Virus record (IMG/VR): IMGVR_UViG_3300033067_001807
Span: 17,498-81,497 of that record
Length of the DNA stretch: 64,000 bases
Reading direction: 5' to 3' (one strand)
DNA from: a virus
Taxonomy: Duplodnaviria > Caudoviricetes
The position numbers and the translations under genes were made by a program. The number at the start of each line of letters is the position of its first letter. Within the stretch, counting starts at the first letter, position 1. Shown piece by piece: positions 1-64,000 of this stretch. The notes under the pieces were generated by a model that searched no databases, was not told the origin of the DNA, and saw nothing but the letters and a program-made list of their open reading frames with translations.

Positions 1-532
1 ATTCGGCAAACGTCATTCTAAACGTAGTCTTATTAGATGCCTGGTCATAGTTAATAATAAAGTCAAACCAGTTGTTTTGAACATTACTACTTCTAAACCT
101 TAGATTTGAATAAAAATGATTTTTTCTATTGATTATCCACTGATATGGTGCCTGTCCATTCGATATATTTTGGTGCACTCCATATTCTGGATCTGTTGAT
201 AAAAATCCAACAGCAATTACAGGTGGATTTAAAGAAAATGGTGATGGTTTTGGAAATAAAGTGTCAGTAGTTAATGAATTAATATTACCTATTACTCTTG
301 TCCAAAATGATTCTATTTCTTCTGCGTCTGCACCAGTTGGACCTTGAGGACCTGTAACTCCTTGAAATCCACGAGGACCCATAACTCCCTGAAATCCAGT
401 ATCTCCCTTTGGACCAGTAGGTCCTTGTGGACCTCCACCGTTAACAACCAACTGATCAAAGTTATAGTTAACCTTGTCCAATTTTATATTATCGCCATCA
501 GAAATATTAATTTGTTTTAAATTAATTGCCAT
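1..532 (-). CDS. Collagen-repeat tail/baseplate fibre protein (3' end runs off window)
   Basis: Hand translation from ATG at 532: [49 protein letters not shown]..., open to position 1. Has a Gly-X-Y run and a gp9/gp10-like DKVNYNF N-terminal motif. Not in the ORF track. Confidence 0.8.
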   Translation of the reverse strand, partial: MAINLKQINISDGDNIKLDKVNYNFDQLVVNGGGPQGPTGPKGDTGFQGVMGPRGFQGVTGPQGPTGADAEEIESFWTRVIGNINSLTTDTLFPKPSPFSLNPPVIAVGFLSTDPEYGVHQNISNGQAPYQWIINRKNHFYSNLRFRSSNVQNNWFDFIINYDQASNKTTFRMTFAE

Positions 533-555
533 TCTTTATATCTTAATTTATTTTA

Positions 556-564
556 TATATATTC
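556..564 (-). promoter_or_regulatory. Putative late promoter (RATATATA class)
   Basis: GAATATATA upstream of a fibre gene; the same motif precedes most structural genes. Confidence 0.45.
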
Positions 565-570
565 ATTTTA

Positions 571-2748
571 CTAACAGTACCCTGCTTCTACTAAAATACC
601 AGTAGATTGGTCTATATCACCATATTGTTTTTCAATAACAATATCTCCTTCAAATACTCCTTGTGTAGTAATGGTGTATAATGTTCTAAATTTTGAAGTT
701 GAACTTGGTGCATTTTGACTAATAACATTCACTAATGGAATTGTTCCAAACGTACCTGTAGTCCAATTATTATGTACATATATTACAAATCCTTCAAATA
801 CAAAATCATATAATTCAAATCCGTTAATATCTGAATAATTTGTCTCTATATATGCTGGTCTAACTGTCGATGTTAAAGAACATCCTTGAACATACGATAC
901 TGTTGTAAAGGCAGATCTACCTATTTGATGTATGTAATTCTGTATAAATATAGCTCCAATAAATTCATTTCCATTCCAATATCTTCTAAATCCTGTTAGT
1001 GTATCTCTGTACCATCCCATAGTTGCATTAGCACCGGTTGTTAAATCATAAATTGCAGTACATGTTCCAAAATCAAATGCATTAATTTCATAATTTACAC
1101 CAGTAAACGATGATATTGGACCATTTAACCCAAACACATTAGAATTTGTTGCTAAGTTTGCTGTAACAACTGGTAATGAAATACATTGAACTGATTGAGT
1201 AAATGCAGATCCATTCCAATATCGTGTAATTCCTGTCATATTTTTATACCATCCGGCTGGCGCGAAATTTGTGGTACCATTAAGATATAAATATCTTTGT
1301 GTTGTATTATGGTCAAATGTTCCCCATTCATCTTCACTAGTACCAGACCATGAAAACGTAATTATAGGTGGTCTTGAACATGCAATATCTGAAGATACTG
1401 CAGCACTTGTTAAGACAATATTAGTACTGACAGGTGGTGGTGGAGTAAATACAGTATTTGACCAATGTAAATTAGGATTTTCAAGATACACAATATGTAT
1501 CATTCTATTTACTTCACTATTTGTACCTGGATTCGCACCCCCTAAACTAATAGAGTCATCTGAATTGTTTGCACTTAAATTTACCTGATAACTTCCATTT
1601 CCAGAAGTAGCAGCTGACATTGATATATTACTTCCACCTATAAGAATTGGAGTATTATCACCATTTACAACTAAATTTTGCCCGTTTCCATTTGATGCAA
1701 TATCGTAGTTAAATGAACTTAAGTTGGGTGTTTGAAATTCGTTAATTCCGTTTTCTACTTTCCATTTTTCACCATGACATAAATACCATCCATCAAAATC
1801 AGTATTTTCCTTACCTCTACCATATATAAGTCTAAGTTCCTGATATGGAGGGCCCGGTTGTGTAATAGATGTATTTAATTCAAAATTGGTTGAGTTAAAA
1901 TAGTCGGGTGGTATAGATATAATAGAACCTATTGGAAAACTTCCAAAGACAGATTTTTTATCAACCCACTTTACCTTTCCGTCAGTTCCTTCAGAAATTA
2001 AAACATAGTTTTGAATTGCACCTTGAGATATTTGCAAAGCACTCTTTGAAATAAATTTTTGGGTGTTTATCGTTGTACTTAAATTTCCTCCAAATGTAAT
2101 TAAATTTTCAACAATTTTTAAATAACTTGTACCTAATATTTCATAAACAACTTCACCGCTAACATTTAAGAAATCAAACCCTACGTCGGCAGTTACTATT
2201 CTACCTATTTCCATGTCTAAAAAGTTGCCTGTTTTCTTTAATCTTAAATCAGCAACCTTTCCTTCATGTTGTAATCTTAATCCTATTTGATATTGTGTAG
2301 CGCCTTCTCCATTTAAAGGACCTGTATAAATTGTTTTTACAGCTCCTCTATAATCTTCTGCAGGTTCAACATTTGGATTTAAAAATCCAGTTTTCATTAC
2401 GATTGGAGTATACTCAACGTAAGGAGGAGATGGTGGAACAAGTGGAAATAAGACTGATGGATATACAATTCCATTTTCTGTCTTTTCCTTTACTTCTAAC
2501 CAATCAGAGGGTGCAGAAGCACCTTGAGCACCTTGATATCCTTGAGTTCCTGAATAACCTTGAAACCCCCTAGGTCCAATTTTTCCATAGTCACCATCAG
2601 GTCCTTTAAATCCATCTGGTCCAGGCATACCACCATTGATAAACTGATAAAAATTAAAATTTAATTTATCAATTTTGTCTTTAGACCACCATTGGGTGCT
2701 ATTAGGGTCTAGGTCAGATTTAAATATTTCTTTTATATTTATATTCAT
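571..2748 (-). CDS. Tail fibre-like protein with short collagen segment and tail-collar-like domain
   Basis: Gly-X-Y segment near the N-terminus; FPIGSII...DGWYLCHG...TPNL resembles the phage tail collar motif; N-terminus paralogous to the adjacent gene. Confidence 0.7.
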   Translation of the reverse strand: MNINIKEIFKSDLDPNSTQWWSKDKIDKLNFNFYQFINGGMPGPDGFKGPDGDYGKIGPRGFQGYSGTQGYQGAQGASAPSDWLEVKEKTENGIVYPSVLFPLVPPSPPYVEYTPIVMKTGFLNPNVEPAEDYRGAVKTIYTGPLNGEGATQYQIGLRLQHEGKVADLRLKKTGNFLDMEIGRIVTADVGFDFLNVSGEVVYEILGTSYLKIVENLITFGGNLSTTINTQKFISKSALQISQGAIQNYVLISEGTDGKVKWVDKKSVFGSFPIGSIISIPPDYFNSTNFELNTSITQPGPPYQELRLIYGRGKENTDFDGWYLCHGEKWKVENGINEFQTPNLSSFNYDIASNGNGQNLVVNGDNTPILIGGSNISMSAATSGNGSYQVNLSANNSDDSISLGGANPGTNSEVNRMIHIVYLENPNLHWSNTVFTPPPPVSTNIVLTSAAVSSDIACSRPPIITFSWSGTSEDEWGTFDHNTTQRYLYLNGTTNFAPAGWYKNMTGITRYWNGSAFTQSVQCISLPVVTANLATNSNVFGLNGPISSFTGVNYEINAFDFGTCTAIYDLTTGANATMGWYRDTLTGFRRYWNGNEFIGAIFIQNYIHQIGRSAFTTVSYVQGCSLTSTVRPAYIETNYSDINGFELYDFVFEGFVIYVHNNWTTGTFGTIPLVNVISQNAPSSTSKFRTLYTITTQGVFEGDIVIEKQYGDIDQSTGILVEAGYC

Positions 2749-2751
2749 TAG

Positions 2752-5700
2752 TTAAGCCTGTATTTTAACATGTATTTTGAAGTTGTAAGAATATCCAAGT
2801 ATCTTATTATATATTAGTCTAAAACTAAGTCCATCATTTTGATAACTTAAAATGTTATAGTTACTTAATTTTGTATAACTATTAAGAGTTAAATCTTCAA
2901 CATTATCTACCGAAACAAACCCAGTCGTTAAATCTTTACCTTGAATTCCATAGATGTCAATTGTGTCCAATATAAACCTAGGTGTTATATTGGTATTTGA
3001 ATATATGCTTAAATCATCTTGTATTGATTCTTTATCTCCAAATGAGAATTCACTTTTAATATATCTTTTAAATCTTGAAGTAATTCCGTCTTCTAATAAT
3101 TCATTAAGAATAGCACTTGGTAAATAAAAATCAGCAATCAATTGTGATTCATTTTCATACCAGTGTATTGAAGATTTATTAGATTGATTAAATCTAATTC
3201 TATCCAACTCTTCTAAAGAATTTTCTTGAATATCGCTGAATCTTGTGATATCATAAGTGTCTTTAACCTTCATTATGGTCGAAACCATGAATGTTTTCTT
3301 TTCAACTGGACTTAAAGTACCATGTACTTCCTCCGAATTTCCACCGGCTAAAGCCTTAGAAAAGTATTTAGGTGAATATTTTGACATAAATAGGTTTAAA
3401 TCCTTTTTATCAATTGCAATCTCTCCAATTGCAGGATATAATGGCAATTTATCAGAAGTTTGAGAAAGCTTTAAGATATTCTTTGAATCCTCGTCATTTA
3501 CCTTATGATAAAAATAGTTTTTAATAATTCCATAGCTATTTGTATTTGTCTTAAATGATTCAAACGCAATTCCAAGCCCATTGAATTTATTATATACTAA
3601 TCTTTCATAATCTGATATCTCATTATTTTCTGATAAAACCTTATATTGTGTATATAAATCAGTAAATGTTATAATGCTATTGAATGATGGATTATAATCT
3701 CCATTCATTCTACGTAAAACAGTGATATAACCACCATCTGTTCTATTTGTAATTATTTTTCCAATTTCGCCAGAAACAAGTTGATATGCTTTAGGTCTGT
3801 CAGGATCTGCATCTGATTGTAACATCGATGGCTTAATTATATCAGTCCCTGATTCAATAGATAAAATATATTGATTGTTTAATATGGTACCATCTTCCTG
3901 TACCGTAATATAATCAACATTATTTAATTTATTAAATGAGTTAGCAAAATTATATGCATTGATTTGATTTAACACCGAAGCAAATTGATTTTTACCACCT
4001 TGATAATATTTAAATTCAGCATTTAATGGTACTAATCCAAACTGTGAAGGATCTAATCTAAGACTATTTGCAGAAATCGTACCAGTCGTTGTGTTAAATA
4101 AATATGGCCAACCACTAACAACTATACTCTCATCATTTATCACTCTAATAACCTTAACTGCCCATGTCTCTCCAATTGTATTAAAATAAATCCAACTAAA
4201 ATTTCCTATTTCATCGGGAGTTACATACGTTCTAAATTTAGCGCTACCATCCTGTATAGCAAATTGAGAAGCATTTAATATTGCCTCTTCATTTGGATTA
4301 ATTTGGCTAAATGAACTACCTGCAAAATCGATTTGAAATTTAATCAAAGTATCTATAACAATATTATTCTCCTTTACGTCGTTAAGTGTATATAATAAAT
4401 TTCTATTTAAGTATTTTTCATCATTTTCAATAAGTTCTAACTCAATTAAAATACACATAAATTTAAATTTGTCATTCTTGATCGATGTAATTGTTGCAGC
4501 ATCCTTATTTGAACCCTGTTTATATTTTAAAACAACTCCGAATTTAATGTCATTAGCCTCATTTGTTGGAATAAATTCAGTAGGATTTTGAGATATAGTT
4601 TCTTTTCTTTTTTGATAAACATATCTTAATCCTCTAAATACTGTCGATGCATTTTTTTCATTATTGCCAGCATCAAATTTAGTCCATAATGGTTTAAGGG
4701 TATTATCATACCATATATTATCGATTGAATCATAATATCCATTCCAATTAAAGTATTGGTTAAAATAATCGAAAGAAGTGTCTTGTAATTTTGCAATTGT
4801 TAATTCTTCATCTGCAAAGTTTACATAATTATTAAAATCCTTTCTTCCTCCTAGTAGAGTATTAGGTAGGTCATGTATATGAAAATGCTCCATATTCATT
4901 AAGTCAACGTTTCTCTTTGAATCTATTTCAATATTTGGTGATAGATTATCTTCACCAAATGATTCGTTTACGTTCAATGTATATGGTAAATTTCTTGCGT
5001 TTGTTGCGTTTTTTAATTCAAACTTACAAATATGAGGTGCTATTCTGCTTTTTATAGCTGTTTCCTTTAACTTATTTTCACCTAATCTATCATACTCTGA
5101 TTTTAAATTAACTAATCCTTGATTTTCTTCAACCTTTTCGTTTTCTAAAATAGGATTCAATCCACTATAAAATGTAAATGCTTCATTATCTTCAAAGTCA
5201 TACGATAAATCTCCAAGTTCTGAGTTTTTAGTTGAATAAAAATCAAAGTCAAAATCTTTAAAATCATATGCAGCAAATCTTCCATGTGATATTTCGAAAA
5301 TCTTATACGTTTCAAATACCATATCATTTGAAAGTTTTATTGGATTTTGTAATATTACTCTATATAAATCTTCGTTAAAAGGGTCTTTATCAAATTCTAT
5401 AATTTTAGAATATGATTCAGAGTCTTTTTCTTTAATCCACTCTGCACCAATTTCTATTGTTTTAATTTCAGAAGATTTTACTAAAAAGCCTTGTCCACCA
5501 GTAGAACCTCCAACCATTGTCCACATATTCCAATCTGAAAATATTGTGTTAGTTGTAGAAGGAACCAAAGAATTTACTAGCCCAATATTGCTTTCTTCTC
5601 CGTTCGATACTGTAATAAAGTTAACAGTGTTTGGCTTATAAATACCAAATACAGACATATATCTTCTATTACCATCTTGTGTATCTTCTATTATTATTGT

Positions 5701-7155
5701 GTTATCTTTAACGTATGTTTTGTATGGCAATGCCTCGTTCGTTTTAATTGCATTAGATATTGCAATCGTAATTTGTTGAATAGATCCTTGATTTGAGAAT
5801 CTATTTGAGCTTGCTCTACCTGGAAGCATTGTTTCATCTGCTACCAATGTAAAATCGCCTAGATTATATCCGGCAATCTCAATTTCCATACGGTCTCCTA
5901 TAAAAAATCTATCATTGTGATTTGGAACATCATTAACAGATAATCTAATAAATCCACGTGGATTCGGCGTTAATTTTTCTGCATTAATAATTTTACCTGT
6001 CTTTGAAAAACCTTCAAAATCAGAGTAGTTAGCTCCATTTAATGCAATTGGTAATTTTCCAAAAGAATAATTTGAACCATTTTTTATATTATGGAAATTT
6101 CCATGTTTATCTTTAACATATTGCAATGATGGTATACTTAAATCAGATGCTTTAGGCAACATGTCAATATGTGACAAGGATGTGCCTGTGATGTCATACA
6201 AACTTGTATATGAGTCCATATTAATACTTACTATTCCGTTTTTATTAATAGTATCAACCTTAAAATAACCCTCATCAATATCGTCTACATATAATCCGAA
6301 ATATCTGTATATTTTATAGTTCTCTGCTGTAGTATCATCAAATAAAAATTCAAGGTTAATTGTATTGGCTAAAATAATTCCATTTCTTTCAAATCCTTGT
6401 GTTATAATTTCATTACTAAAAATTTCAGGATAGTCAACTTGCGTATAATATTTATCAAACTGTTCTGCTTTACTCACAAATCCACCATTAACTGTATCTA
6501 TTCCATTATAAAAAGAGGAAGCACCCTCCTTAAAATTAACGCTTATTGCAGAATTTGGAAATTGTTTATCGTTGACATGCGTTGCTAAATATTTTCCAAG
6601 GGGTGCATTTATTCCAATATCAAATGTTTTAATAATAGTTGCCTTGCTTAATAACTCAACAATTCTTTGGTTTTGTCCAACTGTATCTTCATCATATTGT
6701 GAAACATAGTCAACATCATCTACACGATATACTACAAATTTAGAAGGCAATTTCTTTTCAACCCATAATGGTGCAAATATTTTATACTGTTCATCATATA
6801 ATTTTGTGGTATTATGAGAAGCTCCATACTGATATTGGTCTTCATATTGAATTGAATAATCGGAGTATAGAGTAACATCAGTATTTGTTCTTAATACTTG
6901 ATATTTTTCGCTATTAGGTAAATTTCTAAAGAATGTCGCAACATCAGACGAATATATGCCATCAGGTTTAATATCGAATTTTTGATACTCTACCTTTGCA
7001 AGTTCTTTGTTTGCTTTAAAAGCACTTAAAAATAAATTGGAATTTGAGTCAACAACTAATTTAAGATTACTTGTTAACTTAGGGTTGGTACGAAGCAATG
7101 CAAATGATTTATTATCATTATCATTACGAACAACGCTTGTATTAATTATAGCCAT
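2752..7155 (-). CDS. Large virion structural protein (1467 aa)
   Basis: Long ORF in the baseplate/fibre module with a late-type promoter; no recognisable catalytic motif. Confidence 0.55.
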   Translation of the reverse strand: MAIINTSVVRNDNDNKSFALLRTNPKLTSNLKLVVDSNSNLFLSAFKANKELAKVEYQKFDIKPDGIYSSDVATFFRNLPNSEKYQVLRTNTDVTLYSDYSIQYEDQYQYGASHNTTKLYDEQYKIFAPLWVEKKLPSKFVVYRVDDVDYVSQYDEDTVGQNQRIVELLSKATIIKTFDIGINAPLGKYLATHVNDKQFPNSAISVNFKEGASSFYNGIDTVNGGFVSKAEQFDKYYTQVDYPEIFSNEIITQGFERNGIILANTINLEFLFDDTTAENYKIYRYFGLYVDDIDEGYFKVDTINKNGIVSINMDSYTSLYDITGTSLSHIDMLPKASDLSIPSLQYVKDKHGNFHNIKNGSNYSFGKLPIALNGANYSDFEGFSKTGKIINAEKLTPNPRGFIRLSVNDVPNHNDRFFIGDRMEIEIAGYNLGDFTLVADETMLPGRASSNRFSNQGSIQQITIAISNAIKTNEALPYKTYVKDNTIIIEDTQDGNRRYMSVFGIYKPNTVNFITVSNGEESNIGLVNSLVPSTTNTIFSDWNMWTMVGGSTGGQGFLVKSSEIKTIEIGAEWIKEKDSESYSKIIEFDKDPFNEDLYRVILQNPIKLSNDMVFETYKIFEISHGRFAAYDFKDFDFDFYSTKNSELGDLSYDFEDNEAFTFYSGLNPILENEKVEENQGLVNLKSEYDRLGENKLKETAIKSRIAPHICKFELKNATNARNLPYTLNVNESFGEDNLSPNIEIDSKRNVDLMNMEHFHIHDLPNTLLGGRKDFNNYVNFADEELTIAKLQDTSFDYFNQYFNWNGYYDSIDNIWYDNTLKPLWTKFDAGNNEKNASTVFRGLRYVYQKRKETISQNPTEFIPTNEANDIKFGVVLKYKQGSNKDAATITSIKNDKFKFMCILIELELIENDEKYLNRNLLYTLNDVKENNIVIDTLIKFQIDFAGSSFSQINPNEEAILNASQFAIQDGSAKFRTYVTPDEIGNFSWIYFNTIGETWAVKVIRVINDESIVVSGWPYLFNTTTGTISANSLRLDPSQFGLVPLNAEFKYYQGGKNQFASVLNQINAYNFANSFNKLNNVDYITVQEDGTILNNQYILSIESGTDIIKPSMLQSDADPDRPKAYQLVSGEIGKIITNRTDGGYITVLRRMNGDYNPSFNSIITFTDLYTQYKVLSENNEISDYERLVYNKFNGLGIAFESFKTNTNSYGIIKNYFYHKVNDEDSKNILKLSQTSDKLPLYPAIGEIAIDKKDLNLFMSKYSPKYFSKALAGGNSEEVHGTLSPVEKKTFMVSTIMKVKDTYDITRFSDIQENSLEELDRIRFNQSNKSSIHWYENESQLIADFYLPSAILNELLEDGITSRFKRYIKSEFSFGDKESIQDDLSIYSNTNITPRFILDTIDIYGIQGKDLTTGFVSVDNVEDLTLNSYTKLSNYNILSYQNDGLSFRLIYNKILGYSYNFKIHVKIQA

Positions 7156-7162
7156 GAAAATC

Positions 7163-7217
7163 GCCTCTTTTTATTTATAGTATATATCCTCGGAATTAAG
7201 GACCAATAAAAAGAGGC
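7163..7217 (-). promoter_or_regulatory. 13-bp inverted repeat covering the translation-initiation region, late-type promoter in the loop
   Basis: GCCTCTTTTTATT (7163-7175) pairs with AATAAAAAGAGGC (7205-7217); GGATATATAC on the minus strand lies in the loop; ATG at 7155. Confidence 0.65.
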
Positions 7218-7226
7218 TATTCTATA

Positions 7227-10200
7227 TTAATACATATTAATTTCTGGATATGAATAATCGATTCTATCTTCTGCAAGGTATAATCTTCTACCTCCACCGC
7301 CTCCACCTGTTTGGAAGTTTGTATTATAATTAGACAACATTGAACTTGTAATATTGTTTATGTTTTTTCCTTGAGGTGAATATTTAGCGTAAACTTCAAT
7401 GTCGAATTTAAATTCTTTTTTAGCAAAATCTAATATATCTAATCCTATTTTTTTAGAATAGGTTAAATTTGTTAGTGTATTATCTATAACTCCGCCTACT
7501 CTACCTGTTCCGGCTGCTCCTTCTCCAAAATAATCTGTCATTCTGTATTGAAATACAAGATCGATAGTAATCGCATTTGCACTTCCACCAACTACAATTT
7601 TTTTACCATTTTTATTTGGTGCGTCAACGACTAATGAATCAACGTTTAATGGCGACAAATATAGGAAAGATCCACATGAACGTCCACCTAATAGATACTG
7701 ATCTTCGGGATTAAATCCATTTTTAATAGTAGATCGTAACCCTCTGCTTCCCTGTTTATTAAGCGTTTTAATAATTCTAAATGGTGTTTGTTTTTTGCCA
7801 TGTGCATCATCTGCTCTTCTTGGCGCCGTTTTTGGCATACCAACCAATCCATTTCCTACAATTTCTAAAATTGCGCTTGATGGTGAAGCCACTGAAGAAT
7901 ATCCGGATAACAATGGGTGATCCGTATGCATGTATATTCCATTTGAATAATCTGAATATGTTACCGCGCCTCCTAGCCCGGTTTTATTTGGAACACTTCC
8001 ACTATATGTACCTGCCCATATAAAATTTCCTGGATTGTTTTCGGTTGATAATGGAGTTGCAGTAGCACCTGTAAAATTCTTAGAACCATCAGAGTTCACT
8101 GTAATTCCATTTATAACAAAATTTAATCCATATTCATATTTATCATATCCATTTACACTAGCAATATCGATGTCTCCATCAAATCCTCCATTACTATTTC
8201 TTTCATCTATTATATATAAATTATCATCAGCTGCAAGATTTTTAAATCTAGAGTATATGAATTGTCCTCGCAATTGAGTTGATTGCTCAGGTCCACTATT
8301 GAAATAGTCGGTATTTAATCCTGTAACATTATCTATATTTTGATATACTACCGGAACTAAATCATATCTACCCTCATTTTTATAAAAATCATCATTAATA
8401 TATTCAGGTGAAGGTGTTCCCGTTCCTAATCCAAATCGAGTGTCAACCGTTGAAACATGTGCAGGTGTTCTTGTATCTCCAATGATTCTTGCAATTAATT
8501 CAAGGTCAGTTGCTTTAGTATTTGAAAGTTCAACTTTAAAGTTTTTAGTAACAATATATCCTTTACCTCCAGTGCTTGGAATTTCATTTACATAATAACC
8601 TGCAAATAATTGTACAGTACTGTTATTTGTGACTGGTGTAACGTTACCATCTTCATCAATAATTTTAACCATTAATTCACCAACAGTACCTTCAATAACA
8701 GCTCTTAATCTTAGAACTTCGTTTTGAAGACTTAATAATTTATCATATACTGATAAAGGATTATTTAGGTCAGATAAAAATCCAGATGCAATTGAACTTG
8801 CGTTGTGTGCATATATAGATTCTCCTGCAGTAAACGTTTCTGCAACGTGAGAATATACTCCGGCGGTTTCAAGGTCTTGTTGAATTTGAACGCGAACCGC
8901 ATCTAATTCATTAGCCTTAACAACACTATCGATAACGTCTGTATTTACTTCACCTTGTGGAAATTCTATTCTTTGAATTTCTGACCATTCAGATTCAATT
9001 GGATTTGCAGGAAATCCTGCTTCAGAAATAGATTTAACCATTACTTCAACAATTTCCCCTGGGTTAATTGAAATGTCTAGTGAGTTAAAGTTAATTGCGT
9101 TTGCATCCTCTTCACTCTCTAAAACCCATGCATATTTTCCATCTTCTCCTAACTGTCTTTTTCTAACAGGTCCCATAACTTCAACCCAGTTTGAAAACGC
9201 TGCGGTTTTTTCAGTTTGGTTAACACTGTCAGTAAATTTTATTTGGTCAACTTCGGATGTTTTACCGGATGTTGACACATATCTATATCTTATTTTAAAT
9301 TGTACAACTTCTTGTGAAACTTGATTTCCAATTGTCTTAGGTTCAGGTACTGACCAAAATCCACGTACTCTAAATTTAGGAGCAACTGTTTGTAAGTCGG
9401 CACTTTCGGCAGAAGATTTAATATCTGTAATAATTGAAGAGAATAGTTTTGAACTTGATTCTCTCTGATTAATTAAAGAATTTAACTCATTATTTTGAGT
9501 ATCTTTTTCAGCAGAAGATTTAAATTTTTTGGTGTTGATTAGGGATTTCTTTTGCTTAATTGCATCATCAAGTTTTTTAATCTCCTGCTCTACCGATGTT
9601 TTATCAGCCTTTAATTGCTTAATTTTATCAGTAGTTGTATTATTTGTTAAATGTTTATTAATTTGAACAACTTTAAAATTAGCAGTATCAATTAAAGGTA
9701 CATTTGGTTTAATACCTACTGCTGCAGGCGGAATATAATCAACCTTTAATGATTTAATAAATTGCCCGAAATCTGAAACCTCATCTCTATAGTACTCTGC
9801 AAGAGTCATTTTGTTTCCTAATGAATTTACAATTTCTAATTCATTAGAATAAAATGCAACTCCAGGCGAATAGTTTTCAGCTGGAATCTTTGAGTTTGGA
9901 TCTATTGGTTTTATAAAAATAACCTGTCTTTCATTAAAACCAATTTTAATTTCTACGTCTAAATTAGTGTCAACATCTTTATAAACACCAAGTTGATTAG
10001 CACCAATTTTTATTGCTTCAGAACCTTCCATTAATAAAAGTTCAAGTTGAGAAGTTGAATTATCAATCGAAACAATTTGATACCTTGTTCTATAATTTCC
10101 AGAATTAACAATTAATGAATCTCCAACCTTTAAAGTCTCAGTGTCTTTAAGGTCTTTTGTAGAGTCGTTGTATGCTAATTTATTGACAGTATATAATTTA

Positions 10201-10910
10201 ACTAGTTTTGTTTGAGTAACTCCGTCAATTACTTGTGATTTTTCAACATTATCTATTTTAGTTACATCAAATGTACCATTATATTGTATTAATCTCATTG
10301 GCATATCTAATACCTCTGCATCAATATAATATTTATATGGATTGTCATTTAACTGAGTTTTGAATGTTGCATAATCAATTTCACTACCTCCTTTGTAAAT
10401 TTCATCAAACGCTGTTATTGTGGCAGCATCATCTGAATCAAACACAAATCTCTCAACATAAACCTTTTCTGTTTCAACTGGAATTTGTCCAGTAACATCA
10501 AGATTGATAGTTAATAATGGATTTAGAAAGTCCTCAAAAAATTCATTTAATTTTGTTCCAAATGTAGTTGGAGATGCAAGAGAAGTAATAGACTTTGAAG
10601 GTCCTTTTAATCTTGCAGTATGTATTGTTCGATATGAACCATCCTTTAGCCTAACTGTTGCGTCAGAACCTTCAAGACCACTTATAGAATTAATGTTGTT
10701 ATTTAACCTCTCAATTTCTCTTTTCAAATATCCAAACGCTGGAATTTGAATAGTTTCCATTTGATTGGTACTATTATTAAATAAGTCAATAACCACAGTT
10801 TCTTTGTTAGTGGTTATTGCTTCATTGATTCTATTAAATGTTTCTAGCGCGTTTGTGTTTAACTCTAGAAACTGTTCAAGTAATTGTGATATTGAATTGC
10901 TAGCGCTCAT
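7227..10910 (-). CDS. Large virion structural protein with central coiled coil (1227 aa)
   Basis: Long ORF with a heptad-rich segment (KIKQLKADKTSVEQEIKKLDDAIKQKK), in the structural module. Confidence 0.55.
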   Translation of the reverse strand: MSASNSISQLLEQFLELNTNALETFNRINEAITTNKETVVIDLFNNSTNQMETIQIPAFGYLKREIERLNNNINSISGLEGSDATVRLKDGSYRTIHTARLKGPSKSITSLASPTTFGTKLNEFFEDFLNPLLTINLDVTGQIPVETEKVYVERFVFDSDDAATITAFDEIYKGGSEIDYATFKTQLNDNPYKYYIDAEVLDMPMRLIQYNGTFDVTKIDNVEKSQVIDGVTQTKLVKLYTVNKLAYNDSTKDLKDTETLKVGDSLIVNSGNYRTRYQIVSIDNSTSQLELLLMEGSEAIKIGANQLGVYKDVDTNLDVEIKIGFNERQVIFIKPIDPNSKIPAENYSPGVAFYSNELEIVNSLGNKMTLAEYYRDEVSDFGQFIKSLKVDYIPPAAVGIKPNVPLIDTANFKVVQINKHLTNNTTTDKIKQLKADKTSVEQEIKKLDDAIKQKKSLINTKKFKSSAEKDTQNNELNSLINQRESSSKLFSSIITDIKSSAESADLQTVAPKFRVRGFWSVPEPKTIGNQVSQEVVQFKIRYRYVSTSGKTSEVDQIKFTDSVNQTEKTAAFSNWVEVMGPVRKRQLGEDGKYAWVLESEEDANAINFNSLDISINPGEIVEVMVKSISEAGFPANPIESEWSEIQRIEFPQGEVNTDVIDSVVKANELDAVRVQIQQDLETAGVYSHVAETFTAGESIYAHNASSIASGFLSDLNNPLSVYDKLLSLQNEVLRLRAVIEGTVGELMVKIIDEDGNVTPVTNNSTVQLFAGYYVNEIPSTGGKGYIVTKNFKVELSNTKATDLELIARIIGDTRTPAHVSTVDTRFGLGTGTPSPEYINDDFYKNEGRYDLVPVVYQNIDNVTGLNTDYFNSGPEQSTQLRGQFIYSRFKNLAADDNLYIIDERNSNGGFDGDIDIASVNGYDKYEYGLNFVINGITVNSDGSKNFTGATATPLSTENNPGNFIWAGTYSGSVPNKTGLGGAVTYSDYSNGIYMHTDHPLLSGYSSVASPSSAILEIVGNGLVGMPKTAPRRADDAHGKKQTPFRIIKTLNKQGSRGLRSTIKNGFNPEDQYLLGGRSCGSFLYLSPLNVDSLVVDAPNKNGKKIVVGGSANAITIDLVFQYRMTDYFGEGAAGTGRVGGVIDNTLTNLTYSKKIGLDILDFAKKEFKFDIEVYAKYSPQGKNINNITSSMLSNYNTNFQTGGGGGGRRLYLAEDRIDYSYPEINMY

Positions 10911-10911
10911 G

Positions 10912-12840
10912 TTATCTTATAATTTCAAGTTCAAATGCCTTGTTTATTTGGTCTACACAAATTAATTCAACGTAGGGTTTTTGACTTAATAAATTTGAAG
11001 TATCTAATACTGCTTTTAAAATCCAACCGTTTTGTTTATCTGTATATATGTTAATCTTGTTTGTACCTAATGCAGGTAATACGTTTTTAAATGAAAATTT
11101 AATTGTTTGTCCTTTTTTCCAAATATTAATACTGTCATCTAAGTATATATTCAAATCTCCAGTAAGTGCCACTGTATTTGTATTAATTCTTACAAGATTT
11201 TCATAAGGTCTTACTCTTGTTAATAAACCAGAAGAAGCTGATAAAGACATGTTAAATAGATTTGCAGGATTAACTAAATTTCCGGTAGTCCCTGATATAA
11301 AGTCATATTCAAACACCTCATTAAGAGTATATCCATAATTACTACTAACAATCTTTATTTTATCAGGTGATGATCTGTCAATTGTAATACCATCTCCATT
11401 TGATAATACGTCAGTATTATATTGTATTTCACTAGGTATTTGACCACTGATTACCTGGTTTAATCTGGTGTTAACAGACGTAATCATATCTAAAATAGAT
11501 GTAGAATTAGCATAATTTAAAGCGGCATCCTCTAAGGATCTCTCAAGGTCCTGTACCCTTGCTATTAAATCAGTAGTTGAATTTGAAGTCATTAATAAAT
11601 CTTCAACTGTTGCCAATCTATCAACAATACTAGCATATCTTGCATTTGCCTGAACCATTAATCTTGCTGCATTTTCAATTGCAGTAGTTGTGTCCAAGAA
11701 AATGTCCATCGAAAATGTTGAATAATCATTTATATTTGATTCAACTCCAACGTTATCAAGAGATGAATTAAATTTAACATTTAATTTTAAAGCATATGCA
11801 TTACCATTTAGGCCAGTTACATCATTTGGCTTGTATTTAGTAAATTCCGGAATATACCATCCTGAAGTAGTAGGTTCATCTTTGAAATTATCTAAAATGA
11901 TTATACCATATAAGTTAGTTGATCTGTTTGCAACATTAGATTTTGAATATAAATCGTAGTAAACTAGAATTGCGTTGAATCTAAAATCTCCACCTCTCTT
12001 AGAATATTCTAAGAAGTTGTTTAATTTAGGGTCATTAGCTATTTTAGCATACACTGATGGATTCCATTCAATTCCATAGTTATATGATGTTTGGTCTAAA
12101 CTAATAGTACCATTGGTATTATCAGATAATGAATCTAATGTGATATTAGAATCCGGATGTGTTTGTCCTGCTCTACCATTTATTTGAGTATCGGGTAAAT
12201 ATGAGGTTGCAGTTGTATTATAGTTTGAAGATTTAAATAAAATTTCAGGTGTAAATCCAACTGACGAAGGAACGTTAACGAAAATTTCGTTATAGGTATT
12301 TCCTTGATAGTTTTTATCATTAGAAACATCAATATTTCCAAGATATTTTACTACTCTACTATAATTATCTCCAGTATTGGTTGTGTCCTCTTTTTCAATT
12401 GCTCTAGAATATCCAGAAACTGTTTGTTGATTATTTGCAGTTTTAACCTCAAATGCACCTATGTGATGTAGCCATTTAAAGAAAATCTTTTCAGCGTCGG
12501 AACTATATATTGTAGGATCGAAATCGTCATCGCTTAAAATGAAGTTTTCAAAATTTAATGCATAATTTTGTAAAGTTTCCGCAAAACTAACATTTGCGTC
12601 TGCATTCGGAACATAAGATGCGGCGGGTGAACCTCCACCTTCAAATAAATTTTCGAATTGGATATAATTTTCACCATTAGAAGGGCTAGCAACTACCGGA
12701 ATATCTAAAAGAGCGAATTTTGAATATTCAAAATTAATATCTGGATTGTAATATGCTCTTGTTAAATCCCTTGCTGCACTAGAAAATGCATACATAGTTC
12801 CTCCCTGTTCCTGAGGTATTCTTATTAATGGTGTTGCCAT
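10912..12840 (-). CDS. Virion structural protein with coiled-coil segment (642 aa)
   Basis: Tightly packed in the structural operon; heptad region around RYASIVDRLATVEDLL. Confidence 0.5.
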   Translation of the reverse strand: MATPLIRIPQEQGGTMYAFSSAARDLTRAYYNPDINFEYSKFALLDIPVVASPSNGENYIQFENLFEGGGSPAASYVPNADANVSFAETLQNYALNFENFILSDDDFDPTIYSSDAEKIFFKWLHHIGAFEVKTANNQQTVSGYSRAIEKEDTTNTGDNYSRVVKYLGNIDVSNDKNYQGNTYNEIFVNVPSSVGFTPEILFKSSNYNTTATSYLPDTQINGRAGQTHPDSNITLDSLSDNTNGTISLDQTSYNYGIEWNPSVYAKIANDPKLNNFLEYSKRGGDFRFNAILVYYDLYSKSNVANRSTNLYGIIILDNFKDEPTTSGWYIPEFTKYKPNDVTGLNGNAYALKLNVKFNSSLDNVGVESNINDYSTFSMDIFLDTTTAIENAARLMVQANARYASIVDRLATVEDLLMTSNSTTDLIARVQDLERSLEDAALNYANSTSILDMITSVNTRLNQVISGQIPSEIQYNTDVLSNGDGITIDRSSPDKIKIVSSNYGYTLNEVFEYDFISGTTGNLVNPANLFNMSLSASSGLLTRVRPYENLVRINTNTVALTGDLNIYLDDSINIWKKGQTIKFSFKNVLPALGTNKINIYTDKQNGWILKAVLDTSNLLSQKPYVELICVDQINKAFELEIIR

Positions 12841-12862
12841 TTATGGTGTACTTTATATTTTA

Positions 12863-13432
12863 TTAATATGTAATATCAGCGTTCATTGCTGAAATTACAT
12901 AAAATTCTGAAGTTGTTCCAGAATATCTCAATGTAACAGATCCTCCTGCATTAATTATTACTCCAGTCGCTCCTGCAAAATTAGAAGTATCTAATGTAAT
13001 AATTCCTCCTTCTGCAATTAATACAATTTCTTGTCCATTTTCAGCAGCAGGTAATAAAATTGGTGCCGCAAATGCAGGTGTATTTGCATCTAAAATATAT
13101 GTAGAAGCAGTATATCCATCTGTTGAAATAGAAGTAACTCCATCTTCAATATTAAGAATTAAAGCATTATTTAATTGTACTGCCTCATTAAATGCTGCTT
13201 CAACATTTGCAACGATCGCAGTTTGAGATACTTGAAATGTATCAATAGTACCATTATTTGCTCTTAATGTACCACCTTTAATCTCACCTGTTAGAGATAA
13301 AGTTTGATTTGTTGTATTTAACAATGCTGCAATTGAACCAAGTTCATTATTCAATGCTGCGAAGTTATTGTTAATTACAATTCTTGAAGAAGAAACACTA
13401 TCTGTTCCTAAGATTGTTGTTATACTTGCCAT
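12863..13432 (-). CDS. Short baseplate-anchored fibre-like protein
   Basis: N-terminal TDSVSSSRIVINNNFAALN resembles the T4 gp9/gp10-type anchor motif. Confidence 0.5.
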   Translation of the reverse strand: MASITTILGTDSVSSSRIVINNNFAALNNELGSIAALLNTTNQTLSLTGEIKGGTLRANNGTIDTFQVSQTAIVANVEAAFNEAVQLNNALILNIEDGVTSISTDGYTASTYILDANTPAFAAPILLPAAENGQEIVLIAEGGIITLDTSNFAGATGVIINAGGSVTLRYSGTTSEFYVISAMNADITY

Positions 13433-13433
13433 T

Positions 13434-16199
13434 TTAAATGATTTTTAATATATTTTTATTTATTTTGTTTTTATTTCCATTAACATCAGTTAACTCAAGT
13501 TCAACTGTATAATCTCCCTTATGTTTAAATAGGTATGTTAACCATGTATTATTATAATATATATCATCTATATTCTGGCTATTATTTTTTAGCCTCCATT
13601 TTTGAGAAACTATACCAGGCATATTTGTAATATCATATGAAAATGTTACATGATTCAACATATTAACTTCCATATGTGTATCTACAATGCATAAATCATT
13701 GAAGTTTGGATTATAACTTACAAAATGTACTTCAGATCCAGGTACTATTATACCACCTGTTGGATTATTAAATCCAACTTCTGAATAGTCATGTGTTCTT
13801 GAAGGTTCTTCAGCAACTATTAACATATAATTGCAAATGTCTTCTGTTCCATTATTATCGGCATCGATTATGATTGGATTAAAATTAAACTTAGCAAACA
13901 ACGGGTGTTCTACTGCATCTAGTGCTCTTAATTCTTCTGCAATTAAATTCCACGCAGTCAGGTCTGTATTGTTAATTGGATATGGACTCATAATTTCATA
14001 TGAATCTACCACTTCAACATTAGTTACAGGGTCAATTTGTTTTATAAATAATTTATGTCCATTCACATAACCTTCACTGTTTCTAAGATCTATTTTAAAC
14101 GATGAATTTATATCTGCACCAACTCTCATCATATTCCAGTTTACCTGAGGCCCATCATTCCATGTTTGAGTTCTAAGTTCTTTCCATTGATATGGTCCAG
14201 GAGTTTCATTATATCCGGTTGGTTGTGTACTATCTAAAAATCTTCTAACTGTTGAGAATTCAACCCCATCTTCACCATCATGCACATAATTTGCCCTGTC
14301 TAATGTTAAATAATATGTTGCTATAATACTGTCGATTGTTGCAGTGTTTTCCCTAGACCAATCCCAATCACCTCCAGCATCATCATATTGATATGCATAT
14401 TGATTTAAATTTAATTTAGGAAGCATCCTTTGGAACAATCCATAAACTTCAACATTCTTATTTTTAACTTCAAAATAATCTTCTTCTCTCCAAGAACTTC
14501 TTACATTATATAAATCATAAATTGCAAGTTCTACCGAATATGTTCCAGCATACGGCAAAACGACTGGAAACTGTTGGTACTCCGGATGAAATTCACCAAG
14601 GTTGTCAGTATATCCAACGCCACCTCTAAACGATTTTAAATATCCTTTAGGTCCGGAGATTGTCCATTCCATTTCATAAATACCTTGTTTCCACCAGTTA
14701 TTCCATGTTAGCATGTGATTTCCTGTACTATCTGCATCCATAAATGTGAATTCAGCAGAATCCCATGAGTCTATAAATGATTCCGCATTTAATACAACTG
14801 GACATCCTATTGGAATTCCATCTAACGTATTAAAGGTTGACATGTCATTATTATAATAACCTTTGTAAAATTCTATAATTGATTGTGTAATTTCTTCTCT
14901 ATCAGATTCACTTAATGCTTCAAAGTTTTGATTAATTCCTGTAAGTCTATAATCAACCTTTCTAAGATCTTCTATAAATAATTGTCTTTCACCTGGAATC
15001 CTACTAAAAGATACCATTGAACCTGCGTTTTGTACTTTAATTGCATGTTGATTATTCCAAACGTTTTGATTAAATTGAGAAAAGTAATCTCCTTCCCCCG
15101 TAATATCAACGATTTTTGCCTGTAATGGTAAGAATTCCTTTTGAAGTTTATTCTTAAGTCCATATAGTTTTATTAATACTTCATCTGGCGAGTAATCCAA
15201 AGATTCCTGTACTGTTGGGATATCCCATTCGTCAACATTTCCTGTTGCATCATTTAGTCGATACACCAACGAGAATCTACTTGTCTTTTTTAAATTAGAA
15301 CTTGGTAGTTCATTTCCATTATTTTTATCAGCTAAAAATCCAGTTACATCCTGATTAGGAACTGCAATTGCTTTTAACTTTCCGAAGTTTTCAGATTGTT
15401 CATTGATGTTTAACCAATATTCCTTTAGCGTTATTTTATTATAGCCGAAAAAGTCAATTGCATTTAAAAGTGCTTTATACGTTCCAATAAACGGTTTGAT
15501 TTGACTTGCCTGTAAAAGTAATTCCTTTCTCTTTTGATTCATTAAAATCCAATCTGGTGAAAGTTCTTTAATATCAGAATCCTTAAGAATCACATAGTCT
15601 TCTGGCTTAAGAGTCATTCCCATATTGGATAATAAAACTGCTAATCTTTCATCTTCTTCCTCCGTCTCACCATATATTCTAATAGTTGCAATTAAAGTTT
15701 CATTTCCTTCTTCGTCAATTTCACTAATATCTAGCAGTCGGGTATGGTAATTATCAACATGACTCATTAATGCAATGTTACATTTTAGTGGAGTCATTGC
15801 AAGATTTGAATCTATAATTTTAAATCCATCTGAATTTATGCCATGTATTACATTTGAATTTAATAGGTCTAATATTACCTCATTCTTTTTTTGAATCTCA
15901 AGCCTCCCATCAACATTAACAGCGTCGTACATAAATATGTCTTCGCTTTGTTCATAATCACTAAAGAACTTAAACTTAAATTTGCTTACTCCTACATTTT
16001 CCGAAATTGGAGTTATAAATTTAGTATTTCCAAGTTTTCCTTGTACCTCTTCTAAAATATAAATAGTTAGCGTTTCATATAATCCTGTTGAAACCTTTGG
16101 CAAATAGCAAATACCTTCCCATATTTCGTTATCTGAATTATATAGAAGGTTAAGGTCATTTGATTCACTATCAAAAAAACGTAGTTTATTATATGCCAT
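13434..16199 (-). CDS. Baseplate wedge protein (gp7-like, tentative) with PKD-like repeats
   Basis: Follows the gp6-like gene; FIGTYKALLNAIDFFGY segment; PKD-like strands YAGTYSVELAIYD and KGDYTVELELTD. Confidence 0.45.
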   Translation of the reverse strand: MAYNKLRFFDSESNDLNLLYNSDNEIWEGICYLPKVSTGLYETLTIYILEEVQGKLGNTKFITPISENVGVSKFKFKFFSDYEQSEDIFMYDAVNVDGRLEIQKKNEVILDLLNSNVIHGINSDGFKIIDSNLAMTPLKCNIALMSHVDNYHTRLLDISEIDEEGNETLIATIRIYGETEEEDERLAVLLSNMGMTLKPEDYVILKDSDIKELSPDWILMNQKRKELLLQASQIKPFIGTYKALLNAIDFFGYNKITLKEYWLNINEQSENFGKLKAIAVPNQDVTGFLADKNNGNELPSSNLKKTSRFSLVYRLNDATGNVDEWDIPTVQESLDYSPDEVLIKLYGLKNKLQKEFLPLQAKIVDITGEGDYFSQFNQNVWNNQHAIKVQNAGSMVSFSRIPGERQLFIEDLRKVDYRLTGINQNFEALSESDREEITQSIIEFYKGYYNNDMSTFNTLDGIPIGCPVVLNAESFIDSWDSAEFTFMDADSTGNHMLTWNNWWKQGIYEMEWTISGPKGYLKSFRGGVGYTDNLGEFHPEYQQFPVVLPYAGTYSVELAIYDLYNVRSSWREEDYFEVKNKNVEVYGLFQRMLPKLNLNQYAYQYDDAGGDWDWSRENTATIDSIIATYYLTLDRANYVHDGEDGVEFSTVRRFLDSTQPTGYNETPGPYQWKELRTQTWNDGPQVNWNMMRVGADINSSFKIDLRNSEGYVNGHKLFIKQIDPVTNVEVVDSYEIMSPYPINNTDLTAWNLIAEELRALDAVEHPLFAKFNFNPIIIDADNNGTEDICNYMLIVAEEPSRTHDYSEVGFNNPTGGIIVPGSEVHFVSYNPNFNDLCIVDTHMEVNMLNHVTFSYDITNMPGIVSQKWRLKNNSQNIDDIYYNNTWLTYLFKHKGDYTVELELTDVNGNKNKINKNILKII

Positions 16200-16201
16200 T
16201 A

Positions 16202-16471
16202 CTATTTAACTTTTTTATCTCCTTTTTTAAGTGTAAAGGATTTATATGATTTTAAATATGACGCAGAATCTACCCAATCAGCAATAACATGCTGAATCAT
16301 AATGATAAAATCGTTCATTGTATCATTTCTTTGTATATATTCCGAAATAGAATTTGACAAAATATTAAGACGATAATTGTTTCCTACATGTTTTCTATTA
16401 TCCATTGCAGATAATTTAGTATCATATGATTTTAATTTTCGTACCTTAAATAAATTACTTAATATATCCAT
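16202..16471 (-). CDS. Hypothetical baseplate-module protein
   Basis: TAATG overlap with the gp6-like gene and 2-bp gap to the next gene. Confidence 0.6.
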   Translation of the reverse strand: MDILSNLFKVRKLKSYDTKLSAMDNRKHVGNNYRLNILSNSISEYIQRNDTMNDFIIMIQHVIADWVDSASYLKSYKSFTLKKGDKKVK

Positions 16472-18291
16472 TAAATTGTTTTTCTATTTTGTGCCTGTAT
16501 TCTACTAAATACTGTGTTTGGTATTGCTGGCTCATCAAAATAAATCGATAATGCAGCCATTTCACCTATTCGAGCACCATCTTCCACGGTTGCTCCATCT
16601 CTATCTTTCCATCCTCCTCTAAATAAAGCAACTTCTTCTTTTTCTAAAAGAATATCTCCAAAAGAATCTAAATTTATTACATTTTCTGGAAGAGCCGCAC
16701 CTGGTTCAAAGTTTATTTGTTGTTCTGTTTCTGTTCTTTTAAAGAAAACATATTTTGATTTTCCATTACCAATGTCTTCGAGTACTGGCGTGCTTGGAGT
16801 TACTGTAACGGTTTTTGAGATATAGTAACCATTTCTTCTGGCTGTCTCTTCTTTTTCAGAAACAAATCTAACATTTACAGAGTCTATACCTTCAATACCC
16901 TCTAAAAGAGCAATGATATCTGACTTTGGTAAACGATCTCTTCTTGTAATATTAATTAAGTAGTTTGAAATTTTTGAACGAATTTCATTATATAAATTAT
17001 TTTTATCAAATCCTTCAAAATATCTTACTTTAACATCCATTCTAAAATATTGTACTTGTGGCTTAACGATTTTTACTTCGGTTGTAACCATTTGTTGTCC
17101 TGACTTTTCAAGTACATTTAATATTGCATTAGTCTCGTCTTCTGAAAAAAAGAACTCTTCTTTATTAAGATTAAAATAGTCATTATTTTTTGAAAGCTTT
17201 CTGGCAGTATCTGGCAACATAAATATGTATATCACATTGTCATCGTCAATAAATCCATCCTCTGTCGTGTTATATGCATCTAAATATGAAAACATACCAT
17301 ACTTAGACAGAAACGCCTCATAGTTTTCTGGTTTTGCCAACACAAATGAATGACTCTGTAAAGGTGCAATTAATTTAGTTAATTCTATTGGCTCCGGATC
17401 TGACCCCATTGATGGTGCAATAGTAAATGAAGATTCTAATAATTGGTTTAAATTGTAATTATTTCCTAAAGAATCGAATCCCTCTGTTGTAAATCTAAAA
17501 TTAAGATCTTTAGAACCTGTTAAATTTCCTCTTGAACCTTCTGTAATTACGTACTCAACTCCAATAGATGCTCCTTCATTTGGAATCATACCAAAAGAAC
17601 CATTACCGAAATAAATGTCAAGTCCTCCAGTAATTCCGGTTTTTACCAAATAACCCTTTGTCCCGACCTTCATATCATATAATGAATCATACTTTGTCCA
17701 AGGTTCTCCATTAACACTTACCTTAACCGAATGATGATCTGTATTCCTTTTAACTATAACATTAAATGATTGTAATTTTTCACCAGTACCTGTCAACGTT
17801 TGCGATTCTATTTTTCCTTGAATAACAGGAATATAGATATATTCTGGATTGCTTTTTTCAATTCTAAATTGATCGTTATTTGTTTTTAACATATACTCCA
17901 ACCCATTCTTAGTTGATGTAATTATTGTATTCGCTGGAATATTAATTGCATCTCCAGCAATATCATTAAATGCGCTTGTATTTAATCTAACCTTTATTTC
18001 ACCTGTGGCAGAAGTTCCTCTGAATGGGTCATGGCCTGCAAGTCTCGCAAGTCCATATATAGATTCTTTATTTTGGGCAGTTAATATGTTTTGTTCTACC
18101 ACAGCATCTTCAACATAGAAAAATACTAAATTAGTCAATTCAGTTAATACTTCTAGTATCTGTGAAAATGGTGATGCGGTTGTAAATAACTCACCAGTTC
18201 TACCATATAATCTACTGATATATGTTCTAGTGTCGGTTAACATTTCGTTAGCCTTAATTCTAGCGGTCGATAAAAATTTTAATTCTGCCAT
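16471..18291 (-). CDS. Baseplate wedge subunit (T4 gp6 / baseplate J-like)
   Basis: ESIYGLARLAGHDP, NGLEY, DIYFGNGSFG, MGSDPEPIELTK...YEAFL pattern; adjacent to a gp25-like gene. Confidence 0.8.
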   Translation of the reverse strand: MAELKFLSTARIKANEMLTDTRTYISRLYGRTGELFTTASPFSQILEVLTELTNLVFFYVEDAVVEQNILTAQNKESIYGLARLAGHDPFRGTSATGEIKVRLNTSAFNDIAGDAINIPANTIITSTKNGLEYMLKTNNDQFRIEKSNPEYIYIPVIQGKIESQTLTGTGEKLQSFNVIVKRNTDHHSVKVSVNGEPWTKYDSLYDMKVGTKGYLVKTGITGGLDIYFGNGSFGMIPNEGASIGVEYVITEGSRGNLTGSKDLNFRFTTEGFDSLGNNYNLNQLLESSFTIAPSMGSDPEPIELTKLIAPLQSHSFVLAKPENYEAFLSKYGMFSYLDAYNTTEDGFIDDDNVIYIFMLPDTARKLSKNNDYFNLNKEEFFFSEDETNAILNVLEKSGQQMVTTEVKIVKPQVQYFRMDVKVRYFEGFDKNNLYNEIRSKISNYLINITRRDRLPKSDIIALLEGIEGIDSVNVRFVSEKEETARRNGYYISKTVTVTPSTPVLEDIGNGKSKYVFFKRTETEQQINFEPGAALPENVINLDSFGDILLEKEEVALFRGGWKDRDGATVEDGARIGEMAALSIYFDEPAIPNTVFSRIQAQNRKTI

Positions 18292-18303
18292 TTTATTTAT
18301 ATT

Positions 18304-18657
18304 TTATACGTATAATCCAATACCAAATCTATTATCGATTGTGATATCAATATACATTGCATTTCTTTCTGTTTCTGTCACGTAATCAACTTCAACATTA
18401 ACGCGGTATTTAGTTGAAAGTGGAATATATTCGGAAATAGCGTTTGATACAACACCCTTTATCATGTCATTGTTATACATAAATGAATAAACATAATCTT
18501 CAAGATTTAAACCGAAGTCAGGGGCGCCCATAACAGATCCCTTTGCTGTAAAAAGAAGAGTTTCTATTTGAGTCAATATCAATTGAATATCCTCATCTAC
18601 CTGCATTTGATCAGCTCTAAAATTAGGGTCTCCTATTGCCTTTATATATAGTTCCAT
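18304..18657 (-). CDS. Baseplate wedge subunit (gp25-like)
   Basis: QIETLLFTAKGSVMGAPDFGLNLEDYVY matches the gp25/GPW pattern. Confidence 0.8.
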   Translation of the reverse strand: MELYIKAIGDPNFRADQMQVDEDIQLILTQIETLLFTAKGSVMGAPDFGLNLEDYVYSFMYNNDMIKGVVSNAISEYIPLSTKYRVNVEVDYVTETERNAMYIDITIDNRFGIGLYV

Positions 18658-18662
18658 AGTAT

Positions 18663-18670
18663 TATATATT
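18663..18670 (-). promoter_or_regulatory. Putative late promoter
   Basis: AATATATA directly upstream of the gp25-like gene. Confidence 0.45.
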
Positions 18671-18673
18671 TGT

Positions 18674-19504
18674 TTAAGAATGCATCATCCAGTCAGTGCC
18701 TTCATCTGTTTTGATTTCTTCTATAACCTTTTCTAATTCCTCTTCACCAAGCCCCTTAATAGCGTCAGCATTTACTTCAATGTTTCCAGGAAGAGCAAAT
18801 CCAAATATAGATAATTTTTGTCCTAATGAAATTTTAACCTTTGCTGCGCAATATCTAAAAAATGCTTCATCAGCAAATAATGCACATTCCGGAATAGTTT
18901 CATATATTTCTAAAATAATGTCTTTCTTTGGAGTCTCTCCGGTAAATCTCAATTCTTTTGTTAATTGATTGTAGTGATAACTAATTGGATTTTGAATAAT
19001 TTGCCTTGCTAAATCATAGAAGCTTTCATTAATAACATATGCCTGTAGGTTTTCAGCCGCGGCTCCAGTATTCGAACCACCATACATTCCACCCATTAAA
19101 ATACGTTCCATTGAAAAATCTCCTTGTGTAAAGTTAATGTCCATTGAACCTCCCCATCTTGAACCTGTTTCGAAAACACCATATACAGAGTATACTTCAT
19201 TTCCGCCAGTTGTTGGGTCCATTCCTGGTAGAGTAAAACTTCTCTTTCTTTTAAATTGTTCAGAAGAAAAAAGGTTAACTGGTAGAACCATGAAATTTTC
19301 TTTTACAGAATATTCATAATTTTTATAGAACCATTTCTTTGCGTTTTTAACAATGTTTTGAACCTCTTTTTTTGGAAGATTCATTGGAATCATACATGAA
19401 CCAGTAACATCATCTGCCAATTCATTTACAAAATTATTAAAACAATCGTTTGACCATACCGGATCTTCTAAGTGGCTTTCATTACCTATAATAATATCAC
19501 TCAT
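18674..19504 (-). CDS. Neck protein (T4 gp13-like)
   Basis: ISYHYNQLTKELRF and FFRYCAAKVKISLGQKLSIFGFALPGNIEVNADAI resemble the gp13 C-terminus. Confidence 0.7.
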   Translation of the reverse strand: MSDIIIGNESHLEDPVWSNDCFNNFVNELADDVTGSCMIPMNLPKKEVQNIVKNAKKWFYKNYEYSVKENFMVLPVNLFSSEQFKRKRSFTLPGMDPTTGGNEVYSVYGVFETGSRWGGSMDINFTQGDFSMERILMGGMYGGSNTGAAAENLQAYVINESFYDLARQIIQNPISYHYNQLTKELRFTGETPKKDIILEIYETIPECALFADEAFFRYCAAKVKISLGQKLSIFGFALPGNIEVNADAIKGLGEEELEKVIEEIKTDEGTDWMMHS

Positions 19505-19521
19505 TTTTATATTTTATATTT

Positions 19522-20814
19522 TTATATTAATTGATATTTAATAATTTCAACATCATTAAATTTTGCTAGCTTTTTGTCATAGCTTCCTTCTCTAAATATT
19601 CCACCATACATTGTACCTTTGAAAACTCCTTTTCCATATACATAGCAATCACTAGTTGAACATGTTCCATGCACATACGATGAGTCTATTTTACTTGAAG
19701 TAATTTGAGTACCTGAATAAAAATTACAGTAATGAATGTCGGAACCCTGTACATCACATCCATACATATCGCATGTTGTAAATTCTCCTCTTAAGAAACA
19801 ACCGACGAATTCATAATCATGAAGATCCACACAATATTCAAGCCTTCCGTTTGAAACCTGTATTCTACCTGTATCAGAATCATAATTGATATGTCCTTTT
19901 GAAAGTTCACCGTGTGTAAATAGTCTCATTACTCTATCCCTAACACTTGGCCAATAGAGATCCACTACCTTTGGATTTTCCTTTAGGTCAACTGTAAATT
20001 TTACGTTTTTCCAATTATCCGCAATGGTTTTCCAGTTTTTTCTGGCGTCAATTATTCTTTGATTTGCTGAGATAATTCTTTTAAGTTCAATTGCATTAAG
20101 TTCTGAAAATTCAGTGTTTTCAGTTGATTTCCATAATTGCATTAAAAAACTATCAACAAGATGCAGTATTTTTGTTGTCTTTTTTTCCCAATCTGCTCCA
20201 CCCACATATCTAAATTCTAAATAATTTTTGTGTCTTTTGTCAAAATTTATACCATAATATTTTGAGTCGGGAAAGATAAAGTTTTGTTGATTAATATATT
20301 TACCATCAAAGAAATACGTGTCCTCTTTAGGTAGTACAAATTTTATTGATTTTGCGTATGCTGAATTTTCTCTCTTAGGAAACAATTTAAATACTTGCTC
20401 CTCATTGAAATCTAGAATGAATTTAAGGGTATTCATCTTAGAGATTCTATATTTATTGTCAATCTTAGATTTATCAAATGAAAGATTCAGGTGAATCGAG
20501 GAACGGTCATTTGTATATCCATTCTCTTCTATCCATTTACATACATTAATTATCATTAATCTTGCTGCAAAATACGGAAGAGCTCCAGTTACAAGCTCAA
20601 GTAGCTTTGCGCCACCTGACATATCTGGTTCTATTTTAAATTCATCTTGAGTTACTTCAAAATCACTGTGCGCTTTTGTCTCAACATGTATTTTTTTGCC
20701 TAATAGTTTTGCAAGTTTATTAGCAGTTTCTGATGCACTGAAATTTGAATAAAATTCAAATTCAACACCTATTAAGGCGTTTTGTAAAATGCTTGCGTCA
20801 TTAAGGTTATTCAT
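19522..20814 (-). CDS. Putative amidoligase (COOH-NH2 ligase family) with C-terminal beta-repeat region
   Basis: GVEFEF, IEPDMS, LELVT, SSIHLNLS, KYYGIN, YLEFR motifs. Confidence 0.7.
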   Translation of the reverse strand: MNNLNDASILQNALIGVEFEFYSNFSASETANKLAKLLGKKIHVETKAHSDFEVTQDEFKIEPDMSGGAKLLELVTGALPYFAARLMIINVCKWIEENGYTNDRSSIHLNLSFDKSKIDNKYRISKMNTLKFILDFNEEQVFKLFPKRENSAYAKSIKFVLPKEDTYFFDGKYINQQNFIFPDSKYYGINFDKRHKNYLEFRYVGGADWEKKTTKILHLVDSFLMQLWKSTENTEFSELNAIELKRIISANQRIIDARKNWKTIADNWKNVKFTVDLKENPKVVDLYWPSVRDRVMRLFTHGELSKGHINYDSDTGRIQVSNGRLEYCVDLHDYEFVGCFLRGEFTTCDMYGCDVQGSDIHYCNFYSGTQITSSKIDSSYVHGTCSTSDCYVYGKGVFKGTMYGGIFREGSYDKKLAKFNDVEIIKYQLI

Positions 20815-20822
20815 TATTCTAT

Positions 20823-20852
20823 AGATATATTACTTAGTTAAGTTATATATCT
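20823..20852. promoter_or_regulatory. Inverted repeat containing a late-type promoter upstream of the amidoligase
   Basis: AGATATAT-T-ACTT-AGTT-AAGT-T-ATATATCT. Confidence 0.55.
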
Positions 20853-20862
20853 TAGTAAATAA

Positions 20863-21672
20863 TTATAGTAGGGAATCTAGTTTTGCTTGTAACTTTTTTA
20901 AGGTCTTTTGATAATCTACGATTGATTTTCTTTTCCATTCAATATTCATTTGTTTCCAAGAAGCAATTCTTTTAGCGATTCCATTATCACGCTCTGAATT
21001 ATAGAATGACTCGTCATTGTTGTAGTTTTTAGCAGCATCTCTACTTACAATTTCTTTCCATGTTGGCCATTCATGCCAAGACTCTCTAGGATTATCTTTA
21101 ATAGATTGAATGATTTCAGCATCAGTTAATTTAGAATTTGTTTCAGCATCTTCAGTTGCTCTTTTAATTCTAACTTCGTAGCTCTGAATTTCTTGGTTAA
21201 GTTTTTCAAGCTTAGACATTTTCTTAATCTTCTCAGAATATTCTTTTGAAATTTCACTGGCACCGGTTTTAGGGATATTTGTCTTAACAATATATCTATA
21301 GTGAAGTCTTTGGATGTTGTGACCACCTGCATAAATTGCTTCAGTTACAAAACTATATGTAGTTCCTTCTCTTTGGATTTGAGAAGATATTTCAATATTT
21401 CCTTTAGCACTTTTACTAACATTAAGAGAAAGTAACAAATCAGTGGGTTGTGTATATGCTTCAACTGCTTTAACCATATCAAAGATTAAATTTAATCTTG
21501 CCATTTCTCTGTCATATTTAGTAAACTCCTGTTTAAATGTTTCAGTAAACCATTTTTCGGTAGCTGCTAACATTTCTACAATAGTAGGTTCCATCGAATC
21601 CAAAATAACATTTACAATATTATTTTGTTTGGATTCATTAACGAATTGATTATATGTTTTAAATTTACTCAT
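20863..21672 (-). CDS. Putative internal head protein (capsid-targeting N-terminus)
   Basis: MSKFKTYNQFVNES resembles the T4 internal protein CTS MKTYQEFIAE; lies behind an early-type promoter. Confidence 0.55.
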   Translation of the reverse strand: MSKFKTYNQFVNESKQNNIVNVILDSMEPTIVEMLAATEKWFTETFKQEFTKYDREMARLNLIFDMVKAVEAYTQPTDLLLSLNVSKSAKGNIEISSQIQREGTTYSFVTEAIYAGGHNIQRLHYRYIVKTNIPKTGASEISKEYSEKIKKMSKLEKLNQEIQSYEVRIKRATEDAETNSKLTDAEIIQSIKDNPRESWHEWPTWKEIVSRDAAKNYNNDESFYNSERDNGIAKRIASWKQMNIEWKRKSIVDYQKTLKKLQAKLDSLL

Positions 21673-21685
21673 AATATATTTATCT

Positions 21686-21764
21686 GTTTAATTATAGTGT
21701 AAATATAAACAAAAAACCCGAGACTAAAAAATCTCGGGTAAATTATTTCAAAAAGTTATTAACG
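21686..21764 (-). promoter_or_regulatory. Terminator plus early-promoter cassette
   Basis: Minus strand: GTTAATAAC box, CCCGAGA/TCTCGGG hairpin with T6, then TATATTTACACTATAATTAAAC. Confidence 0.7.
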
Positions 21765-21765
21765 C

Positions 21766-22956
21766 CTATAGTTTCAAGAAAACTTTTCTAGTGTCAACAT
21801 CTATTCTTGTGATTTGAACGGTAATTGGGCTGTTTTTTGTAAGTGAATCTAATTCTATTCCTTCAGGTAATTCTGAGATATGCAATAATCCTACAATTCC
21901 ATCCCCAATGTCAACAAATACTCCATAATCTTTAACAGATTTAATTGTACCTGTAACTTCTACTGGAAAAGATTTATACTTTCCTGCAACTTCTTTCCAT
22001 GGATCTATGGTTTCAGTATATTCGATTTGCGTTAATGTAATTTTAGTATCACTAATAATCTCTTTAACTTTAAATTCAATTACATCACCTGGATTAATTT
22101 CTCTCGCTTTGTGTTTTTTAGCCATTTCAGGAGATAAATCGTTGGCATGAATCATACCAGTTAAACATCCATCAAACTCAACAAATACACCATATTTGGC
22201 AGAACCTGTAACATTTCCAGTTTTTGTTTCTCCAATACTATTTTTAAGCTCTTCAACTTTACTTGGAATCATCGCCTGTAAATATTTTCTATGCGATACA
22301 ATGACGGTTCCTCTTTCCGGTGAGTAACTCATAGGCACAACATACATTTGTGTATTTAAAATAGATTCAAACTCTGCAAGTTTATTAATTCCTGCAAGTG
22401 AACCTGGCATGAAACAATCGATACCTTGTACATTTACAAAATAACCTCCATTTGGAATCATTCCAGTCACGGTTCCAATATATGCAGTATTTTGATTTTC
22501 AGCAGATGCTAATATTTCTTTAAGTATTGCAGCTTTAATTCCAGCTTCAACCGAACCTAAAATAAATCCTTTATTGTTTCTACCTGTTGTAATTTCAACA
22601 TCTACCCTTTGGCCTGGTATTAATTTAGCCTTTGAAATAACTGACTCTCTTGACATATTTACATATATCATTTCTTTGTGTCCAATATCGATTGAAGCCC
22701 ATTCTTGGTCAACTGAATATACAGTTCCATTATGCGTTTCTCCGGCATTTACAGAATATACTAAGTTTGCATCTGTTAATACGTTTTCCATTAGGTCATA
22801 AAGTTCTTGAGCATACGGCTCTCTTGAATATACTTTATGTCCACCCTTTGTTTTTACGTGTGGATTCGATTTTCTACTTATTGATGGGCAATCAGATACA
22901 TAAGCATCCCAATCAAATTTTGGATTTCCATCAATTGTAATTGTGTTTTTTGACAT
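21766..22956 (-). CDS. rpsA: Ribosomal protein bS1 homologue (about four S1 domains)
   Basis: S1 repeats GGYFVNVQGIDCFMPGS, KYGVFVEFDGCLTGMIHANDL, DYGVFVDIGDGIVGLLHISEL. Confidence 0.85.
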   Translation of the reverse strand: MSKNTITIDGNPKFDWDAYVSDCPSISRKSNPHVKTKGGHKVYSREPYAQELYDLMENVLTDANLVYSVNAGETHNGTVYSVDQEWASIDIGHKEMIYVNMSRESVISKAKLIPGQRVDVEITTGRNNKGFILGSVEAGIKAAILKEILASAENQNTAYIGTVTGMIPNGGYFVNVQGIDCFMPGSLAGINKLAEFESILNTQMYVVPMSYSPERGTVIVSHRKYLQAMIPSKVEELKNSIGETKTGNVTGSAKYGVFVEFDGCLTGMIHANDLSPEMAKKHKAREINPGDVIEFKVKEIISDTKITLTQIEYTETIDPWKEVAGKYKSFPVEVTGTIKSVKDYGVFVDIGDGIVGLLHISELPEGIELDSLTKNSPITVQITRIDVDTRKVFLKL

Positions 22957-22989
22957 TTTTTTTTAGTTTAAGTGTTAATATTAATAGTT

Positions 22990-22998
22990 TATATATAC
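22990..22998 (-). promoter_or_regulatory. Putative late promoter
   Basis: GTATATATA upstream of the S1 gene. Confidence 0.4.
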
Positions 22999-23004
22999 GT
23001 TTTA

Positions 23005-24666
23005 TTAGAATGTAGTTGGACTTATACCTACCATTGGAATTGGAGGTCCAGTTGGAACAATAAATCCACCTAGATATAAAAATTTAACCGAAAGTAGATG
23101 TTTTGCACACGATACTGAAACTGCAGAAGCGACTGCCTTTGACGCAACTGGGGTAAGCGGTTGTCTTTTAAATTTTTTACCTGTGTTCCATGCTCTTCTT
23201 AAATCGTTTGCTAATGATTTTTTATTTCCATACGATATTGGAGTATATTTACCGCCTAGCGGAGGTATTGAAGTGCATGGTGATATTGGAGGTCCCGGTT
23301 TAAATGGTTGTATAGAACAACTTTTCCAATAATCAATAATGGCTTGAGCCATTACGTCATATCCATCGCCACTGTATGATTCCTCTTCAGTATTTCCAGT
23401 CATCGAATTACCCCATTTTCGTAAAAGGTCATACCATTTATTTTTTTCTTTAAGGTACTCATCAATTTTTCTTTTGTTTCTTTTCACTTCCTCCTTTTCA
23501 AATCTCTTTGGATCGAGCTTTGATAAAATAGATTGTATTGAAACTTTGCTGTCTCCATATCCGTCCATTTTTTTATCAATAGACTTAAAATATACAAACT
23601 TGCAAATATCTGCGGCTGTTAACCATTCAGGTATTTTTGCCTTATCATCGATGTGTTCCTCTTGAAATATGTAATTATTAATTGGATTAATCTGACCAGC
23701 TGGAAGTGCTTTTATTTTTTTATAATCTCCGTCCTTTACTCCAAGTAATTCAAACACCCTTGTTTGAACCTTTTTACCAAATCCTTTTTCATATCCAATG
23801 TCAAGTCTATCAACCCATTCTCTGTATGAATCCGATCCGTCATTTTGATAAACAACTCGCATCGCTATATTGTTTATTCTTTCCTCTTCTGTCATTCTAG
23901 GTATTGAAACTCTTTGCTCTTTCGAGGTGAAAGGATCCTTGATTTCATCAATTACCTCAACTCCACTTGACTTTATTTCTAGGGTTATCGATTTGTTTAT
24001 CTCTTTTAATAAAATATCATCAGGTCCGTAAACCGCTTTAAAATTATAAATATATGTGCCTTCGGTAATAGGTGCAAGTACGTTTAAAACATCATCTGAT
24101 GCAATCTGGATAGGCTGGTCTTCACCATTAATAGAATATAAGAATTTATAATCGATTCCCTCAGTAAATCCCGAGATACTCATGGTAATGTATTTTTCAG
24201 GTTCTCCTGGTTTAGAAGTCTCTTCTAATAAATTAAAATCAATTTCGCCATTTAAAGTAGATGGCTCTTCAATCGGGCATGTTGATTGAAAGAATGGGTA
24301 AAATATAAACTTTTCAAGATTATCTTTATTTTTTTCAGTCCATTTTTCAAGTTCACAATAAGTATCGAAGTTGATGTTTGGGGCTGGTGCCTTTTCGAAT
24401 AGGTCTGCGTATTTTGAATCTGAAAATTTACTTTCAAATTCTATACTCTCTTCATTATAAATTTTATTGAATGCCTTTTTAAAACCTTCTTCAAGAACTG
24501 ATTTTTGTCCAGGCTGATGAATATTGCCAAATATAGTTTGTGAAGTTTTTACACTATTAAAATACTCATTAGCTAAAAATACAGCAAATTCGTCTATGCT
24601 AGATGCACTCAAGCTTGACAATTTTGTAGATACTTTATTAATGAATATTGGCCACTGTGCCGGCAT
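23005..24666 (-). CDS. Hypothetical virion protein downstream of the gp5-like gene
   Basis: 553-aa ORF in the baseplate hub module with a late-type motif at 24685-24692. Confidence 0.5.
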   Translation of the reverse strand: MPAQWPIFINKVSTKLSSLSASSIDEFAVFLANEYFNSVKTSQTIFGNIHQPGQKSVLEEGFKKAFNKIYNEESIEFESKFSDSKYADLFEKAPAPNINFDTYCELEKWTEKNKDNLEKFIFYPFFQSTCPIEEPSTLNGEIDFNLLEETSKPGEPEKYITMSISGFTEGIDYKFLYSINGEDQPIQIASDDVLNVLAPITEGTYIYNFKAVYGPDDILLKEINKSITLEIKSSGVEVIDEIKDPFTSKEQRVSIPRMTEEERINNIAMRVVYQNDGSDSYREWVDRLDIGYEKGFGKKVQTRVFELLGVKDGDYKKIKALPAGQINPINNYIFQEEHIDDKAKIPEWLTAADICKFVYFKSIDKKMDGYGDSKVSIQSILSKLDPKRFEKEEVKRNKRKIDEYLKEKNKWYDLLRKWGNSMTGNTEEESYSGDGYDVMAQAIIDYWKSCSIQPFKPGPPISPCTSIPPLGGKYTPISYGNKKSLANDLRRAWNTGKKFKRQPLTPVASKAVASAVSVSCAKHLLSVKFLYLGGFIVPTGPPIPMVGISPTTF

Positions 24667-24692
24667 AATACGTGTTTTAGAAATTATATATC

Positions 24693-25412
24693 CTATTTAC
24701 CTTTTTGCTGATAATCTTTATGAGATGATTTTAGACTGCTAACAGTTGAAGGTGTTGCTGCAGCAGGAGGCCCTGAAGGTCCAACTCCAGTTGGATGAAA
24801 ATGGTTTTTATAATCATCAAGCAATTTATTCAACCATTTTTCTAATGATACTCCACGAACAGCTGGTTCCGATTCATCTTCACTACCCTCTCCAGTGTTA
24901 CTTAAAAATATGTTTCCTGAATCAAGGAATATCTTTTCATTACTGGATATTTTAATAAATCCAGCTTCATCAATTTGAATTAAAGGTCTTTCCTTTGCTC
25001 CACTTCCTCTTGTAATTACAAGTCCGTCCTCCGGTGAGTGATAGATTCTAATGTTTCTTACCTCATCATATACCAGTGAAACAACATCATGTGCTGCGCC
25101 TGATGCTTCTAAAATGTCCTGTTTTAATGATTTACTTTGATTAATCTGAAACCAATACTCCGGGTGGTATATGTTACCGTTATCAAAACGTACCGCCACG
25201 ATTGTACCGATATTTGGGGTGTGATGTGCACCTACAAAATCTCGATTCATTGGAGTTGCCCATGGAATAGCATCATTTGGTAATTTATCAAATTTACCAA
25301 AAACTTTAATGCGGCATCTTCCAAGAAATTTAGGGTCGGCATTATCCACAACCTCACCGATCCAGTGGGTTTCCCTAATATTATCTTTGTCTAATTCTTT
25401 ATCTGTTGCCAT
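24693..25412 (-). CDS. Baseplate hub/spike protein (gp5/VgrG OB-fold N-terminus)
   Basis: WIGEVVDNADPKFLGRCRIKVFG...IPWATP...GTIVAVRFDNGNIYHPEY; C-terminal HFHPTGVGPSGPP. Confidence 0.85.
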   Translation of the reverse strand: MATDKELDKDNIRETHWIGEVVDNADPKFLGRCRIKVFGKFDKLPNDAIPWATPMNRDFVGAHHTPNIGTIVAVRFDNGNIYHPEYWFQINQSKSLKQDILEASGAAHDVVSLVYDEVRNIRIYHSPEDGLVITRGSGAKERPLIQIDEAGFIKISSNEKIFLDSGNIFLSNTGEGSEDESEPAVRGVSLEKWLNKLLDDYKNHFHPTGVGPSGPPAAATPSTVSSLKSSHKDYQQKGK

Positions 25413-26617
25413 TAACTATATGCGTTTCCTAGGTTTCTTACTCCATTTTCTGCTGCAGTATTTAGTCCATTTACTATTGAAGAGCCTGCAAAATTACCAT
25501 GTACATTTGCCTGTATATTATTACCAATATTTCTACGTTGTTGCGTTATGTCAGTTGCATTATCAACATTTCTTACGAAATTTGAAAATACATTCTCGAA
25601 TGATGGAATTCTATTAACAGTCTGTGTTCTAAGCTCTTGTGCCAACTCTCTTTTTTTGTCTTCTGCAAGTCCCTTTAAGGCAGTTTTTCCTCTTTCCTGT
25701 GCTTCAGTTAATCTACCATTTAATTTATCTTTAGCAAATTCCAATGGAGTTTTGATTGATGCATCAAATGATTCCGAATCAGGTGCAGGTGCTAAATAAT
25801 TTTTAGTATGTTCCAATTCTTCAATTATTCCATTAAGTACTCTAGCCTCTATTTTTACAAAACTTTGATAGTTAATTGTAATATTATTTGTTGCAGCGCT
25901 TTCTGGATTTTTTGAAAGGTCGCTAAATATCGCAGTACCTGTCATCATATCAAATTCACAGTGCTTAATTCCAACCATAAAATAAGGCCTTCCATCTTCT
26001 CCCATGATTGCAGCATTTTTATTTTTAGTATCGATAGTTGGTTTAAAGTTGTCTGGAAATTTTGTAAATGCATCTCTATCAATTCCGTTTACCTTTGTTT
26101 CAGTTTCTACTTGTATACTTCTAACCTCAGTGACATAAACATACATTGCAAATTTTCTTAAATTTGTTGGTAATATGTAACCCCATCTTCTACTATCAAA
26201 TACTCCTTCTCTATATAAGTGCATAAGACCAGCGATTGGTAGGTTTAATGATTCTAATGTTTCAATTTCTATTTTGGCGTCATCACCTCCAAAGAACGGT
26301 TCTGCCGGATCTCTTTGAAAAAGACGTTCAAGTCCTTTCAATGATTGCCAGTACCATGGCATTTCATTGTTAATCGTTAGCAAAGCATTTTTAAATGCAA
26401 CAAAGCTTACATAGGCATCTTTGTAAAATGTATCTTTACTGTTAGGTGAGTCTGCTAATTTTTTTAAATATTCTTCAGCGGGACCCGCAAGTAAAGGGGA
26501 AAGTTCTGGATTAAATACGTCAAATAATATTGCAAAGGACAAGTATGTAGGATCCTGATATGGATATTTTTTAATTGAGCCTTTACGGAAATCCGATATG
26601 TTTTTAAAATCTGACAT
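25412..26617 (-). CDS. Baseplate/tail-tube-related protein (tentative)
   Basis: Sits between the hub and gp5-like genes with a TAATG overlap. Confidence 0.4.
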   Translation of the reverse strand: MSDFKNISDFRKGSIKKYPYQDPTYLSFAILFDVFNPELSPLLAGPAEEYLKKLADSPNSKDTFYKDAYVSFVAFKNALLTINNEMPWYWQSLKGLERLFQRDPAEPFFGGDDAKIEIETLESLNLPIAGLMHLYREGVFDSRRWGYILPTNLRKFAMYVYVTEVRSIQVETETKVNGIDRDAFTKFPDNFKPTIDTKNKNAAIMGEDGRPYFMVGIKHCEFDMMTGTAIFSDLSKNPESAATNNITINYQSFVKIEARVLNGIIEELEHTKNYLAPAPDSESFDASIKTPLEFAKDKLNGRLTEAQERGKTALKGLAEDKKRELAQELRTQTVNRIPSFENVFSNFVRNVDNATDITQQRRNIGNNIQANVHGNFAGSSIVNGLNTAAENGVRNLGNAYS

Positions 26618-26629
26618 ATATTATATATA

Positions 26630-28132
26630 TTATTTATTAGAAGAACCAACAGTATCTTCATCTATGTTATTGACTCTACTTGGCCACTCTCTTCTAAGTA
26701 AATTTAATTTTTGGCCAACACTGTCGTCACCTGCCTTATACGTATATTGAATTCCCCCAACAACGTAATAACCTGTTAAAAATTCATCAACAGCGTATAC
26801 TGAAGGATCTGACAGATATGAATCTTCTATTTTCTCAGCTTCAAACCCATCCTTAGTCTTTTTATCTTTAAGAATTTGATCTGCTTTCATTATATCTCTA
26901 TTATTAGTATAAATAACAATAGGAATTTTATGGTATCTATGGATTGCAGGATTAAATGTCAGTAGTTCAATATCAAGTGACATCTTTTTTACCTCGTCAA
27001 TATTTTGTGAATTTGCAATTGCAGCATACTCATAATTTAAATGTGTATTAGAAGTTTCAGGGTCGCCTGATTTTCTACCTACATATTTATATTTTATTTC
27101 ATTTTTGTATCTATCCTCATCTCTTCTACCCTTTAAAGGTTCTTCAATGTCTTTCATTTTTTTACTTGCTAGCGGTTCAATATCGTGTGAAACCAACCCT
27201 TCATCAGAATCATTTTCATAGTATTGTAAAACACGCTTATATCCATTCTTTTTATTTGAAGCTCCTGCCTTATTCTTTAATGATTGTGAAACAATAAATC
27301 TATTTGTTCCATTATCTCTTTTATGATTTGAAAGAACTAATGGAAGTTCTGCCTGATTTGGGGAATCTCCGACCTTGGCAGAAGGCATGTCTGTTAAATC
27401 CATACCAAATGCAAGTTTGGCGTCCTCTAATGTTTCTTCAGAGTCAAGCAACTTATTTAAATTTACATAATTTAAATAATAATATGGGTCAATACTAAAG
27501 GTTTGAAAACTGTCATCATCTATATATGAATGTCTCACAAGATCCTCTAATGTATCGTACATTGAATTAAATGGCACTACCAGATTCATTGAATCATCAG
27601 TTGAATCTATGTTTGTTGCCACTCCCAATTTCAGGTCATTTGCTATTTTTTCAATATGGTCTAATGAGGTACCTACTCCATATGATTTACAATCTTCTGA
27701 GTATAATCCTGGAATTTTAACCCTTCCCATCAATACATATTTTCCTCCTTTGATTGAAGATCTTTGATTAGGAGTTTCTACATATATAATATCGAAATCC
27801 ATTCTTATTTCCTTATATGACGTTTTATCAAGAGTACCCATTCTTAAATTAATAACGTCTCCATCCCTTGGAAATGTATCAACACTAAATTGCCCTCTAG
27901 TATCAATAAGAGTAAGTTCAATAATCGGAAGAGTTCCAGTGCAATCTAAATTCATTTTAGCAATGTCATCCATTGAAAATTCATATCGATTTATCATTAC
28001 AACAAGAAGCATACCTTTACTTTGAATTGCCTTGTCATTTCCTTCATTTTCGCCAAACGATTCAAATACCAATTTATCTGTCTTGATAGTTGGCTCAGTT
28101 ATTGTAAGTATGTGGTTATTTATTGATGCCAT
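26630..28132 (-). CDS. Baseplate hub protein (gp27-like, tentative)
   Basis: Synteny gp53-hub-gp5; size and beta-rich pattern. Confidence 0.5.
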   Translation of the reverse strand: MASINNHILTITEPTIKTDKLVFESFGENEGNDKAIQSKGMLLVVMINRYEFSMDDIAKMNLDCTGTLPIIELTLIDTRGQFSVDTFPRDGDVINLRMGTLDKTSYKEIRMDFDIIYVETPNQRSSIKGGKYVLMGRVKIPGLYSEDCKSYGVGTSLDHIEKIANDLKLGVATNIDSTDDSMNLVVPFNSMYDTLEDLVRHSYIDDDSFQTFSIDPYYYLNYVNLNKLLDSEETLEDAKLAFGMDLTDMPSAKVGDSPNQAELPLVLSNHKRDNGTNRFIVSQSLKNKAGASNKKNGYKRVLQYYENDSDEGLVSHDIEPLASKKMKDIEEPLKGRRDEDRYKNEIKYKYVGRKSGDPETSNTHLNYEYAAIANSQNIDEVKKMSLDIELLTFNPAIHRYHKIPIVIYTNNRDIMKADQILKDKKTKDGFEAEKIEDSYLSDPSVYAVDEFLTGYYVVGGIQYTYKAGDDSVGQKLNLLRREWPSRVNNIDEDTVGSSNK

Positions 28133-28140
28133 GTATTTTA

Positions 28141-28641
28141 TTAAATAGTAATTGTACCGTTTCCTATTGCAATGTGATTTTCACCCTCCTTAAGAACATT
28201 AGGCGGCAATATTTGTCTTGAACCATTCGCCTTCTGTGCTGCCTTTCTTTGTAAATATTCAATTCTTTTGGCGTCCTTAACTGGAAGTCTTTTAGTGTCA
28301 ATAAATTGATCCCTAATTGAAGGTTCATTAATCGAACGTTCAACAAATTTAATAGGTTTGACAATATTAAGAACTGACATATTCTGAGGAATAAGCAAAA
28401 CATCTCCAACATTTATTGAAAATGGATTTGATATATTATTCCATTTTAATATGTAGTCACAATAGTTTGCATCACTATAATATTTTAATGAAATTAAATC
28501 TATTCTGCCTATCTCGTATTCGGTCACAATATGTTCAGCGACAGTTTCCGTTAATGTAGAAAATACTACAGTAGGTTCTGTCATAATAACTTTAGTATTA
28601 TCAGTTGAAAGTTTCTTTTTTTCTAATGTTGTAAATTTCAT
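28141..28641 (-). CDS. Baseplate wedge gp53/LysM-like protein
   Basis: EHIVTEYEIGRIDLISLKYYSDANYCDYILKWNNISNPFSINVGDVLLIP. Confidence 0.8.
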   Translation of the reverse strand: MKFTTLEKKKLSTDNTKVIMTEPTVVFSTLTETVAEHIVTEYEIGRIDLISLKYYSDANYCDYILKWNNISNPFSINVGDVLLIPQNMSVLNIVKPIKFVERSINEPSIRDQFIDTKRLPVKDAKRIEYLQRKAAQKANGSRQILPPNVLKEGENHIAIGNGTITI

Positions 28642-30464
28642 TATCCGTTACTTAATTTTCTAAATACATTGACAAATGAATCCTTAGTAGGTTTTCCAAC
28701 GTCTTTATTTCCATATGCGCTTACATCAACTGTTTTGTTAATGTCTGCGACATCATCAGGCTGTACATAAAATCTTCCTCTACCTGTATTAAACATTGAT
28801 TCGATTTCTGCTTTATCTCTAGGTCTACCTGGTTTTAATTTAATAACCGCGACCATTCTTTCTGGAAAGTCATGTATTGTATTTGCTCCTTCAAATGTAA
28901 TCTCACAATCTTCCATTACAAGATTTCCAATTACGGCAATAGGATTTAATGGATTTCCAACCGTTAGATGCCATTGCCCAGTAGGGTCTCCTGTTAATAA
29001 AGACTGAACTGCCTGTCCTCCCTGTGGAGTATTAAATAGGTCCATTAACTGTCCACCTATTAAGTTATTTAAAAATTTATTATTTGCAAGATTTTTATAA
29101 TTTGCAGGATCTAAAATACCTTTAAACGCATTTCCCATATCACTCACAATAGAACCTAAAAATCCCCCATAATCACCTGCCCTAAGTTTTCCAAGATCTC
29201 CTAATGGTTTAGCAACAGATCCATCACTAATATATCGAACGCTTCCTCCCCAAAATGGAGCATTATTGTATGTAAGCGCTAATAAATTTGCAAGCTGGTC
29301 TAGCATCATTATCTTTGGATTTACTCCTTCAAAGCTTTTAAGTTCATATTCAAATTTCAAAGTAAATGCTTGCTCAAATTTAAGCCCAGAGTCTCGAACT
29401 ACCATGTCTTTTATCACATTCAATGGTCCAAATACATGATTTGGATATGTATTTGAGAATGAGTCATAATCTGCATTTTGTTTATTTGCGTTTGCTGAGA
29501 CTGCATCTCTACCTGATGCAGCATTCGCGGCTGCAGAAAGAAACATATTACCTTCAACAATACTACCAAATTTTCCACTAGCAGCACCTTGTTTAGATTG
29601 TAAGGTTTGAACCTCTGCGCTGGCGTCTTTATAATTAAATCCATGTGAAAATTTTAAAATTTCAGTAAGTGGATTTCCAGGACTTTCTCCTAACCAAGTA
29701 ACTGCTCTTGCAATATCAGGCTGTTGGATTGGGACCATTGTAGTACCGGCTTTATCTAATCCAGTAGGTGTTATAATATCATCAGTACATGGATACGCGA
29801 ATCGCCTTAACGTAATTAACATGCTATTTGGAATCTTTCCAAAAAAACGCGTTAGGGCAAAATCAGAATACTGATATCTATACGCATAATTATTTTCAAT
29901 CCCTCCTGTTATTTCAATAATTTGAGAAGCAGTTGGATTAATTAAACTGTTTGGATCTATTTTTCTATATCTTTCATTTGCGCGCGAATTTTCCCCTGCG
30001 CCAGAAGATTCAAATCCATTTTTATTAATATCTAATGGATTTCCTCTATAATTAATTAATGAGTATTTATTAAATGCAGAGTATGGTCGAGGACCAACAC
30101 TAATTTTCTTTCCTTTATTTACACCAGCTTGTGTGGAAGTATACGTTTCGGAATCAAATGCATTAACATAATACTTTGAATTTTCAGTATCAATAATAGA
30201 AAAAGATGAATCTGTTACCATAGATCTTGCCTTAGTCTGATCTGGTGCATTTAAGGATTTTAATCCTTTATCTTTAGTTTTTCTTTTACCCGGAGTATTA
30301 GTTGGATCCTCTCCATCCACATTATATCCAGTAACACTTTTTACTGCGCTAATAAATCCTTTGCCTAATCCTGTGGTTTTTGCATATTCAAAGCCTGATC
30401 TGGTTTTTGCAGCAGTAGATTCTGCTAGTTTTTCAAAATAACCCTTTTCGGTACTATCCGCCAT
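28641..30464 (-). CDS. Baseplate tail-tube cap/initiator-like protein (gp48/gp54-like, tentative)
   Basis: C-terminal WHLTVGNPLNPIAVIGNLVMEDCEITF...DFPERMVAVIKLKP is tube-fold-like; coupled to the gp53-like gene. Confidence 0.45.
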   Translation of the reverse strand: MADSTEKGYFEKLAESTAAKTRSGFEYAKTTGLGKGFISAVKSVTGYNVDGEDPTNTPGKRKTKDKGLKSLNAPDQTKARSMVTDSSFSIIDTENSKYYVNAFDSETYTSTQAGVNKGKKISVGPRPYSAFNKYSLINYRGNPLDINKNGFESSGAGENSRANERYRKIDPNSLINPTASQIIEITGGIENNYAYRYQYSDFALTRFFGKIPNSMLITLRRFAYPCTDDIITPTGLDKAGTTMVPIQQPDIARAVTWLGESPGNPLTEILKFSHGFNYKDASAEVQTLQSKQGAASGKFGSIVEGNMFLSAAANAASGRDAVSANANKQNADYDSFSNTYPNHVFGPLNVIKDMVVRDSGLKFEQAFTLKFEYELKSFEGVNPKIMMLDQLANLLALTYNNAPFWGGSVRYISDGSVAKPLGDLGKLRAGDYGGFLGSIVSDMGNAFKGILDPANYKNLANNKFLNNLIGGQLMDLFNTPQGGQAVQSLLTGDPTGQWHLTVGNPLNPIAVIGNLVMEDCEITFEGANTIHDFPERMVAVIKLKPGRPRDKAEIESMFNTGRGRFYVQPDDVADINKTVDVSAYGNKDVGKPTKDSFVNVFRKLSNG

Positions 30465-30471
30465 TCCTATT

Positions 30472-30501
30472 TTAGATATATTTGTTTTGTTATATATCTA
30501 A
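30472..30501. promoter_or_regulatory. 10-bp inverted repeat containing a late-type promoter
   Basis: TTAGATATAT (30472-30481) pairs with ATATATCTAA (30492-30501); ATG at 30464. Confidence 0.6.
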
Positions 30502-30511
30502 GTCTTTGATT

Positions 30512-31099
30512 TTACGTTAAACGATCAAGTTCAATCGATTTAGGTCTAAATAGTAGTTTGTCAAAATAGTCAGGTGAAGTGCCTGCCCTATCACCAAGAA
30601 ACTTCTTGATGTGCGCCTGAAACACCCCTTTACTTCCATAGTAGTAACTACCCTTAGAATATGTGTTTCGTGTGGTTAATTCATATAAATCCTTGATAGT
30701 CTTTTCAATAAAAAAATCTTGTATATTATTATATAATTCGATTACTTCTCCATACGTTCTAACACACATCACAGAATCAACAACAACCATATAAGTTTCC
30801 CATTTAGATTCTATATAATTTTGAAATTCTTTAACAGTTGCAAATTTTTGCCTAGATATTTTAAAAGTAGTAAGAGCTCCTTCAAAATTTCTATCAAATT
30901 TCATATCGAACATATATCTTTTTAAAAAGTCAATATCATCATAAAACCTGGTAATACGAATTTGATATCTTGGCATTTTGTCATTAAACTCAACATCATG
31001 AATAATGGCGCGAACCGGAAAAACAATATTGTTATACCGATTGTTTGCGATCAATACATGGATATGTTCTCCTTTTGAAAATAATTTATGTCTAATCAT
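30512..31099 (-). CDS. Hypothetical protein
   Basis: 195-aa ORF overlapping its neighbour by 4 nt. Confidence 0.7.
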   Translation of the reverse strand: MIRHKLFSKGEHIHVLIANNRYNNIVFPVRAIIHDVEFNDKMPRYQIRITRFYDDIDFLKRYMFDMKFDRNFEGALTTFKISRQKFATVKEFQNYIESKWETYMVVVDSVMCVRTYGEVIELYNNIQDFFIEKTIKDLYELTTRNTYSKGSYYYGSKGVFQAHIKKFLGDRAGTSPDYFDKLLFRPKSIELDRLT

Positions 31100-31500
31100 T
31101 TTTTAATAATATTAACATGTTCAAATAAATTTGCGATTCTCGCATCTACATTTACATTATTATGTATTATCGTTAATATGATTACTTGCTCTCTAGTGGA
31201 TTGAGAGTCTATTAATCTTTTAAAATTTGTTACAACTTCAAATTCAAGATTTTTAAATAGATAAATTACACGACTAACATCTGTATTATCTATATGAAGC
31301 TGTCGTGTAATTTCAGATACTATTGTTAATCCAACAACTGAATCACTTGGCTCTTGGCCATAGGGATCTGCCTTAATAAGTTTATTTTTTATTGAAGCAT
31401 GGTCAATCACTTTAGTTGACACTTTATCAATATCTTTTATAAACTTATTAAATTCTCGTCTCGATGGACACCATACACATTCAATTGTTAAGTTATTCAT
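31096..31500 (-). CDS. Hypothetical protein
   Basis: Tightly packed ORF. Confidence 0.7.
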   Translation of the reverse strand: MNNLTIECVWCPSRREFNKFIKDIDKVSTKVIDHASIKNKLIKADPYGQEPSDSVVGLTIVSEITRQLHIDNTDVSRVIYLFKNLEFEVVTNFKRLIDSQSTREQVIILTIIHNNVNVDARIANLFEHVNIIKK

Positions 31501-31815
31501 TTATTGTTTTATAGAAGCCTTTAACAATTTTAATTGTTTTTCAAGCTTCTCTATTTTTTCCAATTTCTCTTTATCGCTTGGAATGTAATCAACACCCCAG
31601 TCTTCGATAATTTGTATTTGGCGTTTATTTTTTGAATTACCAAATGTTAATCCAATATCAACACATAATTCGGTAATAAATTTAATTTTGTTAGATTGAA
31701 TTTCAAAATCATAAACTGTTGTTGATTCAAAACCCTCTCCAGCAGAATTAATATTATCATCTATTACAGTTTTAATAACGCCATTGTCGGCTAATGTTAT
31801 TTTAACTGTTTGCAT
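31501..31815 (-). CDS. Hypothetical protein
   Basis: Tightly packed ORF with C-terminal coiled coil. Confidence 0.7.
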   Translation of the reverse strand: MQTVKITLADNGVIKTVIDDNINSAGEGFESTTVYDFEIQSNKIKFITELCVDIGLTFGNSKNKRQIQIIEDWGVDYIPSDKEKLEKIEKLEKQLKLLKASIKQ

Positions 31816-32194
31816 TTAACCTTGCATTTAAAGATTCTCTTGCCTGTTTTTGAAGATCAGCTGATTTTTTCTTATCTTCCTTGTATGTTAGTTTATTTTT
31901 AATATTAACAAGAATCCATGCCTCTTCTAACATTTTTATTTCAGCATCATTATATCCTTGTTCTTTCCAAGATTCTTTTAATCCATTTACCTTAATTTGT
32001 AATTGATTTTCAATATCATCTTGTACTCTATTTAAAAAAGCCTCATGCGCCTGATTTCCATCATTTCGGGTTTTATCATACCATGCTTCACCTGGTCCAT
32101 TTAGAGGGCTATACATATTTTTAATTTTTAAGTAACCCATTGCTGCCAATTGCGATCTGCGTTGTCTTCTAGACGGTGTTGTTCCTTTACTCAT
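31802..32194 (-). CDS. Hypothetical basic protein
   Basis: Overlaps both neighbours; Arg-rich N-terminus. Confidence 0.7.
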   Translation of the reverse strand: MSKGTTPSRRQRRSQLAAMGYLKIKNMYSPLNGPGEAWYDKTRNDGNQAHEAFLNRVQDDIENQLQIKVNGLKESWKEQGYNDAEIKMLEEAWILVNIKNKLTYKEDKKKSADLQKQARESLNARLNANS

Positions 32195-32828
32195 TGTAGT
32201 ATTTATTTATAAACGTTATTACTTCTTCTTTTAAATATTCTTGTAGTTTATTTATCTCTATTTGTGAAACAGCAACTTGTGCAATTGTCTTTATAAGATT
32301 TTCTTTGTCCTCATCCGCATTTTCAATCAACATATTAAATATCTGTCTATTTGGTATGTTTAAGTTTATGGTTACAAGTAAAGGCTCTATATTTTTTTTA
32401 GAAAGCTTAGCAACCAACTCTTCCAATGGAGAAATTTCAGCAGGTTTGTTGATATGCCGTGTGGCATGTTGAATTGAATCACTGGAGTCAATATTAATTT
32501 CCTTTGTTGATTTTTCACCCATCGCTATTAAATTCAATGAATCTGCCCCTGGAAATGGTAATTTTCCATCAACTACTTCTTCCATAAATTCACCTAACAC
32601 CTCATTAAAAATTTGAGAACCGTCTGTAAAGTATGTAAATTTAGCATCGCTATTTTTTACTTCTACAACCTTTCCGAAGTTTTCACCCTTTTTCCATTGG
32701 TATGTTTTAACAGTATCTTTCACTAATTCCATTATTTGTATATTTTCATGTTTATATTCATTTTTAGAAAAATGTTTCTTAATCCAATTGATTGAACTCT
32801 TCATCATTTTCATGGTATTTAATTTCAA
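32187..32828 (-). CDS. Hypothetical protein (start uncertain, probably 32804 or later)
   Basis: Core YQWKKGENFGKVV...; the 5' part overlaps the upstream gene. Confidence 0.65.
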   Translation of the reverse strand: MKLNTMKMMKSSINWIKKHFSKNEYKHENIQIMELVKDTVKTYQWKKGENFGKVVEVKNSDAKFTYFTDGSQIFNEVLGEFMEEVVDGKLPFPGADSLNLIAMGEKSTKEINIDSSDSIQHATRHINKPAEISPLEELVAKLSKKNIEPLLVTINLNIPNRQIFNMLIENADEDKENLIKTIAQVAVSQIEINKLQEYLKEEVITFINKYYNE

Positions 32829-32976
32829 ATCTTTCTATAAAATCTATTCCACAATCATCTCCAATTAATACATCTACATTTCTAACGTATTTATAATAGA
32901 ATGCTTTACTGCCATTTTCATTAAGAAATTTCGCAAGTGTCTCAGCACTTGGAACTATTATTTTATTAATACTCAT
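32779..32976 (-). CDS. Hypothetical protein
   Basis: 65-aa ORF coupled to the dCMP deaminase stop. Confidence 0.55.
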   Translation of the reverse strand: MSINKIIVPSAETLAKFLNENGSKAFYYKYVRNVDVLIGDDCGIDFIERFEIKYHENDEEFNQLD

Positions 32977-33478
32977 TCCAAACGTTTACTTGATTTACTT
33001 TTATATTTGCAGTTTTTAATAATTCAACACCACTCATATCTCTATAATCTTCACTATAGTATACTTCATTTACCCCTGATTGTATGATTAATTTTGCACA
33101 ATCAAAACATGGACATGTTGTTGTATATAGAGTTGCTCCTTCGCAACTCATTGTAGATTTCGCAACTTTCATAATTGCGTTTGATTCCGCATGCAAAACT
33201 TCACGCTTTGTCACACTTCGATGTGCACATCCATCTTCATCAGATAATGTCCATCCATTTTCATCAAGAAGTTTCGCCTGTTCAGGAAAATCCCAACCGG
33301 TTCTTTCAACACACTCACATTCATTTTCAAATCCATGTGGAGTACCATTGTACCCAAATGAAATTACTTGTTTGTCTTTAACAATAACACATCCAACCTT
33401 TCTTCGGTTTGCATAACTAAGTTTTGCAAACTGATAGGCTACTTGCATGTATATGTGTTCGATCGGAATTTTAGGCAT
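32966..33478 (-). CDS. dCMP deaminase
   Basis: RRKVGCVIV, GYNG, HAESNAI, PCFDCAKLI zinc-binding motifs. Confidence 0.95.
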   Translation of the reverse strand: MPKIPIEHIYMQVAYQFAKLSYANRRKVGCVIVKDKQVISFGYNGTPHGFENECECVERTGWDFPEQAKLLDENGWTLSDEDGCAHRSVTKREVLHAESNAIMKVAKSTMSCEGATLYTTTCPCFDCAKLIIQSGVNEVYYSEDYRDMSGVELLKTANIKVNQVNVWNEY

Positions 33479-33480
33479 AA

Positions 33481-33518
33481 AAAAAGTCTATATGTTTATT
33501 ATTATATATAGACTTTTT
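33481..33518 (-). promoter_or_regulatory. 13-bp inverted repeat (terminator-like, covers translation start region) overlapping a promoter-like TATATATAAT
   Basis: AAAAAGTCTATAT (33481-33493) pairs with ATATAGACTTTTT (33506-33518); ends 2 nt before ATG. Confidence 0.6.
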
Positions 33519-33536
33519 ATTTAGTTTATTTGTGGA

Positions 33537-34013
33537 TTATTCTACATCCTCAGCATCAACTGCATCTTTTACCTGCTTAGACTCATTGATTTTTTTAGAG
33601 TATGCTTCGGCCATTTTATTTAAACATGCTTCAAATGCTTCGGTTTCCATGTCACCTTTCATTTCGTTAAGTGCATTAACTCCCATTTTTGCAACTAATG
33701 CAGCATTTTCAGCCATATAAGTTTCTACGGTATGGTCATCATGTGCATCTTCGTCCCATGCCTGTGCCTCTTCCATTACTCTCTCGTAACATTTTTCTAG
33801 CATTTCTGAAACGGGAATAGTTGGATTAATTCCATCTCCTTTTCCTTGAATTGGAGTTACTTTTTCTTCAGATTCTTGTACCTCTTCAGCTTCTTCTTCA
33901 GCCTCTTCAAAATCCTTGTCATCAGGTTCTGCCATTGAAGTTAATTTAGTTTCTATCTCCTCTGCTCTGTCCATTTCAGAAATAAAGGTTTCAAATGATT
34001 TAATACTTGCCAT
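33537..34013 (-). CDS. Acidic putative internal head protein
   Basis: MASIKSFETFISEM CTS-like start; very Glu-rich; late motif GATATATA at 34048-34055. Confidence 0.6.
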   Translation of the reverse strand: MASIKSFETFISEMDRAEEIETKLTSMAEPDDKDFEEAEEEAEEVQESEEKVTPIQGKGDGINPTIPVSEMLEKCYERVMEEAQAWDEDAHDDHTVETYMAENAALVAKMGVNALNEMKGDMETEAFEACLNKMAEAYSKKINESKQVKDAVDAEDVE

Positions 34014-34046
34014 AGTTTTTAATTTTTTTATTATTAGTATATGAAT

Positions 34047-34373
34047 TTATATATCTTTATCTTTTGACAGGTATTCAAAACTAGAAGGAAGGACGTGTTT
34101 TTGAATTTTTAAGGCCTTAATTATTATTGCAACTATAACACCGCCTGGCATTAATGCAATAGTAGTAAGACCTATTGTTTTTAAAACATCTTTGAATTGG
34201 TTTCCAACCCATTCTCTTTGAAGTTCATCCATTTTTATATCGTATATGATATGATTGTACAACATCGTGAATGCGTCTTGCGTTTCTTTACCTTCAAGCT
34301 TTAATGCACTAATAAATTTCTTAGAGTTTGTCTTAAAATCATTAATATGATTTGACAATATGCTTGTTTTCAC
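34047..34373 (-). CDS. LETM1-like domain protein
   Basis: QFKDVLKTIGLTTIALMPGG...LKIQKHVLPSSF resembles the LETM1/Mdm38-type LPS(T/A)F segment. Confidence 0.55.
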   Translation of the reverse strand: MKTSILSNHINDFKTNSKKFISALKLEGKETQDAFTMLYNHIIYDIKMDELQREWVGNQFKDVLKTIGLTTIALMPGGVIVAIIIKALKIQKHVLPSSFEYLSKDKDI

Positions 34374-34382
34374 CTAACGCAG

Positions 34383-34724
34383 TTAATCTTCTGATTTATA
34401 TGGTAGTTTTTTATCATGTCCACCATCTCTAACTTCTTTAGCTAAATCGGCATCAGCCTTGCCCCATGTTCCTGCACCTTTTTCTAGAAATGCGTTTACT
34501 CTTGCATGTCCCCAAGCCTCTTGACTCATTCCTTCATAGTGACTTGAATTCCATGCTCCCATTCCTCTTCGCATAACTGCATTTAAAATTCCAATCGGTA
34601 CACCAGATTCTTTACTCTTTTTAGCAAGAGATTTATTTAAATCCGGATTTTCTAACTTTGCTCTAGAAGTTTCTTTGTCATCTTTTTCTGTCAAAAATTC
34701 TTCAAATAACATAAAATGTTTCAT
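34383..34724 (-). CDS. Putative internal head protein (DUF5824-like conserved phage domain)
   Basis: MKHFMLFEEFLTE CTS-like start; SGVPIGILNAVMRRGMGAW...WGHARVNAF...WGKADADL; late motif at 34748-34755. Confidence 0.55.
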   Translation of the reverse strand: MKHFMLFEEFLTEKDDKETSRAKLENPDLNKSLAKKSKESGVPIGILNAVMRRGMGAWNSSHYEGMSQEAWGHARVNAFLEKGAGTWGKADADLAKEVRDGGHDKKLPYKSED

Positions 34725-34742
34725 ATTAATACATATATTTAT

Positions 34743-35663
34743 TTAGCTATATATCATTGAAAAGTCTTTATGATATTTTTGTAATGCTAATTCCTTTGCT
34801 TTTGCCTCTATTTCTATGTCGAGTTCCATACCGTATGTTTCAATAAATTCATACAAATAATCGGCATGGGCTCTTAGTATAACTGAACTATCTTCATGTA
34901 ATTTTTTGGAAGATGAATAGTGGCATAATTGTCTAATACCCTTTGGCCATGTGGTTGCGCATAATTCTAATGCATCTTTTTCTGAAATAGAATCCTCATA
35001 ACAAAAATGGTGGAAGAAATCAAATGTGATTGGAGTACCACATAACTTATAAATTTCATAAAGATCCGTTACACCATATTGGCTTGGTTTATCGTCATTT
35101 TCTAAAACAAGACGAGAACTTGCACATTCTGGTAATAGTTTAAAATTTTCTGCAAATCTTTTAATTGCAGCATCTTTGTCACCATAGGTTCCACCTACAT
35201 GGATATTCATCGCAGCGTAATGATTTCTAGGTAAACCCATTAAATCCATAACCTTACCATGCTGGGTTAATTCCCATATTGCATCTTTTACTACCTTTGG
35301 ATTTGGACTTGCAAGAATATTAAATGGACCTGGATGGAATGTAAGACGTTGACCTACTTTAGTTGCATAATCACCGGCTGTTTTTAATAAAGATTTGATT
35401 GAGTTATAATTAGGTAACTCTTCAATATCGTATTCAGAATTCCATGGGAACATGCTAGAGGACATACGGTACATTGTAATTCCATTTGCATTATTCCATT
35501 TAAGAATTTCAATCATGTCCCTGAGGTTAGCTTCTGCCAACTCACCTGCGTATTTAATACCTTTCGCCTGAAAGGTTTTCTTAATCATGCTTCTACCTAT
35601 CTTAATTCCTTTTTGTTTATCCAATGTTAAGTTGATACAACAGTACCCGTAATTTGCAGCCAT
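34743..35663 (-). CDS. uvsE: UV damage endonuclease
   Basis: YGYCCIN, MYRMSSSMFPW, RLTFHPGPF, NIHVGG, LVLENDD, ITFDFFHH, AHADY, IEAKAKE. Confidence 0.92.
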   Translation of the reverse strand: MAANYGYCCINLTLDKQKGIKIGRSMIKKTFQAKGIKYAGELAEANLRDMIEILKWNNANGITMYRMSSSMFPWNSEYDIEELPNYNSIKSLLKTAGDYATKVGQRLTFHPGPFNILASPNPKVVKDAIWELTQHGKVMDLMGLPRNHYAAMNIHVGGTYGDKDAAIKRFAENFKLLPECASSRLVLENDDKPSQYGVTDLYEIYKLCGTPITFDFFHHFCYEDSISEKDALELCATTWPKGIRQLCHYSSSKKLHEDSSVILRAHADYLYEFIETYGMELDIEIEAKAKELALQKYHKDFSMIYS

Positions 35664-35675
35664 ATATTTTTAAAA

Positions 35676-35954
35676 TTAGTTATATAAAAATGGGATTGTT
35701 TTTGGATATTTATTACAAATATCATAAATTCTTGTAACCTTTGACGCTAATTCAGTAGGTAACTCTAATGCATACATTTGAAGATTTTCGTATAGATATC
35801 CATCAAATAATCCATACAGCATATTTTCTAAATTGAATAGTGTCGAACTATCAATATCTGCGTCACTGAATCTAACTTCTTTAATAAGACCTAATATTTC
35901 AAATCTAGTGTCTTCGTCCATGTTTGCGTGTCTATCAAAATGTGTGTAACTCAT
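35676..35954 (-). CDS. Hypothetical early protein
   Basis: Directly behind the early promoter cassette, with an AAAACAAACACC-ATG leader. Confidence 0.7.
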   Translation of the reverse strand: MSYTHFDRHANMDEDTRFEILGLIKEVRFSDADIDSSTLFNLENMLYGLFDGYLYENLQMYALELPTELASKVTRIYDICNKYPKTIPFLYN

Positions 35955-35974
35955 GGTGTTTGTTTTAAATTGAT

Positions 35975-36055
35975 GTTTTAATTATAGTGTAAATATAAAC
36001 AAAAAAAGCCAAACAAAAAATGTTTGGCTAATTATTTTCTAAAAAGTTATTAACA
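35975..36055 (-). promoter_or_regulatory. Terminator plus early-promoter cassette
   Basis: TGTTAATAAC box, GCCAAACA/TGTTTGGC hairpin with T7, then TATATTTACACTATAATTAAAAC. Confidence 0.72.
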
Positions 36056-36057
36056 AT

Positions 36058-36402
36058 TTATTTCCAAAATAACTGAACATATATTAATAATACTGAGAGT
36101 GATAATGATATTATTGTTTTTTGATTTAATGGTTCATCCATTATAAAATATGTTAATAATCCAAATGAAACCATACCCATTGCAAATCCAATAAACCTGC
36201 CTGGCCACAGTTGACCATCATAATACTCTGCAATGTACCTGGTCGCAATTATAAACATATAAGATATAGTAGATCCTCCAATTAAAGCAACTATTATTGG
36301 ATTTCTTTTAAACCAAGGCCAAACAAATTGTCCATTGGTTTGAAACCATATCATAGATTGACCTAATAGAAATAATAAAATTCCATATATTAAATTTCTC
36401 AA
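36058..36402 (-). CDS. Small 4-TM membrane protein (SMR/DMT-like)
   Basis: Four hydrophobic segments in 114 aa; C-terminal DEPLNQKTIISLSL pattern. Confidence 0.5.
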   Translation of the reverse strand: MRNLIYGILLFLLGQSMIWFQTNGQFVWPWFKRNPIIVALIGGSTISYMFIIATRYIAEYYDGQLWPGRFIGFAMGMVSFGLLTYFIMDEPLNQKTIISLSLSVLLIYVQLFWK

Positions 36403-37031
36403 AATAATTGCCCTGTTGATGTTAGTAGATGAGATATAAAACTAGGGCGGTGTATTTTGTTTGGTCCAAGTTCTTTGATTGCATTAATATGTGCACTTGT
36501 TCCATACCCTTTATTAGAATTCCAACCATATCCTGGATTTTCAATATCTAACTCTTTCATCATCGCATCTCTTTCAGTTTTTGCCAAAATACTTGCTGCG
36601 GCTATTGAAACATATTTATTGTCACCTCCTACTATTGTTTCAAATGGAATCCCATCAAATCCATGAAATTGATCCCCATCTACCAATATAAAGTCAAAAT
36701 TTTGATTTTTTCTAACTTCAGTTAGGCATTGATTCATTCCCTGTAAAGTTGCTCGTAAGATGTTAGTTGATTCAATTTGTTCTGGATAGATATGAACAAT
36801 ACTATATGCGATAGCATTATCTAGTACAATTCTTCTGGCGTCCTTTCGCTGTTGTTCATTTAAAAGTTTTGAATCTTTAATGAGTGGATGTTCAAATCCA
36901 AATGGCATAATGCATGCTGATACTGTAACTGGTCCGGCGAGTGCTCCTCTACCTGCCTCATCTACTCCTATTTCAATGGTTTGTTCAGATCCAGTATAGC
37001 TTGATTTGAGTAATATTTGTCTAGTTTCCAT
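36399..37031 (-). CDS. rnhB: Ribonuclease HII
   Basis: GVDEAGRGALAGPV, DSKLL, LVDG, GGDNKYVSIAAASILAK, NKGYGT, HRPSF. Confidence 0.95.
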   Translation of the reverse strand: METRQILLKSSYTGSEQTIEIGVDEAGRGALAGPVTVSACIMPFGFEHPLIKDSKLLNEQQRKDARRIVLDNAIAYSIVHIYPEQIESTNILRATLQGMNQCLTEVRKNQNFDFILVDGDQFHGFDGIPFETIVGGDNKYVSIAAASILAKTERDAMMKELDIENPGYGWNSNKGYGTSAHINAIKELGPNKIHRPSFISHLLTSTGQLF

Positions 37032-37063
37032 CTATATATTTTTATACATATTATATAGATGGA
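37027..37063 (-). promoter_or_regulatory. 12-bp inverted repeat sequestering the rnhB start codon
   Basis: mRNA UCCAUCUAUAUA-13 nt-UAUAUAGAUGGA; the AUG (37031-37029) lies in the 3' arm. Confidence 0.65.
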
Positions 37064-37078
37064 TTCTGGATTGTTTCA

Positions 37079-37789
37079 TTACTTATTTGGATTTTCAATC
37101 ATCCATTTGTCATATCGGTCCACGACATCTTGCAATATTTTAGCTCTTACAATATCGGAATTTGAAAATGTATGGTGTCCTACTCCTTTAATACCTCGCA
37201 TTAATTCAATAAATCCAGTTAAACCTGCCATTGCCTTAGGAATATCATATTGACTAATATCCCCGGTGACCAAAACTTTTGAATTTTTGCCCATTCTAGT
37301 TGTAAATAACATAAGTTGCTTAAACGTCGAATTTTGTGCCTCGTCTAAAATCATAAATGCATCATCAAATGTATCTCCTCGCATAAATGCTAAGGGTTTA
37401 AATTCAATTATTCCATGATGTATAAGACTTTCAGTTAATTCATTTCCAACTATTTTTTTAAAGTTAGAAATATACGATTGCATATAGGGATCTATTTTGT
37501 CTGCGATATCGCCTGGAAGGAATCCAAGTTTTTCACCGGATTCCTGTATTGGCTTACATAAGATTATTTTCTTTACCTTTTTTTCAGCAAGTAAATGTAG
37601 TGATGTATAACATGCTGTAAATGTTTTTGAAGTTCCGGCTGGTCCTGAACAAAACGTTATATCATTCTTTAGTATTTGATTGACGTATTCTCTTTGATTA
37701 TTTTTTAAATTAACGTGTTTAATGTCATCTTCCTTGACTGCCATTTTTTTAATGTTTGGCGAATGCTCTGAACTCGTTTTCTTTTGCAT
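37079..37789 (-). CDS. phoH: PhoH-family ATPase
   Basis: GPAGTSKT, GEKLGFLPGD, FMRGDTF, ILDEAQN, GDISQYD. Confidence 0.92.
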   Translation of the reverse strand: MQKKTSSEHSPNIKKMAVKEDDIKHVNLKNNQREYVNQILKNDITFCSGPAGTSKTFTACYTSLHLLAEKKVKKIILCKPIQESGEKLGFLPGDIADKIDPYMQSYISNFKKIVGNELTESLIHHGIIEFKPLAFMRGDTFDDAFMILDEAQNSTFKQLMLFTTRMGKNSKVLVTGDISQYDIPKAMAGLTGFIELMRGIKGVGHHTFSNSDIVRAKILQDVVDRYDKWMIENPNK

Positions 37790-37803
37790 ATAATTAAGTA
37801 TAT

Positions 37804-38061
37804 TTAGTCGCCTGCCATTATCACAAGCTCCTTTAACTTTTTAAGAGTTTCACACTTTTCATATTCCTCTAGTTCTACGAAATATTCTATAAGAAGATCT
37901 ATAAATCCACTTCGTTGTCCTATTCCATGTGGAATATCGATTGTGTTTTTACTATCTTGGTATACGATAAATCTATTAACCGTTTTTGTAAAATTTCGAG
38001 TTATTATATAGTAGCTGGACCTCATTAAAGAGTCTCTCTCCTCTTTAGTAATATCTTCCAT
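37804..38061 (-). CDS. Small protein with C-terminal UVR (UvrB/C)-like motif
   Basis: LIEYFVELEEYEKCETLKKL. Confidence 0.65.
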   Translation of the reverse strand: MEDITKEERDSLMRSSYYIITRNFTKTVNRFIVYQDSKNTIDIPHGIGQRSGFIDLLIEYFVELEEYEKCETLKKLKELVIMAGD

Positions 38062-38159
38062 CTGTTAATTTTATTTTTATTACGTCTAATTTGACTGATT
38101 AGATTATATATTTAGATGGACTTCCGAGAATATGTCATGTTGACAAAAAGGTTAGTATA

Positions 38160-38339
38160 TTATAAATCTCTCGATTGTTTATATCTTGCCTTTATAATCT
38201 TTTTTCTTTTTGATATTGATGGTTTTTCATAAGACGTATTGTCGCGTAATTCAGATAGCTGTTTAGTTGCAATTACCTTTTGCTTCAATTGTTTTAGTGC
38301 CCTTTCTATGTTTCCTTTTTCTACATTTATAATTAACAT
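38160..38339 (-). CDS. rpsU: Ribosomal protein bS21 (59 aa, absent from ORF track)
   Basis: Hand translation MLIINVEKGNIERALKQLKQKVIATKQLSELRDNTSYEKPSISKRKKIIKARYKQSRDL has the bS21 signature (IERALK..K.K...LR...YEKPS..R). Confidence 0.9.
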   Translation of the reverse strand: MLIINVEKGNIERALKQLKQKVIATKQLSELRDNTSYEKPSISKRKKIIKARYKQSRDL

Positions 38340-38584
38340 GATAGTTTATCAATTATTTTTTTAAGTTCTGTACATTTTTCATACTCTTCTCTATCTTTAA
38401 AAAAATCAAGTACGATTTGAACACCTTCTATTTTAACGGAGGCTGGGGCATCATGATTCAGTGCTCCCATACTTTTCTCAATAATTGATTTATAAATAAT
38501 TTCCATCATGTCTTCCTTGGAAGCATTCTGTAATTTTTTTATAAAGTCTGTTTCCTTGTTGTCGTATTCATCTAAATCATCCAT
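38333..38584 (-). CDS. Small protein with C-terminal UVR-like motif
   Basis: VLDFFKDREEYEKCTELKKII; ATG at 38584 overlaps the DnaJ stop (ATGGATGA). Confidence 0.65.
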   Translation of the reverse strand: MDDLDEYDNKETDFIKKLQNASKEDMMEIIYKSIIEKSMGALNHDAPASVKIEGVQIVLDFFKDREEYEKCTELKKIIDKLSC

Positions 38585-39371
38585 TAGAGTCTTTAATCTT
38601 TTTAAGTAATTCAATTTGATTTTCTGTTAAACTAATAGGCAACGTTCTAAGCTTTACCATAAGATTACCATATCCATTTGAGTTATATATTGGCATTCCT
38701 TTGCCAACTACTCTAAGTATTTTTGAATCATGTGAACCTTCGGGCACCTTAATTTTTACAGCATGCACCTTTGTTTTAACTTCAAACTCTCCCCCTAGTA
38801 ACATATCAATCCAACTAAGTGAAAGATCTACATAAATATCTGCACCATTTACTATAAGGTCGATGTCTTGTATAACATTTATAGTTAATATTATGTCGCC
38901 TGGTCTGGCACTTTTGTTGATTGGATGGGGTTGGCCTTTTTCTTTGATTTTAAGTTTCGTGCCATTCGGAATTCCCTTAGGTATATTAATATTAAATCCA
39001 CCAGTGCCGATATCGAGGTATCTTCTCGTTCCTTCATAACTTTCTTCTATTGTTATATTTATTGCCACTCGTACGTCAAATCCTCTAACTTCCTCATTAA
39101 ATGATTGGTCAAATGCTGTTGCAAAATCATATCTATTAAATATGTCTTTCCACGCATCGTCAATGTTAAATGATCGATTTCCACTAGTGTCGTGTTTCCT
39201 TCTACGTTCAGGGTCTCCTAAAACCTCATATGCTTCTACTACCTTTTTAAATTGGGTTTCGTCTCCTCCTGTTTTATCAGGGTGGTATTGTTTTGCAAGT
39301 TGCCTATATGATTTTTTAATTTCGTCCTGTGTCGCATTTCTAGAAACGTTTAAGGTTTCATAATAATTCAT
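38577..39371 (-). CDS. dnaJ: DnaJ/CbpA-like J-domain chaperone (no Zn finger)
   Basis: YYETLNV...QYHPDK J-domain; C-terminal domain INIPKG...PGDIIL...GYGNLMV. Confidence 0.9.
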   Translation of the reverse strand: MNYYETLNVSRNATQDEIKKSYRQLAKQYHPDKTGGDETQFKKVVEAYEVLGDPERRRKHDTSGNRSFNIDDAWKDIFNRYDFATAFDQSFNEEVRGFDVRVAINITIEESYEGTRRYLDIGTGGFNINIPKGIPNGTKLKIKEKGQPHPINKSARPGDIILTINVIQDIDLIVNGADIYVDLSLSWIDMLLGGEFEVKTKVHAVKIKVPEGSHDSKILRVVGKGMPIYNSNGYGNLMVKLRTLPISLTENQIELLKKIKDSNG

Positions 39372-39375
39372 TAGA

Positions 39376-39576
39376 CTATTTTGAAGAAACTGTTTTTACT
39401 CTGATTGTTTGCTTTCTTTCAGGAATAGGCCTAGTACGAACCTGTTTAACAGCGGCCTCTTTTTTCTCAGCGATTTGAGATCTTTTATGGATATTAATTT
39501 CTCTAATCTGTTGATTTTCCATACAAATTGCGATACGTTCTAAACTATCTGCAATTTTCTTTAAAGTTTCTTCCAT
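39376..39576 (-). CDS. Hypothetical protein
   Basis: 66-aa packed ORF (LKKIADSLERIA). Confidence 0.6.
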   Translation of the reverse strand: MEETLKKIADSLERIAICMENQQIREINIHKRSQIAEKKEAAVKQVRTRPIPERKQTIRVKTVSSK

Positions 39577-39593
39577 ATTATTATATTAATATA

Positions 39594-39878
39594 TTATATT
39601 TGTTCTAAAATATCTCTAATTCTAGCACATTTTTCATACTCTTCTACTTCAACAAATATTTCTAACATTTGATTAAGAGTTTTTGAAAGAGATTCAATAT
39701 CAAACCCATTGCGCTTCATTGTTTTAATATCTATTCCGTTTTCTACAATCATGTCATAGTTTTCATTCGCTAACTTCATTTTTAGCTCATACATCATTTC
39801 TTCCATTAAAGCTTCTCTTTTCATAGTTGTAATTTCGTCATCTTCCTCAAAAAGGTCATTAAAATTAAATTCGTCCAT
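39594..39878 (-). CDS. Small early protein with C-terminal UVR-like motif
   Basis: MLEIFVEVEEYEKCARIRDIL; start reassigned to the ATG at 39878 behind the early promoter. Confidence 0.7.
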   Translation of the reverse strand: MDEFNFNDLFEEDDEITTMKREALMEEMMYELKMKLANENYDMIVENGIDIKTMKRNGFDIESLSKTLNQMLEIFVEVEEYEKCARIRDILEQI

Positions 39879-39888
39879 GTTGTATATT

Positions 39889-39969
39889 TTATAATTATAG
39901 TGTAAATATAAATAAAAAATGCCAAACAAAAAAATATTTGGCAATTTATTTACAAAAAAGTTATTAATA
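39889..39969 (-). promoter_or_regulatory. Terminator plus early-promoter cassette
   Basis: TATTAATAAC box, GCCAAA/TTTGGC hairpin, then TATATTTACACTATAATT. Confidence 0.68.
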
Positions 39970-40791
39970 ATTTACTCTAATTGATTTATCTATAAGAATA
40001 TCAATCTCCCATTCAATGTTTTTACCCTGCAGTGCCGTATCGTAATGATTGGCAAGTCCTGCATTTTTATTTTGTTCACTATTTCTTTGTGAATATTGTG
40101 TATATTTAGATCTGACGTAATCAGCTCCCATATATTTGTAATGTAATAATTTTATTGGAAAATTATTAAAAGTTTCTAATACTTCAAATTGCATTTTCCA
40201 CCTGCCCCATGGATGTCCATTCCATTCACCAACTGGTCTAATTTCTTTGGGAACTGGGTGTAAGATTTCTCCTTCAAATTCAGAGTTTAATTCAATCTCA
40301 TGACAGCCTTCAATCCATTTCATCGATTTAATTTTATTTGGATTAATTAGAATAGGTTTTGAGTACCATGGATCTGGAACACCATGATTTATTTGTTCAT
40401 ATATCTGAATATCTTCTTCTGGAAAGTGATGTGAAACCATTTGAAAACCGGCTGGAAATATCACTGAAGAATCATTTGTTTGTAAGAATTCTATAATATT
40501 GGGATGGCATATAAATTCGTCACAATCACTTACTATAATATAATCTGCATTTCCTTTAGCATTTTCAATACATTGATGCTTTAAATCAAGGTGAACATAA
40601 TCATTGAAAGTTTCGCCTGTATTATATTGTATCACTTCAACCTTTGGATGTTTCTCACATATCCTTAGAGTGTTGTCTGTTGATTGATTATCTAAGACTA
40701 TTATTCTTTCACAAAACTGAGAATAGTGTCTTAGATAGTAAGGAAGCATCTTCTCCTCATTCCAAACAGTAACGTATGCCCATACTTTCAT
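39964..40791 (-). CDS. Glycosyltransferase family 2 (GT-A)
   Basis: YVTVWNEEKMLPYYLRHY, VLDNQSTDNT, IVSDCDEF. Confidence 0.85.
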   Translation of the reverse strand: MKVWAYVTVWNEEKMLPYYLRHYSQFCERIIVLDNQSTDNTLRICEKHPKVEVIQYNTGETFNDYVHLDLKHQCIENAKGNADYIIVSDCDEFICHPNIIEFLQTNDSSVIFPAGFQMVSHHFPEEDIQIYEQINHGVPDPWYSKPILINPNKIKSMKWIEGCHEIELNSEFEGEILHPVPKEIRPVGEWNGHPWGRWKMQFEVLETFNNFPIKLLHYKYMGADYVRSKYTQYSQRNSEQNKNAGLANHYDTALQGKNIEWEIDILIDKSIRVNY

Positions 40792-40795
40792 AATA

Positions 40796-41518
40796 CTAAA
40801 GTATTGGAAGATATGAGAGCCTTAACATAACATTCATTGTGGATTTTACGTCAGCCTCACAATATTCTTTTATTTTTTCAAGATTTCCATTCCAATATTC
40901 TTCAGTAGTTTCATTGCCTTTCATAATGGATTTCGGAGATGGAATGTTTAATGTATCACATATTAAATCTAATGAAGCGCTATTCCAACCCGCAAACTTC
41001 CAAACCTCATACGTATCTAATAGACAGTTTTCCCAAGGTTTTTTATTTTGTAAGTGAAATTGTGAAGGGGTTTGAATACCATATACAAGGGCTCTCTTAA
41101 TTAAAAACGGAAAATCAAAGTTTTTAATATTATGTCCTGCAAATTGAACATTTGGATTTTTTTTGAAAATTGCCTGAGCAGTTCCCATAAACTCCCTTAA
41201 GAATTCTGCCTCATCGTCTCCGTAAAATGATCTGATTTTTTCTGCAATTGGATTTCCATTTTCATCAAATTGAATTTGACCTATTGAGACTGTAATAATT
41301 TTTGCAAATTCAGGATGTAACGCTGCATTTTTTAAATATAGATCAGCATCACTTAATTCTGCCAAATCAACCTCGGTTCTTCTATAATTATCTGCTTTTT
41401 TTATCCAATGAATTACAGCACCAGGCCTTTGCTCGCAAAATTCACTATAGTATTTAAATTCTGAAACTGTCTCAATGTCAATAAATAACATTGATTTTAA
41501 ATTGGATACGCTATACAT
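40796..41518 (-). CDS. DnaQ/PolB-type 3'-5' exonuclease
   Basis: FIDIETV (ExoI), GHNIKNFDFPF (ExoII), YCEADV (ExoIII); start reassigned to the ATG overlapping the upstream stop. Confidence 0.88.
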   Translation of the reverse strand: MYSVSNLKSMLFIDIETVSEFKYYSEFCEQRPGAVIHWIKKADNYRRTEVDLAELSDADLYLKNAALHPEFAKIITVSIGQIQFDENGNPIAEKIRSFYGDDEAEFLREFMGTAQAIFKKNPNVQFAGHNIKNFDFPFLIKRALVYGIQTPSQFHLQNKKPWENCLLDTYEVWKFAGWNSASLDLICDTLNIPSPKSIMKGNETTEEYWNGNLEKIKEYCEADVKSTMNVMLRLSYLPIL

Positions 41519-41747
41519 CTTTTTCGTTATTAGAAATGTTATAAATTGATATTGGATATTTACTAGATTTTCTGCCTTCTCTCTCGTTAATAAACCAGAA
41601 ATATGGATGTCCATGTATTTTTGCTAATGAATTACATTTTTCAATAATAGGACCATACATAAGAGAACCTGCAAATCTAAAAAAGTATTTTTCACCGATC
41701 TTTGGATTTTTAACTTTAATCTCTTGGATTTTTTTATCTTTTGCCAT
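41511..41747 (-). CDS. Hypothetical protein
   Basis: 78-aa packed ORF. Confidence 0.6.
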   Translation of the reverse strand: MAKDKKIQEIKVKNPKIGEKYFFRFAGSLMYGPIIEKCNSLAKIHGHPYFWFINEREGRKSSKYPISIYNISNNEKDV

Positions 41748-41777
41748 ATAGTATTATATACAAAGAATAAAAATTGT

Positions 41778-41999
41778 TTAAATTTGATTTGAAATGCACG
41801 ATGTGTCAGTACATTGTCTAAGTTTTAAGTATCTTTCAAATGTAATTGATAATTCAATCCAACCCCCTGTAATTGATTCAGGTATATTTGAATTATCGGT
41901 AAAGTAGTGTGGCGCGTTTTCAATACGGTCTAAAAGGAAGTCAACCATGCGATCAACTTCCATATTATGAACCCATATTTTTACAAACGTATTATTCAT
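41778..41999 (-). CDS. Hypothetical protein
   Basis: ATG at 41999 overlaps the GT stop (ATGAATAA). Confidence 0.55.
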   Translation of the reverse strand: MNNTFVKIWVHNMEVDRMVDFLLDRIENAPHYFTDNSNIPESITGGWIELSITFERYLKLRQCTDTSCISNQI

Positions 42000-43842
42000 T
42001 TTCGTTATATACAATGTTTGCTGCCATTTCTTCTTCTCCAAATCTTGGCATAACGTCTAATGGATTATTTGGATTTTCCTCATACGCCCAATCCTTTAAT
42101 CCAAGTTCTTCAAATCTTTCTTTGATTTTTTCATTATAATATCCTCCAATAGTTCTTACTCTTCTTTGGATATCAGCTCTTGCTAAATCATGTGTGTTTT
42201 GTCCAGTTGCATTATTATATAAAAATTGAATATAACCAAGTTTCGGAATTTTACATGTTACTGTTTTTAGGAAAGTTCTTACAATTAATTCATAATCATC
42301 TGCAATGGCAAGATTTCTATTGTGTCCTCCAATTTCAAAATAAGTAGAACGTCTCCATGCTCTTACGTGATTTGGAACACCCACAATATGTCTAATTGTT
42401 TTTGGATTAAGATTATGTTGAGTTGCAACTTTCATCATTTGCCCATTATACATCTCATCTCTGTATTTTCCATATGCAAATGCAAATCCATCAGGATATG
42501 TTTGACACTCCCAATTTTCATTAACCTCTAATGTGTCATTGAAAAAGAAGCCAGCTTCAGGATGTTTCTTTGCTGCCTTGTATAAATCTTCAGTACACCA
42601 TGGAACCAATAAATCATCATGGTCTAATTCTGCAAGAATAAATCCCTTTGCCATACAATTTGCTCTCCATTTTACTTCACCTATGTTTCCTCCACTCTTC
42701 TCTCTAAAGTCATATACTTTAACACGAGGATCTCTTGCAGCAATATCTTCTGCTATCTTTAATGTTTTACCTCCATCTGTAGAGTCATTCACAAGCACCC
42801 ATTCCCAATTAGAATATGTTTGCTGTTTTAATGATTCGTATGTATTATATAATTTCTCCTTTGTATTATATATTGGAGTGGTATATGAAATTAAATTTGA
42901 ATCTTCAATGGAATCATTATCAAGCATAGTATACATCGAAGAAACATATGCACGGTCCCCTACTTCCGCATCCAATATATCCAATGGAATGTTTATCCAT
43001 TTTCTACGAAATTGTAGAGACATATTCGCCATATTTGGAAATTCTTGCCAAGACTCTCCTCTTGTTATTATGATGTCTGGTTTAAATATAGATAAAATGG
43101 ATTCTATGTTTTCATCACTCTTTAAATATTTTACATTTAGGTTATCTGCCTCATACCATAAATATTTGATTGATTTTAAATCGGGTTCGTCTAATCCAAT
43201 ATATAAAACTTTAGGTACATTTGCTGATGCCTTTTTTTCTAAATAATTATAATGAGAATATATTGTAGGTGTAAACGTAAATGATTCTGGCATTTTTTTA
43301 AATACATCACTTATAAGAATTCCATCAGCACAATAATCCGGTTTGAATTTATATCCATGTTTGTTATAGACATCAACATGTGAGATATATTGGGCAAGAT
43401 CTATGCCACCTTTTTTCATATTATGTGCAACCGCTAATCTGTAATCTAATCCAGTAAAGTCCTTTCCGGCAACATTCTGTGAAACAACATGAACAAGTTT
43501 TTCAGGAAATATATTTGACATTTCCAGTACATATTCATAAAATCCATCGTGTACTATGTTATCATCATCAACAAAATAAACCCAACCCTCTTTAAATTTT
43601 GAAATTATATTAGAACATTGTGGATATAACATTCCTACTTTATCTCCCTTTTCAAAATAATATTGTGTAGAATCGTCCTTTAAATCAGATAGTAATTCAG
43701 CATCAATATCCTTCAATGACGATGTATCGAAGACAACGTGCCATTTAATATCGATTCCGATTGGAATACTGTTAAATACAGATTCTTTAACTATTTTTAA
43801 ATTTTGAAGTCTTGTACTTCTTGTAATTATATTGATTATCAT
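41992..43842 (-). CDS. Two-domain glycosyltransferase (GT-A + GT2)
   Basis: N-domain WVYFVDDDN; C-domain YTTPIYN, WEWVLVNDSTD, LAELDHDD, IADDYEL. Confidence 0.88.
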   Translation of the reverse strand: MIINIITRSTRLQNLKIVKESVFNSIPIGIDIKWHVVFDTSSLKDIDAELLSDLKDDSTQYYFEKGDKVGMLYPQCSNIISKFKEGWVYFVDDDNIVHDGFYEYVLEMSNIFPEKLVHVVSQNVAGKDFTGLDYRLAVAHNMKKGGIDLAQYISHVDVYNKHGYKFKPDYCADGILISDVFKKMPESFTFTPTIYSHYNYLEKKASANVPKVLYIGLDEPDLKSIKYLWYEADNLNVKYLKSDENIESILSIFKPDIIITRGESWQEFPNMANMSLQFRRKWINIPLDILDAEVGDRAYVSSMYTMLDNDSIEDSNLISYTTPIYNTKEKLYNTYESLKQQTYSNWEWVLVNDSTDGGKTLKIAEDIAARDPRVKVYDFREKSGGNIGEVKWRANCMAKGFILAELDHDDLLVPWCTEDLYKAAKKHPEAGFFFNDTLEVNENWECQTYPDGFAFAYGKYRDEMYNGQMMKVATQHNLNPKTIRHIVGVPNHVRAWRRSTYFEIGGHNRNLAIADDYELIVRTFLKTVTCKIPKLGYIQFLYNNATGQNTHDLARADIQRRVRTIGGYYNEKIKERFEELGLKDWAYEENPNNPLDVMPRFGEEEMAANIVYNENE

Positions 43843-43859
43843 ATTATATTATTAAGTTA

Positions 43860-44792
43860 TTATACGTCAAAGAAAAACATATGGAAAAATCTAGCGTTAT
43901 CAATTGCATCTCCAAAATATTGAGTTGCAGCATGGATATTTTTAGCATCAAATAAAACTAATCTATTATAGACATTTCCAACCTCATCTATTTTTTCAAA
44001 ATGAGTTCCATCATAAAAATTCATTTCAGCATTTTTACCTTGAAAGGCTCTTACGTAGTTTATTGTACTTCTTTTTTCATCATCAAATTTATAATCTCCA
44101 GTAACTTTACTTCTATAAAATGCGGTACCCGTTGATGGAGGTGCATTAGGCGTTAAAAATACCATACCAGCGTATGTTTGGTTATCGACATGGTATACTA
44201 TTGGTTGATCTGCTGTACAAAATTGAAATATTCCATTTGCGTATGAATCATGGTTCCAATTATAAATAGGTTTTCCGATAATAGACTCGAGTTTTTCTTT
44301 CATGCCAATTATTGAAAATCGACTAGTTGCTCTTTCTCCTTTATGATAATTAGATGGAGAGAATTTAATTTCCTTAATTGCCCATTCTCTAATAAAGTCA
44401 GGGTCATTATAAAAATTATCTACAACAATGATACCTTTGTCTTGATTTGCAAAACCAGTATAATATGCTAGCCACTTTGCAAGTGATTCGATTACAATTT
44501 CCTTTTCAACAAAATTACCCATGGATATAACAATAGGTTCGAATAGTTCACTACCATCGATTGTTATACTAAATCCTATTTGAGTACTTTCAATGTTAGG
44601 ATAAAATTGCTTTACATCTTTCCTTTCTGAAAATTTGTTAAACCTTTTTTTACCTACCTTTATCATAGATATTTCTCCTTTTTCTGAAAAAATCCAACCA
44701 TTAAAGGTATAGCTATTTTGATTTTGCTCTAATGAATCAACATACATTCGTATGTTATCATGTTTTGTAAAATGTGATATGATGTCTGCCAT
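43860..44792 (-). CDS. 2OG-Fe(II) oxygenase-like protein (DUF6445-like) with N-terminal extra domain
   Basis: IVVDNFYNDPD; HxD (YHVD); GTAFY; NRLVLFD; distal His (NIHAA); 2OG-binding Arg (ARFFH). Confidence 0.75.
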   Translation of the reverse strand: MADIISHFTKHDNIRMYVDSLEQNQNSYTFNGWIFSEKGEISMIKVGKKRFNKFSERKDVKQFYPNIESTQIGFSITIDGSELFEPIVISMGNFVEKEIVIESLAKWLAYYTGFANQDKGIIVVDNFYNDPDFIREWAIKEIKFSPSNYHKGERATSRFSIIGMKEKLESIIGKPIYNWNHDSYANGIFQFCTADQPIVYHVDNQTYAGMVFLTPNAPPSTGTAFYRSKVTGDYKFDDEKRSTINYVRAFQGKNAEMNFYDGTHFEKIDEVGNVYNRLVLFDAKNIHAATQYFGDAIDNARFFHMFFFDV

Positions 44793-44841
44793 AATTATTA
44801 TATAGATGAATCTAGATTAGTTTATTATTATATTATATGAT

Positions 44842-44849
44842 TATATATC
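44842..44849 (-). promoter_or_regulatory. Putative late promoter
   Basis: GATATATA just downstream of the terminator and upstream of the oxygenase. Confidence 0.5.
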
Positions 44850-44852
44850 AAT

Positions 44853-44879
44853 AAAAAAGGGGACCGATTAGGTCCCCTT
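44853..44879 (-). terminator. Intrinsic terminator after the collagen gene
   Basis: GGGGACC-TAATC-GGTCCCC followed by T6. Confidence 0.85.
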
Positions 44880-44899
44880 AGTTTTAATGTGAAATTAGA

Positions 44900-46888
44900 T
44901 TATTTTTTAAGTAAATCAATTTCTGCCTTTAATTCATTAATTGCTTGAATTAATAATGGTACAATTTTTTCATATTGTACAGTGATATAGTTTTCACCAG
45001 TTTTAGAATTTCCATTCTCATCCATATCAAATGGTGCTGGTTTAATAACTTCAGGTAATACTTCTTGAAGTTCCTGTGCGATAACTCCAACCTGTTGTCT
45101 ATAATCATTATATCCATACTCTTCAGCTAATTTGTTTTGAGTATAAGATACACCTCTTATTTTTCCAACCTTTTCAAGAGCGTTTTCAATAGGCTTAATA
45201 TTATCCTTAAGTCTTCTATCTGAATAGAATGCGATAATATCGTTTGTTGCTACTATTTGTCCTCCAGTTCCAGTTGGTCCAACACCAACCCCTAAAGAGT
45301 TAAAATGCCAGTTGGATCCCCAACCACCACCACCGGCAGGACCGGTTGCTCCGGTTGCTCCAGTTGCTCCAGTAGGACCAGTCGGACCTTGTGGACCAGT
45401 TGCACCCGTACCTCCAGTTGCTCCAGTAAATCCTTGGAAACCTCTAGCACCCTGTGCTCCAGTTGTTCCAATACCTCCAGTAGGACCAGTAGGACCAGTA
45501 GGACCCTGAACACCTTGTGCTCCAGTACCTCCAGTTGCTCCAGTAGGACCAGTAAATCCTTGTGCTCCAGTAGGACCAGTTGCTCCAGTAGGACCAGTAA
45601 ATCCTTGTGCTCCAGTTGCTCCTTGTGCACCATTTGTTCCATTAGTTCCAGCAGCACCTTGGAATCCTTGGTCTCCTTTTGCCCCAGTTGCTCCAACAGC
45701 ACCTTGTGTACCAGTTGCACCAGCAACTCCTTGGAATCCCTGTGCACCATTAGTTCCATTAGTTCCAGCAACACCCTGTGCTCCAGTTGCTCCTTGTGCA
45801 CCATTTGTTCCAGCAGCACCTTGGAATCCTTGGTCTCCTTTTGCTCCAACGGCACCCTGTGCTCCAGTTGCTCCTTGTGCACCATTAGTTCCAGCAGCAC
45901 CTTGGAATCCTTGGTCTCCTTTTGCTCCAACATCACCTTGTGCTCCAGTAATACCTTGAATACCTTGATCTCCTTTAGCACCTTGTGCTCCAGTAAATCC
46001 CTGGTCTCCTTTAGGACCAACCACATTTTGGTTAGATACTGGCGTTTGACCATTATCTAATGATATTGTTAATAAACCATTGTTTAATGATACATTGTTT
46101 ACAGAAACTCCATTAAATCCTTGGTCTCCTTTAGCACCTTGTGCTCCAGTTTCTCCAGTAAATCCTTGATCTCCTTTGATACCCTGAATACCTTGTTCTC
46201 CTTGGTCTCCCTTGAATCCTTGATCTCCTTTAAGACCCTGTTCTCCTTGAATACCCTGAATACCTTGAATACCTTGTTCTCCTTGGTCTCCTTTGGCACC
46301 TTGTGCTCCAGTTTCTCCAGTAAATCCTTGATCTCCTTTGATACCTTGAATACCTTGTTCTCCTTGGTCTCCTTTAGCACCTTGTGCTCCAGTTTCTCCA
46401 GTAAATCCTTGGTCTCCTTTAAGACCCTGTTCTCCTTGAATACCCTGAATACCTTGTTCTCCTTGGTCTCCTTTGGCACCTTGTGCTCCAGTTTCTCCAG
46501 TAAATCCTTGATCTCCTTTGATACCTTGAATACCTTGTTCTCCTTGGTCTCCTTTAGCACCTTGTGCTCCAGTAAATCCTTGGTCTCCTTTAAGACCCTG
46601 TTCTCCTTGAATACCTTGAATACCTTGTTCTCCTTGGTCTCCTTTGATACCTTGAATACCTTGTTCTCCTTGGTCTCCTTTAGCTCCTTGGTCACCAACT
46701 AAACCTTGAATACCTTGTATTCCTTGTTCTCCTTGATCGCCTTTATCTCCCTTAGAACCTTGGTCTCCTTTAGCGCCTTGGTCTCCAACTAAACCTTGAA
46801 TACCTTGTATTCCTTGTTCTCCTTGAAGTCCTTGGTCACCTTTAAATCCCTGTGGTCCCGCGGTAGAAATGTACGGTGTTATTGCCAT
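44900..46888 (-). CDS. Collagen-like fibre protein with C-terminal intramolecular chaperone (peptidase S74-like)
   Basis: Two long Gly-X-Y domains; [11 protein letters not shown]...[14 protein letters not shown]...[18 protein letters not shown]. Confidence 0.92.
45325..46860. repeat. Imperfect 9-bp-periodic tandem repeats encoding Gly-X-Y
   Basis: Recurrent blocks such as ccttgttctccttggtctcctt and ccttgtgctccagt. Confidence 0.9.
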
Positions 46889-46917
46889 TGTTTTTCTATT
46901 TTTTTTTATTTAATTTA

Positions 46918-47676
46918 TTAGTCTAATGAAGATTTTTCATATACTAGATCTATTATATCACTTTCGCCTATTGCGTATCCAGTAACATTTGAGTTCCAGT
47001 ATAAAGTGTCTCCCGCTGATAATGTTGCAATCGATTTTGCGGTTGCACCTCCGTCGTTTGAAAAGTAAACTTCTCCATCTCTATTACCGTAAGATTCAGT
47101 TACTGCAATACCATTAATATACACCTGTACTGTTGAATCAGAGAATGGTGTGTAATCTAACGTAATTCCAGTTGATGCATAGTTTCCATCAGTAAATAAT
47201 GAAGGAGATGATTGAGTGTGCTCCTGTCCTTGGGCAGTTGGTACTGCTCCTAAACTTGGTCTCCATGGAAGTACTTGTGCTGTTTCAGATGTAATAGCCT
47301 GAATAATAGGGTTGCTGTAGGTAAAATTAGGATTTGACGTTGAAACGTGCTCTACCATAGTACCATTACCGCTCTCATCGACAACATAGAATTTTCCAGG
47401 AGTTAGACCCCATTCAGAAACTTCGATATTACCGATTTGAACTGCAACAAACGTGTCGGTTGTAACACTTTCAACAACAAGTCTACCTAGTTTATCAGCT
47501 GCGGATGCATCTGCTAAAATCCAAGATCCATTAAGAAATGCAATAACATTTCCTGCTGCAAAACCATGACCTACTTGTGAGTAAGTTGACTTCAAAGACC
47601 CAGATTCTAACCTAGCATTGATTGCGTTTAGGGTAGTTTGTAAACCCTCAATCTGCTTGATTTTAATTTGTGACAT
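46918..47676 (-). CDS. Virion fibre-associated protein
   Basis: MSQIKIKQI start; C-terminal VQVYING...GYAIGESDIIDLVY domain shared with 50442 and 52390. Confidence 0.6.
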   Translation of the reverse strand: MSQIKIKQIEGLQTTLNAINARLESGSLKSTYSQVGHGFAAGNVIAFLNGSWILADASAADKLGRLVVESVTTDTFVAVQIGNIEVSEWGLTPGKFYVVDESGNGTMVEHVSTSNPNFTYSNPIIQAITSETAQVLPWRPSLGAVPTAQGQEHTQSSPSLFTDGNYASTGITLDYTPFSDSTVQVYINGIAVTESYGNRDGEVYFSNDGGATAKSIATLSAGDTLYWNSNVTGYAIGESDIIDLVYEKSSLD

Positions 47677-47738
47677 AGATTTTTTGTTTTTTTATTTTTT
47701 TCTGCCCAAAGGATTATTTAGTTAACCCCGTTCATATC

Positions 47739-47747
47739 TATATATTC
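47739..47747 (-). promoter_or_regulatory. Putative late promoter of the 46918-collagen operon
   Basis: GAATATATA. Confidence 0.45.
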
Positions 47748-47812
47748 ATGAATGTTATTATTATGTTTACATTTTAATGGGAATATCTTAATATAATTTG
47801 AATAAATATGAT

Positions 47813-48397
47813 ATGAATGCAATACTAAAGAAACTTATTAGGGATTATAATTACTTGAAAGAGACATTGGATGATGTTAAGGATATTTCAAGCCTGGCAG
47901 AGGGCGAATTCAGGAATGCTCTATTAGAATCTGACCCGGAGGCAATGGAAGCGTTAAGGCCAAAGACACAAGAAATAAACATTGAAAATTCCGAAATTAG
48001 TAAATCCGAAGAGCCTATTATTGAAAATCACAATGATGTTAAATTTAAAAAGTTATTTAGAAAAATTGCAGTAAAATGTCATCCTGACAAACTACATGGT
48101 GGAATAGGAGAAGATATTGAATTTCTTAAAAAAGCGTATGAAGATTTAAATACAGCAAATGTAAACCATGACTGGGGTATGTTATTAAAACTGGCGATGG
48201 AACTTAATGTTGAATTTAACGAACTTGAAGAAAGTGAAATTAATAACATTAAAGAAAATATTGAAAAGTTACAGGAGCAAATACAAAGGTATGAGAATTC
48301 TATGGCGTATGCATGGTATACTAAAAATGACGAGAATTCTAAAAAAGAATATCTCGCCATTTGTGCTAGTATATTTAAAAAGTCATTGGATAATTAA
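47813..48397 (+). CDS. J-domain-containing coiled-coil protein
   Basis: KKLFRKIAVKCHPDKL (HPD motif) located centrally; ATG start chosen over TTG at 47798. Confidence 0.75.
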   Translation: MNAILKKLIRDYNYLKETLDDVKDISSLAEGEFRNALLESDPEAMEALRPKTQEINIENSEISKSEEPIIENHNDVKFKKLFRKIAVKCHPDKLHGGIGEDIEFLKKAYEDLNTANVNHDWGMLLKLAMELNVEFNELEESEINNIKENIEKLQEQIQRYENSMAYAWYTKNDENSKKEYLAICASIFKKSLDN

Positions 48398-49161
48398 AGA
48401 TCCCATAAATCCACATAGTGACATCTTACATATATAGGTCTGTCATATACCATTCCTCTTGGATTTTCATCACGTAATCTTTTATTAAAATCGACGTCTT
48501 CACTAATACCTATAGAATCTCTCCATTTTGTGTTACACTCTGATTTATGCATTAGTAACCATGGGGCCATTACGGCCATACCTGGTTTTACGATTGTTTT
48601 TGTCCATTTACCATGAAGACCTTCTATTTCTTTATCGTTTTCATGATTACTTGCAAATAATTCTCGACTGTCTGGCCAATTTGCCTTTTCATTATCATAC
48701 CATTCAGTATTAATCCACCATGAAAGCTCAGGGTTTATATTATATGTAAGTAATAAAGTTAGTGTAAATTCGGGTAATAGAACGTCATCCGAATCCATAT
48801 AAGTTATTAATTCACCAGTTGCTGCTCCTACACCAACTCTTCTTGCAAATCCTCTATAATATTTATGCCCATTCTCATTTACATCATACATACTTGGGGT
48901 ATCTCTATCTATGTATACGAATTTTATTGATGGATCTGTTTTAAACTCCCTAGCATACGTCTGGTGTGTTTTAGTACAGCCATCTGCTACAATAATCAAT
49001 TCACAGTTTTTATAGATTTGATTTTGAAAACTCCTTACTGCTCTTTTAAATTTTGCAATTGCGTCAGTTCTTGCTCCTGGATAATCTCCAAGATATGATT
49101 GCATAATAATCGATATTTTAGGTTTATCGATATTTTCCATTATTTCAATTAGTTCACTCAT
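48394..49161 (-). CDS. Glycosyltransferase family 2
   Basis: KISIIMQSY, ELIIVADG, TYMDSDD, EDVDF; TAATG-coupled to the DUF2827 gene. Confidence 0.85.
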   Translation of the reverse strand: MSELIEIMENIDKPKISIIMQSYLGDYPGARTDAIAKFKRAVRSFQNQIYKNCELIIVADGCTKTHQTYAREFKTDPSIKFVYIDRDTPSMYDVNENGHKYYRGFARRVGVGAATGELITYMDSDDVLLPEFTLTLLLTYNINPELSWWINTEWYDNEKANWPDSRELFASNHENDKEIEGLHGKWTKTIVKPGMAVMAPWLLMHKSECNTKWRDSIGISEDVDFNKRLRDENPRGMVYDRPIYVRCHYVDLWDL

Positions 49162-50357
49162 TATTTATATGTGTTTGTTTTCCAATTATATTTATATGAT
49201 AAATTATGTTTACCTGGTTCCCATAAATTTTCAATTAATTTTCTATATGTATCTACTACATTTGGATTTGTTGAAAGGTATCTATTTAATACTTTTTGAT
49301 TTTTTTCACGATATTCCTCAATATTATTATCGTGTGTATTGATTGCTAAATCTAATTGTTTCATTCCATCATATATAGAAAAATCTTTGTAATAGTAACC
49401 TGCATCCTTGATAAAATCAGCATTATGTACTACTGGATATCCAAAATGGATTGCATCCAAGTATGAATAGTTTAACGGATTTCCCCATTGATGCGCTAAA
49501 ACAATGTCAGTTTCCTCTGCTAAAAATGTAGATACAGGATATCTTGGTACGAATTTTATTAACGGGTTTTTTAGATTTACAGCGTCTAATTGTTTAATCA
49601 TTCCCATAAAGTATTTATTCTTAAGTAACTTATTACCGCTTCCAACATATAGTTGTTTAAAAGAACCTTCTCCAAATTTTCTAAAAAAAGCCTCAACAAT
49701 CATTATCGGAATTAACGCGTATTTAACAACATTTAAGTTTGGTTCCATAACCGAAATCTTTTTTTCAGAAACAGGTTTTGGCGTATATTTTGGAAATCTT
49801 TTACCAAGCTTTTGTAATAAATCTCTATCTCTATCAATAAACATTGGGTCCCAGATGAATGGAACTATTTTAACGTCTTCAGACTTGTGTCTATATATTA
49901 ATTGAAAATACTCTTTATTATGGTGTTCTTGTTGTGGAATTGCCCATGTTTGGTCATGTCCTGTGTCCCATGATGGAATTCCAGGTGCATCAGGGTCTCC
50001 AAATAAAACTCTTTCCATGTCGACAACATAGTTATTACCACACTGGTATTTTACTATTTTTGCATTTGGATTTGCTTCCTTAATAATTTTACACCAATTA
50101 GCAGGAATTGAAGTACCTAATGTTATGAGCAAATCTACTTCTTTAAATTTATCTTTGAATTTAAATATTTTAAATCTATTAGTGTCCCATTGCACTTTAG
50201 TAAGATCTTTTACAACATCCGATGTATCAAGAATAAAAACATTATGTTCACCAATATTTAATAAAGTATTTGCTAAGTAAAGAGCATTTAATTTTATTCC
50301 ATTAATCCAAAGAGATTCATTTTCCTTTGTTAATCCTATAGTAATTCCAATTCTCAT
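49161..50357 (-). CDS. DUF2827-family protein (putative glycosyltransferase)
   Basis: MRIGITI...LWINGI, VPFIWDP, ISVMEPNLNVVK, HQWGNPLNYSYLDAIHFGYPVVHN, AGYYY. Confidence 0.75.
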   Translation of the reverse strand: MRIGITIGLTKENESLWINGIKLNALYLANTLLNIGEHNVFILDTSDVVKDLTKVQWDTNRFKIFKFKDKFKEVDLLITLGTSIPANWCKIIKEANPNAKIVKYQCGNNYVVDMERVLFGDPDAPGIPSWDTGHDQTWAIPQQEHHNKEYFQLIYRHKSEDVKIVPFIWDPMFIDRDRDLLQKLGKRFPKYTPKPVSEKKISVMEPNLNVVKYALIPIMIVEAFFRKFGEGSFKQLYVGSGNKLLKNKYFMGMIKQLDAVNLKNPLIKFVPRYPVSTFLAEETDIVLAHQWGNPLNYSYLDAIHFGYPVVHNADFIKDAGYYYKDFSIYDGMKQLDLAINTHDNNIEEYREKNQKVLNRYLSTNPNVVDTYRKLIENLWEPGKHNLSYKYNWKTNTYK

Positions 50358-50380
50358 AAAATAGGTGATTTGTTTTGATT

Positions 50381-50388
50381 TATATATT
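50381..50388 (-). promoter_or_regulatory. Putative late promoter
   Basis: AATATATA between the terminator and the DUF2827 gene. Confidence 0.45.
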
Positions 50389-50392
50389 TCAT

Positions 50393-50420
50393 AAAAAAAG
50401 GGACTCCGAAGAGTCCCTTT
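50393..50420 (-). terminator. Intrinsic terminator with C(UUCG)G tetraloop
   Basis: GGGACTC-TTCG-GAGTCCC followed by T7. Confidence 0.9.
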
Positions 50421-50441
50421 AGTTTAATCAGAAAATACTAA

Positions 50442-52226
50442 TTATCCTTGGTAAGTGATAACTACAGTATCGTCTCCGTCGATTACATAACCTGGATCCG
50501 CTAATATAATAGCTTCAATTGGTGCACTAGCTTCTGCAACTTCAACTTTGTGTCCATTTACGAAAACAGTTACTAAGTTTTTGTTCCAATCTTGTACAGC
50601 GTTTGCAACTGAATATACTAAACCATTTCCTACGAAAGATTCAACATACATTTGAACATCTTCCATGATGTAACCTTCTAATGAAGTTAATCTATCACCA
50701 TGTGCAAGTTCTAAATCAGATATAGTTGATTCTAATGAATCAACTTCTCCATTAACATAAGTTCCAACATTAAGGATCTCAGTAGAGAATGCAGCTTCAA
50801 CTCTTACGAAGTCTGAGTTAGTAGCAGAGATTTCAGCAGTTAATGCTAATTCTAATGAATCAACTGAATCAACTAAGTCTCCAGATACTTCTCCTAATCT
50901 GTTATCGATAGAAGTAATATCTGCATTAGTAGCTGAAATTTCAGCAGCTAAAGCAACTTCTAATGAATCAACAGAAGCATTAGTAGCTAATGCGTAAGAA
51001 GCAAATGCGTCATCATTTGTAGTATCAACTGAGTTGATTAAAGAAACGATTTCAGCGAATGAATCTTTATCAGCATCTGAAGCCAATAAGATTGCATCGA
51101 TTCTACCTTTTTCAGTAGAGATTCTTGCGTCGATTGAAGTAACTTCACCATCAATAAATCCTTCTAATGAAACAACTTCAGCATCGATTAATCCTTCTAA
51201 TGAAGTAACTTTACCTTCAACAGAAACGAAATCAGCGTTAGTAGCAGAGATTTCAGCGGCTAAAGCAACTTCTAATGAATCGATAGAATCATTTTGTGCA
51301 TTGTTTAATGTCTCAATGTTAGTAGCTCTTGTATCAACTGATGTAAAATCAGCATTAGTAGCAACTATTTCAGCAGATAAAGCCAATTCTAATGAATCAA
51401 CTGTTTCAACTAAATCGCCTGAAACTGCGCCTAATCTAGCGTCGATAGAAGCAACTTCATCAACGACTTCAGTAGATAATGCTGCTAAATCATTAGTTAA
51501 TGTTAATTCAGCTGCAGTAGCTCTAGAAGTTTCAGCAGATAATTTACCTTCAACTGATACGAAATCTGCGTTAGTAGCAGAGATTTCAGCAGCTAAAGCA
51601 ACTTCTAATGAATCAACAGAAGCATTGATACCTTCAACGTCAGCGTTAGTAGCTGCAATTTCAGCAGATAAATTAGCTTCAACTCTTACGAAATCAGAGT
51701 TAGTTGCAGAGATTTCAGCGTTTAAGTCAAGAATAACCTGTGCAACTGCATTATCGTTTGTTAAATCAACTGCGTTAATTACAGAAACGATTTCAGCAAA
51801 TGAATCTTTGTCAGCATCAGATGCTAATAAGATTGCATCGATTCTAGCTTTTTCAGTAGAAACGTTTGCATCAATTCTAGTAACATCAGAGTTAGTAGCA
51901 TTGATTTCAGCTGTTAAAGCATTTTCTAATGAATCGATTGACTCATTGATTACACCTTCAGCTTCTTGAGCTCTTAACATCTCATCTGAAGTATACAATC
52001 TAGCGTCGTAGATTTCAGCAGATAAAGAAACTTCTAATGAATCAATAGATGCAATAACTTCAGCATGATCCATTGCCTGGATGTCTTCAACTGCAGCAAA
52101 CTTCTCGTCAATGTAAAGCTTAGTGTCAGCTGCATTGGCGATTTTAGTTTTGTCAGATGTGCTCAATGTTCCGAAGTTTACTGTAGATAAGAAATCAGAA
52201 ATTTGTTTTGAACGAATTTGTGCCAT
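50442..52226 (-). CDS. Acidic repetitive coiled-coil virion fibre protein
   Basis: Repeated VDSLE(V/L)ALxAEIxATN(A/S)D; duplicated RIDAILLASDADKDSFAEIVS; shared C-terminal domain. Confidence 0.7.
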   Translation of the reverse strand: MAQIRSKQISDFLSTVNFGTLSTSDKTKIANAADTKLYIDEKFAAVEDIQAMDHAEVIASIDSLEVSLSAEIYDARLYTSDEMLRAQEAEGVINESIDSLENALTAEINATNSDVTRIDANVSTEKARIDAILLASDADKDSFAEIVSVINAVDLTNDNAVAQVILDLNAEISATNSDFVRVEANLSAEIAATNADVEGINASVDSLEVALAAEISATNADFVSVEGKLSAETSRATAAELTLTNDLAALSTEVVDEVASIDARLGAVSGDLVETVDSLELALSAEIVATNADFTSVDTRATNIETLNNAQNDSIDSLEVALAAEISATNADFVSVEGKVTSLEGLIDAEVVSLEGFIDGEVTSIDARISTEKGRIDAILLASDADKDSFAEIVSLINSVDTTNDDAFASYALATNASVDSLEVALAAEISATNADITSIDNRLGEVSGDLVDSVDSLELALTAEISATNSDFVRVEAAFSTEILNVGTYVNGEVDSLESTISDLELAHGDRLTSLEGYIMEDVQMYVESFVGNGLVYSVANAVQDWNKNLVTVFVNGHKVEVAEASAPIEAIILADPGYVIDGDDTVVITYQG

Positions 52227-52251
52227 ATTATAAATATAGGTTTTTTTGGCC

Positions 52252-52344
52252 CGTAAACATTAGTGTTTACGAAGTTGCAAACATTATTGTTTGTAACTGA
52301 ATTATATATCGGGATTGTTGTGTGAAAATTGATATAATTTCACA
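52252..52344 (-). promoter_or_regulatory. Late promoter with twin leader hairpins and an upstream inverted repeat
   Basis: GATATATA at 52303-52310; hairpins at 52274-52297 and 52252-52271; TGTGAAA...TTTCACA at 52321-52344. Confidence 0.6.
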
Positions 52345-52389
52345 TATTATATGATTATTTTTGAAAAAATTAAAAAAATAAATTTTTAA

Positions 52390-53625
52390 CTATCTTAAAT
52401 CTTCTATACGTGATTCATATATAAAGTTAATAACATCGCCTGGAGATAATTCAAATCCTGCAATATTTCCATTCCATATTAATTGGTCGCCTGATCTAAT
52501 ATCAGCAATTTGAACTGCACTTAATCCATTGTTTCCTGAAAAGTAAGCAGATGAATCTGTTGTATTATTTCCAATATCTACGCTAATTCCATTTACCTCT
52601 ACCATAACATAAGAATCATAATATGGAGAATATGTTATGTAAACTCCAGTTGGGGATTTAGCGCCATCGGTATTTACATTAACAACTTTGTTTTTGTCAA
52701 CATATGTTAACATACCGTCCGGTTTTACATCGTTTGATGTAATTCCATGAGTATCTATTGAATAAGTAACGCCGTCTCCGATTTGCCAAAGTGATTTGGA
52801 AACACCTGGCCCATAAGACATCGACTCTAATCTAACATTGATTTTAATACCATCCGTAGGGTCTTGGTTTCCGTTTCCAGTTGTAATGTCTATTCTTTCC
52901 CATCCTGTAATTTCGTAAATAGTAAAGAAGTTAACAATAGAAGTTGAGTATAGTGTAATTATTCCCTTGATTCCATCGCCATCCATTCTATTAACTAAGA
53001 AATTTTCAAGTTGAGTAACTCTAACCATGTTTTTGTCAAGATTTCTAAAAATCATTTCAGTAATGTTAGATGGAACTTGTGAATTTACTGACATTTTACC
53101 TGAAGTACTTGGAAAACTTAAATCAGTGTATTCTATATTAAATAATGGCTGTCCTAGTGGAATTGCAGGATTAATAGGTGGTTCTGGATTTTCTCCACCT
53201 CCACCTCCACCTGTGTCGCTAGCAATAACTTGTCCAATTTTAAGAATTGGCATTATGTATGTCTTTGCATTTGGATAATAGTCAGAAAATATAAGAGTAA
53301 TTTGAATATTTAAATCTCCAGAAGCTAGAGCACTTGATTGCATTTCATTTATTTCAAAGCTAATAACGCCTGGCTGATTTAATGATACATCTTTAAAATT
53401 CAAAATGTCAGAAACACCAGGTACTACTGGAGAATTATACATTAAAACTTTTTTAAGCTGTTTATCTAAAATTGCAACCGATATTACCGAAACATTTCTT
53501 GCGTTTAATTGATTTCCGAAAAAATCTCTGTATAATGATATGTCATACACATGAGATTCTCCTTGTGTAATATTTATGGTATTATCTATACTTGCGATAA
53601 TGTCTTCCTGTACAACGTATGCCAT
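52390..53625 (-). CDS. Virion structural protein
   Basis: C-terminal VMVEVNG...GFELSPGDVINFIY domain shared with 46918; late motif at 53649-53657. Confidence 0.6.
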   Translation of the reverse strand: MAYVVQEDIIASIDNTINITQGESHVYDISLYRDFFGNQLNARNVSVISVAILDKQLKKVLMYNSPVVPGVSDILNFKDVSLNQPGVISFEINEMQSSALASGDLNIQITLIFSDYYPNAKTYIMPILKIGQVIASDTGGGGGGENPEPPINPAIPLGQPLFNIEYTDLSFPSTSGKMSVNSQVPSNITEMIFRNLDKNMVRVTQLENFLVNRMDGDGIKGIITLYSTSIVNFFTIYEITGWERIDITTGNGNQDPTDGIKINVRLESMSYGPGVSKSLWQIGDGVTYSIDTHGITSNDVKPDGMLTYVDKNKVVNVNTDGAKSPTGVYITYSPYYDSYVMVEVNGISVDIGNNTTDSSAYFSGNNGLSAVQIADIRSGDQLIWNGNIAGFELSPGDVINFIYESRIEDLR

Positions 53626-53656
53626 TTCTGAAAATTATTTTTATAATCTATATATT

Positions 53657-54358
53657 CTATATTCCATGTTTGATTCTATTAAATATAGCATATTGCATTA
53701 AAGGAAGCATACACTCTTCGAATGGAGGAATATTTGATTTTATTTTTACATCAAATCTAAAGAAACGATATGCATTAGAATTAGCTTCTGAAGTTGCAAT
53801 AAAAACTGCAATTTCCCTGAGTTCATTTTTTATTTCAGTAACCTTAGTTAGTTTAAAATTATTCCAATCTATTTTAAAACTAGTTGGTTCTGTGTATTTA
53901 TAAATTTGTATAGTATCTGCTCCTGGAACAATATACATTATATAACCCATTGTGTTTAATGGTTTTTTGTCAGGTATTTCAGTGATTTCACATTCAGATT
54001 CAAGAGCTCTCCATTTATCTCTTATGAATTTGTATAATGTTTCCAATTTATTAATTGATATTTCACATATTTCATCAATAACCTTTAAATCTTCGCCTGA
54101 ATCCGTATAACTATACGATAAAGTCATGTTATCAAGATCGATACCATTTACTCTTCTACCGCTTGACTCTATTGAATCTTTGTTATATTTTATATTATAT
54201 AATTTTTCAAGTTCATTTTCGACTGTGCTAATCGCGGAGTATAGCGAATTGGCAGCTATCAATTTTTTTATTTTTTTGATACCTGCCAACAATTTATATT
54301 GTTTTGATTCTAAATCAAATGGTGGAGTTGTAATCCAATATTTATCAAATATTTCCAT
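53657..54358 (-). CDS. Hypothetical protein (resembles a conserved Bacteroidota protein, from recall)
   Basis: WITTPPFDLESKQYKLLA...GYIMY...PFEECMLP. Confidence 0.6.
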   Translation of the reverse strand: MEIFDKYWITTPPFDLESKQYKLLAGIKKIKKLIAANSLYSAISTVENELEKLYNIKYNKDSIESSGRRVNGIDLDNMTLSYSYTDSGEDLKVIDEICEISINKLETLYKFIRDKWRALESECEITEIPDKKPLNTMGYIMYIVPGADTIQIYKYTEPTSFKIDWNNFKLTKVTEIKNELREIAVFIATSEANSNAYRFFRFDVKIKSNIPPFEECMLPLMQYAIFNRIKHGI

Positions 54359-54419
54359 GTTATATTTATCTAAATTAACACTAAAAATTTGATAGAAATC
54401 AAATTATATTAATATAATC

Positions 54420-54746
54420 TTAGTATAATGAGTCGTTTATTGGTCTATTAGATTGAGTATCTTTATTTTCATCATTTGATTTGACTTCTTGATTTACAGT
54501 AGTAAGTCCCCACTGTAATATAAACCAACTTGCCTCTCTTTCTGCGTCTGCTTTAGATATTTTTAAAACATCCTTTATTCTTAAAACACAGTGTTTTATA
54601 AATTCTTCCTCTTTTTCTTTAGTAGTAGTGTATTGCATATACCATGATGGATTTTCCTTTACATCTTCGTATTTTATACCATGGTCCTTTAATTGATAAT
54701 TAATTAGTTCAATGAAAAGATCTCTTTGTTTTTCTCTTTTTGTCAT
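54420..54746 (-). CDS. Hypothetical protein
   Basis: 108-aa packed ORF. Confidence 0.65.
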   Translation of the reverse strand: MTKREKQRDLFIELINYQLKDHGIKYEDVKENPSWYMQYTTTKEKEEEFIKHCVLRIKDVLKISKADAEREASWFILQWGLTTVNQEVKSNDENKDTQSNRPINDSLY

Positions 54747-54940
54747 AACGAAATTAATGTTGTAAATGTGTTATTATCTTTTAGTCTGATAAAATCATTG
54801 TATGAAATATCCACCAGGTATGAGTTTTCAAAGTATGTTGGGGCTATTGAAATCTGGTATTCATCTGCCTCCATTTTTTCAGTTAATATCTTATTAAGAT
54901 ATTCTAATTCCTCTACATGGATATAAAAATGTATTCTCAT
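54743..54940 (-). CDS. Hypothetical protein
   Basis: ATGA overlap with the downstream gene. Confidence 0.6.
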   Translation of the reverse strand: MRIHFYIHVEELEYLNKILTEKMEADEYQISIAPTYFENSYLVDISYNDFIRLKDNNTFTTLISL

Positions 54941-54949
54941 ATTATGTTA

Positions 54950-55636
54950 TTATCTTTTTGAATTAATAACCTCATCGATAATTCCATATTTTTTTGCCTC
55001 TTCTGCATTTAACCAAAAATCGCGAGTTGCATCCTTCATTACCTGTTCTGGTTTTTTACCACAGTATTCTCCTAATAGTGTGAACAATTCTTTGTTCACT
55101 TTTTGCCATTCTTGCCAATCTATTTCAGCATCTTGAATATTTCCGCTAAAACCTCCAGAAGATTGGTGTAACATAGTGGTAGAGTGTCTTAGTGAACTTC
55201 TCTTACCTTTGGTTCCCGCTCCTAATAACACAGATCCCATTGATGCCGCCATCCCAGTATTGACCGTGCGTATATCAGATTTAATGTATTCCATAACATC
55301 TACCATCGAAAGTCCTGACTTAACACTTCCGCCTGGAGAATCAATATGCATTGTAATATCTCTATTGTCATTTGAATCAAGGAACATTAATTGAGCTTGA
55401 ACAACTGTTGACATATTATCGTCAACTGGACCAGCAACCCATAATAATCTATCCATCATCAATCTGGAAAAAATATCCATTTGAGTAGCTCTTAGTTCTC
55501 TCTCCTCTAAAATGTATGGAGTCATTGAGCTCTCTATCTGTTTTTGATAATAATGCATATTTAATGAGCTAATATTGTGATCGCTCATTGCATATTTTTG
55601 AAATTCTTTTCCGTAATTCATATTATAGTTGTTCAA
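54950..55636 (-). CDS. clpP: ClpP protease proteolytic subunit
   Basis: MDIFSRLMMDR, IDSPGGSV, AASMGSVLL (Ser), MLHQ (His), RDFW (Asp). Confidence 0.96.
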   Translation of the reverse strand: MNNYNMNYGKEFQKYAMSDHNISSLNMHYYQKQIESSMTPYILEERELRATQMDIFSRLMMDRLLWVAGPVDDNMSTVVQAQLMFLDSNDNRDITMHIDSPGGSVKSGLSMVDVMEYIKSDIRTVNTGMAASMGSVLLGAGTKGKRSSLRHSTTMLHQSSGGFSGNIQDAEIDWQEWQKVNKELFTLLGEYCGKKPEQVMKDATRDFWLNAEEAKKYGIIDEVINSKR

Positions 55637-55913
55637 TTATATTTTTAATTTTTGTACACATTTTGTAATTCTCGTTTTCAATATAGAATTCAAGACTTTT
55701 TTGCAATGATTGCTTATATGCATTGTGAGGTAAGTCTGCTGTCATTATTGTTCCATCCGGCGCTATTAATGTGCATAACTTCGTTTCATTTGATTCTCCA
55801 CTTAAGTTTTCTTGAATTAATTCGATAATTCTTTCGTGAAATTTCTCAGTATGATATACGTTTCCAGTTCCTTCTATATAAAATTCTGGTATTTCGTTCA
55901 TGTATTTTATCAT
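55623..55913 (-). CDS. Small protein with C-terminal UVR-like motif
   Basis: SLEFYIENENYKMCTKIKNII; overlaps the clpP start. Confidence 0.62.
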   Translation of the reverse strand: MIKYMNEIPEFYIEGTGNVYHTEKFHERIIELIQENLSGESNETKLCTLIAPDGTIMTADLPHNAYKQSLQKSLEFYIENENYKMCTKIKNIIEQL

Positions 55914-55916
55914 CTT

Positions 55917-56765
55917 CTATTTTATATTAAGATATTCACATAATATGTTACTATAATATTCTCTATCCTCATTGTCATAAATACCTTTATTAATATTATT
56001 TATCATACTAATACCATAATCCGTTATTATCATATTACCTTTTTCGATATTGAAAATCGGCTGAGATAATTGCATAGTGGCTATTTTTTTGTCAGAACTT
56101 TCGTGAACTATTTTTTCAGCAAGTTCATAATGTCTTTCATAAAAATGAATATTATCTGCAAAGTGATAGTATGTTCCTAATGACAATTCCGGATATGTTG
56201 ATTTTAACCAAAGATAAACATGTTGGTGCACAAATGCAAAGAAAGGTGCATCAAATGTAAGTCCATAAAAAATATCGTTGGATCTCATTTGAACTTTCAT
56301 ATCTAATTTATTTTCTCGAATAGAGAAGTTTAAATACATTGTGCATACAAAATCTTTGTTACCCTTAAATTGATATTTCGGTTGATTTAAAAATGCAATT
56401 GCTTGTCTTGTATTTTTATCATTTTTAAGAGATGTAACAACCCAATCCAATTGTTCTCCAAAAAGAAGAGAACCATAATTTGAATTTATTTCATTTGTAT
56501 TTGGATTTGTGATGTTTTTCCAAAATCCTGAAAATTGATTAATGTAATCTACATTAGTATCTTTATTTAAGTACCATGCAAGTTCACCTGCAAAATATTT
56601 CCAATTAAATTCTCTATTTTCAAAATTTGCAAAAGGTTGAGTAGGATCTACCGCATATCCAGCGTACATTAATTCTGTAACTTCAAGGTCTCTTGGTTTA
56701 GAGACCTTTCCGTTTATCTTTATATCTGATATAATGTTTTTGAATACCGTTGAAAAGTTATTCAT
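55917..56765 (-). CDS. Thymidylate synthase-family enzyme (possibly dCMP/dUMP hydroxymethylase-like)
   Basis: NSNYG, TRQA, KDFVCT, MRSNDIFYGLTFD, NIHFYERH. Confidence 0.85.
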   Translation of the reverse strand: MNNFSTVFKNIISDIKINGKVSKPRDLEVTELMYAGYAVDPTQPFANFENREFNWKYFAGELAWYLNKDTNVDYINQFSGFWKNITNPNTNEINSNYGSLLFGEQLDWVVTSLKNDKNTRQAIAFLNQPKYQFKGNKDFVCTMYLNFSIRENKLDMKVQMRSNDIFYGLTFDAPFFAFVHQHVYLWLKSTYPELSLGTYYHFADNIHFYERHYELAEKIVHESSDKKIATMQLSQPIFNIEKGNMIITDYGISMINNINKGIYDNEDREYYSNILCEYLNIK

Positions 56766-56808
56766 TTATTATTGTATTAAGTTAATATATTATTCTATTA
56801 TTATACTA

Positions 56809-58779
56809 TTATTTAATGGAAAGTTTCTCATCTCCTTTTTTGTGAGAGATAGTATAAACTTTGCTTCCTTTAACTATTGTTTTTAAAATAATAGCGTCTG
56901 CCAATAAATCTTCAACGTAAGTTTGAACTGCTCGTTTTAGTGGTCTTGCACCATATTGCGCATCATATCCTTTTTCTGCAAGAAAAATCATTGCCTGTTT
57001 TGTTAATTTTATGGTATATTCTTGTTCTGCCATTCTACTAACAACCTTATTGATTTCTATTTCTGCGATTTCTAATACATGTTCCTGTTTTAAACCATCA
57101 AACAAAACTATTTCATCAAGTCTATTTAAAAACTCAGGTGCAAATTTATTTTTAAGTTCTTTTCTAATAACTGTTTCCATTTCTATTTTGTGAGAAGTAA
57201 CTGATGTTGAGCTACTAAACCCGATTCCTGCACCAAATTCGGCAACTCTTTTTGCACCAACATTACTTGTCATAATAATGATAGTATTTGTAAAATCAAC
57301 AGTTCTTCCTAAACTATCAGTTAATCTTCCTTCATCTAAAACCTGTAATAGTGTGTTAAACACGTCAGGGTGGGCTTTTTCAACCTCGTCAAATAATACA
57401 ACCGAATATGGTTTTCTACGAACCTGTTCTGTTAATTGTCCACCTTCCTCATGTCCAACATAACCAGGCGGAGAACCTATAAGTCGACTTACATTAAATT
57501 TTTCTTGATATTCTGACATGTCAATTCGGATTAATGCATCTTCGCTTCCAAAGTAATAGTCAGTTAATGCTTTAACAGTTTCTGTTTTACCCACACCAGT
57601 TGGTCCAATAAACATAAAGGAACCTATGGGTTTTTTAGATGAACTTACTCCAGTTCTACTTCTTTTAATAACTCTACAAAGCCCTTCAACCGCGTTATCT
57701 TGTCCAATAATCATAGACTTAAGTTCGTTTTCCATTTGAACAATAATTCTATTCTCATCGTCTGTCATTCTTGTGATTGGAATTCCAGTTGTTTGTGATA
57801 TTGTTTCTGCAATATCCTCGTAGGTTACCATTTTTTTATTTAATCTAAGCGTCTCCTCCCATTCCTTTGTGGTTTTTATTATTTCTTCTTTTTTGGAAAG
57901 TTCTAAATCTCTAAACTTTCCTGCCTTCTCGTAGTCCTGTTGGTCAACTGCAACTAATTTTTGAGTTTTGAATTTTTCTGCCTCTTTTTCAAGTTCCTTG
58001 ATATTTTCAGGCATTTTTACTTCTTTTAAATGTACCTTGGCACCTGCCTCATCCATAACGTCAATTGCTTTGTCCGGTAATTCACGTTGTGTAATATACC
58101 TATCAGATAATTTAACGCATGCTGCAATTGCTTCATCACTATACGATACTGCATGGTAATCCTCGTAGTTTGATTTAATTCTTGTAAGAATTTCTATTGC
58201 ATCTTCAATTTTAGGTGGATCGATAAATATTTCTTGAAATCTACGAGTAAGTGCTCCGTCCTTTTCAATATTTTCTCTATATTCATCAAGTGTAGTTGCT
58301 CCAATACATTGTACTTGCCCTCTTGCCAACGCGGGTTTTAAAATATTACTTGCATCTAAAGAACCACTGACACCACCTGCACCGACTATAGTATGAATCT
58401 CATCAATAAAAACAATTATATCTTTATTCTCTTTTAATTCATCCACTATATTTTTCATACGCTCTTCAAATTCACCACGATATTTAGTACCTGCGACTAT
58501 ATTTGAAATGTTTAATGAAATGATTTTCTTATTAAGAAGAGTCATTGCCACCTGTTTATTAACAATCCTCTGTGCAATTGCTTCAACTAATGCGGTTTTT
58601 CCAACCCCAGGGTCTCCTAATATAATTGGATTGTTTTTCTTTCTACGTGAAAGAATTTGACAAATTCGATATACTTCTTTTTCTCTTCCAATAATTGGGT
58701 CAAGTTTTCCTTCAATCGCCATTTGAGTTAAGTCTTCTCCATATTGGTCGATAAACGGTGTATTAGTTTTCTTTGACAT
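56809..58779 (-). CDS. clpC: ClpC-type AAA+ unfoldase lacking the N-terminal domain
   Basis: Two AAA modules (GDPGVGKT/IDEIH and GPTGVGKT/FDEVEK), KYRG and GYVG pore loops, UVR M-domain QQDYEKAGKFRD, IGF loop. Confidence 0.9.
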   Translation of the reverse strand: MSKKTNTPFIDQYGEDLTQMAIEGKLDPIIGREKEVYRICQILSRRKKNNPIILGDPGVGKTALVEAIAQRIVNKQVAMTLLNKKIISLNISNIVAGTKYRGEFEERMKNIVDELKENKDIIVFIDEIHTIVGAGGVSGSLDASNILKPALARGQVQCIGATTLDEYRENIEKDGALTRRFQEIFIDPPKIEDAIEILTRIKSNYEDYHAVSYSDEAIAACVKLSDRYITQRELPDKAIDVMDEAGAKVHLKEVKMPENIKELEKEAEKFKTQKLVAVDQQDYEKAGKFRDLELSKKEEIIKTTKEWEETLRLNKKMVTYEDIAETISQTTGIPITRMTDDENRIIVQMENELKSMIIGQDNAVEGLCRVIKRSRTGVSSSKKPIGSFMFIGPTGVGKTETVKALTDYYFGSEDALIRIDMSEYQEKFNVSRLIGSPPGYVGHEEGGQLTEQVRRKPYSVVLFDEVEKAHPDVFNTLLQVLDEGRLTDSLGRTVDFTNTIIIMTSNVGAKRVAEFGAGIGFSSSTSVTSHKIEMETVIRKELKNKFAPEFLNRLDEIVLFDGLKQEHVLEIAEIEINKVVSRMAEQEYTIKLTKQAMIFLAEKGYDAQYGARPLKRAVQTYVEDLLADAIILKTIVKGSKVYTISHKKGDEKLSIK

Positions 58780-58853
58780 ATTTTTAATTTAATTTATATT
58801 ATTTGTATGTGAAAAAATGATTTTGTTTCTTCTATATTATATTTATTCTAAAT

Positions 58854-58886
58854 AAAAAAGGCTGCCCAATTAAGGACAACCTTTTT
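58854..58886 (-). terminator. Intrinsic terminator
   Basis: GGTTGTCC...GGGCAGCC stem (G-U pairs work only on the minus strand) followed by T6. Confidence 0.75.
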
Positions 58887-58937
58887 AATTCGTTCTATTG
58901 TGAATAAAAAACCTATGTTATATTATATATCAGTGTT

Positions 58938-59144
58938 CTAAGACTTAATTTTACCGAGAGATCTTTGTACACAATCTGAACATAAAACCGCAGTTGCCTT
59001 TTCACCAACTTCTACCCATGTTTCACATATTCCACTTTCCGGAGCATATTCTCCCCATTTGGTTTCGGATGGTTTTGAATTTGAACAAATCATCAATCGT
59101 TTCTTAGTGCCATTAGTTCGCGCAATTTCCTTTGTTTTCCACAT
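58938..59144 (-). CDS. Small Cys4 putative zinc-binding protein
   Basis: C20, C40 and a CSDC motif. Confidence 0.6.
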   Translation of the reverse strand: MWKTKEIARTNGTKKRLMICSNSKPSETKWGEYAPESGICETWVEVGEKATAVLCSDCVQRSLGKIKS

Positions 59145-60195
59145 AATTAAAATATTTGTAATTTATACTTGTTCTAATCAAATTGTTTCATATTTTCTAT
59201 GATTATTTTCTGGTAGGTTATTCAGATCGTCTTATTTCTTATTGGTGTGGGAAAATTTAATTTCCTGCCTTTAAAAAAATCATTTTTTTCACCAAAATAG
59301 GGGCCTAGGGCCCAAAAAATAACTGGTAAAATTTTTAATATCTAAGGGTGATTCCCCCATAATATTGAGGGTACCGCAGAATCCCGGGGGAAATATCAAA
59401 ATCCCTGCAACAACACCACAATTTGCCACAATATTATGATACTTAATATAAGAACCCATATTGGCGGTGAAATTTGTAACCATTCTAAATATCATAGTAA
59501 TACCATCTATATTAATTATAGTCTTATAGTATTTAGATAGAATAACAGATTTTATATTTTATTTAAATACTTTAAATCCCTACAACGACGCCGCCCATTC
59601 TGAGTTGAAGTAGTGAATCACCATTTTAGGGGGGTATTTTAAAATGGGTACTGTGAGACCTCTAAAACCTCAGTCTACTGTGAGACCGCGCAACCTCTGC
59701 CCTCTGGGTCTTTCCTCAGGCTTAAAGACTTAAGTTATATTGCAGTATTTCCAGTTTGTTTCAGAATCTGTGAAACTTTTTTTAAAAAGATTACACATCC
59801 CTCTGAGTGCACTGGGGAATATCAACTCTTAGGGTAGTATCGATGATTAGAGTCTATTATAGTTCTTTTATTTCTTCAAGTCTCGCCGCAACCCTTGAGG
59901 TACTGAAAATTTCCCGGGGAATATTTTTTGTCCTGGCTACTTTGGCTTTTTCTGGGTGTGCTAGAGACCCTAACTATGGGTGGAGGTGTATTCATATTCT
60001 GAGGGAATTTGGATTCAACTGAGGACATGCAGGCCTGTGAAGGGTACAACATGCAAAATCTCTGGACTAGGATAATTGGTCGGCCTAGGGGAAGTCGCAA
60101 TGCTATATTACTAATATTAGTTAGTAGTCTATAGATGACCATGCCCCTCCATCTCTCAACCCTCAGAGCCACTGTAATTTGGCCTTTCCTCAAGG
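59145..60195. other. About 1 kb GC-richer non-coding region with direct and inverted repeats
   Basis: No credible ORF; TACTGTGAGACC x2, (C)CCGGGG(G)AA(A)TAT-like x3, several hairpins. Confidence 0.55.
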
Positions 60196-60858
60196 TTAGC
60201 GCAGGCGCGGCTTTGGCATGCTACCCACCTTCGGCACAAATTGCTTTGGGGTATTTGGCGCGCCATAGCGAGGGCCCAGTTGTGTTGCAGGTCGATTTTG
60301 AGGTATAGAGCCCAGCAGGTCAGCGGGCGGGTGGGCATTAGGCGGGCTGGTTATATTATCTGAATTATAGGGTTTTGTCGCAGGGCGTGTAGGGCCTGTG
60401 GCGTCAGGATAGGGTTTGTTTATATCTGCCATCTGATCTTTAGGATAGTCAGTGTCTATTGGTGTTGCTTGTGGTCTATCTGTATTTGTTAACCTGCTAG
60501 CGGCTTGTCTGTCTAGTAGTCTTTCAGTAAATGTTTTATTCTTGGGTGTAGGTGTTTCTATGTTAGGGTCAAGCTCATTTGGGTATTGTGCGTCTAGTGG
60601 CTTATTATATGATGTATCTGCTAGGCCACGTGTTTTAGCTAATTGGGCCTCTGGGGATGTTCCCTGATTGGCCTTGGAGTGTTCATTATTTACCATCTGA
60701 GAGGCCTGGTCAAGGTTGCCTCCAGGGTTATCTATTTGGGTTGAACCGGGATTTGCATCTATATTTGAGGGTATAGCGCTTAAGTCGGTCTTATTAGCCG
60801 TAGAGAGCTTTGCGGCATTAATTCTATCTGCCATTGAAAAGTTTAATGGCCTATACAT
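60196..60858 (-). CDS. Pro/Asn/Thr-rich disordered protein
   Basis: 220 aa; TAATG-coupled to an upstream 47-aa ORF. Confidence 0.65.
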   Translation of the reverse strand: MYRPLNFSMADRINAAKLSTANKTDLSAIPSNIDANPGSTQIDNPGGNLDQASQMVNNEHSKANQGTSPEAQLAKTRGLADTSYNKPLDAQYPNELDPNIETPTPKNKTFTERLLDRQAASRLTNTDRPQATPIDTDYPKDQMADINKPYPDATGPTRPATKPYNSDNITSPPNAHPPADLLGSIPQNRPATQLGPRYGAPNTPKQFVPKVGSMPKPRLR

Positions 60859-61001
60859 TATTTAGCCTCTTCTGATTTATCTAATTTATCCAATAACTGT
60901 TGTAGTCTTTGGATTTTTTTATAGTTAGTTGGCTCTTCCTGTTTGCTTTTTAGGATTTGCTCCATAACCTCTCTGGATGTTAGTGCTGCTGTTGCTGCCA
61001 T
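60858..61001 (-). CDS. Small helical protein (47 aa, absent from ORF track)
   Basis: MAATAALTSREVMEQILKSKQEEPTNYKKIQRLQQLLDKLDKSEEAK; late motif GAATATATA at 61031-61039. Confidence 0.65.
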   Translation of the reverse strand: MAATAALTSREVMEQILKSKQEEPTNYKKIQRLQQLLDKLDKSEEAK

Positions 61002-61051
61002 AGTTAAATGTTTTATTGTTTATAATAACTTATATATTCACGGGCATCTGG

Positions 61052-61477
61052 TTATGCAGGTATAGCTGCCTCATTAGCCGCATATGCGCGATCAGCCCAG
61101 GTCTTAGCATTAACTGCATGATATTGCTCTTGGTCGTATAGGTTAGTATTATAGAATAATTGATTAATGGTTCCCACTGTTAAATTGGCTAGGATAGCTT
61201 CATCTATTAGGGCAATTTTGTTTCCTTTACGGGCAAATATTGTTAAGTAATAGTTTCCGCCTTCTGGGCAGAATTCAACCGTTTGTAGTGCACCTTTTTT
61301 ATGGGCAGTTAATAGGGATTCTGGGTTTTTGATATATTGTGCATTCTCAAATTCTCTTGCTTCACTGATTGTCATCCAACCTGCTCTGCATTTTGTAATA
61401 AATCTGAATTTACCTTTAGTATAGTCTGTTAGGTAATTAACTGTGTTGATCTTTGTGGTGTTGATTAAATTTTTCAT
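61052..61477 (-). CDS. Hypothetical early protein
   Basis: 141 aa behind an early promoter copy. Confidence 0.75.
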   Translation of the reverse strand: MKNLINTTKINTVNYLTDYTKGKFRFITKCRAGWMTISEAREFENAQYIKNPESLLTAHKKGALQTVEFCPEGGNYYLTIFARKGNKIALIDEAILANLTVGTINQLFYNTNLYDQEQYHAVNAKTWADRAYAANEAAIPA

Positions 61478-61487
61478 GTTTTATATG

Positions 61488-61557
61488 TTTTAATTATAAT
61501 GTAAATATAACTACTATCTGTGACCCGTGAAAATTTAATTGCATAAAGTTATTAACA
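61488..61557 (-). promoter_or_regulatory. Early promoter
   Basis: TGTTAATAA...TTTTCACGGGTCACAGATAGTAGTTATATTTACATTATAATTAAAAC. Confidence 0.75.
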
Positions 61558-61563
61558 ATTTAA

Positions 61564-61635
61564 TGTTTATAAGTTTTATGAAATAAGTTACCAAATATTT
61601 TTTTATTTCACCAATATTAGTTATATTTACACTAT
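61564..61635 (+). promoter_or_regulatory. Early promoter variant
   Basis: TGTTTATAA (61564-61572)...TTCACCAATATTAGTTATATTTACACTAT. Confidence 0.68.
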
Positions 61636-61649
61636 GAAAAATAAAACAA

Positions 61650-61753
61650 TGACATAGCGCGCCAATGTGGCAACAGAATCGGAAGATTCGACAAGGGCGG
61701 TCCTCAATCCCAGGGGAGGGAGAGTAGACTCCATCCTGTCTTATATTTTTTTT
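61650..61753 (+). ncRNA. Candidate structured small RNA
   Basis: GC-rich island behind an early promoter with no plausible ORF; GAAUC-GGAA-GAUUC; GACAAGG/CCUGUC closing stem; U-rich end. Confidence 0.45.
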
Positions 61754-61766
61754 AAGGTTAGGGCAT

Positions 61767-61846
61767 TGTTAATAACTTTTTTGGAAATAAATGCATTTTT
61801 ATTTTCATGGTTCACCAATAGTAGTTATATTTACACTATAATTAAA
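61767..61846 (+). promoter_or_regulatory. Early promoter
   Basis: TGTTAATAA (61767-61775)...TTTTCATGGTTCACCAATAGTAGTTATATTTACACTATAATTAAAAC. Confidence 0.78.
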
Positions 61847-61857
61847 ACAATAACACC

Positions 61858-62073
61858 ATGAAAACATTATTTGAACAACTATCACCTGAAAATCAAAAGA
61901 AGGTTATTAAATTCCAAAACATTGACCTAACTGAATCATTAAACACTAAACACCGGTTTATTCAATTGAATGCGCATGATTTAGTAATGCTATCTGATAT
62001 TTTTAAACTTAATCATTATGATTGTTCATTTGCATGGACAATGTCAGCAATATCTGACTTATTTAAAAAATAA
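61858..62073 (+). CDS. Hypothetical early protein
   Basis: AAAACAATAACACC-ATG leader behind the early promoter. Confidence 0.72.
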   Translation: MKTLFEQLSPENQKKVIKFQNIDLTESLNTKHRFIQLNAHDLVMLSDIFKLNHYDCSFAWTMSAISDLFKK

Positions 62074-62120
62074 TTGAAACTTTTTAGCAAACTAATATAT
62101 AAATATAAAATCATATAACT

Positions 62121-63257
62121 ATGGCAATTGCAACCCTTTCAAATCAATTAGTAGATCGTAAAAAAGTAGAAACTTTAGAAGCTCAAAACTTACGTAGAGT
62201 AGTACACTTCCGCGATATCAATATTATAGATGCTGAGTCTATTGAATATAATGGTCAAAAAATCAGCATTACAAAATCAGCATTTAAAAACCTATTAGGT
62301 TTATTAGGAATGTCTAATACATTTGCACAAAAATTCGAAACCCTATTTACTAAAGAAGCTAAATCACAATTCATTAATACAATGAAAAATGCAATGGCAT
62401 CTAATAGTGGTAAATTATCTGAAGTAACCCTTGTTCTTAATCCAATTTCTAAATCAGTAGTTGCTATTACGAAAAAAGAGGAATTCGGTATTTCAAATGC
62501 TCAATTTATGGGAGTTGCTGAAAATATCATTGACAATCAAAGTATGAGTGTTTCAAATTGGTCAGTAGATCCTACTACTGGTATTGTAACCATTAATGCA
62601 TTTAACCCTAATGCAAACTTTGCAGTTAAAGGTTTAAGTGATGAGGTATTTACAGGTGGTGTTACCTTTAAAAATTCACCAAAAGATGGATTTCAAGTAC
62701 TTCCTTATGTTAACCGTCAATGGTGTACTAATGGATTAACTACTGCATTCTCACAAGAAGCATATACATTAAATTCATTAGATGCAACTTCAATGGAGAA
62801 ATTCTTTGAAAACTTAAATGAATTACGTAAAAATAACTTTGCTCCTACTGGATTTGCTGATCGTGTTAGAATAGCTAACAGTACTCCTGCATCACTACAT
62901 GAAATGCAATTTGCTCATAACCTTATTGCACCATTTGCAGGTGAACGAGTTGACAACTGGGTACCTCTAACCGAGAATCTTAATGCTTATGCAAAGGCTG
63001 GATTTGAATCATTAACAACTGATCAGATGAAAGGTGCTAAAGCAAATACATCTATCTGGGATGTAACTAATTCAATTACACATTTTGCAACACATGGCGC
63101 TGGTATTATAGATACTAACATGCAAGATTACAATGCTTCTGATCTTATGGTTAAAGCAGGTAATTTATTTGGAAAGAAAAGATTTGACCATGAAAACTCT
63201 ATGCCAAACCCGTTTGCTGCATCTGAATTTTCAAGACATGGTTCTCTATTAAACTAA
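62121..63257 (+). CDS. DUF932-like protein
   Basis: YVNRQWCTNGL matches the R..C.NG motif; WDVTNSITHFATH near the C-terminus. Confidence 0.6.
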   Translation: MAIATLSNQLVDRKKVETLEAQNLRRVVHFRDINIIDAESIEYNGQKISITKSAFKNLLGLLGMSNTFAQKFETLFTKEAKSQFINTMKNAMASNSGKLSEVTLVLNPISKSVVAITKKEEFGISNAQFMGVAENIIDNQSMSVSNWSVDPTTGIVTINAFNPNANFAVKGLSDEVFTGGVTFKNSPKDGFQVLPYVNRQWCTNGLTTAFSQEAYTLNSLDATSMEKFFENLNELRKNNFAPTGFADRVRIANSTPASLHEMQFAHNLIAPFAGERVDNWVPLTENLNAYAKAGFESLTTDQMKGAKANTSIWDVTNSITHFATHGAGIIDTNMQDYNASDLMVKAGNLFGKKRFDHENSMPNPFAASEFSRHGSLLN

Positions 63258-63287
63258 AATAACTTAGTCTTCATATTGGAATTAATT

Positions 63288-63319
63288 AAGGAGCCATTCT
63301 CACATTAGGCTCCTTTTTT
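63288..63319 (+). terminator. Intrinsic terminator
   Basis: AAGGAGCC-12 nt-GGCTCCTT followed by a T run. Confidence 0.75.
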
Positions 63320-63356
63320 AATGCCTAAAAATTTAACAAAGTTTTAACACTTTTTA

Positions 63357-63401
63357 TTTTCACGGTTCACCAATAGTAGTTATATTTACACTATAATTAA
63401 A
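63357..63401 (+). promoter_or_regulatory. Early promoter
   Basis: TTTTCACGGTTCACCAATAGTAGTTATATTTACACTATAATTAAA. Confidence 0.78.
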
Positions 63402-63412
63402 ACAATAACACC

Positions 63413-63616
63413 ATGAAAACAAAAAACATAATCACAGCTTTAACTATCATTTCAATTCTTGCAATTGGAGTAGCAATCATTCAAATCTTAATTCAAGTTG
63501 GATGTCTTTCATTATTATTTATGATGAAAAATCCAATCACCGCAATAGGTATATTATGCTCCGCTGCATTCGGGGTTTTTCTAGCTGACACTCTATATAA
63601 AAGAATTAGAAAATAA
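63413..63616 (+). CDS. Small two-TM membrane protein
   Basis: Two long hydrophobic stretches and a basic C-terminus. Confidence 0.7.
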   Translation: MKTKNIITALTIISILAIGVAIIQILIQVGCLSLLFMMKNPITAIGILCSAAFGVFLADTLYKRIRK

Positions 63617-63627
63617 TTACAAATAAA

Positions 63628-63672
63628 TTTTCACGGTTCACTGATAATAGTTATATTTACACTATAATTAAA
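63628..63672 (+). promoter_or_regulatory. Early promoter
   Basis: TTTTCACGGTTCACTGATAATAGTTATATTTACACTATAATTAAA. Confidence 0.78.
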
Positions 63673-63683
63673 ACAATAACACC

Positions 63684-64000
63684 ATGCCAAAATTATCTTA
63701 TACATTTAAACAAACCAGCCGAGGGTTTGAATTAACTGAAATCGAAACAGGCCATCAGGTTATAATCACAGATGAACATCCTAAATACGAATGGATGTCT
63801 CAGTTAGAATCTAATAGACTGGTTAATATAAATGCGCAGGGACATTTCAATTCCTCTAAAGATTATCATAATGCATATGGTTTAGATTTAGGTACAACAC
63901 GTGAAACTCAAATAGCTAGACCTATTGGGCCGATTACCCTAACTAAACTAGATGATTTAAAGATAGATGAAAGTCTATTCTTTCCAATGGCAACAGGTAC
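63684..64000 (+). CDS. Early protein, 5' partial (runs off window)
   Basis: Hand translation MPKLSYTFKQTSRGFELTEIETGHQV...LKIDESLFFPMATG is open to the window end. Confidence 0.75.
   Translation, partial: MPKLSYTFKQTSRGFELTEIETGHQVIITDEHPKYEWMSQLESNRLVNINAQGHFNSSKDYHNAYGLDLGTTRETQIARPIGPITLTKLDDLKIDESLFFPMATG

Follow-up and report, generated by a model that had tools for sequence, protein, structure and literature searches.

Four small proteins in the chaperone/protease island of a large marine phage probably belong to one virus-only family with a divergent UVR-like hairpin

Four small minus-strand ORFs (u1 to u4) in a window of 64,000 nucleotides, which is the whole stretch of DNA analysed here and part of an 81.5-kb contig from a large uncultured marine phage, very probably encode paralogues from a single family of ~90-aa proteins that is undescribed, essentially confined to viruses and built around a C-terminal hairpin. 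We propose that they would serve as small protein-docking modules, most likely as accessory factors of the machinery encoded in the surrounding chaperone/protease island. That at least u4 acts on the phage's own ClpC or ClpP is possible, and we advance it tentatively.

All four ORFs end in [FY]xxxE(E/N)Y(E/K)(K/M)Cxx[IL], and a six-frame regular-expression scan of the whole contig returned exactly these four matches, each C-terminal, whereas 200 shuffles of the DNA gave a mean of 0.005 matches and a maximum of 1. The four UVR-like C-termini of the original prediction are thereby confirmed. Some gene boundaries differ from those first listed (Table 1): u2, given as 38333-38614, has a probable ATG start at 38584, and u3, given as 39594-39944, has its true start (MDEFNF) at 39878 according to ortholog alignment. 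The putative early promoter ascribed to u3 consists of a hairpin and then a TATAAT-like box upstream of the gene. The u4 gene had been described as overlapping clpP; instead, it abuts clpP, as its TAA (55625-55623) lies 1 nt before the ortholog-supported clpP ATG at 55621, and an overlap exists only if the upstream TTG is used as clpP start (ORF 54950-55636).

Table 1. Genes of the chaperone/protease island, with positions counted from the first nucleotide of the window
Feature	Position	Strand	Basis
clpC, ClpC-type double-ring AAA+ unfoldase, 656 aa, without N-terminal domain	56809..58779	-	Pfam AAA_2, AAA_lid_9, AAA, ClpB_D2-small
Thymidylate-synthase-like (TS) gene, between clpC and u4	55917..56765	-	PF00303, E=5e-22
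u4, EEYEKC-family paralogue, 96 aa, motif ENENYKMC	55623..55913	-	Motif scan, ortholog position, AlphaFold
ClpP peptidase	54950..55621 (from probable ATG)	-	PF00574, 201.5 bits; PDB ClpP matches, E=7e-48
u3, EEYEKC-family paralogue, 94 aa	39594..39878	-	Motif scan, ortholog alignment, AlphaFold
g66, conserved 66-aa gene between u3 and dnaJ	39376..39576	-	Syntenic in 21 loci
DnaJ co-chaperone, J-domain and DnaJ_C	38577..39371	-	PF00226, E=1e-23; PF01556, E=8e-29
u2, EEYEKC-family paralogue, ATG start overlapping the dnaJ stop	38333..38584	-	Motif scan
Ribosomal protein bS21 gene, between u2 and u1	38160..38339	-	PF01165, E=2.5e-13
u1, EEYEKC-family paralogue, 85 aa, directly upstream of phoH	37804..38061	-	Motif scan
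PhoH-like ATPase gene, directly downstream of u1	37079..37789	-	Gene-order comparison

Regardless of function, a profile search at E<=1e-3 defined a very large virus-only family with an invariant EEYEKC block, comprising 1,542 clusters (at 50% identity), nearly all of 54-173 aa and carrying EEYEKC ~15 residues before the end. What stays constant is the helix-turn-helix hairpin at the C-terminus, with EEYEKC opening its second helix, while copies differ in their N-terminal extension and in the segment inserted between the first helix and the hairpin. The Cys of EEYEKC is invariant in the 150 aligned sequences and is one of six contiguous invariant residues, whereas canonical UVR motifs lack it. 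Among 185,579 species genomes just 6 matches were found, all on MAG contigs, and the Atlas clusters nearest to the family are 96-100% viral. The family has no Pfam or PHROG entry, and of possible domain fusions only 6 longer forms turned up, which carry no Pfam domain.

UVR hairpins mediate the contact between UvrB and UvrC, and the EEYEKC motif is, by profile comparison, a divergent hairpin of this kind. Aligned by hhalign with 15 genuine UVR motifs (from UvrB, UvrC, ClpC and small proteins), the 150-sequence family alignment matched in register with a score of 25.7 (P=1.7e-4), as against 10.5 for the best of 60 column shuffles and 15.6 for the reversed alignment. PF02151 was the only Pfam family to recur among members (11 of 45 at E<1, best E=1.8e-4), and none of the scanned members reached its gathering cut-off of 21.5 bits: u3 stayed below it with 13.1-13.7 bits (E 0.056-0.083), one relative scored 19.1 bits, and u1, u2 and u4 gave no PF02151 match. 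Furthermore, one neighbouring Atlas cluster carries a UVR annotation on 57% of its members. Against the likeness, a profile search of PDB sequences found no UVR-containing chain. The UVR relationship foreseen in the original prediction thus holds at the profile-profile level, whereas single Pfam scores remain under threshold.

The phage protease itself carries the features first ascribed to it. In ClpP, the catalytic triad is intact: Ser132, His157 and Asp206 (counted from the TTG at 55636) align with solved ClpP within conserved surroundings. ClpC possesses two AAA+ modules, each with a Walker A/B pair and a pore loop (GDPGVGKT 55, VFIDEIH 123 and KYRG 99; GPTGVGKT 392, LFDEVEKA 462 and GYVG 439), the ClpP-docking loop GIGF at 518-521, and, aligned with the S. 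aureus M-domain, the UVR-type motif QDYEKAGKFRD at 281-291, of which D282, Y283, E284, A286, R290 and D291 are invariant in the clade. Since the alignment to S. aureus ClpC (155-798, E=5e-226) begins by pairing phage residue 2 with residue 155, the N-domain, at which adaptors and phospho-arginine dock, is absent; Clp_N (PF02861) had no match in the phage ClpC, the contig or five relatives of up to 200 kb, and no ClpS gene was found in the contig or the same relatives. At least 120 related ClpC protein clusters of 655-658 aa also lack the N-domain, and a natural N-less ClpC is thus standard in an abundant aquatic jumbo-phage group. Searched against the Pfam models of MecA, ClpS and McsA/McsB, u1 to u4 gave no match at E<=1. 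As an aside, JGI names one u3 ortholog McsA, which probably reflects the UVR-like motif alone.

In the jumbo-phage clade, the island is ordered ClpC(N-less)-TS-u4-ClpP ... (Hsp20)-u3-g66-DnaJ-u2-bS21-u1-PhoH, where g66 has no Pfam match and belongs to no known family. The block ClpC-TS-u4-ClpP is kept in 8 of 8 relatives and the Hsp20 gene adjoins u3 in six, while a 200-kb relative possesses exactly four family copies, none of them more than 7.5 kb from the Clp/DnaJ island. Clustering of paralogues would be expected from tandem duplication alone; here, the four copies interleave with chaperone and protease genes and are not in tandem. The most conserved copy is u1 (55-94% identity in relatives), whereas u4 diverges to 28-44% and still keeps its linkage to clpP. 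As u1 to u3 flank DnaJ, bS21 and PhoH rather than clp, u4 is the only copy tied to the protease by gene order, and a whole set of adaptors is for this reason still hypothetical.

The predicted folds qualify the idea of a common hairpin on unrelated heads. The AlphaFold model of u3 (pLDDT 90.4) is all-alpha (H15-47, H51-56, H61-77, H81-93), its last helix opening with Y81, and that of u4 (pLDDT 85.5) combines a beta/alpha N-terminal part with the C-terminal hairpin H63-79/H83-95. In both, the hairpin packs in cis on the N-terminal helix, forming a three-helix core, and because this core is common to them, the hairpin does not sit freely on unrelated heads, nor would the N-terminal helix and the hairpin be independent modules. 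The hydrophobic face of the cis-packed hairpin may therefore not be free for pairing with another UVR hairpin. Fold searches with the models returned generic helical bundles only, all at Z<=7. Regarding the supposedly unrelated N-termini, five of the six pairs indeed lack sequence similarity (P>0.05), but those of u1 and u3 are detectably similar (P=1.2e-4), and u3 and u4 have the three-helix core in common.

How u4 could act on the protease is suggested by the M-domain. In the alignment, the conserved Tyr of the family falls on the aromatic residue of the ClpC M-domain tip (Y283 in the phage, F436 in S. aureus), so that u4 could cap this tip on the phage N-less ClpC. When S. aureus ClpC is engineered to lack its N-domain, its rings dimerize head to head via M-domain contacts requiring F436; these dimers bind ClpP as rods and degrade no substrate, and the added mutation F436A restores activity (Jenne et al. 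2025, PMC12583610). Given that the block runs through the very residue with which the family Tyr aligns, a capping role is testable: u4 would stop the head-to-head pairing and thereby license ClpCP. In plants, the UVR-domain proteins CLPF, EXE1/2 and UVR2-4 come down together with trapped CLPC1 (PMC8889267), and an adaptor-like phage protein for host ClpC is on record in SPO1 Gp53 (PMC6873191). However, phage ClpC may need no partner at all, its behaviour being judged from the engineered S. aureus construct, with which it has ~52% identity. Complex prediction lends weak support to the modelled pairing of u4 with ClpC. For u4 and ClpC 1-345, ESMFold2 gave a score of 0.32 as against 0.00 for the best of 3 controls, with at least 100% contact agreement between runs, a partner pLDDT of at least 78 and no interface reported; 58 of 80 solved complexes pass the mark, as do 2 of 110 mismatched pairs (rough counts for the present case, in which own alignments were used), and of the passes at <=0.60, 7 belong to the 80 solved complexes and 2 to the mismatches, so that, for a pairing that was not likely beforehand, a pass in this range is wrong more often than not. 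Binding to ClpC, its activation and the delivery of substrates by the variable parts are steps that we infer. Action of the hairpins on the middle domain, if real, would make them the first natural partners known to govern ClpC in the absence of the N-domain, and would illustrate the way in which a virus can operate a protease of its own.

A function apart from ClpC is somewhat unlikely. The proteins would then be small three-helix-bundle regulators or assembly factors for another partner (such as a nucleic-acid enzyme, PhoH or a transcription component), their UVR likeness would reflect a shared shape or distant ancestry, and their neighbourhood would stem from tandem duplication in an accessory-gene region. 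Outside the jumbo-phage clade, where the family is usually single-copy, the neighbours vary widely, including SNase-like nuclease genes in two loci (assigned from their sequences), PhoH, which adjoins a family member in two other loci as well, and small basic proteins. The same reading would account for the uninformative longer forms and the generic bundles of the fold searches, and the six invariant residues with their non-UVR Cys point to a specific site more than to the pairing of coiled coils. It is harder to reconcile with a profile match to true UVR motifs that stays in register and outscores every shuffle, with a u4-clpP linkage that outlasts the divergence of u4 itself, and with the interleaved arrangement of the copies.

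Mimicry directed at the host is unlikely too, and rather more so. Here, the proteins would dock on the M-domain of host ClpC, on UvrB/UvrC or on McsA-like proteins, hijacking or blocking them without any phage Clp, and the proximity to clp and dnaJ would be incidental. Three complete genomes outside the clade (67, 89 and 120 kb) do carry a family member and possess no ClpP, no ClpC-type AAA_2 protein and no DnaJ, so that a partner encoded by the phage cannot be the general rule; occurrence apart from clp genes, part of what the original prediction named as its refutation, is seen in these genomes. In four other contigs, AAA_2 matches of ~400 aa were considered as Clp and rejected as MoxR/CobS-like ATPases, one upon inspection, where the gene lies beside a 665-aa protein that is vWA-like by sequence, and three from size and score. 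Full-length ClpC with UVR motifs exists in Bacteroidota MAGs, the EEYEKC motif is itself UVR-like, and UVR hairpins mediate M-domain contacts of ClpC (PMC8889267, PMC12583610). A precedent for a phage adaptor-like protein acting on host ClpC is SPO1 Gp53 (PMC6873191). Nevertheless, the hairpin is packed in cis in the u3 and u4 models, and host mimicry leaves unexplained both the fixed place of u4 between TS and clpP in all eight relatives and the presence of four copies, all within the chaperone island of the clade.

Returning to the action of u4 on phage ClpC, a more far-reaching version is decidedly doubtful: the EEYEKC hairpins at large would mimic the ClpC M-domain tip, switching on the private phage ClpCP, with the variable parts choosing substrates or linking to DnaJ/Hsp20, and with host ClpC being hijacked or derepressed in clp-less phages. 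If true, this would reveal a new and very widespread class of viral AAA+ protease regulators working via the middle domain instead of the N-domain. Very improbable is the full model of the original prediction, in which u1 to u4 would all be candidate substrate adaptors that dock by the hairpin on the ClpC M-domain and deliver different targets by their variable N-termini: the evidence for an action of u4 applies to it equally and the N-terminal halves differ (all-alpha in u3, beta/alpha in u4, and five of six pairs dissimilar), yet gene order ties only u4 to clp, helix and hairpin form one compact core, the N-termini of u1 and u3 are similar, and the family occurs without Clp.

Several known systems are comparable in part. 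Large phages with their own peptidase, unfoldase and co-chaperones were surveyed by Iyer et al. 2021 (ClpP, ClpS, ClpA/ClpX, DnaJ, Hsp20; PMC7824862), and in that survey, as read here, the phage adaptor mentioned is ClpS, while neither N-less ClpC nor an EEYEKC or UVR-like family appears. With the UVR motif (at the UvrB C-terminus and in UvrC, the ClpC M-domain, McsA and plant CLPF/UVR1-4), the family has in common a helix-turn-helix hairpin of ~35 residues, whose second helix starts acidic-aromatic-E-x-small-small, followed by [LI][RK][DN]. However, it is virus-only, holds an invariant Cys in place of the first Ala of UVR, and uses the hairpin to close a compact stand-alone protein of ~90 aa, packed in cis on the N-terminal helix. 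SPO1 Gp53 is likewise a small protein of a phage, and a redirection of proteolysis through ClpC has been proposed for it, but it binds mainly the ClpC N-domain, which the phage ClpC lacks, its target is a host rather than a phage-encoded enzyme, and it has no sequence relation to u1 to u4 (PMC6873191). Bacterial ClpC-ClpP working with MecA or McsA/McsB resembles the phage system in the double-ring ClpC, M-domain, ClpP-docking loop and ClpP partner, whereas no homologue of MecA, McsA/McsB or ClpS was found for the latter. The phage ClpC is most reminiscent of the engineered N-less S. aureus ClpC (PMC12583610), as it begins at position 155 in S. aureus numbering where the construct begins at 147-159, and keeps the tip aromatic needed for M-domain pairing; it is a natural counterpart of that construct, and a whole phage clade shows this native lack of the N-domain.

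The four small minus-strand ORFs u1 to u4 do end in a common motif, as the original prediction had it: a pattern scan in six frames over the entire 81.5-kb contig returned exactly these four, with the motif always at the C-terminus, whereas 200 shuffles gave a mean of 0.005 matches by chance. The observation is solid with regard to the family, its hairpin and UVR likeness, the ClpC lacking an N-terminal domain, and the linkage of u4 to clpP. The supposed overlap of u4 with clpP, by contrast, has to be corrected, as the two genes abut, the u4 stop lying 1 nt before the ortholog-supported clpP ATG. Between 37.0 and 59.0 kb of the window, transcription is nearly all from the minus strand.

Positions in the window of the four motif-bearing ORFs and of neighbouring features
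Feature	Position	Strand	Remarks
u1	37804-38061	-	small ORF ending in motif
u2	38333-38614	-	small ORF ending in motif; ATG start probable at 38584
u3	39594-39944 as listed	-	small ORF ending in motif; 14 orthologs begin MDEFNF, i.e. at 39878
u4	55623-55913	-	small ORF ending in motif
Element upstream of u3	39880-39963	-	9-bp-stem hairpin with T-run, then TATATTTAC, TATAAT-like box just before ATG
Block between clpP and u3	39964-53625		glycosyltransferase, collagen-like repeat and fibre genes
Divergent J-domain gene	47798-48397	+	second J-domain protein of the window; HPD present
clpP	54950-55636		Ser132, His157 and Asp206 present

Neither u1-u4 nor typical members have a PHROGs family, a megablast of the region against the collection of cultured phages gave no match, and tblastn with a typical member matched a single, uncultured record. 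Searching 1.84 billion representatives with a profile of 45 viral relatives gave 1,542 clusters at E<=1e-3 (50% identity level), nearly all with lengths of 54-173 aa. Of the 149 matches listed, EEYEKC is found intact in 115 and with one residue changed in 26, and the median distance from motif to end is 15 residues; across 150 aligned sequences the Cys never varies, and conservation reaches at least 90% at each of E, Y, E and K. The family is essentially viral, as the closest Atlas clusters are 96-100% viral and 185,579 species genomes yielded only 6 loci, every one on a MAG contig, including a 120-kb contig resembling a phage genome. Longer forms number only six, and no Pfam domain was identified in any of them. 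A rare cellular member may be the 111-aa protein of a Bacteroidetes MAG (L059:7977-8312), which contains LLQEEYEKCADIKELL and is encoded between two identical GvpA-like gas-vesicle genes. Two Cys residues never vary among u4 orthologs: the hairpin Cys, C86, and C47, which is predicted to lie in a beta strand.

The proposed UVR likeness of the motif was borne out at the level of profiles, but not in Pfam scans of the ORFs themselves, where u3 scored below threshold (E=0.056-0.083) and u1, u2 and u4 gave no UVR match. Among Pfam families PF02151 alone recurs (11 of 45 members, best E=1.8e-4), one relative scoring 19.1 bits where the cut-off is 21.5; furthermore, one u3 ortholog carries the JGI name McsA, and 57% of the members of an Atlas neighbour cluster have UVR. 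Aligned with hhalign to 15 genuine UVR motifs from five MAG genomes (UvrB, UvrC, ClpC and small UVR-ending proteins), the family matched in register with a score of 25.7 (P=1.7e-4), compared with 15.6 for the reversed alignment and 10.5 for the best of 60 column shuffles. When PDB sequences were searched with a profile, no UVR-containing chain came up; the best matches, DEAD-box helicases at E=0.25, were read as chance. Taken together, the motif is a divergent UVR-like hairpin in which an invariant Cys replaces the first Ala.

AlphaFold predicts u3 as all-alpha (pLDDT 90.4, pTM 0.72; helices 15-47, 51-56, 61-77 and 81-93) and u4 as two beta-hairpins around helix 22-38, followed by helices 63-79 and 83-95 (pLDDT 85.5, pTM 0.74), and in both models the hairpin packs on the N-terminal helix. 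Foldseek found nothing for either model at E<=0.001, and fold searches with their three-helix core aligned generic bundles only (Z<=7). The wide VIA-align search gave, at best, Z 6.5 for u3 (SPX; rmsd 8.9, 88 aligned) and Z 7.0 for u4 (rmsd 4.1, 68 aligned), with BAG-domain chains a weak lead for u3 at Z 5.3-6.4, all of these scores lying under the level that the tool deems meaningful for helical folds. As full-length profiles, all pairs of u1-u4 match (P<=5e-8). The N-termini had been described as unrelated, which stands for five of the six pairs once the hairpin is removed (P>0.05, no detectable similarity) but not for u1 and u3 (P=1.2e-4). Given this similarity and the helix-hairpin packing in the models, the N-termini are better called variable decorations on a shared helix-plus-hairpin core.

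The order exonuclease-(GT)-u3-g66-DnaJ-u2-bS21-u1-PhoH-RNase HII, where g66 is a conserved 66-aa gene, is common to more than 20 IMG/VR contigs, six of which have Hsp20 beside u3. Likewise, ClpC-TS-u4-ClpP (TS, thymidylate-synthase-like gene) is kept in all eight relatives, whose ClpC and ClpP are 69-95% identical to those of the window, and whose u4 is 28-44% identical, except in the closest relative (89%). In G010, a 200-kb relative of 74% completeness, the family is represented by exactly four copies, which lie together between 98.4 and 105.8 kb; completeness figures of the CheckV type imply a genome of ~270-300 kb. In the window, the 13.6-kb glycosyltransferase/fibre block parts the two halves of this chaperone island, and, since the clpP-u3 gap is only ~4.5 kb in two relatives (L011 and L014), the block looks like an insertion. 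The divergent J-domain gene inside it (PF00226 E=1e-4, below cut-off) is kept in several relatives. Sigma-70-like sites are not in excess in the region (26 versus 22 +/- 4.4 in shuffles); the element upstream of u3, where the original prediction placed an early promoter, reads as a putative terminator-plus-promoter-like intergenic element, and its early class is at most tentative.

Outside this clade of jumbo-phage relatives, the family is usually single-copy and its contexts vary. Independence of the motif from clp genes, named in the original prediction as speaking against it, applies to distant carriers, since in three complete genomes (67, 89 and 120 kb) a member was found, but neither ClpP nor ClpC-type AAA_2 nor DnaJ; within the clade, linkage is complete wherever the contig is long enough. 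It is conceivable, if doubtful, that the family has an unrelated function, and a UVR mimic directed at the host seems unlikely; both carry weight comparable to an action of u4 on the phage ClpC or ClpP. That u1-u4 all bind ClpC and deliver substrates as four adaptors is improbable. Matches of ~400 aa to AAA_2 in four non-clade contigs were rejected as Clp and read as MoxR/CobS-like, in L053 by inspection and in the other three by size and score. The L053 match is a 405-aa AAA+ gene ~1 kb upstream of the family member, preceded by a 665-aa protein whose sequence looks vWA-type (L053:5421-8950), a pairing of the MoxR/CobS kind; it was this AAA+ gene that gave a false ClpC-like match. Another non-clade contig with a member (130 kb) has a ClpP-like match broken by one TAA (G032:C1:30797-31303, E=1e-37). 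A gene that reads as staphylococcal-nuclease-like adjoins the member in two different non-clade phages (L029:10119-10481, L047:1516-1860), and PhoH comes immediately after the member in L051 and L052, as it does in the window.

The protease itself was correctly described, with an intact ClpP triad and a ClpC that has an IGF loop and a UVR-type M-domain. ClpP matches PF00574 at 201 bits; it has ~30 additional N-terminal residues before the region aligning to solved ClpP (start at residue 32-38). The 656-aa ClpC aligns from residue 2 with S. aureus ClpC from residue 155 (E=5e-226), and thus lacks the N-domain, while it retains both AAA modules, the pore loops, GIGF (518-521) and the M-domain motif QDYEKAGKFRD (281-291), whose Y283 is invariant across the clade. 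Clusters of such N-less ClpCs (655-658 aa, >=79% identity) number at least 120, and the contigs encoding them reach 242 kb in length. Six contigs searched for Clp_N and ClpS genes contain neither.

That at least u4 acts on the phage ClpC or ClpP is a tentative reading, and binding, activation and substrate delivery are all putative. The complex prediction for u4 with ClpC 1-345, run on our own alignments and reporting no interface, scored 0.32 (best of three controls 0.00). Of 80 solved complexes 58 attained the pass mark, as did 2 of 110 pairs that were mismatched, and scores <=0.60 belonged to only 7 of the 80 and to both passing mismatches. Contacts agreed in at least 100% across runs, with partner pLDDT >=78; this weakly favours an interaction and raises its odds only slightly. 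In S. aureus, ClpC deprived of its N-domain leaves proteolysis unactivated: its rings dimerize head-to-head through M-domain contacts requiring F436, and the dimers bind ClpP as long rods that do not degrade, activity being restored by adding F436A (PMC12583610). The aromatic position of the M-domain UVR motif is filled by F436, which aligns with phage Y283, and the conserved Tyr of the family stands at the same place in the motif. A ClpC that naturally lacks the N-domain but keeps the tip aromatic would plausibly need a capping factor, for which u4, a small tip-like hairpin protein encoded directly before clpP, would be a logical candidate. For comparison, plant UVR-domain proteins were trapped on CLPC1 (PMC8889267), Gp53 of phage SPO1 acts on host ClpC mainly via the N-domain (PMC6873191), and jumbo phages with ClpP, ClpS, ClpA/X, DnaJ and Hsp20 have been reported (PMC7824862).
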